NCBI RefSeq assembly: GCF_004010195.1
Contig: NC_057719.1
Location: 44,804,861 to 44,868,860 of the forward strand
DNA from: Chiloscyllium plagiosum
Taxonomy: Eukaryota
Direction of reading: 5' to 3'
DNA: 64,000 bases
The position numbers were made by a program, and so were the translations under genes. Below, in pieces: positions 1 to 64,000 of the stretch (position 1 is the first letter of the stretch; every line of letters starts with the position of its first letter). The notes under the pieces were generated by a model. The model saw only the letters and a program-made list of their open reading frames with translations. It did no database searches and was not told the origin of the DNA.

Positions 1-358
1 CCTCTAGCTTACCAGTCCGTTTCATACTCTCCTCTTCACCAATATTGTCCCTCTCATTTGTATATACTGAAGAAAAGTACTCATTCAAGAATTCTCCTAT
101 TCCTTCCGACTCAATACACAGTCTCCCACTACTGTCCTTGATCGGACCTACCCTCGTTCTCGTCATTCTCATGTTTCTCACATACGCACAAAAGGCCTTG
201 GGGTTATCCTTGATCCTACCCGCCAAAGATTTTTCTTCAGCTCCCTCCTGACTATCCTGTATCCCTCCAACGCTCTGTCTGAACCTTGCTTCCTCAACCT
301 TATGTAAGCCTCCTTCTTCCTCTTCACTAGACATTCAACCTCCCTCGTCAACCAAGGT
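1..358 (-). mobile_element. CR1-clade LINE ORF2 fragment (region between endonuclease and RT), running off the window edge
   Basis: The reverse complement resembles the KENPKAF..Y / LNEYFSSVYT segment of the CR1 at 22190-22345. Confidence 0.75.
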
Positions 359-406
359 TTATGGGTGTTTGTCGGATATAAATTAACTGTTATATTTTAT
401 ATATGT

Positions 407-746
407 GGGCAGCACAGTGGCTTAGCAGTTAGCACTGCTGCCTTGCACCGCCAGGGAACTCGGTTTGATTCCAGCCTCTGGCGACTGTCTGTGTGGAGAT
501 TGCATGTTCTCCCTGTGTCTGCGTGGGTTTCCTCTGGGTGCTCTGGATCCCTCCCACTATCCAAAGATGTAGGTTAGGTGAACTGGCCATACTCAATTGC
601 CCAGGGATGTGCAGGCTAAGTGGATTGGACATGGGAAATGCAGGGTTACAGGAATAGGGTCTGGGTGGGATGCTCTTCAGGGGGTCAATGTGGACTGGAT
701 GGGCCAAATGGTCTGCTTGCACACTGTAGGGATTCTATGATTCTAT
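407..746 (+). mobile_element. HE1-type V-SINE
   Basis: tRNA-like head GGGCAGCACAGTGGCTTAGCAGTTAGCACTGCTGCC, V-domain TGTGTGGAG..GCATGTTCTCCCTGTGTCTGCGTGGGTTTCCTC, and CR1-like tail ending GATTCTATGATTCTA. Matches the other copies in the window. Confidence 0.9.
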
Positions 747-1639
747 AAATGTGTTTAGACTTCAAAAGTACTTAATTGGCTGTCAGGTACTTTGGGTCAT
801 CTGTGTGCATGGGTATTATCCTTTCAATAATACCAAGGATGGTAGTTAATCTGAACTACAGGAAGGCCTCCAGTTTATTGTGGCTCACTCTTATTTATCT
901 TTTCAGGTTCATTTACATTAATTAAAGAACCTACACCAAGAAAAGAAAATATCTTGTGTTTTTTCTCTGTGACATCCAGATATGCTCTCGCCACCGTTTA
1001 AAATTCTGCTTCTTAGTCTTTCTCCTTCTCCACATTTAAGATTCTGCTCAGAATCCATCTTTTGTTGCTCACTCCTACTCACATCTCTTCATTTGATTTT
1101 CTTCTGATTGCATTTCTGTAAGATGCTTTAGGCAGTTCATTCGACAAGAAATGCAAGTTGCTGTTGTTTTGTCTTCATGCCTAGCAATTGAGACCATGCT
1201 GAAATGCTGGGAGTTTGAAGAAGATGTAAATGTTTCACAGCTAAAGAGCCACCTTCCATCCCAGCTTGTCCTTGGGTAAACTGACAGTTATGTCAGCTTG
1301 CATTAGGGGAATAATTTTTCTGAATGGGCATGATGGGCAGAATCCTCCAAGCCAAACCAGAGCTTTTATAAGGGTAACTGGGCGAACCTAATTAGCTGGG
1401 AGATAAAATTTCAGTTTCCCAATGATGGGTTAAAGCTTTGGTATTAGTTTCTCGTAACCTCTCAGACAGATTGGCTTTTCAGGCCTCAATGGTTGGGAAC
1501 GTATTTTGCATTTCTTAGCATAGCTATGAATATTCATTGACACCCAGACAATGAAATTACACTCATAGGTACAATCTTATCAGCCAAACATGAGAAACAA
1601 AAGTTTCACAAACCCAATGCTATATAAGGCATTCACCTG

Positions 1640-2100
1640 GCATGAATACATATGAAAATATGAACATAAAAGCAGGAGTAGGCCAGTTGAGGCTTCACTG
1701 CCATTCAATACAATCAGGGCTGATCACCCGCTTCATTGTCTTTCTCCCACACTATCTCCATATCCCTTTATTTCCATTGGTATTTAGAAATTTGTCAATC
1801 TTTTCTTTAAACATATCCAATGTATGAACTTCCTCAATTGTCCAATTTCTAAGATTCACAACATTCTAAGTAAATAAATTCTCCTCATCTTAGTCTTGAG
1901 TGGCTTTCCCCTTATTCTAGAGTTGTGCCCCCAGTTCTACATCGCCTAACCAGGTGAAACATCTTATCATTCACATATCAATCACTGATATATACTGTAT
2001 TGTGAACAGCTGGGGTCCAAGTACTGATTCTTGTAGTCCCTGCCAAAGTGAGAATTTATTCCTACTCATAATTTTCTATCTGTTAGCTTAACCATTATCT
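1640..2100 (-). mobile_element. Old CR1 3'-end fragments
   Basis: GAACATAAAAGCAGGAGTAGGCC... is the reverse complement of the CR1 3' ends at 15560-15655 and 17440-17515. Confidence 0.6.
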
Positions 2101-2244
2101 AATCAAAACTTATTTCAACAATGCTAGCGATCCTGTGCAGACTTCTTTCTCTAAGTCTGGTTTCTAGGCTCATTCATAACCAAGCCATTTTTTGTTGTGT
2201 AGTTTAAGGGGAAAATCCACTCCATGTTAACAGCTCACAATTTA

Positions 2245-2490
2245 TTTTGTTCATTTGGGGGACTTCTGTGTGTCACTGGCTGGCCAGCATTGATAGCCCA
2301 TCCTTATTGCCATTGATAAGGTGGTGGTGAGCTGCCTTCTTGAATCGCTGCAATGCTTCTGTTGTGGGTTGACCCGCAATGCTGGTGGGGAGGGAATTCC
2401 AAGATTTTGACCCAATGACCGTGAAGGAACAGCGGTATATTTCCAAGTCAGGATGGTGAATGGCTTAGAGGGGAACTTGCAGGTCTTGCA
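2245..2490 (-). mobile_element. Non-LTR retrotransposon 3' end (CR1/L2 group)
   Basis: CTGGCTGGCCAGCATT..GCCC..AAGGTGGTGGTGAGCTGCCTTCTTGAATCGCTGCA is the reverse complement of the element ending at about 52095-52195. Confidence 0.6.
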
Positions 2491-3944
2491 TATCTAGTCT
2501 TGCTTGTTACAGTTAAGCACTTGCAGTGAAGGCTGACTGGGCCCATTAGCTTGCCCAAGTGAACCAGCCACATGGTTTGACACCAGCAAATCTGACTGGG
2601 CCAAACAAGAAACTGAAAAGGAGTCTGAAATGAAAAGGGGCAGTGTTGAAAGCCTTCACAGAAAGATGAGCTCGGCGAAAAGGAATGGAAGGAAATGGAA
2701 CTTAAAAGGTATGGATTCTGGGGAATGCATGGAACAACCTGGATTGTAGACGGAATAATCACAATGATGGGTCAATTGGGAGAAAAAAGAGTGGGAGCTG
2801 CATATTCAGGCTGGGGAATCTGTGTGATACTTGTGTGCTGGGGAGTGAATAATGAGTAGGTGAACTGAACAAAGGGGTAGTGTAAGTTTAAAGGTTATCA
2901 GAGGGACCTGGTTGTGAGTGGGATTGGGGAAAGCAAGAATTTGAAGGGAAACAGGAAAAGAATGGATATCCACAGGGGAGATTGAAGAGGAACAGAGGAG
3001 ATGTCAGTGGGAAGAAGCCAGTCCATAATTATGAGGTGATGGTATATTTCAGAAGAGAGTAATGGTGAATGATTCAAAGGAAAAATTTACAACCACTGTC
3101 TTTCTCTAAATTGGTTTTCAAAATAAGGCCTCTCAAGGAATGCACAATGAAATGTGAAGGTCCCAGATCTGTTTGCACACATTCATGCTGAAGAACTTGA
3201 AAAAGAACCTGAAAAATACCAATGCATGATCACTCGGTTAAGGGTTTTGCGCTGCAAGGGAGCACTCACAGCAAAATAAGTGTAAATAATCTCTTACTAC
3301 TCCATATTCCAACATCGTAGCCTTGTCTTATAGTTCATTAACCATTGAGAAAGACACCAAAGGATGGCCAGCAATGCTAATAGTGTGAGGTGGAGCTTGT
3401 TATCTATGCAGCCATGCAGGAGCATTCACAGGCCTGTTTATCTAAAAAGTAAGGACATGGAGATAAAAATGTTATGTAGGTTATAGATTTCAAGGTTGAA
3501 GGGCTGTATTGCAGGGATAATAATATGCATCGAGAGTTAGATTGGGTTAACTGCCACTTGCATAAAATGTAACATAAAGATCAAGGCTACAAATATACAC
3601 ATGACTGCACTAGGAAGAGAAAGCCCATCAATGATCTTGGAAGATGCACTTCAGCACGTTCAGATAGCTGTAGGGTAGGCTTTCATCCAAGTCATGGGCA
3701 GCCTGATATGGGTCTCAAGGGTAGATTGACTGTGTCAGGATCTCAAATGGAAAACAAACATCTCCTTCATGATATTATTCACAGATCAGTACTTCCATGT
3801 TTCACCAACATAAGCCAGCAGCTATATTAGCCTTACTATGGTTAAAAAGAATAAGGATGAAGAGAGAGGGATGAAGGATAAACACAGAACCAGGGATAAG
3901 AGACTCAAGAGACTGCAGCTGTAACCAGGATCTTCAGTGTCGAA

Positions 3945-4930
3945 AAGCAGAGTACTGATAGCGGGTGTGCCTAAGGTATTGCAGATGATCAAACGGTAGT
4001 GTCAGACACATTTTCACATGACTAGAGAAGCTTTCGCCTATATCCTGCCATTGGATATGTAGTTGCAAAGCTTGGGAGGCAGCACCGTGCCTGTGGTGCT
4101 GAAGATTACAGAACATTTACCTTACTACCCACTGACTCCTTTCAAACCACAACTGAGGACATGTGTGGCATCTCTCAATCAGCAGCCCAAAATGTATTCT
4201 TGAGTTCACAAATTCTCTTTACAAGTCAGCAATGTAGTTTGGCCAGATCATCACAGGTTAAGGCATCCTTGCTGCCTGAACCATCAGATTTACAGTCATC
4301 GTTGAGTTCCTTCAAGTTCAAAGGGCTATTGACTGCAAAATGTAGTGCTCAGAATTTTTCGGCAGCAACCAGTTAGAATCATAAACAGGAAGGGATTGCA
4401 GTCCCTCAATGTCCAGATCATTTGTAACCAAGAGCAGCAATTCCTGCAGATGTGCACCTGCTGTCCAGGGAGCTGTCATGAATCTTACATTCTGCGCAAC
4501 TCCCAGGTTTCTCGAATGTTTGCTCCCCATATCATCTCCCCAGCTGGTCTATGAGTGATAAGGGATGCTCTCGAAAACACGGTTAATTATCCTATTGTAC
4601 AACCTTCAGACTAATGCCAAACTGTGCTACAATGCTGCCCATGCATCCACTAGGGCTATCATTAGACAGAGGTAAAAACAATGACTGCAGATGCTGGAAA
4701 CCAGATTTTGGATGAAGGGCTTTTGCCCAAAATGTCGATTTCGAAGCTCTTTGGATGCTGCCTGAACTGCTGTGCTCTTCCAGCACCACTAATCCAGAAT
4801 CCTATCATTAGACAGACAATTGATATTCTGAAGATTGCCTGGACTATTCAGGCAGAGAACTCCAGTACTTTCTGGACAGGGTTAGTGATTGTACAGAGTG
4901 CAGAAAATAATTCAGCTCAATGATGATCTG
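3945..4930 (+). pseudogene. Decayed PIF/Harbinger (HARBI1-like) DDE transposase, interrupted by a Penelope-like insertion at 4671-4801
   Basis: Collinear motifs across frameshifts: VPVVLKIT..DSFQTTTEDMCGISQSA, QVQRAIDC, NRKGLQSLNVQIICN, CPGSCHESYILRNS, (S)DKG, CYNAAHASTRAIIRQTIDILK. These match the HARBI1-family GAIDCTH / NRKGFHSINVQ / PGSVHDS / GDSGY / YN.AH..TR..IE..FG.LK motifs. Confidence 0.9.
4671..4801 (-). mobile_element. Short Penelope-like fold-back insertion (family A)
   Basis: Perfect 15-bp TSD CTATCATTAGACAGA (4656-4670 / 4802-4816). Sequence matches 13171-13287, with its terminal ~35 nt inverted. Confidence 0.85.
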
Positions 4931-6902
4931 AGAACTTAGAAGAGAGACAGATGAATCAGTCACTTGTCCCCTCAGACATGGAGATCTGACTGAGATGCTG
5001 AGGGTGAGAAAACTGAAGATGACGATGCTGAGAATGCCAATGGAGTAGACGGACTGTGCCTGGATTTGAGGGTGAATAGCTTTGCATTTTCATTTATGGA
5101 CCCTGAGAACAATGTGCCAATTATAGTGGAGAGGTGGTCCTGCCCTCAAGGGAATGTATGGTTTATAACTTTAAGACTTTAACTTACTTTGATTAGCATG
5201 AATTGAAAAATAATTTCTTCCCTTTACACCAATAACTCCTGTTCAGTTTTGTGGCCAGAGGGTCAGTACAGCATTATGCAGGATTGCAAGGAAACTGATC
5301 TTCTCTGTCTGAGATTTTCACTTGTAAGGGGTATTCATTAATGCTAAGAAATGAGGTGCTAAACTATGCTGACTGATTCTCGAAACCCTGCCGTCTAGCT
5401 TAAAGTCTCGCTACCTGAGGTTATGTTTCTCCAAGAGGATAACAGTGAATGAAAGCCTCAGTGCTCATCACACTGCTGCACATGATGTGCATGTGAGTAT
5501 ATGGTGATCAGCATCCTCAAAATGGTTTACAAGGAAAATATAACAGTCCGATGCCTTAACAGATTGAAAGAGGCTCAGCACTTTTGTACAAGATGCTGTA
5601 TTTATTTCAAATGAAATGTTGTCCAGAAGGTTGACACCCAAAGCGTCTTTAATGTTCTTTATTCTTTTTTCTCCTACCTTTGGTGTCTTAGTGTCACCTT
5701 GGTAGCGGCATCTGAGCTTGAAGAAGCCTGCTGACTGCTTTATTACCTTATTTCAGAGAGCTTTGACAGGCATCCTCTGGTAATCCGGGATCTTCAGGGA
5801 TCCAGCCTGTTGGTGACCTCCTGCACAGGTACAGGCGCAACCTCCCCAGCCAAACCAGTTGGAGTATTTCCATCCTCTGTTTGAGTAGATGCAAATCAAC
5901 AAAGCATCATGTTATGTGTGTGCCTGTTCATCCTGAAGGCATGTTTTATTGTATCCTTTTCCCATGTACACTCGTGAAAAGCTATCAGATATGCCTAGTC
6001 TCCCAGTTGTGATGTAAGCTGATGATGTGTGAGCTGCTGAGTGTTGTAGCTCCTTTTATGTTTTAGGTGTGAACCCTGGCAGAATCAGTATTACTGCACT
6101 GCAAGAAGTGCTACATTGGTAGCTGCAATGAATTGACAGACACTGGTTACACAGGGAATATGATGGAGATGCCTGGCATCCAATATTATCTATGACATTC
6201 CTATGTTGATACCTTTACAATCTAACTCATACGATATGAATCATTGACTATACAATGGTACCGACCCTGGCAGGGTGCAGCAGGTCATTGATCCATTTAT
6301 TGCCCTGGAGCTAAGTTCTCTTGAGTTCCACACAGGCACTGACATCTGCAACTCTGTCCATTTATCTTCATGAGTCAGGATGGGCTTCTGTTGTCATTCA
6401 CAGAATAAAGTTTTTCCCTTTCTTTCCTGGTCAGCGTTGCAGTACCACAAGGTACATGGTGAAAGCATGGTGGTGTTTTTTGCTGAGTCGCTGAGTTCTC
6501 TAGGGCTTGAAGTGATGAGCTGAGGCCAATTACTAGTCCTGTGTTGCAGTGAATGAATTGCTGTCTAGGTGTCATTTCAATGTGGCACCTGCCTACTGTA
6601 GTCCAGAAGGTCCTAGCACTGGTGGGTAGGAGGCTACAGAAATTCCTGCCTGTAAAATTTGGCATCTTATCCATGCATAAGAATGCATTGAACTGACAAG
6701 TATGCAATTGTCTGAGTAAACCTGCCTCCCTCCTGAGCATGGTACCTCCCATTTTTAGATCCACTTCCACACAAGGTTCTGTCTTAGATGAGAGCTTCAG
6801 ATTAAAGTTGCAGAGTTAAATTATGCTCTGGAGCAGTATGAGTGTGCATGAAACCTGGGGCTATTTGGTGAGGAATCAGTTAGAAGCCTCCATCATGATG
6901 TG

Positions 6903-7183
6903 CTGAAAATGTGTTGCTGGAAAAGCGCAGCAGGTCAGGCAGCATCCAAGGAGCAGGAGACTCGACGTTTCAGGCATGAGCCCTTCTTCAGGAATGAGGA
7001 AAGTGTGCCAAGTAGGTTAAGAGACCTTTTATCTTAACTTGCTTGGCACACTTTCCTCATTCCTGAAGAAGGGCTCATGCCTGAAACGTCGATTCTCCTG
7101 CTCCTTGGATGCTGCCTGACCTGCTGCGCTTTTCCAGCAACACATTTTCAGCTCTGATCTCCAGCATCTGCAGTCCTCACTTT
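6903..7183 (+). mobile_element. Penelope-like fold-back insertion (family A) forming a ~120-bp-arm hairpin
   Basis: Perfect 15-bp duplication CTCCATCATGATGTG (6888-6902 / 7184-7198). Arms 6902-7022 and 7032-7152 are reverse complements with about 3 mismatches. Confidence 0.9.
7057..7096 (+). ncRNA. Putative minimal type-I hammerhead ribozyme motif (mirror copy on the minus strand at 6964-6991)
   Basis: CTGAAGA-A-GGGC-TCAT-GCCT-GAAAC-GTC at 7063-7090: CUGANGA box, stem II, GAAA box, palindromic ACGU stem III and a GUC triplet. Stem I is weak in this copy. Confidence 0.65.
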
Positions 7184-7599
7184 CTCCATCATGATGTGAA
7201 ATGGTAACAAGGAAGCATTTTGTGGCCTGCACACTTTGCCTGTCTATTTGATTTAGGGTAATGCTGGCTCTCTTTAACTTTGCGGATCTTCTAAATCCCA
7301 TTGTCACCCACTTCTTGCCAATAGCCTGGCCATCTCGTTTGTGCCTGAAATAATAAAGACACACCTTTTGTTGTTTTAGCTTCCACTAGTACCTCCACAA
7401 CTCTATTTGCAAATTGAAGTTGCATCATCCTTTTCACGGCATCATTGAAGTGACTCCTTTAAACAGGACCTTCCACTTTTAAACGATGCTGTCAACTTCC
7501 AGAGGTGCAATATGTGTGATCCCCTCCTCAGGGTCTTATTGCTTTTTAAACCGCTTATTGAAAATGTCCCTGAAGCGTGTATGAAATTCAAGAAAGGAG

Positions 7600-9150
7600 G
7601 ATGGGAGGGATGGGGGTGTGGTTTTGAAGCTAACTACAGATCCAGAACCTTTACTGACTGACGGTTGAAGATTCTTTAGATATCTGCAGGGGAATATTTC
7701 ATTGTCTAGAAACGACGAGGAGCAAGCAGGCATATGCAAAGAAATAGGTGTTGCAAAACAACTTTTGGGGAGGAAAGTCCAAGTTAAAGGTCACGTAATT
7801 GTTGTAAAACACACTGGATTCCGCTCTCCGTTCATGACACTGCGAAGGCAAGCTCATTCTAAGTTCTTTGTACGTGTTTATATGAACACAGAAGTTGCTG
7901 CTCTGCCAGTGAAACTGGGCAGTAAATCGACAAAAAAATCTGAAAGCAAACCAAGGCTACTTAATGAAATATACCTGGGCGGGAGACAGAGCGGGTCATA
8001 ATTTATTGCCACATTAGAAAAGTAGTAAAGTAGGTTTCCCCACTTTTGTTGCCAAATTCTAACCTTGGCGTTCGCCACAAAAATAGGAAAATGATTTATA
8101 CCCCCCCCCCCCTCCATGGCAGCTCCAACACGCCTTTCAGATCGTGTGATCATCCTTTGGAGGAGTGTTCATATTACAGCCTTAGGGTGTAACATATACA
8201 AGTCTGTCTTTGTAACATGTTAGCAGATGGAGCTATTAAAGTTCAGCATAATGATTCGACGGAAATAGCCTTCATCTGATTTCTAAAGCTCGGGTGGAAA
8301 TAAAACTTATTTAAGCCAAATCATTTTTCTAAAAAAAAGGAATGTTTCTAATTCGGTACAACCAAGAACAAAAGGCAATAAATCAGGAACCCTGCCCCCA
8401 CCCGATTTGGTTGTGGAAAATATTCCGAGCTGGTCTGTGAGAGTATGTTAGTGTGAGATTGGTTTCAGAAGGCTGACAGTAAAGGTGCAGAGATGGCCGG
8501 CCCGGAATGAAATCCTTTCTCATGTACTGTACACATGAAAGCTCTGGCACACGAAGCCAGACAGGAGATGGCATGTTAGGGAGTGGAACATACCAACAGT
8601 ACAACCAACAGAGGGGAACACATCAGCAGGAGCTTGGAAAATGCACCAATGAGTTCACCCGGCACAAATGTATGCGGGACTCCGAGCAGGGGAAAGGAGG
8701 AGAAACCACACGATATGACTAGTCTTCGTGTCTTTCCTGAAAGTGTTTGAAAACACACGTGAGCAGCAGCTTCCCCCCGGTTCTGTCCAACATATGTCTA
8801 AACACACCCGTAGACCGCATGTGTTCTGTTCCTACTGGACTATCAAAGATGTGGCTGTGAAGTTTGCAGCAGCTCCTGTAACTGTTCCTTTCCTGAATTC
8901 AGTGACCGAATACCGAAAGTGCTGAGGAGGTGAGCTCCAATAATCAGTTCTTTTCCTGGCATCCAGCGGCGAGTACTTTTACTGAGGGGGAGTGAGCGCT
9001 TGTTTTACTTTGACTCTTCGCTTTCTGTTTTACTGTGGGCTTCATGGAGCTACTTTAATGTTACAGGGTGGTTAAAAGAAATCTTTGGGATATTGCTTAT
9101 ACAGTTGTAATCAGGCGGGGCGGGGCGGGGGAGAAGAGAAAGTTATTTAG
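7600..9150 (+). promoter_or_regulatory. Candidate FRMD6 promoter region
   Basis: Visibly CpG-richer than its flanks, with no recognisable repeat. Tandem GC boxes GGCGGGCGGGGCGGGGG (~9114-9131), E-box CACGTG (8756-8761), TEAD-type GGAATG at 8339-8344 and 8504-8509. It lies upstream of, and on the same strand as, the FRMD6 ATG exon, which begins with a splice acceptor. Confidence 0.5.
8730..8929 (+). other. FRMD6: Candidate non-coding first exon of FRMD6 (5' boundary is a guess)
   Basis: Good donor GAG|GTGAGC at 8929/8930 inside the CpG-richer region. No transcript evidence is available. Confidence 0.35.
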
Positions 9151-11622
9151 TGGAGATGCTGCTCTTTTAAAAGTATTAGTGTTGCCTGCGAAACTTTACT
9201 GTTAGTGCATTCATTATCGGAATATTTATTGAATATATGTTACTCTTGATTGAGGAGGAGTTCTATATATTATTTCACAAACCGTACAACCTTAAAGAAT
9301 CTGAGGGACAAATGTTCCCTTTGGCTCCTGATTAGAAACCTTGTCCTCCTTGTGGGTTCTGCTGTACCTCGTCAATTCCAACCAGCCCCTAGAGGGTACA
9401 GTTGTATCATCCGACAGTATTTTTAGATTCACAGTCACCAAATACATTTACTATGATCTTTATTTTCTATAACATTACTTTGCACTTTGATTCCGATCTA
9501 TCTTCCAACGACATTTAAGAGTCTGTTAGGCTAGCTTCCTTCAATGCCGCAGGATACAATTTATGCGATTAGTCACTTCTGCTAAGGGACTACATGTGGC
9601 TTAATTTTTAAAGAATGCTAGTCATTTCCTTTCTGAGATTTCTGGGAATTAATTTTTTTCCCCTTCTACCGATGAAAACAGCAGTTGCTGCTTGGGACAT
9701 TTTCTGGGCTGCAAGCTGTCTGTAAACCTTTGTATTTTAAATATCGTGTGTTCATTGCAGGGCTTTTAAATAACAACTGTTTGAAGTATTCATCTGTTCG
9801 TTTCAGCCAGTTATTAGAACGAGGAACCAGGTTTTTTGGGAAGGGGAGAAAATGTAACGAAGCTGAGTGTCAGACTACAACCATCCAACCTACCTTTAAT
9901 TGTATTGAAATTCAGTGTTTAAATTGCTATGCTTGATTCTATTGGAGCCCGTGAGAAGTAAAATCCTATAAGATTCATTGTCAAATCTTCAAGTATCCAA
10001 TAGAACCATACACAGTTTTGAATAGACGGTCCCACTGAACCTTTGATAAGGCTGGTGCATGTGTAGGTATGTTGTAATCACTAATTAATTTAATGTGACT
10101 TTTTAATGACTTGATTCCTGCAACAAGAGAAAAGCTTAGAGGCCTTTGCTTGCTGCAGAGCTTTTGACTTGCCCATTTAGACACTACAGGAAGCCAACCT
10201 TTTTTTCCCAGTGTTCATGGATGTGTACAGAAGGGCACAGGAAATCTCTTTTCTCTTTATCTGCTGCATTGTAACAGTCAATTAAAGCTGACTTTAATTC
10301 TACCTAGTAATGCCTCTAGGGTGGTACTGCTGTTTTTAGAAAATAGTATGTTAATGCCACATATAGACTAAAGAGGAAGGTTAAGCTTTCCCTGAGAGTG
10401 ACATTCTTTTTCAATCGAAATGCCTTAGCTTCTTGTAATGGGAGTTTATTTTGATCATGTGTCACAGATCTGAAGAAGTTGTACTGACTATCTTTTGAGA
10501 TACATTATTTTAAACAATGGAGACTGTCAGTTACTGATGGACACAGTGTAGCAAAGTCTTATTGCTGGTATTTCTTATAGTATATGGTAAAGATAAAGTT
10601 CAATGAATTAAAAACACATTGATCAAGAATGTGAGTGGATTGAAAGTAGGGGCCTCAACTGATGGCTGCTTCACATGTGGTACTGCCTTGCTATGGTCAT
10701 ATGCATCAGGATTGTGTTGATAACTTAGTTTGCTTTTGTTCATGTTTTTAAACACTATTCGGATGATTAGGATGTTCTTTCTTTCATGATCATGTATCTA
10801 GAAGCCACAACTCTGATATTATGTGCAGCTATTATTTTAGTGCTAGTGGTTCTCATGTGAAATACGTAAATGTAGATATAGTTGAACACTTTTAGCTTGC
10901 TTGGCGAGTTGTAACATGACTTTTGTAGAACAAACCATGAATGCCTGGAGCACTGCAGTTGCTTTTAGTTCTATCATGTTTAATTGTTTTCAAACCTTTT
11001 TAAATATTTTCTAAAAATCTCTAAATGAAAGCGGTATTTATGACTGTAGAATTTCTCTTCATAGTGAAGTGACACGTCACTGGGGGAGATGGGGAATTGT
11101 AAGAAATTTAGAAGCAGTGTGTTGAATTTTTCAAAGTAAGCAGTTACTAGGGACCTTGATTTTTTTTATTATTAATTTTAGAATTGTTAAAAGCCATTGT
11201 GTTCTGAGTCGACTGCACCAGCTTTCATGCTTATATGCTGCTGATTCCTTTACCAAATAATAATCACTTGACAGTTCTTTAGAATTATTTTAATGTATTT
11301 CTAGATTGATGTGTGAATATTTCCTGTATAATCAGATTCTGAACCAGATATATTGTTTTAATGTTAGCTGAAGCTCTTAACATTGGAATCCACTTGATTT
11401 CTAATCAATCAACAATAGATATTGTTTGGACCAAATGGATGCATTACTCTCTCCTACAGGTAGTACAACATAATTAAATTATTCACTGGAAAATTATGGA
11501 AATGTGTCAGGGAACTGTTTATAAAGTTTTGGAAAATTCCTGTTTGATTGTTTGGAGGGCACAGGTCATCTTTATTAGTTCAAATCTTATGCCTTGCTCC
11601 TTACACAACTTGTAATTATAGA

Positions 11623-11721
11623 CATGACATGGACAGATGATGAAGGAGCGGCGCTCCAAAAGCTAGTGTGCTTCCAATTAAACCTGTTGGACTATAACCT
11701 GGTGTTGTGTGATTTTTAACT
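11623..11721. mobile_element. Minimal Penelope-like insertion (family B) with a decayed hammerhead core
   Basis: 13-bp TSD TTGTAATTATAGA (11610-11622 / 11722-11734). Core TGATGA-A-GGAGC-GGC-GCTCC-aAAAG-CTA. Same family as 59393-59675. Confidence 0.8.
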
Positions 11722-11865
11722 TTGTAATTATAGAGCACCTCTTATGTAGTAAATTATCGTAAGATGCTTGATGAGAGTGCATTCGAATTAAAATTTAACA
11801 TTAATATCACATGATTTCAAGACAGATGACCAAAAGCTTCAGTAATGAGACATGTTTTAAGGAGA

Positions 11866-12041
11866 GTTGCAAAGTGTGGTGCTGGAAAAGCACAGCAGGT
11901 CAGGCAACATCCGAGGAGCAGGAGAGTTGACATTTCAGGAATAAGCCTTTATCATTCTTGATGCTGCCTGACCTGTTGTGCTTTTCCAGCACCACACTTT
12001 ATGACTCTGATGTCCAACATCTGCAGTCCTCACTTCCCCCT
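11866..12041 (+). mobile_element. Penelope-like fold-back insertion (family A)
   Basis: Inverted arms AAAGTGTGGTGCTGGAAAAGCAC..CAGGTCAGGCA and TGCCTGACCTG..GTGCTTTTCCAGCACCACACTTT, then the CATCTGCAGTCCTCACTT tail. Degraded TSD ATGTTTTAAGGAGA / ATGTTCTAGAGAGA. Confidence 0.8.
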
Positions 12042-12779
12042 ATGTTCTAGAGAGAACCTGCCAGGATGACAGATCGACTAAGAAGTGCCAAGAGGGAATT
12101 CCACAAATTAAGATCTGGACAACTGAGGACTCTCAATGATGAATTGAATAAAATTAGGAATGTGCAAGAGGATAGAAATTGGAGGAGTGAAGATTTCTTG
12201 GCAAGTTGTGTTTCTGGAAGTAATTATAGAGATTGGGAAGAACCATGGGTAGATCTGAAATCTAGGACCAAATAAATTTAAGATTGAGTTATTTCTGAAG
12301 AGGGAGCCACTGTATGACAGTGACCAAAGGAGTGATAATTCAAAACAAATATTACTTGGGCAAATTTGTTTATGTAGAGGTGTTGTTGTGGTCCCAGCAT
12401 TGCATATACATTTTTCAAATGTGTGTCTTACAAGGTGAAGTTGTCAGTAGTCAATTCTAGGAAAGAGGGGTTATAGTTAAGAAGTTGGGGTTATTCTCCT
12501 TGGAATAAAGGTGATCTTGTAGTTGAGATTCTGTAGTGTTAAATCAAGATTATGACAAGGTAGACAAAGAAAAACTATCTTGGCACCTAATGGTACAAGG
12601 ATGAAGGGACTCGGGTTTCAGGTTTTGGCAGTGAGCTCACATGAACTCGATAGGATGAATGACATTCCTCAGTGCAGTCATGACTCTATGAAAGACTACT
12701 TCTGGCTTTTCTATTGTTCATTTTTTTTTAAACTATGGGAACACAAAATCCCATAAGAATTGGCTTTTTGATGCTTTAG

Positions 12780-12960
12780 CAAAAGAAAAACTGCAGATGC
12801 TGGAATCCAGAGTAGGTCAGCAGGAGGCTAGAAGAGCACAGCAAGCCAGGCACAATTGAAAGGTGGAGAAATCCAACATTTTGGGTATAACCTTTCTCCA
12901 GGAATGGGGGTGCGGATAGGGGGAGTTGCAGATAAAAGTGGGGTGTGTGATAGGCAAAGT
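12780..12960 (-). mobile_element. Older Penelope-like terminal-repeat fragment
   Basis: AACTGCAGATGCTGG...GAAGAGCACAGCAAGCCAGGCA...CAGGAATG resembles the reverse complement of the family A terminus. Confidence 0.6.
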
Positions 12961-13170
12961 AAGTCCCTGAGAAGGTGAGGATGTTATAAGCAGGGGCCCA
13001 TCCTGTTTAAAAGGTTGACATTGCTAGTGGGTGCAAAAGATTTACTTAAAATTTATGGATTTTAGAATTAGTAGTTCTGTTTGCATATTAGGATCATCTT
13101 TTATGGTTTTGATAGTTTTTGCGTAGCCAGTTGTTAGCAGACTGAGTCTCTGTAGCATTCCTCAAGTACT

Positions 13171-13287
13171 GCTTTTGCCCGAAACGTTGCTTTCGAAGCT
13201 CCTTGGATGCTGCCTGAACTGCTGTGCTCTTCCAGCACCACTAATCCAGAATCTGGTTTACAGCATCTGCAGTCATTGTTTTTACCT
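13171..13287 (+). mobile_element. 5'-truncated Penelope-like terminal repeat (family A, same subtype as 4671-4801)
   Basis: GCTTTTGCCCGAAACGTT...GGATGCTGCCTGAACTGCTGTGCTCTTCCAGCACCACTAATCCAGAATCTGGTTT.CAGCATCTGCAGTCATTGTTTTTACC. No clear TSD. Confidence 0.8.
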
Positions 13288-15049
13288 CTGCAGTCACATA
13301 GTATATGCTTTGTATACAGGTAGTACAAGGACTTGGATTTCTCTGCTAATCCTTCTGCCTTCACTATTTTATGTTTGGTTATTTTTAATGCTTTGGGATG
13401 TTTTATTCAATTAGTGGTGCTATGCAAGCCGTTTGTATTGATACTAATGAGTGTTTAGAACACAACAAAAAATAGAAACTGAGTAGATTGGTAGAAGAAA
13501 GTGTGTATGCACATATGTAGAAAGCAAATAAAAGAGACCAGAATAGACATATTCATGAAAGAAAGAACTGAGTGAATAAAGACAATGACAAATCTTCAAT
13601 GGCGATACAGTCAACACGTATGGAGAGTGTGACCAAGTGGTGCAAGTGAAAAGAATAGCAAACAGATTAACTAAAACCTGGAGAATCAGGGAAGCAGCTA
13701 TGAGAAGGGTAGGAAGAACAGTATTTGTTTTTATTGAGTTCTTTCATACTAACTCACATGCATAAAGTGTACAATTTATTAACTTAGTGCAGCAGTTTGT
13801 TAGAAATGAATGAGAGCAAGCATATCCTAATGAGAGTAATCTCTTGCTAAAATCTATGGTTCTTTGTTGAGACTGAACTAATCTCATCAGGATCTTGCTG
13901 TGCTGGTAAATCTGCTACTTAATGGATCTTTTTGTTAACATTGATTTTAATAGCCAAATTACAAAATGAAAGCATATAATCAAGTCAATTCACAACTTTC
14001 TCGAAGACTATCAACATTTGGTTGAGGAAGATAAAGACAAAGTTTTGACAATCATAGTAAATATAGTGCTTGTTCCTTTATATGTATGAGAATACTAACT
14101 TGACAACATCCAACAGTAGCTTAATGTTGAAGTGATAAATTATTTCAGATTCAAAATGTCCATTCAGTCAACTGCTTGTATAGACTTACATACTCAAACA
14201 CTCAATCTATCAGGTACTATTTAAATTGTTAAAAGCAGTAGGTGCTAGGCCATTTGAAAAGGTAGTAAAAAGTGAATATTATGAATGTGAAATTTAAATC
14301 ACCAAGTCTAGAATAGCAAAGGCAGACAGGTTTATTACCGAGAAAGCACTAAGGGAACCAATATATTTTGTCTTTCTGACAGCTTTTGTATCATATTTAT
14401 TCAAAACGGCTTTTAATTTTTAGGCTAAACTCCTTTTAAAATTCATTTTTAATATATTTTATACATTTCAAACTAGTATGATATGATTTGAATCCATGTA
14501 CTTTGGATTTTTCATTGAGATCTATAAATTGATTGGATGATATCTCCAATACAGTCTATTGAAGTCCTCAAAGATTGTGATGGATTGCTTAATATTACAC
14601 AACTTGGCCTTACAAAACCAGAAATCATTTTTTTCGGTTACCACAAAAGACAGTGAAACATGTGTATCAGCAAGTAGATTACTAGAAAGGTACTTGTCTT
14701 GGGTAAGAGCGAGACTGTCTCACTGCACTTTTGGTGTTCTAACTGAACTGAGCTTCTGACCCCAAGTGCTTTACATCACAAAGATTGTCATCTTGTGCCT
14801 CTAAGATTGCCCTACCTGCTCATTTTGGTACCTGTGCTTCAATGCATCTGCTACTCATACACTCACTGCTGCCTTCGCCACCTCTGGATTACTTCAATGT
14901 TTTCCTAGCCAGTTTGTCCTTCCACATCCTCCATAAACTTCACATTATTCAAAATGATGCTTCTTATATCCCACTTTGCACCGTGCCCTACCTGGTCTTG
15001 CTGATCTTTTTTTTTCCAACTCTGACTTGTACTTTAAGGTTGGCAACCT

Positions 15050-17515
15050 GCACCTTGTGGAGTGCCACAAAGACCAGTGCTGTTTTCACCATTATTTATA
15101 ATGTATGTCAATGATTTGGATGAAGGAATTGAATGCATTATCAGGAGGTTTACAGATGACAGGAAAATAGGTGGGAAGGCAAGTCATGAGGATGCTACAA
15201 AGTGTCTGCAATGTGCGGCAAAATGTGACACTGTGCACTTCGGCAGGATGAATGGAAGAACTGAATACTAATCAAATGGGAAAAGACTGCAGAAAGCAGT
15301 AACACCGCGGGATTTGTATGCCCTTGCAGCATCTAAGTTCACCAGGGAAGGCAAGTGGATGTTGACCTTTATATCAAAGGGAATGGAATATAATAATAAT
15401 GAGGTTTTGGCTCATTTACCTGAACAAAGATATTGGAGACAGTTCAGAGAAGTTTCACTAGGCTGGTTTGGAGGGTCTGACTTGAGGAGAAGTTGAGTAG
15501 GTTGGCTTGTGCTCATTGGAGTTTTGAAGAATGAATGGAGATCTTATTGAACCAAGAAGGTGGAGTTGAGGATTATCAGATTAGCTATGATCTCATTGAA
15601 TGGCAGAACAAACTCGATGGGCTGAATGGCCTACTTCTACTCCAAAATCTTATGGTATCTAAGGAGTGAAATTCTTCTATTTTTGCATTGGCCTCTGGGT
15701 AAAGCTTTAGTGGCTCCTCCCTTCAGGCCTGAATTAAAATGAAGTGGGACTCCATGACCTACACATGGAAGGAGGAATGCTGCTGGCTTTGGAGCAGCTG
15801 TCCTCAGTTCTTACTAAAGGCTGAACACTCGGTGTCTGGGATATATCAGGACAGATAACTAACTCTTGTGCATTTCCATCACTTAATCTGAATTTTGAAA
15901 AGGTATTTGAAAAGGTGCCCACATCAAGGATTACTACTCAAAATAAGAGCTCTTGATGTCAAAATAACCTATTTACATGGATAGAGGATTGGTGGCCAAA
16001 AAGCAAAAGAATGCGGATAAATGGATCATGTTCAGGTTGGCCAACCAACCAATGAAGTGCCACTGGGATCAGTGCTGGAGCTGCAACTATTTACCAGTCA
16101 TATCAATGACTTGCATGAAGGGACGAATCATATGGTATTTAAATTTCATGATGACACCAAGGTAGGCATGAAAGTAGGTTGTCAAGAGCAGATAAAGGTC
16201 TGTAAAGTGGTTGAGAGCTGTTAAGTGAGTGGACAAAAATCTAGCAGATCCACTTTGGGAGGAAGAATAAAAAATAAGCTATTTAACTGGAGATTGATCA
16301 CAACTTTACAGTACAGTGGGATCTGGGTCTCCTTGTACATGAATCACACAAGGTTAGTATGCAGGCAAAGCAAGTGATTTGGAAGAGGAATGGATTGTTG
16401 AATTTATAGAAATGGGAATCGAGTACAAAAGTAGGAAAACGTTGCTATAGCTGTGGAAGGCCTTAGTGAGCCTGCATCAGGAAAACTGTGTACAGTTTTT
16501 TCTCCTTCCTTCAAAGTTAGAATTGAACTAAAAGCAGTTGAAAGATTCCTGAAACAGATTACTGGATTGCTGTGTGAGGAAAGGTTGGGCCCTTATCCAT
16601 TGGCGTTTAGAAGAATGAGAGGTGATCTTTTTGAAACATGTAAGATCTTGTGTGGACTTGATGGGTGGATGCAGAGAAGATATTTCCCCCTTGTCTGGAA
16701 CTGGAGGCAGATTCATGATCAAGGATGTCTACGGTTGCGGGGGTAGACAGGAAAGTGATGTTGAAGCCACAATTCAATCAGCCATGATGTTATCAAAAGG
16801 TAGAACAGGTTCAAAGGCCAAATGGCATATTCCTGAAATTTTTGTGTTCATCTAATTAATGCCAGGTTAGTCAGATTGAAATGACTTGAGTGACTGGTGT
16901 ATTTCAAATTTTATTAAAGTGAGCCTTTTTGGAAGCATTATGTACTGTTCTTACTCTCTCTGCCATTGGTGATATGATCAAAGACTACATCAATTAGTGT
17001 TATGATGCAAGTGGTGGGCATCTTAATATTGACTGGCCTGATGCTCTCTTGCCACAACTGCTGACCCTTTCGGTGTGCGTCAACCCTCGCAAACTACTGT
17101 TCCCTATGTTGGTTTCATGAGCACATTATAGGATAGCTTGCTATCTTGCAGAGTTCACAGATTTAATTCAGGTCTTCAACATATTAACAGGAAAAGACAG
17201 GGTAGATAGAGAGAAGCTACTTCCACTGGTTGAAGATTGTAGAACCAATGGACATGGTCGAAAAATTAGGGCCAGGCCATTTAGGAGAGATGTCAGAAAG
17301 CACTTTACCTGCAAAGCGTAGTAGACGTCTGAAACTCTTTTCCTCAAAAGTGATAGTTTCAAATTCAGTTGTTAAATTTAAATCTGAAATAGACAAATGT
17401 TTTATTAATCAAGGGATGTGGACCCAAAGTGTATGGAGTTAGGCCACAGATCAGCATGATATTATGGAATGGTAGGGCAGGCTTGAGGGACTGAATGGCC
17501 TACTCTTGTTCCTAT
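15050..17515 (+). mobile_element. Cluster of old CR1 RT/3'-end fragments (about 15050-15655, 15880-16850, 17165-17515)
   Basis: Decayed RT motifs YVNDLDEG..RFTDDRKIGG, F.KVFEKVP, VPLGSVLELQLF..INDL..KFHDDTK and RRMRGDL.ET.KI, with 3' ends of the GGCTGAATGGCCTACT type. Confidence 0.75.
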
Positions 17516-18076
17516 TTTACTCTGAAGTTCTCACACAGCGAAGATATTTAGCAGCTACCAAAACAACTTAAGGCTTCTGCTTTCGAAGTTGCTGCAGGTC
17601 TGTAAAACTTACAGCATCAGAACAATTCATAAACTGAATGGCAAGCTCCCAGTAATTGATGTTCCTAACCTTGTGGACTCACTGGGAATGTTGGAATTAA
17701 GCTGAGCCCTGGAAATTAAACCAGGGTTGGTTCATATCTTGTTGGGCAGGATTGACTTGCACCCTGCCATAATTCCACTCTGGCTTTGACCCAAGTGGCA
17801 AATTCAGATTGTGGATTGATTGATGTCAGTACAATAATAAGAATACAGTTTTTAGTTGAGTTCTAAATTTAATGGTAACCCAAAATTTAAAGCTTGCAAG
17901 ATTCTATGGATGAGTCCTGGATTAAACTGCAATCCTGTGGTAATTCTGTGACATCTATTACTTTGGCATGTTTCAATAAAACACCATTTTTTTTTCCCCC
18001 GGTTTTCAATGCTGCTGACAGAATTTCCCGTCCATTTTTTAGGTCAGTAGGCTGCAGATGGAAAGTTCTTGCCCTA

Positions 18077-18651
18077 GGTCTGCTGCACGGTGGCTCAGTG
18101 GTTAGCAATGCTGCCTCCCAGTGCCAGGGACCGGTTCGATTCCATCCTTGGCCAACTGTCTGTGTGGAGTTTGTGCACACCTCCTCCGGGTGCTCCAGTT
18201 TCCTGCCACAGTCCAAAGATGTGCAGGTTAGGTGGATTGGCCATGCCAAATTGGCTGTAGTATCCAGGGGTGAGAGTCGAGTGTGTGGTGCTGGTAAAGC
18301 ACAGCAGGTCAGGCAGCATCCAAGGAGCAAGAGAATCAATGTTTCGGGCAAGAACCTTTCATCAGGAAATGATGGATTAAAATGCACCCTTTTCCTGATG
18401 AAGGGCTCTTGTCTGAAACGTTGATTCTCCTGCTTCTTGGATGCTGCCTGATCTGCCCTGCTTTTCCAGCAGCACGCTCTTGACTCTGATCTCCAGCATT
18501 TCAGTGCTCACTTTCTCCTAGTATCCAGAAGTATGCAGGCTGAGTAGATTAACAGGGTTACAGGGGTAAGCCGAGGTGGGATGCACTTTGGAGGGTCAAT
18601 GTGGACTCAATGGGTTGAATAGCCTGCTTCCACACTGGAGTGATTCTATGA
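18077..18651 (+). mobile_element. HE1-type V-SINE split by a Penelope-like insertion
   Basis: SINE head and V-domain at 18077-18267; the SINE resumes at 18529 and ends GATTCTATGA. Confidence 0.85.
18268..18518 (+). mobile_element. Penelope-like fold-back insertion (family A) inside the SINE
   Basis: TSD TAGTATCCAG (18258-18267 / 18519-18528), inverted arms, and core CTGATGA-A-GGGC-TCTT-GTCT-GAAAC-GTT at 18395-18422. Confidence 0.85.
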
Positions 18652-20258
18652 ACATCAGGTGATCCAGCCAGAATCTGGACTCAGAATTAACAATTTGCCA
18701 AGGGAATCAGCATCCTGGGTGGACCGAGAGTGTGGCAGCAGAACAGGTCATTTTTGTGGAATCCAGTGAACTGCTCGTGCCTCACTTGAGCCCACGCTCC
18801 CAAAACAAACACAGTACTTAACTATTTGACTGCACTTTGATAGGATTATTATACAGTAGAGCCAAAAAGTGTGGTGCTGGAAAAGCATAGCCAGCCAGGC
18901 AACATCCAAGGAGCAGGAGAGTCGACGTTTGGAGCATAAGCCCTTCATCAGGAATGAGGTGGTGGCCCAAGGGAGCTGAGAGTGGTGGGACTGTGGGCAC
19001 GGTTGCTGGGGATGCGATATGTAGATGGAGGTGGGGGTTGATGGTGATAAGTGGGAAAGAAGGTGGACAGGTTGGACAGTTCAAGAAGGCAGTGTCGAGT
19101 TGGCTCTGGGATAAGTAGGGAGAGGAGAAATGAAGAAACTGGTGAAATCTACAAGGCGGAAGATGAGGTGTTCTTCCTCTAGGCGTTGGGTGGCTAGAGT
19201 TTGGCGGTGGAGGAGGCCCGGACTTGCATGTCCTTGGCAAGGTGGGAGGGGGAGTTAGTGTTCGGCGACAGGGCAGTGGAGGAAGAACGCCTCATTTTCT
19301 GCCTTGACCCTTCAACCACATGGGATCAATGGTAGATTTCACGGTTTCTTCATTTCTCCTGCCCCCATCTTATCCCAGAGCCAACCTCCCAACTCAGCAC
19401 CACGCTCTTGAACTGTCCTACTTTCCACCTTCCTTTCCACCTATTCCCCTCCACCCACTTTTCCGACCTATCTTCATCACCCTATTACCTCCATCTAACT
19501 ATCGCATTCCCAGCTCTATCTTCCCCTCAGTCCCACCCCCTTCCCATTTATCTCTCAGCCCCCTTGGGCCACTCCCTCATTCCTGATGGAGAGCTTATGC
19601 TTGAAACTTCGACTCTCCTGCTCCTCTAATAGCTGACCAGCTGTGCTTTTCCAGTACTATATTTTTCGCTTCTGATCTAATCCAAGATGGAGGACAGGAA
19701 AAATTTCTGACTGTAACAGGCTGTTCGTTTTTTGAGGTATTTTAGGTATTGGAGGTGATTTCCTTGAATTCTGGGAGTAGCAATTACTGTTTTGGAAGCT
19801 GTTGCATTGGTTTGGAACTTTAGAGAAACAAGTAGTGAAAACAACAGCACTTTTAAAGGGAGAGGAATAGACAAAGGCAGCACATGGTAGGTCAGTGCAG
19901 GAGAAAGAGAGAAAGGAACCCACACTGCTAACTGAAACAACAATGAACCTGCTGCATCGCTGGATATTGGACCGTGTCTGGGAAAATTAACAAACAGTGA
20001 AATTCACAACTAATCTTGGAGGAACCTGTTTGGGAGAGATGACAGCACAGAAACAGATGAATATTTTTAGGTGGGGCCTTACAGAAAGTCTGCAGTAATG
20101 AGTAGAGTGGGTTCTTTCTTGATTGTGTTTTATTGAGATATGTCTCTTGATTAAACTTAAAAAATATAAACCATTAGTATTAAGTTAGCCTGGAGCAGTG
20201 TTTTATTGACGAATAAGACTGTGCTATTTTCTGGGTCTGCAGATTGGAAGAAACAAAA

Positions 20259-21189
20259 ATGTAGAGTGATATGCTTTTCTTGTCAGATGTGGGAGGTTAG
20301 GTAGAATTTACGGGTTACTGAGGATTATATCTGTAATAAATGCAGTTGGTTGTGAATCCTATAGGATTGAATGGATCAGTTGGAGAGACCTTTAGAGGCA
20401 ATGAGAAATTTATAGGAGCAAGGGGATGTGATGGATGGCAGTTATAGGAAGGGAGAAAAGTTGCAGATACAGTCACATAGATGGGCTAACTCCAGGAAAG
20501 GTAAGAGAGGTAGGCAGGTAATGCAGGAATCTTCTGTGGCTATCCACATTTCAAACAAGTAGCTGTTTTGGGAAATATAGGGGGTGATGAATTCTCAGGG
20601 GAACATAGCCAGAACAGCCAAGTGTCTGGTATGGAGATTTGCTCTAATGCAATGAGGGTTACGTTGGGTTCCAAGTGATCTATTGTGGTAGGGGGCTCTC
20701 TCAGCCGAGGCACAGACCGAAGTTTCTGTGGCCAGCAGCAAAAAAATCAGAATGGTCTGTTGCTTCCCTGGTGCCAGGATCAAGGATGTCTCAGAGAGGG
20801 TGCAGAATGTTCTCACGGGGGAGAGGGATCAGCCGGTGGTCATTGTACACATTGGAACCAATGACAAAGGAAAGGAAAAGGATGCGATTCTGAAAGGAAA
20901 ATAGAGAGTTCGGCAGAAATTTTAAAAAGGAGATCCTCGAGAGTAGTCATATCTGGATTGCTCCCAGTGCTGTGAGCTAGTGAGGGTAGGAATAGGAGGA
21001 TAGAACAGATGAATGCATGGCTGAGGAGCTGGTGTATGGGAGAAGGATTCACATTTTTGGATCATTGGAATCTCTTCTAGAGTAAAAGTGACCTGTACAA
21101 GAAAGGCTGATTGCACCTGAATTGGAAGGGGACTAATATACTGGCAGGGAAATTTATGAGAGCTGCTCAGGAGGATTTAAACTATTAAG
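20259..21189 (+). pseudogene. CR1 ORF1: Cys zinc-finger/leucine-zipper plus SGNH esterase-like domain, with several stops
   Basis: VICFSCQMWE..DYICNKC..MDQLE; IVVGGSL..GTDRSFCG..MVCCFPGARIKDVSERVQ..VIVHIGTND; LHLNWKGTNIL. Confidence 0.85.
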
Positions 21190-21321
21190 GTGAGGGGGGA
21201 TGAGACCCAGGGAGATAGTGAGGAAAGAGATCAATCTGAGACTGGTACAGTTGAGAAAAGAAGCAAATCAAACAGTCAGGGCAGGCAGGGATAAAGCAGA
21301 GAACAAGGTAGGACTGATAAA

Positions 21322-23890
21322 TTAAACTGCATTTACTTCAATGCAAGAGACCTAACAGGGAAGGCAGATGAGCTCAGGGCATGGTTAGGAACATGGGTCT
21401 GGGATATCATAGCAATTACAGAAATGTGGCTCAGGGATGGACAAGACTGGCAGCTTAATGTTCCAGGATATAAATGCTACAGGAAGGACAGAAAGGGAGG
21501 CAAGAGAGGAGGGGGAGTGGCGTTTTTGATAAGGGATAGTATTACAGCTGTACTGAGGGTACAGGGTATTAACTTTCCAAACCTAGATTGGAACTGCCAT
21601 AGTATTAAGGGTTTCGATAGAGAAGAATTTGTTAAATGTGTACAAAAAAATTTTCTGATTTAAATATGTGGATGTACCTATGAGAGAAGGTGCAAGACTT
21701 AATCTACTCTTGGGAAATAAGACAGGGCAAGTGATTGAGGTGTCAGTGGGGGAGCACTTTGGGGCCAGCGACCATAATTCTATTAGTTTTAAAATAGTGA
21801 TGGAAAAGGATAGACCAGATCTAAAAGTTAAAGTTCTAAATTTGAGGAAGGCTAATTGTGATGGTATTAGGCAAGAACTTTCAAAAGCTGAATGGGGGCA
21901 GATGTTCGCAGGTAAAGGGACGGCTGGAAAATGGGAAGCCTTCAGAAGTGAGACAGCAAGAGTCTAGAGACAATATAATCCTGTTAGGGTGAAAGGAAAG
22001 GCTGGTAGGTATAGGGAATGCTGGAAAGAAATTGAGAGTTTGGTTAAGAAAAAGAAGGAAGCATATGTAATGTATAGACAGGATAGATCGAGTGAATCCT
22101 TAGATGAGTGTAAAGGCAGTAGGAGTATACTTAAGAGGGAAATCAGGAGGGCAAAAAGGGGACATGAGATAGCTTTGGCAAATAGAATTAAGGAGAATCC
22201 AAAGGGTTTTTACAAATACATTAAGGACAAAAGGGTAACTAGGGAGAGAATAGGGCCCCCTCATAGATCAGCAATGCAGCCTTTGTGTGGAACCACAGGA
22301 GATGGGGGAGATACTAAATGAGTATTTTAGATCAGTATTTACTGTGGAAAAGGACATGGAAGATATAGGTTGTGGGGAAATAGATGGTAACATCTTGAAA
22401 AATGTTGATATTACAGAGGAGGAAGAGCTAGATGTCTTGAAACGCATAAAAGTGGATAAATCCCCACGACCTGATCAGGTGTACCCTAGAACTCTGTGGG
22501 GAGCTAAGAAAATGATTGTTGGGCCTCTTGCTGAGATATTTGTATTATCGATAGTCACAGGCGATGTACCGGAAGACTGGAGGTTCGCTAACATGGTGCC
22601 ACTGTTTAGGAAGGGTGGTAAGGACAAGCCAGGGGACTGTAGTCCAGTGAGCCTGACGTCGGTGGTGGGCAAGTTGTTGGAGGGAATCCTGAGGGACAGG
22701 ATGTACATGTATTTGGAAAGGCAAGGACTGATTAGGGATAATCAGCTTGGCTTTGTGCATGCAAAATCATGTCTCACAAATTTGATTGAGTTTTTTGAGG
22801 AAGTAACAAAGAGGATTGATGAGGGCAGAGCAGTAGATGTCATCTATATGGACTTCAGTAAAGCGTTCGACAAGGTTCCCCATGGGAGACTGATTAGCAA
22901 GGTTAGATCTCATGGAATACAGGGAGAACTAGCTATTTGGATACAGAACTGGCTCAAAGGTAGAAGACAGAGGGTGGTGGTGGATAGATGTTTTTCAGAT
23001 TGGAGGCCTGTGACCAGTGGAGTGCCATTAAGGACCACTACTTTTCATCATTTATATAAATGATTTGGATGTAAGCATAATAGGTACAGTTAGTAAGTTT
23101 GCAGATGACACCAAAATTGGAGATGTAGTGGACAGCGAAGAAGGTTACCTCTGATTACAATGGGATCTTGTGTAGATAGGCCAATAGGCTGAGTAGTGGC
23201 AGATGGAGTTTAATTTAGATAAATGCAAGTTGCTGCATTTTGGGAAAGCAAATCTTAACAGGACTAATACACTTATTGGTAAGGTCCTAGGGAGTGTTGT
23301 TGAACAAAGATACCTTGGAGTGAAGGTTCATAGTTCCTTGAAAGTGGAGTCGCAGGTCGATAGGATAGTGAAGAAGGCGTTTGGTATGCTTTCCTTTATT
23401 GGTCAGAGTATTGAGTACAAGAGTTGGGAGGTCATGTTGCGGCTGTACAGGATATTGGTTTGGCCATTTTTAGAATATTGTGTGGAGTTCTGGTCTCCTT
23501 CCTATCGGAAGGATGTTGTGAAACTTCAAAGGGTTCAGAAAAGATTTACAAGGATGTTGCCAGGGTTGGAGGGTCTGAGCTATCGGGAGAGGTTGAGTAG
23601 GCTGGGGCTGTTTTCCCTGGAGCCTCTGAGGCTGAAGGGTGACCTTTATAGAGGTTTATAAAATCATGAGGGGCATGGATAGGATAAATAGACAAAGTCT
23701 TTTCCCTGGGGTGGTGGAGTCCAGAACTAGAGGTTTAGGGTGAGAGGGGCAAGATATAAAAGAGACCTAAGGGGCAACTTTATCATGCAGATGGTGGTAC
23801 GTGTATGGAATGAGCTGGCAGAGGAAGTGGTGGAGGCTGGTTACAATTGCAACATTTAAAAGGCATCTGGATGGGTTTCTGAATAGGAAG
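21322..23890 (+). pseudogene. CR1 ORF2: AP-endonuclease plus reverse transcriptase; frameshifted, with an internal endonuclease deletion near 21560
   Basis: LNCIYFNAR..GKADEL, IAITEMWL, RGGGVA, SDHNSISF, PVSLTSVVGKLLE, YMDFSKAFDKVPHGRL, KFADDTK, FNLDKC, LEYCVEFWSP (ORF-track pieces 21424-23661). Confidence 0.92.
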
Positions 23891-24210
23891 GGTTTGGAGG
23901 GATATGGGCCAGGTGCTGGCAGGTGGGACAAGATTGGGTTGGGATACCTGGTCAGCATGGATGGGTTGGACCGAAGGGTCTGTTTCTGTGCTGTACATCT
24001 CTGACTCTATGACTGTATTTGCAGTCCTTATTTTCTCCTTACTATACAGTAGAGGCTATTACATGATTTACTGGACAGGTGTAATGAGAAAAAAGGCATT
24101 TCTAAAACAAATGACAGGAAAATGAAGATAAAAGTAAAATACTATTGCTGTTGGAAATCTAAAACAAACAAAGGCCAAGAAGTACATAACTGGTCTGGCA
24201 GCATCTATGG

Positions 24211-24528
24211 TGGTGTTACATATCGAATCAGCAATGCAGTATATCTTTAAGCGACATACTAATGATATCACCACATCATGACATGTGACCTAATAATATA
24301 AAGCTCTGTTTCCATCTTGAAATGTGCTGCAGTACATCCAAATTGCTTATTTTGAGCCCCGATCTGCCAGTACCTGAGTGTGTGTGTGGTGTACCTGTGT
24401 AGATACCAGGCTCTGTAATAAATATTCATTGAACTTTTCATTACTTGCAAGCTCCATGTCTGGGAGGTAACACAAGTGTCACAGCATGATTGTGGTGAAT
24501 CATCAGTAATCCATGACACGTCACATCA
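24211..24528 (+). mobile_element. Probable solo LTR inserted in a Penelope-like (family C) fragment
   Basis: TG...CA ends with imperfect terminal inverted repeats (TGGTGTTAC / GTCACATCA), internal TATATAAA-like box and AATAAA. The flanks GGCAGCATCTATGG and GTAGAGTGAGAAAC rejoin into the GGCAGCATCTGTGGAGAGAG sequence seen at 57092-57112. Confidence 0.5.
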
Positions 24529-26379
24529 CGTAGAGTGAGAAACGGTTAATGGTTCAATTCCAATATGATTCTTCTTCATAACCCAGATTCTGTAGAAGTT
24601 CGATTTGTTTTGACATATCTCTGTTCAGATATTCTGGCATTTAATGACCTAAGGACCTAAAACCCTAAAATAATGTGGCATTACTTTTAGTTATCACTGA
24701 TGACATGTATCACCTAGTACATATCAGATTTTTTTTAAAGCCTCAACATGTAGGCCTGCTTTTTATGATGGCAATGATTGTGTAAAATTCACCCTCATTA
24801 ATTCATTGAAACTGACAGCAACTTCAGGAGTTGACTCAGAATAGTGCAGAATAGGAAGATAATCAAGTTGTTACTGTCAGTGCTTTACCAACGGGCGTGC
24901 TGTTGAGGCACCCACCAAATACAATCAAAGAATTGATGAAAACCTCTACTATTCTGCCATCAGTCTCTGTAAAAGCCCTCGAAACCTTGTAACATATTGA
25001 CTGAAGTGTGTGAGAGTTTTTGAACAGCATGCCAATTTCATATTTACTCCTAAACATATTCATTGGACTTGCAATGCAAATTTTATGTTTGTGGCAAGTC
25101 AAATTTCTCCAATGTAATAAACTTCATGTTTTCATTTTGTTTGATATTTTAGTTTCTGTCATAGTCCAAATTATCACTTATTTTGCTGTCTGAAAAATAT
25201 TGTTAAATTCATGGTATGTTGTCAGAGTATTTCACTGTGGCTGCCAGCTGTGTGCAGATGCCTTTGACTTGGCACCAGGGTTGACCTGCCATTGAGAAAC
25301 TTGAAAGGCTCATCAGTGAGATTGCAAGTTTGGCAGCATATCCTGTTACTTCATCACTGAGAACAATACTTAGCCTTTTCAATAGTTCATGGAGGCCTAC
25401 CTCATTCCCTTGTTCCAGACTTGATGTTGATTGATACCCTTCAAACTATATAACCAATTAAGCAACCCTCTCTTAGGACTCTTTCTACCAGATTCTTTTG
25501 TAGACTATAGCTGATTACCTGGATTACCACCAGGCACACTGTTATACAAAACATTAGCAGGGTTTACTGCTTACTAGGTGACGCAATTATTGGATGAGAA
25601 ATGTTTAAAAAGGAAATCAAAAGAATATGAGTCAAATATTGTCCAGCAAAGAGAATGAAGAATAAATTGAAAGTCGGGGGGAGAATGGGGTCCAAGGATA
25701 CATGAGAAGGTGAGATCAAATGTAATTTTTGTTTTAATAAAATCATTTCTAAAGTAGAAGATAATTAGGAAAAGGAGAAAAGAATTTAGGAAAGCAAAGC
25801 AAATAATAGGAAAAGAAAAAATAGTTTTCTGTTTTACAGGAGGATATTCAGAGAGATGAGATACTTAAGTGAAGAATTATAAGAGAAACTAAGACTACAT
25901 TGGTCCATTTTCATTGAGGATGTGTTAATGAAATTGTAGAAACATCAGAAGAATTAAAAGATAAGATCACAGGTAATGTAATTGTTTGTATGCAGGCATC
26001 CTGAGGAAACGAAGAAAGCTATAATGTAGGTTCTGACTATAATTCTGGCAGTTTTTTTCAGAAAGTTTGGAGAGTAACAAATATAATTGGTCGCTTCAAA
26101 AACCAAAGTCACTAAATAAACTGGAAAATTATTTGCCAGTTTTCATTTTTTTTTGTTGGTCAACCACTAGAACCTAAAATAAAGATACTAAATACCTGGA
26201 GAAATAAGCATTTTTCAAGTTTACCTAGTTCAGATCACAAAGCAGTTTGTGATTGACTAACAGTTTATAGTTACTTGAAGAAACAGGAATAATGCTAAAG
26301 GAAATGCACTGTGTCATTTACTAACAAGCATGTTTTTTAAATTTCAAAATATACTTCATAAAATCTTTATATTTTAGAA

Positions 26380-27088
26380 TTTGTCATTTACATAAATGAT
26401 TTGGATGAGAGCATAAGAGGTACAGTTAGTAAGTTTGCAAATGACACCAAAATTGGAGGTGTAGTACACAGCAAAGAGTGTAACCTCAGATTACAACAGG
26501 ATCTGAACCAGATGGACCAATGGGCTGAGAAGTGGCAGATGGAGTTTAATTCGACGTGCTGCATTTTGGGAAAGCAAATCTTAGCAGGACTTATACACTT
26601 AATGGTAAGGTCCTAGGGAGTGTTGCTGACCAAAGAGACCTTGGAGTGCAGGTTCATAGCTCCTTGAAAGTGGAATCGCAGGTAGATAAGGTAGTGATGA
26701 AGGCGTTTGGTATGCTTTCCTTTATTGGTCGGAGTATTGAGTACAGGAGTTGGGAGAATAGGCAAAGTCTTTTCCCTAGAGTGGGGAATTCCAGAACTAG
26801 AGGCCAGAAGTTTAGGATGGGAGGGGAAATATATAAAAGAGACCTAATGGGCAACTTTTTAACACAGAGGGTGATATGGGCATGGAATGAGCTGCTAGCG
26901 GAAGTGGTGGAGGCTAGTATAATTGAAACATTTAAGAGGCATTTGGTGGGTACATGAATAGGAAGGGTTTGGAGGGATATGGGCCTGGTGCTTGCAGGTG
27001 AGACTAGATTGGGTTGGGGTATCTGCTCGGCGTGGACAGGTTGGACCGAAAGGGTCTGTTTCCATGCTGTACATCTCTATGACTCTAT
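26380..27088 (+). mobile_element. 5'-truncated CR1 (same family as 19679-24014) with a ~250-bp internal deletion near 26756
   Basis: INDLD..SKFANDTKIGG..WAEKWQMEFN. The sequence jumps from YRSWE to NRQSLFP relative to the long copy. Tail TCTCTATGACTCTAT. Confidence 0.9.
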
Positions 27089-28649
27089 ACACATGTACAT
27101 ACACAGTCACAAATGCAGTTCGGTTCTGTACAGAAGCTTGTGATTTAGGAGCAGGAGTGGGCCGTTTGGTTTCTGATATGTGCGCTACAATTCAATAAGA
27201 TCATGGCAAGTCTGATTACTCCACTTTTCTGATGTTGTTATTGAATAGTTCCAGACTACACAGGTGAAATATCTTTAAGACACCACAGCCTGTGATGTCC
27301 CTGTATAAACGTACCTGCCTTACCTTCAGCTATGCTCTCTGTACAATGGAATCATTCAGTCTTATGCATGAAATGTACAGTAACATCAGAAAGCACAGCC
27401 CTCAGTTTGTAAAATCTTTGATTATCATCATGTAAATTGTATTAACAAGCTTCAAGACAACTGTCTCAACAAGAACACTGTCTTTGTGGTATATATTACG
27501 TGAACTAATAAGTAGGATGACACTCGCATCTTTTACTGGCAGTGGTGTTTGACCCAAGAAACAACATCATCTGTGTACCTCCAACAACCATCACTCCCTT
27601 ACTATTCAAGAGTCTATCTACCTCTGCCTTAGATATTTTAAAGCCTCTGCTACCAGTGCCTTTTGATGAAGAAAGTTCCAAAGACTGACCACAGAAAATC
27701 CTCTCTTCTGGGATGCCTCCTCACCTAAAAATAAGAAACTTTATGCTGTCAAAGTCAGGAAGGACAGAAGATGGCAACTGACATAAATAGATTGGTATCA
27801 TGGTCATTGGGATGGATGTAAGACAAAAATCAAAGCACAGTGGTTGAAGGAAGTTTTCTACAATTGCAAAATATTGTTTGTGGTCTAACAGAGAAGCCAT
27901 GTTGTAAATTATGCTCTTTTACTAATTAAAATATTTTAAATCCTGCTTCTGTAAGTGCTTTTATGTCTGGATTATTTGACTTTCTATTGTTTATTTTTGT
28001 TTCAGTTTTGTCATTTTTTTTTTCCTATTATATGTTCCTAAATTCACAGTTGAGAATGTCAATCTGTTGCCTTGCTCAACTTGGGAGACTGATCTATGAG
28101 AGGGCCTGTTAGATTGGTAGTACAATTCTTCTAATTTGTTCCATGCTCCACAGCAGCATTGCAGCATCAGAACCCGTGACCCTCAAATTTCAGCTCATGG
28201 CCCAATTTGGAGTCTCAACTACCTGCCGCGCATTCCCCACCCCACCCACCCATCCCTGCTCAACTTTGGGCAGCCCTGGTTAGATGAATATGTAGGTGGG
28301 CCTCTGAGGTAAACTCTGATGTCCCTTTGACCTCACTAGTCATGTTGTATATTTGTTTAAAGGTTGGAACCTGTACCATACAGAGCATACTGTTCGTTCT
28401 CAGCCCATTAATAAATATTGTTTAAAAGTAACATGGGAATCTAGTCAGAGCTTTTGTAAAGAGCCCATGCTAAAACAGCGTAAGTCTCTATCTCTGAGTT
28501 GTGTTCTAACTATATGCCCTCTTTCTGCTGGGAATCAGCACAGTACCAGTTACTGCTATACTGAAAGAAAAATTTAATGAAATGGAAGAACAGAATAGCT
28601 TTGATAAATAGATACACAAGTCACTAGTGATGGTACTGGAAATAGATTT

Positions 28650-29120
28650 AGCTGTCTAAAAGAAAATTTGATTTTGGCTCTCTATCTTGAACACATGCAC
28701 TGGAATTATAAGAATGAATATTGGACTTGTACAGGACCTTTTTGAGTTATACGAAGGTCACAAATACTGTGTATGACATGGTTAGTTCATTACAATATGA
28801 TAATGGAAAAAGAAAATGGAAGGAATAGAAAGTACATTTGTTTTGATGACACCAGTTATGTTCTGTGGCTTGAGAAATTAGGGCGTTTTTTCCATAGGAC
28901 CTGAGAAAGCTTAAGGGGTGACCCAATAAGACATTTTCAAGATAATGAAAATCTACGATAAAGTGAATGATAAGAACACTTCCTCTGTTTATAAGACAAT
29001 AATGAGAAGGCACAACTTTGGAATAATTATACAAATTAACTGAATGCTCTGCCACAAACTATCGTTTCAATAATAAATTTATTTCAAAAGGGAATTGGGT
29101 AATTGCTTAAAGAAGGATCA
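28650..29120 (+). mobile_element. Very old CR1 3' fragment
   Basis: Residual RSQILCM.W / LKG(D)PI..FKIMK / RRHNF motifs. Confidence 0.4.
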
Positions 29121-31539
29121 AATGAGCCTGGAAACTCCAAATGAAAAACCATATGGTGCAGGATATAATAATGAAGCAAATCCTATTGGCTGGTTTGTGT
29201 TTGAGGTATTGGCCTTAAGATGACCTTAGTCTGATGTATCTCATTATCAATGTCATTTACTGGGGACACTTCTGAGGCCAATAGCAGTGAAACTATTACT
29301 TATTTTCCTGATGTTTTTTATTAAAATTGTAATTTGATCAGGGAAGATTTTTATATGTGCCTGTATAAGGGGAAGCAGAATTCAGTTCACAAGTAAAAGA
29401 AATGAGGAATGGAAAAATAAATTGTAATTCCTCTCTTGTTGGGCAATACTGCTCTGATTAGTCTAGGAATCTTAAACTGGCCGAGAAATTTGTGTTTATA
29501 ACTTGATGCAACTTACCATTCTTGAGAATCTCTAAGCTACAATTAATATTTGCCATGTTATACTTGAGAACTGTTCGTGATGCTACCAATTGAATGCAAA
29601 GAGAATAAATGATGGTATTTCTCAACTCCATCATACATTGCATGAATGTGCACACCATTCAGCCACAAAGGGGAAAGAAAATCTCCCATTCAAGGTCAAA
29701 GTTCATATCATTGTTGTTGAGCCATATCTGTAGGAAGATCTACAGTCTCTTTGCTGAGTTGAAGTTCTTTATTTTTAAATCAGTAGTTATAGAAAGTCAT
29801 TTCTGCCTAACATGGGGCATATTAGTGAGATTATTGCAGTAGTACACAGATTGCTTTTGCAAATTTACAATCAATGGGATTAGTACAACCAAAGTCGTAC
29901 TTCATGATTGACCATTTCCAGCTTTCTGGCAGCAATATCATAGCTTTGTCCATGCTATAGTAGAGATAAGTTCTCAGGCAGGTAGCAAAAAGAGACCCTA
30001 AATTATTTCAGATGCAGCACAGGTCAAACTCAAATGATTCTGTGCCTTGGCACCTGCCAGCAATTTAATGTGCAATGCTGTTTTCAGCTTTAACTGAGCA
30101 AGGCCACTTTAACAATCTCTGTTAAAGTTTTCAGCTCATTTATTATCATTCTCTGAGGTTAAAACATGCTCAAGAAAATTATGTACTGAGCTGTTATAAA
30201 TGCAGCAATCAGCTCGACATCACTAGGTTTCATCTAATTTGTACACAGCTGTTCAAAAATGCTTTCTTGTCTACTTTTCCTTTCTTTCATGCAGTAATAA
30301 TAGCTTCCACATGACCGAACGTCTCATCTGCAAAGTCCAAATATGTCAGTTTGAAGCTTAGGGTGGGAAGAATTTGGTGCTTAGTTTGGTAACAGTCTAT
30401 TTAAACAGTGTAGTGGTGGGAGGGGAGGTGGGGCAGGCTTATTTGAGATTAGTTTGAAGGACAGATTGAGATGAAAGGGTGGTTCCCATGTGACTTGCTT
30501 TTTTTTGTCATCGCTGTTCTTGTCATCAGGCACATGCTGTTAATTGATCAAAGAGTCCTTTGTGAATTCTGTTCTGAGATCTTTGACATGATCAGTGTGT
30601 ATGAAATAACGTGAACAGTTAGATTGTAAATGGGGTCCTCTGCTTTTGAGGAGTTGCTCTGTATTACCTAGCTAACTCGCATGGCTGGTATGTTTGAGTG
30701 CTACCAATACTTGAATCTCTGACAGTAAGCACATTTCCTCTGGCCACAAAGCAGCGAATTTCATGGAACAACACAAAATGTGGCATTGTTTTCTCCTAAT
30801 AGCTGGTTCTGTGAAAATTAAACTACTATATGGATGCACCTTTTCAAGATTTACAGCAAAGGTGTCTGAAATTGTTTTTACTTTAAATTGTTTCTTCAAG
30901 TACTATATGCCCCGAATGATCTTTACTAGGGAAAATTATTGAGATGTTAGTTATTAATTGTCTCACACTGAAAAGGATTCACTTCACACTTTGTCAATAG
31001 CATTGAGTTCCACTTATTTTCTATTTTTAAGCTGTGGCTTTGTTCCTCCAAATCTATTTTTTTGCAGTAATTTCATTAAGTCATTGGGTGGGTTTACCAA
31101 TGTCAGTTTGCATTAGGTCAGTCTTAATTAGGTGTTTTCTTTAGTTACTTCTTACAGAAATACTTACCATAATTAAATGTTCTGATTAGATAAACACTCT
31201 ACTCAAAATAATTTTTCCATAATTAGACATTTTTTTAGCTGCAAGACTTACCTTTATTAAATAATTACTTTTATAGGAATCAATGGGTAGATTTTGATTT
31301 TATATTGTGAGATCATGTAAAATGGGTAAGAGCAAATTGTCAGCTTTCCCCTTACGATTTTTATTTCCTTTTGACTCCAAAAATCTACTCCAAAATGCCT
31401 TTCTGAAGTGAAATATAATATTGCGAATATCAATAAGAATGCATTGACATCAATAATCCGTATTTGCCGTGTTGAGGTAGGAACTTGTGGGATTATTGGA
31501 GGTCTGTAATTCATGACCAGATCTATTTCTGTTCTTTTA

Positions 31540-31640
31540 AATCAAAGTAGGAAATACTGAAAGTATTTAGTGGTTCAGACAGGATCCATGGAGAGAAGCA
31601 GTGTTAATGTTTCAAGTCATTGACCTTTCGTCAAGAATGT
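31540..31640 (-). mobile_element. Penelope-like terminal-repeat fragment (family C) with a decayed hammerhead core
   Basis: The minus strand of 31603-31638 reads ATTC-TTGACGA-A-AGGTC-AAT-GACTT-GAAAC-ATT-AAC. Related fragments lie at 24125-24210, 52570-52630, 56070-56170 and 57017-57203. Confidence 0.6.
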
Positions 31641-34240
31641 TCTTGTCACTCATCATCTATGCGTGTCTAAATATGCCATCTTTCTTGTAACTGCAACCAG
31701 GCCAATGCAAAAGTTTCTTTTGGACACAAGCAGCAAGATTGAAGTGGGAATTCTGATGTTTGTGTGGCTAAAGATTTCCATAAATTTCACCCAGGCTTGG
31801 GACCTGGAGAGACACTTAATTTTGCTGCACTGGTAACAAAACACAGGAGATACCAGTTTTAAGCGATAAACCCAATTCGATTGGTGTAGAGAATGGGTAC
31901 AATACACAGTCTTCATTAGTGACAGGGACCATTATGTCCCACTGGCCAGTCACCTCAATCTCCTCATAAGGTGCTGACCTACCACTGTCCATCTGTTTCA
32001 ATGGCTGCTTTACCGAAGAGTCTCTTCTCAACAAATGGATGGAATCCATTGCACTGGGCAATAAACAGAAAAGAAAAGGCTGCTGACACTTTGGCGAGCT
32101 GGGATGTCATGATCATGTGCAGGGTATTGACAGATGGCATGCTGGTTGATAACATGAAAATGACAGGCATGACTGACATGGAACTTGATAAAATGAAGAT
32201 TGACATAGCTTCTGTACAAGAAATCAGACGCACCGAGGGCACATCATTAGAGAATACTGTTACATGTTTATCTGACAGGAAGAGTTCTGAAAAAAATTTT
32301 GAGCAAAGTATAAGGAACTTCTGTTCTCAATGTTTGAATGACTGAGAATAGAATGTGTTCTCTCCATCCAACTCTCAACTCCAGTTGAGTTAACCTCATG
32401 AGTAATTATGCTCCAATGCTGTGCTCTGCTACAAAGCCAAAAGACCAATTCTGTGAGGAATTTAATACTGCAATCAGCCAAATCCCTGATTCGGTACATC
32501 TTTACTGATTTGAGGGATTGTAATAAAGATGTCCCTCCTGTTCTGGGTATCAAGGCCTGGGAAAAGTAAATGAGAATGATCGGAGATAATTTGAGCTTTG
32601 GTGCTGACAGAATTTTGGGTAGCTAACATTTTCTGTCAGAACAAACAGTCCAATTGGTATGTTTATTTTTCCCCAGTCTCTAGTAGGATGCTGGTTGTAT
32701 CAGTGATCAGGAGATTATCAGCTTGTTTAGACACACTACAACAGAAGGGATTTGAAGTGTCCTGGAGATATCCAAGATCAAGGCATTGATACAAGATGAA
32801 TCTGTGTATAGTCTTACAGTGCTCTCTGAACAAGGTTTGCACCATTGATATCACTCCCTAGTGTACACCAGGGTTAGGATGCAATCCTTGAAATGTTATT
32901 ACTCAGGGCACAAATGCCATCTATGTTTCAACATCAACCCATTGTCTCCCCAGATAAAAACCAATAGTTCCTCATTTTGATTGAACAGGTGCACTCCAGT
33001 ATTCCCACAAAGAGTACTGAAGCTACATTGAAGATACAGGAGTGCACTCTCAAACATGGGAAGCACGAGTGGAACAATGATTGATTTGTGGCTAATACCA
33101 CTATGAGGGAAACTGTCATTCGAGGCCAAGTGATTTGCTCTCCTTAATCAAAATAGAATGGAACTGAACGCTTGAAGTAAAGTCCATTGAGAGTTCACAC
33201 AAAATCTACTGCTTACAATGGTACCAGACTATCTGGATGTCATTTGATGTGGAGAATGCATGAAAAGATCAAAATTAAATTTGGTCCATCAACAGTTCTA
33301 TAGAGAATAAAGGTAGTGAAAGTCGTCATTGATTACAACAATCTGTTGGAGAGATGGCTGGAATGTTACCTTGAGTTGTACTTGAGGGAAACCAGAAGAT
33401 AAAGCTATGGACAGCATAGAAAGTCTGCTTGTCATGCCAAGCCAGCTATTAAACTGCAGTGGGGTAGTTTAACAAAATTATTGAATCACTTGCCATGAGC
33501 AAAGCTCCAGCAGGTGGTGATGTACCATCTAAACTCGAGGCATAAGAAACTTGCACTCCAGTAGCATCTGCACCAATGTCCATCTCCATGGGAGGGAAGG
33601 GATCAGTGAGCCAGGATGCGGGTAATGCAAAGATTGTGAACCCATCCAAGAACTAGGACAACTGCAGTGATTGCAGCAACTATCTTCCTGCTGAGCACTG
33701 TGGGAAAGATAGTGCTCTGTGTCAGTGTTTGTCAAATTGCAGATCTGTTGGGAATCCATGTGGCTTGAGAACTGGAAGATCCTCAATATTCATGATCTTC
33801 TCTGGCCATCAACTGTAAGAGAAAAACTATGAACAAAGGAGATAACTGTTGCCTTCATTGATCTCACCAAGGCATTGAAAAATGTGAACAGAGATGGTCT
33901 ATTTGAACTGCTTGAGAAAATTGACTGCCTGCTGAGGCTGCTCAATGTCACCCCCCCCCCCCTTTCCATGATACCATGAGCATAAGATCAGCTATGAAAG
34001 AGCAAATTGAAACCCTTTGAGAACTGCAGTGAGGTCAGGGTTGTGTCCTGGCACTTGGACTCTTTGCTGCTGCCAAAAACCTCCAGGCCATCTGCAGGGG
34101 TGTCCACTTTCTTGCCAAAGCTGATGGAAAACTGTTCAGCCTTGCTGTCCAGAGTGGGGCTGCAAACTGACAATGCCATACTAACATTCTGTACTGAGGG
34201 AACACTTTCAGCAGGAAATGGACACACTCTCTCAGATAAA

Positions 34241-34524
34241 GAGTCCAGAACTAGAGGGTGTAGGTTTAGGGTGAGAGGGGAAAGATATAAAAGAGACCTA
34301 AGGGGCAACCTTTTCATGCAGAGGGTGTTACGTGTATGGAATGAGCTGCCAGAGGAAGTAGTGGAGGCTGATACAATTGCAAAATTTAAAAGACATCTGG
34401 GTGGGTTTGGAGGAATATGGGCCAGGTGCTGGCAGGTGGGACTAGATTGGGTCGGGATATCTGATCGGCATGGACGGGTTGGACCGTAGGGTCTGTTTCC
34501 ATGCTGTACATCTCTATGACTCTA
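34241..34524 (+). mobile_element. Short CR1 3' end
   Basis: ESRTRG..RVRGERYKRDLRGNLF.QRV.RVWNELPEEVVEA and tail TCTCTATGACTCTA; near-identical to 23718-24014. Confidence 0.9.
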
Positions 34525-34835
34525 ATTGTGGGGAGTTTGATTATTAACAATTGTCAGGAGACAAATGTCTTAGTCCAATGTCATATCACCATCTATTTGT
34601 ATTGACAATATGATCCTGAAGGTGGTTATTAGTTTCTTCTATCTAGGTTCCGTACTCAACAATAATCTGTCACTTTGATTCTGAATTAAACAAATGCACT
34701 GCAAAATGTGATGTCGTGTCTAAGCTGTATAGGAGAATATTGAACAAGGGCAACTTGATTGAGAACACTAAGCTGCAAGTCCATGAAGTGTACTGATGGT
34801 GCAAGCTTCTAGAGGGGTAAGATTGAGACGGTATT

Positions 34836-35171
34836 TCACAGAATCACTACAGTGCAGAAAGAGACCATTCAGCCCATCACGTCTGCACAAATCCTTTGAA
34901 AAGAATCCCACCCAGACCCAGCCATCCCTGTAATCTCGCATTTCCCATTATTAATCCACCGAGCCTGTATATTCCTCAGCACTATGGACAATTTAGCATG
35001 TCCACTTCACCTAACCTGCATGTCTTTGGTCTGTGGGAAGAGACCAGAGTACATGGAGGAAACCGACACAGACATGGGGAGAATGTGCAAAATTCACCTA
35101 AATTTGGATTCAGACCCAGGTTCCTGGTTCTGTGAGGCAGCAGTGCTGACCAGTGAGCCACCGTGTCACCC
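34836..35171 (-). mobile_element. HE1-type V-SINE (antisense)
   Basis: Reverse complement of the SINE at 407-746. Confidence 0.85.
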
Positions 35172-35394
35172 TTGCCTGTTAGGAAGGAGTGAAGACTGAA
35201 TAGTTTACACTTTATCCGTTTCAGGAATAGACTTGGAATCATTTGGCAGAAAAAAAACACGGGTTGCAAGGATATGGGGGTGCTAATTCCATCAGCATAC
35301 TCGTTGATAAGATAACAATAGGGCCTGCAGCCACTCCAGAATATTCATTGGATGGGTGACAGCAATATAGTCAAAGATGGTTAACTGACACTGG

Positions 35395-35975
35395 GTGATA
35401 TGTTTCCAAATCAGAATGATCTGTGGCTTGGAGAACAACTTACAGGTGCTGGCATTTCTATGTACCTGCTCGCCTTCTCGCTGGGAGTGGACATGGATTT
35501 GGAAGGAGCCTTGGTGAACTTCTGCAGTGCGTCTTGTAGATGGTACAGACTGTTGCTACTGAGCATTGGTTGGAGGGAGTGGATGTGATACCAAAGAAGC
35601 AGGCTGCTTTGTCCTGGATGGTGTCAAGCTTTGAGTGTTGTTGGAGCTGGACTCATCCAGGCAAGTGGGTACTATTCCATCACAGCTGACTTGTGGAAAG
35701 GCTTTGGGGTGTCAGGAAGTGTGTTACTCACCATAGGATTCGTAGCCTCAAACATATGAAGCATAGTATTTATGCGGCTAGTCCAGCTGAGTTTCTAGTC
35801 AATGGTAACACCTCAGGTGTTGTTTTAATGGGGAGTTTAGAAATGGTAATGCCATTGACTGTCAAGGGGCAATGGCTCTATTCTCTCTTGTTGGAGATGG
35901 TCATTGTCTGGCACTTTCATGGCATGAAAGTAACTTGCTGCTTGTCACCCCAAATCTGGATATTGTCCAGATCTA
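35395..35975 (-). mobile_element. Non-LTR retrotransposon 3' fragment (same family as 2245-2490 and 51455-52195)
   Basis: CTGCAGTGCGTCTTGTAGATGGTACA..TGCTACTGAGCATTGG..AGGGAGTG..GGCTGCTTTGTC is the reverse complement of 51460-51570. Confidence 0.7.
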
Positions 35976-36375
35976 GTTACATAACATTATAATGCAAAGC
36001 ATCCTCTTGCAAGGTGGAAGACAGCTCCCTTCTTCCATTGACTCCAAATTGTGGATCCAGTTGCAAAGTGTCATTTGCTATACACACGAATTGACCAAAG
36101 AACCTGTCAAATGAGTTGAAAAGCTTAAGGAATCGCTTCAGATTTGCATATACTCAAAAATAATAGCCATTTGGGTAAATTATTTGCAGACAAACTAGGT
36201 TTATTTTCTTGGGAAATAATTGAAATTCTGGTAGTGAAAGATTTAATGTGAACACTTCTTTTGTTTTGTCTTTGCATATTTCTTGCATGTTCAGAACTGT
36301 ATGTCATTCCACCAGAATGGGAGTTTACCTGTTGTTGACCCTGCTTAAAGTCTATGTTACTGGAAGGGGAGGAAA

Positions 36376-36547
36376 GGTGCTCCGGTTTCCTCCCACAGTC
36401 CAAAGATACGCAGGTCAGGTGAATTGGCCCATAGTGTTAGGTGTATTATTCAGAGGGAAATGGATCTGGGTGGGTTACTCTTTGGAGGGCAGGTGTGGAC
36501 TTGTTGGGCCGAAGGACCTATTTCCACACTGTAGGGAAACTAATCTA
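36376..36547 (+). mobile_element. 5'-truncated HE1-type SINE
   Basis: GGTGCTCCGGTTTCCTCCCACAGTCCAAAGAT...CACACTGTAGGGAAACTAATCTA. Confidence 0.85.
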
Positions 36548-36820
36548 AAAATAATGATGCTGCACCAATAGAGTTTGAGACCAAGCTGTTGGTCCTTTGC
36601 CCAGTGAACGGAAAGCAGATTGAATGAAGAACTGAGTGAGGAGCTCTGTCACTAATGACTTAGTTTCACTATGAAGGCTCTGGCTGAGCCACTTCTCCTG
36701 CTGCATGATAATTTGTTGTCTTTTTCTTTTAGCTTGCCCATCTTTTTTGAGGTTTGAATGAAGAATGTTTAAATTAAAAGTGCACTTCAACAGCAGCAAT
36801 GGGCAGCACGGTGGCATAGT

Positions 36821-37138
36821 GGTTAGCACTGCTGCCTCACAGCACCAGAGACCCGGGTTCAATTCCCATCTCGGGCGACTCTCTGTGTGGAGTTTGCACA
36901 TTCTCCCCCTGTCTGCGTGGGTTTCCTCCGGGTGCTCTGGTTTCCTCCCACAATCCAAAAATGTGCAGGTTAGGTGAATTGGCCATGCTAAATTGCCCGT
37001 AGTGTTAGGTGAAAGGGTAAATGTAGGTGAATGGGTCTGGGGTGGGTTGCGCTTCGGCGGGTCGGTGTGGACTTGTTGGGCCGAAGGGCCTGTTTCCACA
37101 CTGTAAGTAATCTAATCTAATCTAAATAATCTAATCTA
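36821..37138 (+). mobile_element. Young HE1-type V-SINE with (TAATC)n tail
   Basis: Intact A-box-like TGGCATAGTGG and B-box-like GGTTCAATTCC; many CpGs retained. Confidence 0.92.
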
Positions 37139-38699
37139 AAAAAAAAGGGAAAAGTAATTGTTTGAAAAGAAACCTACACTGTAGACTTGTTAGCTAAAAC
37201 AGACATTGGAAACCTGTTAAGATCCCACTCAAAATATAAAAGAGCTTGTGATCTGTACTGAATTTCTAAATATTTATGAGACCGCCTACATAAATGTTTA
37301 AATGACTACTTCTGTTAATTGTTCACTTGAAGAGAATAGAATTATTTTATGTACACTCCACTTTGCTATTCAATTAAAGAATGACTGTAAGGAATTATTC
37401 CTATTTTCATTTGTATAGTTTATATGAAAAATCACATGAAGTTATGTATGGTGTTAGAACTTATACAGCTGCTGACTTGCATGTTGATTAGGTTTTGATG
37501 CACATGTGCTACTCAAACTGCTATAACCATACCAATTGATTTAATAATATAAATCATAATATGGTGAATAAAGCTTCTGAGAGTTATATCACTATTATAC
37601 AGCTACAGTTAACTTTGTTGTATGAGTTCTTCACATGTGATGCAAAGAGTTCAAACATTTAAAAATTACTTTGCAATTGCTTTACTCCCTGGACCAAAAG
37701 AAACAGTAGTAGAGTTTGGGCACATTGTTCAGTGACTATTTATAAGATTTAATAATTGATTTATTACTCCAAAACTGAAGGAGTTTTAAAATTTCTCAAA
37801 GACAAATATTAATATTTATATTATTGCATAACAGGAATCACATCCCATACAGTTGGGTATCTCTCAACAATGGAGTGTAAAATAGGTGCCTGACCAAACC
37901 TGCCTTCTTTTCATCAGATGGGTTACGTGACTTTAAAATGACTGCTTTGTAATCAACAATGTCATTAAACCAATCCAGAATACCTTATTGCTTCCAATTA
38001 TGCCATTCCAGTAAATTGGACATTGTACCATCATCCAGTTCATTCAGGGGTCAGGAGATATGATCAGTGGGAAATCTCGCAGATGACACTAACCTGTTGG
38101 TTCTGTCTGCTTTTAAAGAGACAGATTGTTTGGTCACATTCTCCAATACTGATAAAAGTGACTAGCATAATTAAGTACTTCTGAAATGATAAAGTATCAG
38201 CTTGTACTGTTCCAGTATTCCTAATACAATAAAGAATTAGCTGCTGCACTTTGTATATGTGTGTAATATGATTGCAACTGGAGGGCTGAAGGGCCTGTTT
38301 CTGTGCTGTATTGTTCTTTGTTCTTTTGTTCAATAATATTTGTGCTCTTCGTTTAAGGTTGAAGTACATTTTGAGTACTCTGTAAATTCTATCTTTGTGT
38401 TATTTACCATTATACGACTGTAATATCCTTTACCTTGAGGTAAATATCACCAGCAGATTGTGTGTGTGGAATTAAGTCGTAGATTATGTTTAGTTCAGGA
38501 ATCTTCGATAACTTACCATACCGTAGTGGGGTTGATACAGTTAGCATGGCTCATGTACATTCATGAGTTGTTCCATATCCAAATTCATCCTAGGCCAGTA
38601 CATAGATACTCATGCTAACTGTATATTCAATACCTATGTGTCCCTGCTGTAACATGGACATGATGTATGGGTTATAATGCTTTTGGACTTCCTTTTCCT

Positions 38700-39950
38700 T
38701 TGAAAATGACTTGTTGCTATAGATAAAATTTGGTTCTTTATTGTCAAAATGAATTAATTCTCTCAAGTGGTATTTGAATACTGTTAGGCCACCCCTGGAT
38801 AATGACCTTTTGCAACTCCTTATGGTTGTTCATCTTTCTCTGTTGCTACTTGCAACAGTTTTCACTGGCTTTGGCCAAAGTGTAACAACCCAACCTTGAG
38901 GATGTCTTTAACTTTATAGCTTAGAGCATTGACATGTAGATCAAGAGGAGTGCTATGGTCATTGTATGGGATGAGTAATCTGCTCAACATGTCAGATGTA
39001 ATTATCCTGGAACCTGGCTGTACCTCACTTCTCCACAGTCATATCCTTACAATTATTCACTTACTTGATTGTGTCATGTTTAACCTGTTCTGCCACAGTG
39101 GTTATGGTTTAATTTCATGTATTGTGATGGTATGCCAAAATCTTTGCATACTGGTAATCCTGCCACAACAAGAATTATAAGATTGAGTCTTTCAGGATGC
39201 CACAATGAGTATTGCACTCTGATTCTGCCAATGCATGCAATTAGTGATCTATGATACGTGTGAAGTCAGTCTTTCATAGGTTGTAGCGTGGAGCATCACT
39301 TATAGGGCCTTGCAGACTGTGTGCAGAGGTAATATATTTTAGTATGTTGTTCTACTTTTTATAGCCAATGATATAGGTCACAATCACCTTATAACATCAA
39401 CATGGTGTGTCAGGTTAATAACTGTGGTCACCTTCTGAAATTCTGACTCTGAACCTCAATGGATATGTTTACACCTTTTGTTAAGTTTCCTTGCAGCCAG
39501 TGTTGAAGTGATGTATTATCTTATTAGTCACATGTTATAGTCTGTTTATTTCCTTTGGAACTGGACTTCCTGCACGTGGGTACCCAACATTCTTGGTGCC
39601 ACAGGCTTTATTGATATCAAAAGGTTGAACTGCTTTTCAACCATTTATTTGTTCCCATGCCTTTTCTTAAAACATGTGCGAATACATTTTGCTTTAACTG
39701 TTAGGATTTGGAAAAATGTCTTTTCGTGTGGGAAAGGGTCAGAAGAATCCCAAAACATGTCATGGGTTGGAGTTTCTACTCTTGATCCTGTTACCTCCTA
39801 CTGAGTGTCTGCATGTGTCCATATCAGATGAAAATGCTTCTGTGATGCTGTTCATGGTGGAATAAACAGATCCTGAATGAGCGCACTTGTGAAAGCAGTG
39901 ATTTTCATCAGCTGTCAGAGGGCTGTAATGTCTGGAGAATACAAAATCAG
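38700..39950 (-). mobile_element. Possible ancient Gypsy pol (RNase H/integrase) remnant
   Basis: Correctly ordered minus-strand fragments: ILYSP..TAD, DLYHW..ILKYI..C.VCKA (HHCC-like), LQPM, IIDH, GLP, CKDFGI..GRAEQVN-like. Very decayed. Confidence 0.35.
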
Positions 39951-39985
39951 TGTCCCCAGTATGGAATAAGAAGAAAATAAACCAT

Positions 39986-40300
39986 GGGGTGGCACGGTGG
40001 CATAGTGGTTAGCACCGCTGCCTCACAGCACCAGGGTCCCAGGTTCAATTCCAGCCTCGGACGACTGTCTGTGTGGAGTTTGCACATCCTCCCCGTGTCT
40101 GCATGGGTTTCCTCCGGGTGTCCGGTTTCCTCCCACAGTCCAAAGATGTGCCAGCCAGGTGAATTTGCCATGCTAAATTGCCCGTAGTGTTAGGTGCATT
40201 AGTCAGAGGGAAATGGGTCTGGGTGGGTTACTCTTTGGAGGGTTGGTGTGGACTGATTGAGCCAAAGGGTCAGTTTCCACACTGTACGGAATCTAATCTA
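39986..40300 (+). mobile_element. HE1-type V-SINE
   Basis: Same head, V-domain and ATCTAATCTA tail as 36821-37138. Confidence 0.9.
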
Positions 40301-43300
40301 ATTTCGATGATGATAATGGGTATAATAAAAATTTGTTATCCATGTGTTTTGAGAAGTGTGGGATTTTTAAATGTAGTATCCCTTTAAGAGTAAGTTGGAC
40401 TGGAGAGCATTTTGAAAGGAAACCAATTGCATTCCATAATTTGGTTCCAAAAAATCCCCTCGTGTTACCAATGGGATGAACAGCTAAAAAAACAAAGGAT
40501 AAATACAAAATGAATTGTAGTGGTGAGAGGTTACAACATATAGAATTTGTATACAGAGGAAACAAGAAAATTTCTCTAAATGACACCCAGGTTTCTCTTT
40601 GCTAGTTTTCGACCAGAACCTAGTGTTGTGGCAGGGCCCTGAAAATAGGGGAGACTGTGTTATTGTGTGCTTTGTACTTGGAGCAGACAGAATACTGAAG
40701 GCAGAAACGGTGCGAGATTATGGATAGGATAAGACTTGTTACAGCTGCCAGAGCCTACCAAAGTTTTTAAAGGGGTTAGAGAAGGATGTCTTGTAGTGAT
40801 TCTGTGTCATCTGGGCTGTCACAACCCGAGATGAGGAAGATTTGTAGATGTTTGCTTTTGTCAATGCTCACTGTGTTTGGGACCCTTGAATGAAATATGG
40901 GTGCTGGGCAATGTGGTTTAAGTGTTGAAACATTTGGTTACATAGTATGAGACCCTACAAAATTGAGGTAAAAATATTGTATTTACGTATTTGTAAAAAG
41001 CAGAATAGTGTTTATCGTTGTGAATGATGTTTCATAAAGTGAATGACTAATTAACAATGTGAAATGACAAACACGGTTGGAAAGCGGTGTCCTGAAGTAC
41101 ATTAGTTGAAAAGAAAGATCACTTGCCCAACATTTATTTATCAGCAGTGTTTTCTGTTTTTGTATTTGTAAAATCTAGCACTGTAATGATTCGTTTAAAA
41201 AAATACTTCTCTGTTAGCAATTGGCATTTATTAGAAATGTCAAATCTTCACTCAAACCTTTTTTTACAAAGCAAATTTTCAATACAGTGGCTGGATATCT
41301 TGGTATGCATTAATAAAGTTGAGTTAAATACAGGCTTAATCTCTGTTCCATAAAATGTGAGACTTAAAAATAAATGCATTGTGGAATTTTACTGTAGTTA
41401 TATGCATGCACACCGAAATATGTTTATGGATATGGAAGTGCTGCAATGACCACCATTCAATAGTAAAATTTCAAATAACAGCCTATCAATATCTGGGTAG
41501 GCCTTGAAATAGACCATCCTGCCATCATAGAGGATTCAGCATCCTATATGCTGGCATAACATTGTTTATGGCACTGGAAACTGTATTCACGGCATGATTT
41601 GTCAAACTTATTTGGACTGTAATCCCTTCTATTATTTAACATCACTCCTCCAAAGTTTATTTCAATAAACCTCCATTAGTTTAAGGCAGTGCATCTCCTG
41701 GTAATGAAGTTTAATTTAATGAATGAAGTGATGGCCCATTTTACTATAATGAAGAAAATCTCAAAATTCTAAACTGGAAAAACTATTTGAAATGGTTTAA
41801 AAGCCCTGTGTTTTTAGAAGAACGTTTTGATACATAAAAGAAAGCTACCATAGAAGTTGTATTATCAGTTTGTAAATCAGCAAGTTAATGATTTTGAATT
41901 TCAACAAGAACACTAGTGTGTTTTTTTGTAATATTTACATAAGCAGGGCTGTTCCATTATTACTCTATTACTATACAGAATTAACTTGTAATGTTGATAA
42001 GGATTTTTGAATTTCATTTCTAAGTAGTAATTTAAAAGATTATTGCTAAAAGAACAGTGAAACTTTTAATAAAAGGTACATAGTTCTAAACAAGACTAGT
42101 TGCAGACTGCTAGATTGGTTGCATGAAACCAGGCTATTTGGTTGTTAAATTGTAAAATGGGAAGCTTATGTATCCACTCTTTTTTTCTCCTGTTGAAAAA
42201 ACGGTTTTATAATTGCATGAAAAACCACAACTAAATATATGTTCAAGTATAAACATTGCTGCCATGTTTATCTTCAGTGACGTTCATTCTCATCAGTTTT
42301 GTTTTGTGAAGTTTAGTAAACATTACAAATAAGCGACTAGAAGTTGGAGTTTTTCCTCTTTTACTCATCAGAACGAGGACTCAAATGCCAAACAAAAATG
42401 TTAAATTTCCAGTCATCTTTCAATAACATTGTGAAACATACACGATCTCAAATGTGCAAAATTGTTTTTGTTTTGGGTGTGCCTTTTGCTGTCTAATCTC
42501 CAAGCTCTAGAATTCCTTTCCTTTATTCTCATGACTTTTCACCCCTATTCCTTTTGAGCTTCAATCACTGAAGACCTAATTTTGACCTAAAAATTGAAGA
42601 ACTAATTTTGACCATTTTTTTTAGTCACCCATCTGAATACGACCTTCTTTGGCTCTGTATCAGTTTTTTTGTCTGAGGACCCTCCTGTGAAACACCCTTC
42701 AGGTTGCCTGTATTAAGTGTAAACTTTTTAATCTTATAAGTAGTAACCATGGGCAGAATTTTGTGCATATTGATTGAAGTATGGTCATAGATGTTAAAGC
42801 CAGCAGAATGCCCCTATCCTGTCACCACCTGAATGTAAAGCCTGCAGAACCTTGTACCTATCATGCACCAAAGTGGTCACTCAGTGGGCTTTCTGCTGGA
42901 AATGCTTCCCAATGCTGCCATCTCTTGCCTAACCTGAAGCTGTTGGCATGGTAAGCTGAAATTTCAGGAGCAGTGGGCATGGGAGTTATCTGTTTGAGAG
43001 AGATCACGTTGGGGAAGGTGGTCAGAAACCCCTGAACACATCCCTGCCCCAGTCAACCCAGATTGGGGTTCCTATTCCCTTATCCTGGTGGGCGAGTCCA
43101 TCATGCCAGTTGGTCATATTGCCCCTTGGGAACAGGTTTAATCATAGTTATCTGAAGAGGCCCTTGACTCATCACTGATCACACAAACATTTCAATTGGT
43201 GCCAGGGTGGGATAGCCTTTCCTGTGCCAACACCACATTAAAGAACTCTCTAATGCCCACCTGCCTGACTGTCGTCCTCCCACTGCCATGTTCCCCACCT

Positions 43301-46300
43301 TTGTTTGGGAGGGAAATATTGTACCCTCTTGTTATGGATTGGAAAAATTTGGTTGGCCCCCATAAACATGCTGGAAGAGCATGACAGTTAATTTTTAAAA
43401 GGTGCTGCATCAGGTACTGGAGATCTACAGTTCTCCAATAACCGTTAAAAGGCTTAATTTTGTTTTAAAAAGGGTGTTGCTTTCTTTGCATATATACAGC
43501 TAATAAAACAATTTATAAAGAACCTTTTTACTGTCATAAAATGTCAAGTTCTTCACAAGGTCATTCTGAAACAAATCAAGACCACTGAGCCGCATTAGAA
43601 TAGATGGTCAGGTAATCAAAATCTCAGTCAGGAAGGGAGGTTGAAAGGAATATCTTAAAGTCAGGCACTTGAAATTTAAAAGAACACAAAGAGCTTCTTA
43701 AAAAGAGGCATCCAGAAATGCAAATTTCGACCATAATATCACTACTGAGAAGCTGTAGATCTCTTTTCTAGAGGGCAAAATGGAGGGCAGCAGTAAGAGG
43801 GGTGGAAATAGATCTGATTGGTTGACAGATGTCAAGAGAGCTTGCATGTGAGTCACAGTGGATGTTTGAGAATGGTGCAAATGCATTAAGTACACAAACC
43901 GTGACAGCAGATAAGCTTCTGCAGAGCTAGAAAATAGTTGGTGAGATGTGGGGTGGGAGCTTTATGGCTAGGTAACTGAAGGCCTGGTCACTGCTGGTGC
44001 AGCTATTAAAATGGGGAAGCTCAAGGCCTAATTTAAATCAATAACAAATTTCTCAAAAGGTTGTAGACCCGGAGGAGATTATAGAACTGGGGTGCAATTG
44101 AATAGTGGAAACATTTTCGGGGGGGGGGGGTGTAATGTTGGAGCGGAAGGGAAGAGAATTTTAAAACCAACATTTTGCTCGACAAGAGTTAATTTAGGTC
44201 AGTGAGCACAGTGGTGCTAGGCGAGTGGAACTTGGTGCGACCTGAGACATTAGCAGCAGAGTTTTTGGATGATCTCCGGTTTACTGGGGGAGACAAGCTA
44301 CAGAATATTGGTACAGAGGTAACAAAGTTAGGAATAATGGTTTCACCAGCAAATCAACTGAGATGTGGCAATGTTGGATGATTATTACAAAGGTGGATGG
44401 GAATAGGTATTTCAGTGATTGTGCAAGTATGAGTCAGAAGCTGAAGCTTTGTATCAAAAAGATACAAAGAGTGTGAACAGACTGATGTAATCTCTGCCTA
44501 TTAACAGGGAGAGGGATGGAGTTAGTAGCTAGGGAACAGAATGTGGAGTAGGGACAAAAACAATGGATTTGATCCTTTCAATTATTTAATGGAAGGTAAT
44601 TTCTGATTATTCAGAACTCGATGTTGGATAAGCCATCTGATAATTTAACAATAGTGCAGGAATTAGAAGAGAGGCATTGGTTCAGATTTCCAGCATCTGC
44701 AGTTGTTTGTTTTTTTTCTGATGGTGGAGAGACTTTGTTGATCAACTGTCAAAGGGTGTGGACATGTTACAATAGATGGACCACCGTCACATTGGATGTG
44801 ATTTGCGACTTTGGGAGTTATTCTGTTACTATGGGTGAGGTGGAAATTTGATTGAAGAGATTCAGTTGGAGTAATGTTTCAGGAAGGATGTGAATGATTT
44901 TGGGAAGTCCAAATTATTTCAAGAATGTTGGAAATGAGAATAGATTTACCATTGTACAATTTTATGGCTGTAAAATTGAACAAGGAGGATGTTCCTATAC
45001 CGTTGTAGGTATTTTCTAATCAACCTGTTCAGAGGTGTTATTGCACACCTCATGAACAGGTAAGAGCTGAATCGGGATCTCCTAGTCCTGAGTAGAGACA
45101 CTAGCATGACATCACAACAGCCCTCTCCCTGTATTGGTGTAACCTGAGCTGGTGTGCTGGAAAATTGTTTCACAGATCTGAATAACCGAGTTTCCAACCA
45201 TTTCTAGCTCCTCTAACAAATCTCCAGAACCACTTCACTGGAAATTGGGGATAAATTAAGTATGCAAGTACTGTTGGAGCATCGTATGTCATATGTGCTG
45301 ACTCTATAACAAAGCCCCAGGTTGCTGGGATTACTCGAGGCCACTGAATAGGACGCTGCAAGTCTGACATCAAAGCAGAAGTAAATTTTAAAACAATGCT
45401 GATATAAATTGCAAAGGTTTGAAATTAAAGTCAAAGCAAAACCTTGGAAATCTACAACAGGCATGTCAGCATTTGAAAAAGGGTAAGGTAGCAAAATCAT
45501 TCAGAAATGCTTTGTTGAAGAACATTTTGAATATTTACTAATGCTGATTTGCATATTGTTTTCTCATTTTTATTAGAAGCCACTTCTTTTGTAATGGCTT
45601 CTGGATGATTGTAGAGAACTCAACAGCAGGTTCTTTTAGTGTGACAGTCTTTAAGAATTACTGCGAGGTTATTAGCAAATGATTCTCCTATATTGCAATG
45701 TGATGACCAAAGATAAATAGGCTTAGAGTTGCCAAAAAGTTCTGGACCATTTCACAACTAATGCAATTAATAAAAGGCATCCTATTTCCTTCACTTGGGG
45801 TTGTGACTGTGATTAATGGATATATATGGCTCCTGAAAGTAAATCCACATTTGGAAATGGATTGGCATTATAACTTCATATAGATAATGGCAGCTGCCTG
45901 TGTTTACCAAGTGTGAATAGTGGAAGGCGGCTCCTTGCCCAAAGTGTTGAGTTCCTCTGGGAGTGCAAAGGAAGCTGGGAATCTGTCGATAGGCTGTGGA
46001 TAAGCATCATAAGGCCCTTGACATTGTTACAGATGAGGCAGCTGTCCCATGATGGGACTGCTGCACCTGTTTAGAAAGGGCACTGAAGGGGAGAATGCTT
46101 CTTTACAATAAAAGAAATTGAGCCACTTCTTGGCATTCTTGCTAGCTGTTTCTCGTTCCATGTTGAACAGTCATCTGATATTTTGGCCCTGGCATTCTCA
46201 GTGTGCCACTTCTGAATTATCTGGAGCACCAGGAATTGTTGCAACTGATTTCACCTCCATTCCTAATCTGGATTAATTGCTGCATGCACACAGCACGTTA

Positions 46301-46599
46301 TAAGCCTTGTAAATTCTCATTAGTTCTGCCATTGGATTGATCTGATGACTGCATGATGTGCTCAGAGGGACTGCATTTAGTGTTAAATGTTATTTTTCTT
46401 ATGGACACACCCAAGGAATTTCCAGGACTACTCAAAACCTGAATGGCTTTCAGCACAACTAAAGATTTCTAATATCTTCAAGATTAGTAATCAGTACCTT
46501 TTTAGTCTTGTTCGATATGAAATCCTTTGGTACTTCTGAATATACCGACTTGCTGATATTGATGCAATACTTACAAGCCCCCCAGGTTTTCGAGAGCTG

Positions 46600-46822
46600 T
46601 TGCTGTCTGTAATATTTAAAATAACTTGTCACCATCAAAGCACTGTTGGAACTGTCATTGCTGGAATGTAGGGAGCATAGCAACCTCGCACAAACAGCAA
46701 TGTGATAATAACCAGATAATGTGTTATTTTTGGGATGTTGATTGAGATCTAAATATTGGGCAGGATATAATTCCCCTGGTCGTCTTTGAAATATTGTCAG
46801 GGGATTATTTATATTCACTCTG
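46600..46822 (-). mobile_element. Deu-domain SINE fragment (SacSINE1/AmnSINE1 superfamily)
   Basis: CACAAACAGCAATGTGATAATAACCAGATAAT..GATGTTGATTGAG..TAAATATTGG.CAGGA matches the reverse complement of the Deu core as I recall it. Confidence 0.65.
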
Positions 46823-46967
46823 GCAGAAGAACATAAGGGGCCGAATGGCTTATATCTTAAGTCTGCTCACCGTTCCATAAGATCATGGTGATCGGCCTCA
46901 AACCTCAACTCCTCTTGTTCCAGTTCAGCAAAGCTCACAACTCCCCAATATTTCAAAAATCTATGTT

Positions 46968-47182
46968 CAGGAAGTGCCTGATTTATGAACATCTGACTTA
47001 GAAAAGCTTGTGCTTACCAACTGATCCCATACAGGAGTGTAATTTATAAACCCAGCATATGAACATTTCCTGTGCTTATCACGAGTTGATTTATTTTGAC
47101 TGCATTGTGTTCTGGCTCACGTATAAACCAACTTGCTAACAGACTCAAGAACAGAATCGGTATGCAAGCTGGGAACTACCTG
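46968..47182. mobile_element. Old Tigger/pogo-like MITE
   Basis: Imperfect TIRs: CAGGAAGTGCCTGATTTATG on the left, and the right end reads CAGGTAGTTCCCAGCTTGCA in reverse complement. It interrupts CR1 sequence; the TA TSD is decayed. Confidence 0.55.
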
Positions 47183-47733
47183 CACCTCTACTTTCACAGA
47201 CTTGTAGTGGTCCGTGCTCCACAACTTTAAGTTAGAGGATTCCACATGAAGAAAATCCTTCATATTTCTACTCTGGATGTCTCCTAGGTCATGGTTCCCC
47301 AATGAGTGGAAACATCTTCTCAAAATCTATTTTCCCAAGTCCCTTCTGATATTTGTATGTGTCAATAAGATCACACCGTATTCTTCTATGCTCCAATGAA
47401 TAAAGCACTAACCTGTTTAGCTGTTCATGATAGTCAGCTCTTTTTATCCCAGTCAGTCCAATGAATCTCATTTGAAATGCCCCCAATGCCAGTATATCTA
47501 TCTTAAGTATGAGGGCCAAACCTGTACTCCATACTTCAGGTGTGACTTCACCAGCATTTTGTACAGCTACAGCAAGACTTTCAAACTTTAAATGTCAGTG
47601 CTCTAGCAATAGGCTAAAATTCCAGTTGCTGCCTTAGTTACTCACTGCATCCACTTGCTAACTTTTTGAGATTCATGATCACGAACACCCAGATCCTTTT
47701 GTACTGCACTTTAATGGAATCTCTCTCCATTTA

Positions 47734-48008
47734 CAGGGCAACCTCGATTACCCAAGCGAGACAGGCAGGGAGTAATTTGGTCGGATAATTGATCATTCAG
47801 ATAACTGATCTGATCGTAAACAAACAGTAATTGATGAGTACCTGCCTTTCAAACCTGCCTCAAGGTTATCTGGCAATGCACGCCACAATGCCGTTTAACT
47901 GATAACTGGATACTGAGTTGCCTAACGCTGTTTTTACAGGACCTTGAGATCTTGTTCAGATAATCCAAAATGCAGATAATTAATGTTCGGATAACCGAGG
48001 TTGTACAG
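47734..48008. mobile_element. Tigger/pogo-like MITE
   Basis: TA at 47732-47733 and 48009-48010. TIRs CAGGGCAACCTCGATTACCCAA and (reverse complement) CTGTACAACCTCGGTTATCCGAA; internal CGGATAA/CAGATAA repeats. Confidence 0.75.
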
Positions 48009-51000
48009 TAAATAATAATCTCCTTTTTGATTCTTCCCATCAAAGTGCATGACTTCCCACTTCCCGATATTGAATTCCATCGACCAATTTTTGTCCACTC
48101 ATTGAACCTATCTGTATCCCAATGCAGATTCCTTATGTCCACATCGCACCATACCTTCCCACTCATCTTTGTACCGTCTTTGTCAGTAAATTAGTCTTCA
48201 CTCCCCTCCCAAATTATTACTGTGAGCATTAAATAATTGAGGCCCTGTACCTGAAACTTGTGGCACTCCATTAGTTGGTGTCTTTTCTGTGTTAACCAAT
48301 CCTCAATCCATGTAATATGTGCCCCCCAGTACTGTGACCTCCCATCTTGTGCAATAACCTTTTTATGTGTTAGCCTATCAAATGCCTCCTGAAAAACATT
48401 ACCTTTATCAGTTCCCCTTTATCATCTATGCTTGTTATTTTCACAAAGAACTCTAGCAAATTTGTCAAATGTTGATTCTTTAATTGACTGATTCACTTTT
48501 AGCTTTTCTAAATGACCTGCTATTTCTTCTTTAATAAACAGCTCTAGAATTTTCTCAGACAAATGTTAGTTAAACCCGCCAATTAATTTCCTGATTTCTG
48601 CCTTCCTCCCTTCTTGAATAGAGGTGTCACATTAGCAGTTTTCCAATTCTCTGGAACTTTCCCAGAATCCAGTCAGTTTTGAAATATTTTGACCAATGTC
48701 TCCACTACCTCTGCAGCCACTTCCCTTAAAACCCTTTAGATGCAGATTACCAGGTCCCAGTGACTTCTACCTTCAGTCTCAGTAATTTATCACATACTTA
48801 TCCCTCATGATAGACACATTATCTTGTGATAGACACAAGATCTTCCCCCCCCCGCCCCCACCCCATTAGCACCTTGCTTACCTGTTACATTTGAGCTGTT
48901 TATAATGCTCTCCATTGTGAAGATCGATGCAAAATGTTATATGTATTATTTTGCCGTTTCCCTGTTGCCCATTATTAATTCCCCAGATGCATCCTCTGAG
49001 GGTTCCACATTTACTTAGCTATTCTCTTTTTGAATACATTTTCTTAATTGTTCATCCCTCGCATGGATCCTTCTTTTTGACCAGATTGTTGGAAATTTGA
49101 TTTAGCATCACATCTGAGAAACAGCACCTCGTGCAGTGCTTCCTTAGTCTGATGTAGTACTATCAGCCAGGACTGGACTCTGGCTCAGAGACAGGGACAC
49201 AAACATTGCATCAGACCTCCCCCCACCAAAACACAACGCACTTGCCCAATGTGGAGATCGAAGCGATGCCCCTGAGATTATGATCACTGTGTTCCACTCA
49301 CAGCACCAGCCAGGCTCAAACTGAGTATTTGAAAGTAAAGTTCGACTGTTGAGGCATTTTTTTTAACAGAAGAGCACAATCATGGGGAACAAGAGTTCCT
49401 TAGCACCTTGGTTGAGGCATTGCAATGGAGAATTAAAGTTGCCTTGCCAACCACTCAGCACCCTTTTATTGTGCAGTATACCATTTGGCATTCTTGCATC
49501 TGTCCTGATTAATGCTGGATGCAAGCCTTCAGCAGTATGTCTCTTGTTTGTAACAACTTATTTCATACTTCATTGCATGTCGTTAAGTAACATTAAATGA
49601 CTTCCTTTTAATTCAGTTAATGACTTTGTGAATGAATGAGTGATTTGTTGTCACTTGCACTTAACGGTGAATAATACAGTAAATACAGTGAAAAGCTTCA
49701 ACACAATCTGGTACCATTTTAAATAGGTTAGGAATAAAAAGGATAAATGATAGAACTGAAAGAGAGTCATGAGCCAGCTGACCAATGATACCTGCGTGCC
49801 ATGCTGCCTCTTCTACCTCACTGCCACCTGTGTCAGACCCACCAATGTAGGAGTCACCACTCTTCAGGTGCCATCTCTTTGCTGCTGAGCCCACCTCACC
49901 ACCGCTGATGCTGATGCCAGGTCCCGTGCTGAATCAACACTCACTGGCAACCAGGAGTTCCCCGGCATCGTCGCCACATCAGTGACGCCAGGAGTCCCAG
50001 TTCCGGGTATACCACGCTGCTGCTATTGCAGCTGCTGCTTAGGAGAAATCAGAACGTGCTCTTAATGTTGAGAGGTTAGCAGCAAGGGGAAGATATTCAT
50101 GCACACATGTCGCTTAAAGACATTGCACAGGTATGAAAAGAAAAGCACTTAATGAAATTGTGGCCTTTATCTCAATGAGTTTTCAAATACAAAACTAAAG
50201 AAATGATGCTCCAGTTGCACAATGCCATCTAAAATATGCTGTTATGTTTTGGACCCTGCAGCTGAGGATAAATATATTGGCTGTGGAGTCAGCTACTAGG
50301 GCTTAAAGGGTTAAATCTGGCTTCAATAATGTAACTTAAAAGCTTTTTTCATCCTGCTTGCAAGCATTTCTGATTGACCAAGATAAATCTATGCAAAGTG
50401 TAGACGTGTATTGTCTTTACTAGTTTCAATATCATTGTAGAGTTTGTGGATGTGTGTTGTTTATTTTAAATAGCATACTTTATACTGGCCTAGTAAGTTG
50501 CTGGAGCTAATTGAAACTACAAGGCAGTTTTGTATTCATCAAAGACTTCCTTTTAGTTTCTCATGGCACAGAACAGTGTCTCTTTTGAGTCCCTTCCATA
50601 TTGAAGCAAGCTAACAGCTAAAGTGGGTCACTATTCTTTATATGTTTCTCATTTCGTTTATTCTGTATTTTTGCATGGAGATATGCCTTTCGTCAAAGTA
50701 AATAAAATGTTAAAACTATTTGGGGCAGATTGTGAAATGTCTTGTTGTCTATGGCTGAACTCAGTTCAACGCTGAACAATGAAATAGTCTTTTCCTCCGA
50801 ATTCAGAGAGCCATTAGTGGTATATCTGGAATCAAGAAGGTCAGCCATTTGTTGGTTAGACAATTCAGGAATATTGGTTAGAATTTAAAGCTATCTTTTG
50901 GCTATTTAGATGGAAATGTATAATATTGAGAAGCAATGAAGGACACTATTTCAGCCATATCTTGTTTGAATCTAAAAGGTAAATTTGAAAGATTTCACCA

Positions 51001-51454
51001 CACGTTAGAATGTATCTGACATAGGAAGCATTGTACAAACTGTGTTACACTTGGTTTAGAAGTCTTTCATGACATTGAGTTCCGTAAAATAATTGTCTTG
51101 CCATATTTTTCTCCCATTAAGTATAAGTTGTATAAAAATAACTTTCTTTTGTTTTCATGAGCTATTTCTCCTCCCTTAGCAGCAGACCTCAATAGCAAGC
51201 CACAGCAGTGTCAGTGTAATATTAAAATGCCAAATAACAACTGTTTCAGATTACCAGTATAGCTTTGCTTCTCATTCTGTTTAAGCTGTGCCGTTCCCAA
51301 TGTAAAATTGAGTAGGTTCACTTCAATGGTTGAACTTTCAAGTCTTGATTTTATTGCTGAGTTTATGTTCACAGAAATGTGAATGTCATCAAAACATTGA
51401 AAGACAGGTTTAGCTCTCTAATCCAGAGATATGTGTCACTCCAACAACTTTTGA

Positions 51455-52195
51455 GAAGCTTGACAAAGCAGCCCAATGATTGGTGCCACATCCACAAACA
51501 CTCACCTGCTCCACTGCCAACACTCAGTAGCAGCAGGTATACGAATAACAAGATGCACTGCAGAAATTCACCAAGGCTTCTTAGAAAGCACCTCCCCAAA
51601 CCCACGACCACTTCCATCTAGAAGAACAAAGGCAACAAATAATTGGGATCACCACTCTCTGCAGATTTCCATTCAAGCCGCTCCACATCCTTACTTGGAA
51701 ATATATTGCTGTTCCTTCAATTTTGCTGGATCCGGTGGCACAGTGGTTAGCACTGCTGCCTCAGAGTGCCAGAGACCCGGGTTCAATTCCTGCCTCAGGC
51801 AACTGTCTGTGTGGAGTTTGCACGTTCTCCCCGTGTCTGCGTGGGTTTCCTCCGGGTGCTCTGGTTTCCTCCCACAGTCCAAAAATGTGCAGGTTAAGTA
51901 AATTGGCCATGCTAAATTGTCCATAGTGTTAGGTGAAGGGTTACATGTAGGAGAATAGGTCTGGGTGGGTTGCTCTTCGGAGGGTCAGTGTGGACTTGTT
52001 GGGCTGAAGGGCCTGTTTCCAAATTGTAAGTAATCTAATCTAATCTTAAGAAAAACCCTGGAATTTCCTCCCTAATGACATTGAAGGTATACATAGCGGC
52101 TGCAATGGTTCGAGAAGGCAGCTTGCCATCACCCTCTCAAGAGCATTCAAGGATGGACAATGTGTGCTGGCCCAGCCAACAATGTCTGCATCTTG
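51455..52195 (+). mobile_element. Non-LTR retrotransposon 3' end (CR1/L2 group) split by a SINE
   Basis: The host reads GTTCCTTCA..GCTGGATC | AAAACCCTGGAATTTCCTCCCTAA across the SINE. It ends GAAGGCAGCT..CCATCACC.TCTCAAG..GCTGGCCCAGCCA. Confidence 0.7.
51733..52046 (+). mobile_element. HE1-type V-SINE with (TAATC)n tail
   Basis: Close match to 36821-37138. Confidence 0.92.
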
Positions 52196-53734
52196 TCACT
52201 GATTCAGAAACATAATTTGACACTGTATCTTCCAATCTCTGTGATCTGGCATGTTCTTCAGGCTAAGCCCCGCTGTGCTTCCAGTTTTCTGGAATTGTAC
52301 TGACTGTATTCCCTAAAAGAACTGCTTTCCATCTCATGTTTATGTTGCACAATGCTTTTTAAACATGTTTAGACACTCTTGTGCTAACCCTCCCCCAAGA
52401 TCTGATTAAAATCAATGGTCTGGAAGGGACCTGCTCCTGAGGCTGCTGGATGATGGAGGTACAACCTGTAATAGGGATGTGTCTTGTAACCCATAACCCA
52501 GCTTTGCAAGTTGTACCAGGCAGATGTAATGACCTCTTTTTATCGAAGCAAGGAAATTCACTTATAAATAAAACCAAAAATGGTGGAAACACTCAGCAAG
52601 TCAGGCAGCATCTTTGAGAGTGAAACTGAATAAGCAGCCTGAAACCTGTGCTTCTAATTGTGGTGAATGTGGAGGAGTACTGAAGTAAGGATATGTAAAC
52701 ATCCCTGCCCTCCCAGCTTCCCTATGAAGCACCTTTTCTCTCCAGCATGGTATTGCAATTTGATGATGTTATCCCTTTTAACATAAAGAATTAGGATATG
52801 GGTAACCTGCTATTGAAAGATCTAACAGATACTCACTGATGTATCCTGGGGTTACGTACGCAGGCACATCTATGCCTTGGCTAACTATCAGTTATAAAGA
52901 GTAGATGCTTCTACCAGCCTGTCATTCTTCAAGTGAACTAAATTAAGATGGAATCTGAGACCTTTATGCCCTTGGTTGCATGCTGTGATACAGTGATGAT
53001 ATCCATCTGTTAAAAATATACTGACATAGTTTCTATGTTACATCTCAGTTACTATGATATGGCTTATGGAGAGTTTTAGAGGTTATTGCAAAGTTCCACA
53101 TGAAAACCTCTAAATTGAATTGAATCTATGCGAATTTGAGACTGATCGAGTTGCTGGTGAAAATAGGAAAGTAGCAGAAACAAGTGATGTAAGAACCGAT
53201 TTTTCAAAATAATTTAGATGGATTATGCAATTAGGCAAATAACAATTGAAAAGCTAACTGAAAATATTACACATAACTCAAGAAAATAGGTATCACTAAG
53301 TGGTAACTCAAGCTGAACGTGGAGATTAGGAATATTATTCCCAGGAGTGTCAGAGAAATGGCAAAGTCATTTAAAAAGCTAATGAAATGATGAGAACAGT
53401 GAATTAAAAGTTCATGGCCTTATAGATGAAGTTTTGCAATGGATTTGTTAGACAGTTCGAGGATTGTGTTTAGTTTTGGTAAGACTATCACCAATAAAAA
53501 AAGACATGTATTTGAAACTGTGCGCTATAAGGGTAGGTAGAAGCCCTTCTGTATCTCTTCCCTTGAAGCTAATCAGCTGATTATACAACCGTATCCCTGG
53601 TAATTATAGGAGCATCTGTAAAGACCACATTTTTTTTATTTCTGGACTATGGATTAGAAAGTAAACTACTACTTTAAATAAAGGATACTGTGGAAAGAGG
53701 TAGTTGCAGTTTTAAAAATCCTGGAGTGCATGGT

Positions 53735-54393
53735 GAGTTATAGAGTCACAGAGTAGTACAGTATGAAAACAGACCCTTGTCCAACTTGTCCATGCCAACC
53801 AGATATCTTAATTTAATCTAGGGCCACTTCCCAGCACTTGGCTCATATCCCTCTAAACTCTTCCTATTAATGTGCCCATCCAGGTGTCTTATAATTGTTG
53901 TAATGTACCACGCTCCATCAGTTCCTCTGGTAGCTCGTTCCATACATGCACTATCCTCTGTATGAAACAGTTGCCCCTCAGATCCCTTATAAATCTTTCC
54001 CTTCAAACCTATGCCCTCTGTACATGCCCCTACACAGGGAAAAGAAAACCTTGGCTATGTCCTTTATCTATGCCCCTCATGATTTTATAAACCTCTATAA
54101 AGTCACTCCACTGCCTTCAATGCTGCAGGGAAAATAGCCGAAGCTTATTCACCCTCTCCCTATAGCTCAAATCCTCCAACCCTGGCAACATCCTTTGTGA
54201 ATCTTTTCTGAACTCTTTCAAGTTTAACAGTGTCTTTCATATATGAGGGAGACCAGAATTGAACATCGTATTCCAAAAGTGCCCCAACTAACATCCTATA
54301 TAGCTGCAAGATGACATCCCAACTCCTATACCCAGTACACTGACCAATAAAGGCAAGTCTATCAAATACTTTCTTCACTACCCTGTCTACCTG
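53735..54393 (-). mobile_element. 5'-truncated CR1 3' end (antisense)
   Basis: Minus-strand FIGQC..YRSWDV.LQLYRMLV..LLEY.VQFWSPSY.KD.VKLERVQKRFT; reverse complement of 23355-24014. Confidence 0.9.
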
Positions 54394-55574
54394 TTGTATG
54401 CAATCATGTCTTTTCCTGGAATAGTGAGAGTGAAAGCAGACAGAATGGAGTTGATAGGTTCTGACCTAAGGGACAACTATCTGACAACTTTGACTCTTGA
54501 TTGTGTCTATGGCATGTGTGGGGAGAGTGCAGCAGAAACCTCTATCTTTTTGTCTCTCTATGTATATTATATATATTGTATATGATATATGTGTAATATG
54601 TATCTAAGCTTTCTTTCTAAATTGCTCTTTCTGCAAATCATCTGCTGAAGGAGGAATAAAGAGCCTTAGAGATGTTGAAAGGATACCTTCTCAGCCAAAA
54701 ATGAAAGACTGAAGATTAGTGTGAGACAACCCCGTGACGATGTTAAACAATTGAAATGAAGTGAAAGAAAACCACTCATTGAATTCTGTGGCCCAGACTG
54801 GTGCTATTGAACTGTTACCTTGATTTTGTTTTCTCTCTTTAAACTCTTTATCCATGTCGTGTTGTCTTTGTGTATTTGCCTGCTTGAGAGCGGGGGGATT
54901 TAAGAAGAGGTAGTTTAAGTGATAGTTATAAGTTAGTAATATCTTTTGCCTTAGGATAAAGACAATTCATTTGCAATGAACAGTTATTAAATGCACAAAT
55001 CTGGTGCGCATATTATTTAACGCAAATTAGACTAGGGTTGGACAATTTAGTGCATTATTCAAATTTTCACATTTGTAGTGACTCGAACAGTAGGGCTTGA
55101 TTTTGCAGTACACTCTTCAGTGAGTCATGAATACTAAGTCATGTCTTAAAATGAAAGCAGAAGTTCACAGCCAAAGTTCATTGCATGTGGCCAAATGGGA
55201 TATCAATGTAAGTGATTGCTTGCAGAGGATATTCATAGTCACTGCACAGCATAATATAATGAACATATTTTTAACATCATTGTGTTTCAGTCTTTCAATT
55301 AGCCACCACTCATTTACGTACTAGATCTCTCATCCTATTTTTTAAATTTTCTACCTTTTATTCACTCTCCTTTCCAAAATTGTCCTCAAAATCAACTTCT
55401 TGCTGTGTTTCTGGCTACCTGTCCAGCACTAATTGTTGAATATATTGAAGGTGAGAGGCACTGCATTAAGATGTTGTGGGAAACAAAAAGTGTGTAGGGT
55501 GTGAGGAGTTCCTGTGTACAGCTTAATACAATTGTAAATGTGTCCTTTATGAACAATTTATTAATTTGTGGATG

Positions 55575-55800
55575 TTGGTTAGCTCAGCTGTTGAAAGGCT
55601 GATTTGTGATGCAGATTGTTGCCAGTCGCCCATGTTTAATTCCCGCACTGGCTGACGTCACGAAGAAGGCTCCACCTTCTCAACTTGCCCTTTGCCCATA
55701 ACACTGTGACCCTCTGCTTAAACTCAGCACCACCATCTCTCTCTAATGAGAGAGCAGTCCTTTTGTCTTTTGAGACTATGGCAACTTTACTTACTTTATT
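55575..55800 (+). mobile_element. tRNA-derived SINE of a second family
   Basis: A-box-like TAGCTCAGCTG, B-box-like GTTTAATTCC, and tail ACTTTACTTACTTTA. Confidence 0.55.
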
Positions 55801-57016
55801 GATGTTGTTACTTGTAGTACATAAGGGAAAATTGCCCAAGCCTTTCCAATTAAAGTACAGGTAATGAAATCTTCTGCCCATGCAAGTGAATAGGCGGACA
55901 TTGTGGACTGTTGAGAAAATAAATTGAAAGGCATAGCTTTTGTAGAGGTTTTACACCAACACCATGCTTGCCAAATAATGTGACTATGCTTGTGAATTGC
56001 TTTCTGTCTTGAGCTGCTGACACTAACTGATCTCAGTATTCAGATTTAGGATATTCATCAATGAAATGATAACACAAAAACAGAAATAGCTGGAGGAACT
56101 CAGCACGTCTGACAGCATTTTTGGAAAGAAAGCAGAGTCAACAGTTTGGGTCCAGTGACCCTTCTAGATACTAAAAATACTTGCTCTGAACCTCAGAAAA
56201 GACCGAACAACAGTTTAAATCTATAAGCATCAACTGTGCTGAGAATTTTGATTTGTGCTTAAATGCTGTAACTGTGGAATGGTTTGTACCAGCCTGAGAC
56301 CTGGGCCATAAATAATAAATGTTATGATAGAGCTCCAAGCAATTGTGGCTGTTTGCTTGAGCTTGTTGATTGGTGAGTGTGGAAGACTGTCCAAGCTTTG
56401 GGGAGCTAGGTGTCAGGTCTGGGAGTGGGAAGGCAATTCAGAGGGTCTTTGAAAATGTTGGACTTTTTTGTGGACTCAGAAGGAGCCTGTCTACTTTTCT
56501 GGACACTTTAAAATTCCTATTTTTGTTATTTTCATGTTCTCTTGTAAGGTAACTGAATGGGCAGCACAACCAGGAGTGTTAACTCTCAACATATTCCAGG
56601 AGATCAGACAGAAGTGATGCTAGGGAAATCTGGCTTTGTGACATAAGTGGGTGAATCTAGAGAAAAATGGGCTAGGAAACATGTGGAAAGGTTAAGCTTG
56701 AGTTAAGGTAGAGGGGGAACATATCTAGCACAGGCTGGTTGAGTTGAATGATTGATTGAACCTGAATTTATGGAATTCCACAACTGTGTCTGAATAATTC
56801 CTTCTCCTGTCAGTTGTTCTTGGGGCGTGGAAATCCACAATGCACCATATTCCAACTGGTTAAATCCAAGAGTAATTATAGCATTTAAGAACACTAATTA
56901 ATCATTTTGCCAGCAACCAACCAGTCTCAACTGAGCCTAGATTTGACTCATTATCAGCACTCTTTCCTCCAGCTCTGCAGCCTGACTAAACATTGCCTCA
57001 ACTGGTGGAGCACTGA

Positions 57017-57203
57017 ATAAAAACCGTAGGAACTGTAAATGCTGTAAATCAGAAATAAAAACAGAAATTGCTGGAAAATCTCAGCAGGTCTGGCAGCATC
57101 TGTGGAGAGAGATGTTTCAGGTTGAGTGACCCTTTCTCAGTGCCTGAATTCCTTAATACTGTCAGACCTGCTGAGCTTTCTCAATACATTTTATTTTTAT
57201 TTA
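57017..57203 (-). mobile_element. Penelope-like fold-back insertion (family C)
   Basis: 14-bp TSD TGGTGGAGCACTGA (57003-57016) / TGGTAGAGCACTGA (57204-57217). Inverted arms CTCAGCAGGTCTG / CAGACCTGCTGAG. Confidence 0.8.
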
Positions 57204-59392
57204 TGGTAGAGCACTGATCCTGTCATCTGTCGGCTATTTTTGATATTTCCATAAAGTCATATCCACTGACTCCAACCTGGGCTCTTCCATTGGCAGCGAA
57301 GCAGTTCCTGACATAGGGAAGGTCAGATGATACCTGAACGCAAGCAGGAATTGGTTGACTGGAAAGTCAGGTGGTACCTGGTGGCTAGTCATAGCTGCCA
57401 TTGCTGGGAGCTGAGCCTGCTCCTGGAATGTATTGCTTGGCTTCTCTGAGATCAAGGCCAATCTGGAAGATTCTCAGCCATTCTGGGAGGCACAGAATAT
57501 GCTATAGTTTGCAAGCCAAAACCTCATTGTCATAGGGTAGGCAATTGCTAGTGCTGCTCTGAGCATATTTACACATGTTGTACTCAGCTGAAAATGCTGC
57601 TGAAATGGTCAAAATCATGAAACTAAGTGAAAGATTAAATAGATGTGAGGTTTAACTGAAATATTACGGCAGTGAAATCTCTGCATAAAGCAATGATTTC
57701 CCAATTTGCAGTTTCCACCTGAACTAGTTGGAAGTGGTTGAGCCAGTCCTATTATCAGTTGTTGTCTTTCCTAACTTAGATCATGAAATGAGATTGCAGT
57801 GTATGGAATAATGCTGCTCTATGAGTCAGTTACATTGTGAGTCAGTCGAGATTTTGCATGCTAAAATAAATACACAGATGGTCACCTTTTGAAAATGATA
57901 ATTAGAAATGAAAGAACAGTTTGACCATCATATGTTATTGCAAATTGCGAGCATTATGAATTTTGTGAAAAATCACTATTTCCTTCAGCCTACAAAAGAA
58001 TTTGCAAATTCAGTAAAGTCAATTGCTTTAACATGATAAATTAATGTTTCCTCTTGTGCTATCAGTGGATAGCTTCCCAACAGTTTCCCACAACATCATC
58101 ATGAAACATTTTAAAAGGAATATGAAGACTATAACAAACTGTTGCTTAGTTATCTCTAACTTATGATTCATAACCATTACTGATATATTTTGAGAAGTTG
58201 TTAAAATTACATAATTGTCAGTCTTATGATCAGATTAGCAGGTTAGAAGAATCTTATTTCAGGAATTTTTAAAACCTTGCTGAATTCCACTGAAATAAGT
58301 GCTACCAATTGTTTGGTTTGTTGTTTTGGTAGAAGCTGTGATAGAGTTTTGCTTTCTGATGTTTGGGTAACTATATCTTAACTTTTGTAAAACTGAAAAA
58401 AACAGATCGTAAAATCATCCAGTACAGAAGAGGCCCTTTGGCCAATTGAGTCTGATCTGGCAAAAACCTACTGTAAATCAGTAGGGCTTACCTTCCAGCA
58501 CTTGGTGTACTGCCTTGAGCATTCTGACAATTCAAGTATTCACCCAAGTACTTATTAAAGGTTATGAGGTTTCCCACCTTAGATATCCTCCCAGTCTGTG
58601 CATTCCACATTCACACCACCCTCTGGGTGAAAATCTTTCCTCCAATTCCCTCTTAAACCTTCTACCCTTCACCTTTTAAAATTGTGTTCATTATTGACCC
58701 TCAACAAAGATAAAGATAAAGAGCTACTTTCTATTCATCCTGTCAATGCCCCTCATAATCTTGTGTACCACCATTAGTTCCTCGCTCAGTCTCTGTTCAA
58801 AACTACCTTAACTTATCCAATCACATCCTTCCTATAATGTGCTGGTCAGAATTGCACACAATGCTCCAGCTGTAGTCTAAATAAAGTCCTGAACAGCTCC
58901 AACATAATCTCCCTACTTTTATAATCTATGCCATGACTGACCAGGGCAACTACCCAGTATGCGTTCTGAGCTACCCTATAAACCAGACCTGCTGCCTTCA
59001 ATGATACGTGCGCAAGCATCCCAACATGTCCCTGTTCCTCTGAGATTCTTAATACCATGCCATTCATTGAGTGCTCTCTTATCTTGTTATTTCTTCCAAA
59101 GTGCACCACCGTACATTTATCAGGGTTAAATTTCATCTGCCACTGATCTGTTTATCTGACCAATCTGTTTATATATTCTTGTAGCTGTTAACCATCCAGC
59201 CAATTTTTGTGTCATCCGCAAATGTACTTATCATCACCAACACCCAATGGCCACCACCACATTTTCTTCTGTATCATTAATGGATATCGCAAACAATAAG
59301 AGACCCAGGACTGATCCCTGTGGTACGCTAGTGGACACCGCCTCACACACACAAAACCAACTACCACCGCCCTTTGTCTCCTACCACTAAGT

Positions 59393-59675
59393 TAAAAATC
59401 ACACAACACCAGGTTACAGTAAGGGCCTGTGCCCGAAACGTCGAATCTCCTGTACCCTGGATGCTGCCTGACCTGCTGTGCTGTTCCAGCAATAAAGTTT
59501 CAACTTTGATCTCCAGCATCTGCAGACCTCACTTTCTCCAGGTTACAGTCCAACAGGTTTATTTGAAAGAACAAGCTTTCAGAGCACTGCTCCTTCATCA
59601 GCAACCTGATATAACCTGGTGTTATGTGGTTTTTAACTTTGTCCACCTCAGTCCAACACCGGCACCTCCACAGCA
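59393..59675 (+). mobile_element. Penelope-like fold-back insertion (family B) inside CR1
   Basis: 14-bp TSD TCCTACCACTAAGT (59379-59392) / TCCTACCGCAAAGT (59676-59689). The minus strand of 59573-59601 reads CTGATGA-A-GGAGC-AGT-GCTCT-GAAAG-CTT. Confidence 0.85.
59421..59537 (+). mobile_element. Family A Penelope-like insertion nested in the family B insertion
   Basis: Perfect 12-bp TSD CCAGGTTACAGT (59409-59420 / 59538-59549). Begins AAGGGCCTGTGCCCGAAACGTCGAATC. Confidence 0.9.
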
Positions 59676-60291
59676 TCCTACCGCAAAGTCAATTTTGGAT
59701 CCAACTTGTCAAGTTACCCTGGACCCCATGTGCTTTTACTACTTCATCAGTCTCCCATGTGGGACCTTGCCAAAGGCTTTGCTGAAATTTGTATGAACTA
59801 GATCAATTGCCCTACCCTCATCTACAGACCTGGTCACCACCTTTAAATATTCAAATAAATTTATTAGGCATGATCTGCCTCTGACAAAGCCTTGCTGACT
59901 GCCCCTGATCAAATCTTGCTTTTCAAAGTGGAGATTAATTCTCTTCTTTAGAATTTTCTCAAATGATTTCCCTACCATTGACCCACTGGTTTCTATTTAA
60001 CTGTACCACTGTTCTTGAAAAGTGGAACCACTTTAGGTGTCCTCTGGCCTCTACTGCCCCTGTGGCCAGTGAAGACTTAAAAATTTGTGTCAAAGTCACA
60101 GTAACTTCCTCTATGGCAGCCTGGGATACAACCCATCCAGACCAGGGAGTTTGTCCATTTTTAAGCCCATCATAGTCTTCGAAACTTCCTCATTCCCTGT
60201 ATCAAACTGCTCAAGATACTCACTCTCAGTCACTCTTACTGAACCTCGTACCTACATCCTCCTTCTCCAGAGTGAAGACAGATATGAAGTA

Positions 60292-60699
60292 CAGTTAGAA
60301 GATCCTTTATCTGAAATGCTCGCTACCAGCTGTTTTTCAGAATTTGGAATTGTTCAGTTTTCAGAATAGTGACAGTTTAATAGTGAAATTTTTAAAAATC
60401 TTACTGAAGGAGCAGTAAAGTAAGAACGTGCTTGGCCACACCCCCCCACGTCGCATCTGAGTGACGAGCATCGAGTGTGTGTTGACTTGGGGGCGTTCAC
60501 AGAGGAACCCCAGGCCTGTCGGTGCTTGGCCTTGCACCATCCCCACCCACGTCGCATCTGAGTGACACGCATTGAATGGGTGTGGACTTGGGTTAACTGT
60601 TTGCTCTCCAATCTTGTTAATGAGAAAAAATTTCACAAAAACTTTTGGATTTCGGAGCTTTTCAGTTTTTAGATGTTAAGATAAAGGATCTTCTACCTG
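60292..60699. mobile_element. Tigger/pogo-like MITE (408 bp) inside CR1
   Basis: TA TSD (60290-60291 / 60700-60701). 21-bp TIR CAGTTAGAAGATCCTTTATCT versus reverse complement CAGGTAGAAGATCCTTTATCT (1 mismatch). Confidence 0.88.
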
Positions 60700-61723
60700 T
60701 ACTTGTTTACTAATGTCCTCTAGCTTCCATGCACAGATTATTCTCATTGTCCCTATTGGACCCTACTCTATCCTGCCCTTCCCTTTGATGTACTTATTTA
60801 GTATATTGGGATTTTATCAAATCTTACCTGCCAGTATTTTTCATACCCACTCTACGCTCTCCCGATCATTTTGTTAAGATCCCCCCAGCACATTCTATAT
60901 TCACGCTTCTATTGATTTGCTCACGTTGTACCTATTAAAAGCCTCTCTTTTCATTCATCTCCAGCCCTGAATGTTCCGCGAAGTCCAGAGTTCTCTGGGC
61001 TAGTTGCACCTACATTTCACCCAAAAGAGAACTTGTTGCACCCGCACTCTTGCCAATCCCATTTTAAACATCCTCTCAATGCTCTGCTGTAGATTCACCC
61101 AGAAATATCTGTTTCTGGCCTACATTTAGTCAGAACCTGTCTTATTTTAATAAAACCTGCCTCTCCCCAATCCTAAATCCCTTTCAAACACTAATGGCCA
61201 GATCTTCAGGTCTGTGCCTTTTAAATGCTGAACATGGTGACTGACAAATTCTTTTTAAAGGATGTTTACTCTTTGAATGCAGCTGTCTAAAGACATCTGT
61301 GATGTTTTGTGAAGACACTTCCCCTCAAGGGAAATCAATTCATTTGATTTAAGTCACTACCTTTTACATAAGGATCTTTTGGCATAGAAAGCTAATGTAT
61401 GCAGAAGCATTCTCTAAGATATCCCCCTCCTACAACAGTAAGTTTTAGAAACCTAAGACATGTTTTACTAAATCAACAGAAATTCATCTTTGAGTATTAA
61501 GAGTGAAATTGACATTTCTACATGCTGTAGAATTTTTTGACTAGTCTTAGAAGGATGAATGTGTGCCTTCAAACCTCAACAGTCAATAACAATTAGCTAA
61601 CTCACCTTTGCATTTAAGTCACCAGTTGTGTCTGAGCTTGCCCAAGAAATATTCTAATTACAGTGTAGAGTTTGACTGGCTTCTTCATATAACTATAACG
61701 TCTTACTTTTCCTTCCTGTCCAG

Positions 61724-62020
<297 letters not shown>

Positions 62021-62419
62021 TAATTCCTTTAAATGCACTTGAAATGGTTTCTTCAACATTAAAAATGAATAATATTATATCCATGTGGTGTAACTCTCAT
62101 TTGGGCATCCCAGTCTTGCCTTTTCTAATTTAGCCAGTCATCAAAATAAAAAATAATAAAATAAAAATTATGATCTGATTTGTTTATATGACGAAGCAGT
62201 AAGGTGTGACTGTCTTTTAACTTGTTGTTTTGAAGAGAAAGTATATTATAAAACCCACTTTAATGTGTTTCTTTTTAATATTCAACCATCATTGCCCAGC
62301 AAGCATTGTTTGCGGGCAACCCCTTTTCTATTTATCTTCTGATCTGATTCTTGACCAAACTACAACAAAGAAAATAAATGCCAGTGAAGAAACTAGATCT
62401 TCAAATTATTCTCCTTTCT

Positions 62420-62960
62420 ATCTCTCACAGAATCATGGATGTATTATGGTGCAGATGAAGGCTCTTCACTCCATGGTGTCTGTTCCAGCTCTCCAAATGA
62501 GCATCATGACTTAGTGCCCTTCTTTGATTTTTCCCCTCTTGCACATTGGATGAGTTTTTAAAAATAGAAACAATGTCATTTAAAATGCCTGAACTAAACC
62601 TGCCTCTATTGAGGCAGTGCATTTCAAATCCAAATCACTTGAATGAAAATATGTTTTTTCCCTCTCATTCACTTTTGCAAATTACTTTCAATTCTTACTC
62701 CTTGGTTTTTTTGATCCTTTTAATGAGCAGCAACAGTTTCTACTGATGTATTCTATCCCGCTTCCTCTCAATTTTGAAAGCTTCCGACAGATCTCCTTGG
62801 CTGCATTCTCTCCATGGAGTACAGTTCTAACCTCTGCATTTTATCCTATAACTAAAATCTCTCATTTCTGGAACTGTTTTCATAAACCTCTCCTGAACTA
62901 TCTAATGAGTTCATGTCCCTATCCTAGAGTGGTGCTCAGAGTTGTACACAATACTCCAAC
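62420..62960 (-). mobile_element. Old CR1 3' fragment in the next FRMD6 intron
   Basis: CACAGAATCATGG...; the minus strand near 62925-62960 resembles LEYCVQLWAP. Confidence 0.6.
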
Positions 62961-64000
62961 TCTCAGAAGCAGTAGTCTTCTATTTGTTGTATCCATCACT
63001 GAAGTCAAAAGCTTACTGTGTGAAGACTTCAAGGTGCAAGTTTTAAAACACATTGGATGACTTGTTGAGATAGAGAGCTAAAAAGTAATTTCAATCTTAA
63101 TTAAATATGCGACACCATCAGGTGCTGATGTAAGCCTTCTGTGAGCTGTTGCAAACACATTTTATGCTTGATTGTTGTGTCTGAGCTATCCAAACAATTT
63201 GCTGTTGTTGTTCAAAGCTTTTCAGCAGCTTTGTTCATTGTTCACTTTCAAACTACCCAATAATGAGTTATTGTTTTAGTTTCAGCAGATTAGAATGTAT
63301 GTTTGAAGCAGATGAAGTTACAGGATTATGGCAAGAGACCAGAAGAGTGGGATCAGTTATAGATTGCTGTAACAAAAAATCAGAAATAACACAATAGGTT
63401 GATTGGCCTCCTGTGCAGTAAACAACTATAGTATTAACGGCATAGCAAGAATGCTGAAAGGATCTTTGCAAAGAAAGACTTTTATTCCTGAAATAAGTAA
63501 TCTTGCACAAATTGGAATGTTACTGCCGCCTCATTACAACATTCAACTGAACAACTGTTCTCATTATTCCTCCTCCTGTTCAATTCCCAGAATACTTACT
63601 GAAAGAAACTTGACTGAAAATGCGTGTGAAATGTTTCGGATCCCAGACAAGCACAGAATTAGAGTTTTACTCATTATCAGTTTCCTTACTCTTATGTTAT
63701 GGGGCTAAGAAGCTAATCAGAGGGTTCACAGGAAAGGGAGTATCTCTGAAGTGGAGACGGACAGGCACTTTAGGTTCCTTAGCTTTTGTATTTCTTTTGC
63801 TTTCTGTGATGGTTGAGAGGAATCAGGAGCTAGCCTTATCTTTGCACAGCACTGTGTAAGTGCACAGTTTTCTTTGTTTTACAAATGAGATACAATTCAC
63901 TTGAGGACACAAGTCCATTTAGCTGTGAAATTTCCCTTTATTTTTAAAGTAATGATCCAAAACTCTCAGTATGGCATGTTTCATTCCATATGCTACATCT

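Follow-up and report, generated by a model that had tools for sequence, protein, structure and literature searches.

The window analysed here is a stretch of 64,000 nucleotides from the shark Chiloscyllium plagiosum (NCBI RefSeq assembly GCF_004010195.1, contig NC_057719.1, forward-strand positions 44,804,861 to 44,868,860). A crude exon scan of the window returned no convincing host exon. What the window does contain is a series of short repeats of three types (families A, B and C), several of which carry a minimal hammerhead ribozyme motif. The copies are solo or head-to-head insertions with target duplications of 10-15 bp. The following copies and associated features were catalogued:

4683..4789, unstranded: A-lineage copy whose inverted tail arm is short, flanked by a 15-bp duplication (4656, 4802).
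6888..6902, unstranded: left target-site duplication of the 6.9-kb insertion, at most 15 bp with microhomology; right copy at 7184-7198.
6902..7022, minus: inverted, tail-less arm of family A, same insertion as 7024..7187; intact core at 6964-6991 with a stem I of 4 bp.
7024..7187, plus: direct arm of family A, starting 39 nt before C3 and ending in a PLE tail of about 35 nt.
7063..7090, plus: intact family A core; one G.U in stem II, stem III ACGU, C17, stem I of 2 bp.
11638..11726, plus: family B copy with truncation at +1 and without G12, flanked by a 13-bp duplication (11610, 11722).
11863..12042, unstranded: two A-lineage arms arranged head to head, each truncated within or beyond the core.
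13156..13274, plus: A-lineage copy, core lost.
18283..18368, minus: inverted arm of the 18.3-kb family A insertion; 10-bp duplication at 18258 and 18519.
18392..18520, plus: family A copy from 3 nt before C3; intact core at 18395-18422 with a weak stem II (two G.U).
18866..19218, minus: longer family A copy, absent from the preliminary description; remnant of the endonuclease C-terminus, 3' UTR and a decayed core near 18950.
19277..19678, plus: older copy of the A lineage that includes 3' UTR; core decayed.
31539..31634, minus: family C copy, old and decayed, related to A; defective core (U3, ACAU).
56076..56164, minus: decayed C-type copy; more at 57039-57112 and 52566-52626.
59421..59539, plus: family A copy with truncation at +6 and lacking CUGANGA, which lies inside a family B copy; 10-12 bp duplication (59409, 59538).
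59538..59601, minus: family B copy whose core is intact (59573-59601) but whose stem I was lost to the inversion junction; the 3' end of the copy resumes at 59392-59420, past the A insertion.
59610..59664, plus: inverted arm of the family B insertion, with tail.

The preliminary description had placed seven minimal hammerhead strings in the window, and all seven were located at their coordinates. It had also proposed a search with a minimal type-I descriptor. As run, with a strict form (CUGANGA, stem II of at least 3 bp, GAAA, loop-less stem III and U-H), this search gave four matches in the window (7063+, 6991-, 18395+ and 59601-); 30 first-order Markov resamples averaged 0.03. A further 36 matches came from 54 other genomic stretches totalling 517,945 bases, whereas none appeared in any of eight resamples. 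The whole catalytic core, with CUGANGA, GAAA and U-H in type I order, is kept in four of the seven cited copies. The other three have no intact core: the copy at 59421-59442 is 5'-truncated and lacks CUGANGA, that at 11638-11665 has lost both C3 and G12, and in that at 31606-31634 U3 faces G8 and stem III is the non-palindromic ACAU. The stem I of 2-4 bp reported earlier was found at 7063-7090 (2 bp) and at 6964-6991 (4 bp), but is 0 bp at 59573-59601, because the 5' side of this copy is an inversion junction. The supposed mirror copy at 6964-6991 is the inverted arm of a single insertion that also holds 7063-7090. A scan of the window against Rfam gave no hammerhead family at E<=5 and three weak, unrelated matches; this does not count against the motifs, as the minimal form escaped all curated models.

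Minimal hammerheads (min-HHR) were previously described in the pseudo-LTRs of metazoan Penelope-like elements (PLEs; Cervera and de la Pena, 2014; PMC4209133). They are known from fishes, coelacanth, lamprey, Xenopus and reptiles, and no shark appears in the supplement files of that work that were searched. Judged by sequence, the shark motifs belong to this class. Both are type I with no helix III loop and a palindromic 15.2-16.2, both have an extra base between 9 and 10.1, a G10.1-C11.1 pair and a short helix I, and both lie in PLE terminal repeats, mostly as single or opposite-strand copies of truncated elements from many co-existing families. In the shark, the loop-less palindromic stem III is most commonly ACGU in families A, C and D and AGCU in B. 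The extra base after A9 and the G10.1-C11.1 closing pair occur in all types; the pair is frequently G.U through CpG decay and is A.U in one C copy. Helix II (4-5 bp) and helix I (2-4 bp) of the shark motifs are among the shorter in the class. In the commonest A subfamily, stem I comprises only 2 bp and then a U.U mismatch, whereas the class has been described with 4-5 bp.

The core boxes had been said to stay fixed while the stems change and still pair, and this was borne out. Twelve natural copies were hand-picked for intact motifs, a choice that inflates the score; among them the core columns are invariant and 93.8% of cells are paired, against 22-45% in slid controls. Two-sided changes were seen at seven of eight pairs, including all three pairs of helix I (86% of cells paired), and stems I, II and III all covary across lineages. 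Conservation among scattered copies gives a different picture from the expected excess of core over flanks. In 64 family A copies, conservation is 0.88 in the core and 0.90 in the flanks, the motif is intact in 21, and G12 has been lost via a CpG in eight. The scattered A copies look dead, with a core that decays no slower than its flanks. This comparison is unsuited to detecting selection because the copies are dead on arrival; selection is visible only between source lineages.

Could the dispersed copies nevertheless be active ribozymes that shape host transcripts? Strict motifs are dense, at about 65 per Mb (about 230,000 by extrapolation), and reads with the motif do occur in an RNA run. 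These reads, from a run labelled as a related species, number 2,700, fall about equally on both strands and show no pile-up of starts or ends, in a library ill-suited to cleavage; a second sequencing run had no reads on the motif, and two others consisted of contigs. The equal strands argue against such activity, as do the neutral-looking decay of the core and the solo or inverted arrangement of the copies. The inverted pair at 6.9 kb, for instance, is predicted to fold on itself as a long duplex (-250 kcal/mol) in which both motifs are sequestered. A role for the dispersed copies in host transcripts is thus very improbable.

The parentage of the repeats is clearer in longer genomic copies. 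There, families A and B prove to be the 3' ends (pseudo-LTRs) of two lineages of endonuclease-positive (EN+) Penelope-like retrotransposons, with a reverse transcriptase (RT), then a CX4CxxC linker, then a GIY-YIG nuclease lying upstream of each. For family A, locus L126 has a PLE frame of 649 aa, with matches to RVT_1 (E 2.5e-6) and GIY-YIG (E 3e-4) that both fall just below the curated Pfam cut-offs. Of 30 loci chosen by the nuclease alone, 19 carry a same-strand A motif downstream. For family B, locus L213 has a thumb-linker-nuclease frame of 304 aa upstream of the motif, with 29% identity to the A protein, and RT pieces were found in L189 and L204. The CX4CxxC linker and the CCHH nuclease motifs were read directly in the A and B frames. 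The evidence for family C is weaker, with PLE ORF remnants upstream in three of 30 loci. Its entire 3' flank is common to family A, and C is therefore the same lineage as A. Of the three families first proposed, A and B stand as separate lineages, but C is an older relative of A. With PLE ORFs upstream of A and B and three covarying stems, the view that these are minimal type-I hammerheads in Penelope-like terminal repeats was upheld.

The order of the unit is motif, tail, ORF start, RT, CX4CxxC linker, GIY-YIG nuclease, 3' UTR and motif again. The pseudo-LTR (the 3' end repeated before the ORF start), the tail and the inverted 5' arm were all observed. A complete element, with an uninterrupted ORF and a terminal repeat on either side, was not among the copies recovered. 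N runs interrupt the long copies, and apparent open frames of 842, 923 and 1,212 aa were rejected as products of such runs. The possibility that an intron ends at the tail, marked by a pyrimidine tract and AG, was likewise rejected, as no donor was seen by eye and no such joint was present in the 15 shown of 56. The shark elements resemble the Neptune (or Nematis) clade of EN+ PLEs (Craig et al., 2021; PMC8557442) in their C-terminal GIY-YIG with CCHH, their CX2-5CxxC linker and the hammerhead in the pseudo-LTR, and also in being 5'-truncated, with an inverted copy alongside and a tail that is optional. Penelope and Poseidon lack the linker that A and B carry.

The ends of the copies bear on how they were made. 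Their 3' ends fall at two sites about 35 nt apart, and an inverted arm is common. The 5' ends of family A lie at -10 to +9 in 57 of 112 copies, which is the upstream edge of the motif, about 30 nt before the predicted cut, and those of family B lie at -12 to +4 in 19 of 41. A second peak at the predicted cut, hinted at in small samples, was not sustained: four of the 112 A copies begin at +28, of which two are internal duplications, and the 41 B copies show no excess. The pile-up suggests that the template RNA was uncut. It is also possible, although we incline against it, that the pile-up merely reflects stalling or template switching of reverse transcriptase at the stem II hairpin and nearby palindromes, unlinked to the start of the transcript. 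An inverted partner sits at the junction in 40 of 112 A copies and 16 of 112 extend beyond -60, as stalling would allow. Copies that continue into the ORF start stop at the same place, however (0/18 begin upstream of -33), and in both lineages, whose stems differ, the peak is found upstream of stem II.

The preliminary description had allowed for non-autonomous, retrozyme-like units, and in that case the short copies would be separate elements excised by tandem hammerheads, circularised and spread via circular RNA. Very many short motif-bearing copies exist, and retrozymes do derive from PLE terminal repeats and are present in one chondrichthyan genome (bioRxiv 10.64898/2026.07.22.740005). Non-LTR retrozymes (PMC7229834; same preprint) share with the shark repeats the type I hammerhead, short units and PLE origin. 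They differ in forming head-to-tail tandem arrays, expressed as circles and typically with canonical motifs (Cervera and de la Pena, 2020; PMC7229834), whereas the shark copies are dispersed, solo or inverted, with target duplications. No tandem array of the motif occurs in the window, only two same-strand pairs within 1 kb were found among 52 intact cores, and starts at the cut site are rare. Short and ORF-bearing copies also have common sequence and 3' ends, with PLE tails and inverted arms. With about 1.09 Mb of position-chosen stretches sampled, the retrozyme reading is largely refuted for this window and is scarcely credible as an account of the short copies.

A closer parallel is PAc, the Poseidon element of Anolis carolinensis, for which internal initiation, protein-assisted cleavage and the dispensability of cleavage were reported (Frangieh et al., 2024; PMC11167929). 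In both PAc and the shark elements the motif lies just upstream of the ORF start, copies include the uncut motif, and there are two 3' ends separated by a tail of 30-40 nt, with the long end about 120 nt from the motif. The family A ORF starts about 160 nt after C3, whereas that of PAc starts at stem II. In folding predictions, the hammerhead dimer is weaker than the best predicted dimer by 5-10 kcal/mol in three reference copies and by 14 in a fourth. The shark hammerhead is predicted to cut itself only weakly, either as a pair or when helped by protein. Is the fold then kept for another job, such as protein binding, a reverse-transcriptase stop or an internal promoter, with A perhaps catalytically near-dead? 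The 2-bp stem I of the most abundant A subfamily, the 5' ends at the motif edge instead of the cut site, the continued insertion of catalytic mutants of the anole element (PMC11167929) and the lack of cleavage in eight of nine Xenopus dimers are all consistent with this. Yet the catalytic positions are all invariant across lineages with changed stems, as selection for catalysis predicts, and the anole motif does cleave with protein (PMC11167929). We regard a non-cleavage role as unlikely.

In all likelihood, the repeats are 5'-truncated and mostly decayed insertions of two EN+ PLE lineages (A with C, and B), with a terminal-repeat hammerhead whose activity is probably confined to the RNA of the source element, in dimeric form or aided by the element protein. 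This protein would nick DNA and then start reverse transcription at an internal position, roughly 90 or 125 nt 3' of the motif. The template would be uncut RNA, and reverse transcription would halt near the upstream edge of the motif, which probably lies near the RNA 5' end. An internal start together with a stop at the motif edge would yield the mass of 100-135 bp copies. Selection would maintain the fold on source elements only, and the copies in the window would be passengers. A further proposal, on which we are close to evenly divided but lean slightly towards doubt, is that hundreds of thousands of SINE-like repeats of 100-135 bp were made straight from autonomous Penelope RNA, primed just inside its 5' end, so that the 5' ends of copies record the start of uncut RNA. 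If true, this genome is a large in vivo record that backs the in vitro model of a hammerhead left uncut during insertion, and the role of the hammerhead becomes testable through junction counts.

The arrangement itself is already known, and here it is very abundant and mostly decayed. The finding mainly extends a known class to this shark genome, at very high copy number. Its chief value is as material, because many thousands of young junctions, sharply bounded on their 5' side, allow cut and uncut templates to be counted. A narrow exact pattern for intact C gave one copy, and for this reason no count is given for that family. Exact intact motifs number 69,589 for A and 14,223 for B, at least 83,812 together, which exceeds the min-HHR numbers reported for coelacanth (about 4,000) and Xenopus (about 9,000; PMC4209133).

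The hammerhead motifs described for this window were found to be real, and all seven quoted motif strings lie at the coordinates given for them. A strict minimal type-I descriptor (CUGANGA, stem II of at least 3 bp, GAAA, loop-less stem III, U-H) gave four matches in the window, while 30 Markov resamples averaged 0.03. Outside it, 36 matches were found in 54 stretches (517,945 bases; six adjoin the window and 48 were selected at round coordinates), versus none in every one of eight resamples. All 114 position-chosen stretches together held 71 matches in 1,089,075 bases, or approximately 65 per Mb, which extrapolates to roughly 230,000 strict motifs genome-wide. Exact patterns recovered 69,589 intact family A and 14,223 intact family B motifs across the genome, and the reversed-pattern controls gave zero. 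Hammerhead positions follow the established numbering. The core was kept in four of the seven cited copies and was defective in the other three.

Core state of the seven cited copies in the window
7063 (+), core intact
6991 (-), core intact
18395 (+), core intact
59601 (-), core intact
59421, family A, core defective, without CUGANGA
11638, family B, core defective, without C3 and G12
31606, family C, core defective, with U3 and a disrupted palindrome

A weak Rfam sR30 match at window 55568-55641 (30.3 bits; gathering score 38) is probably due to chance.

The assignment of the motifs to Penelope terminal repeats also held, through a pseudo-LTR in family A and a nuclease ORF upstream of the B motif. 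The nearest genomic relatives of family A share a fixed 3' end and have variable 5' ends, and longer copies run into an ORF encoding a YIDD reverse transcriptase, a CX4CxxC linker and a CCHH-type GIY-YIG nuclease. At one locus outside the window (L126), a 649-aa frame matches RVT_1 and GIY-YIG slightly under the Pfam cut-offs; the best named homologues of this frame are carpet-shark proteins that carry no annotation (identity 82% and 71%). When loci were selected by the nuclease alone, the A motif lay downstream on the same strand in 19 of 30. Some A copies run past the tail into a common ORF start, located some 160 nt downstream of C3, so the motif region serves as both 3' end and 5' leader, that is, as a pseudo-LTR. 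The 3' ends of A copies fall near +90 or near +125 relative to C3, which corresponds to the optional tail described for Penelope-like elements (PLEs). Runs of N, 0.3-2.7 kb in length, break up many of the long young PLE copies (L121-L126, L215-L223), which leaves elements of full length under-assembled or masked. In young A subfamilies, an ATG in loop II, absent from other subfamilies, starts a 26-codon upstream frame (window 7076-7157 (+); L249:1510-1570), and the tail terminates in a pyrimidine tract and AG immediately 5' of the ORF start. No splice joint for this tract was seen among the RNA-read joints listed (15 of 56).

The three families of the preliminary description reduce to two lineages, one of A and C and one of B. 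Family C aligns with A over the entire 3' flank, 30 C loci match the query at 73-93% (window copy itself excepted), and 3 of the 30 carry PLE ORF remnants upstream in the correct orientation, which together place C within the A lineage as an old branch. In family B the 3' UTR is longer and CA-rich, and it follows a second nuclease ORF; at L213, the B motif is preceded by a 304-aa frame that shares 29% identity with the A protein, and reverse transcriptase pieces for B were found at L189 and L204. A fourth minimal hammerhead type, with a longer (18-nt) stem II region and a U in the extra-base position, was not found in the window and occurs elsewhere in the genome.

Fourth-type motifs
L154:9133 (-)
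L145:2788 (+)
L147:4757 (-)
L224:6896 (-)

A differently built GIY-YIG remnant immediately upstream of the L154 motif suggests a third PLE lineage, possibly Poseidon.

Of the whole finding, only the pattern of 5' ends has some further value. The starts of 112 A copies, recruited through positions +48..+84, were counted relative to C3: 57 lie at -10..+9, 6 at -59..-11, 16 still farther upstream, 9 at +10..+27 and 24 at +28..+47, although divergence from the reference copies may mimic such ends. The same edge recurs in those of the 112 that have an inverted partner at the junction (26 of 40 within -10..+9), in B copies (19 of 41 at -12..+4) and in B copies picked by the tail (12 of 30 at -9..+11). 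Eighteen A copies from 30 loci read into the ORF start; 7 begin at -8..+8 and none upstream of -33. Only 4 of the 112 start at the predicted cut, +28, and two of those are internal duplications. We infer that the usual template is uncut RNA, and that the upstream edge of the motif marks either the 5' terminus of that RNA or a strong stop.

Stem covariation across lineages was confirmed in 12 natural copies hand-picked as intact representatives: both sides change in 7 of 8 pairs and 93.8% of cells pair (slid controls, 22-45%), a score inflated by the picking of intact copies and by relatedness among the 12. Catalytic columns are invariant, and stem I covaries (first pair C-G, U-A, A-U) though the finding descriptor did not require it. 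These alignments indicate that the fold is under selection between lineages. Within family A, 77 copies were recruited by the 3' flank only, of which 64 have a collinear core region. Here the core shows no excess conservation over the flank (commonest-letter match 0.88 versus 0.90, both influenced by truncation and subfamily mixing), and the fold does not appear to be under selection. An intact core remains in 21 of the 64; through transitions, 8 have lost G12 and 22 the CpG of stem III. In family A, CpG dinucleotides contain both G12, a catalytic base, and the palindrome of stem III, so ordinary CpG decay quickly inactivates copies. A core conserved between lineages and decayed among copies is what one expects of dead copies whose sources are under selection. 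Two observations count against activity: the commonest A subfamily has a stem I of only 2 bp, and the predicted hammerhead dimer was the best dimer in none of nine folded copies. In a single-cell polyA run labelled as a related species, 2,700 reads came from both strands without a pile-up of molecule starts or ends, which fits passenger transcription.

Judged from sequence, the shark families belong to an already known kind, their copies are mostly dead, and ribozyme cleavage is a prediction. The minimal hammerheads of PLE terminal repeats were defined in PMC4209133, with fishes, coelacanth and Xenopus among the hosts, and are reported there to be inactive as monomers and of low activity as dimers; the diagnostic features listed there are the same as those of the shark families, and shark terms gave no matches in two of its supplement files. 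In the anole element, internal reverse transcriptase initiation defines the tail, cleavage is protein-assisted and catalytic mutants leave insertion unaffected (PMC11167929); the linker motif is described in PMC8557442, as are the inverted arm and the tail. The proposed retrozyme-like units were not borne out: the motif forms no tandem arrays in the window, and the families are judged not to be retrozymes. Retrozymes are defined as tandem units and occur with PLEs in one chondrichthyan (bioRxiv 10.64898/2026.07.22.740005). No account of these families turned up in a search of openly available papers on Penelope elements in sharks, Chiloscyllium and elasmobranchs, and the supplements to the retrozyme preprint may name shark families.

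Within the window, the 6.9-kb "mirror" is a single insertion with its arms head to head, flanked by a duplication no longer than 15 bp. Other insertions have duplications of 10, 12, 13 and 15 bp, and three further sites showed none longer than 7 bp. A transcript over the 6.9-kb pair is predicted to form a long duplex (-250 kcal/mol), in which both motifs would be hidden. An abundant repeat of about 330 bp with a tRNA-like head, which we take to resemble the shark HE1/V-SINE type, and fragments of a LINE-type reverse transcriptase repeat, presumably CR1/L2-like, are also present.

Other repeats in the window
409-737, tRNA-headed repeat
18082-18650, tRNA-headed repeat
34836-35097, tRNA-headed repeat
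36369-36559, tRNA-headed repeat
36803-37131, tRNA-headed repeat
39989-40312, tRNA-headed repeat
51727-52054, tRNA-headed repeat
23048-23551, LINE-type fragment
26384-27077, LINE-type fragment
54099-54393, LINE-type fragment
about 58700-59385, LINE-type fragment

The 59.4-kb A copy lies within a B copy, and both of them (59.4-59.7 kb) are inserted in one of the LINE-type fragments.
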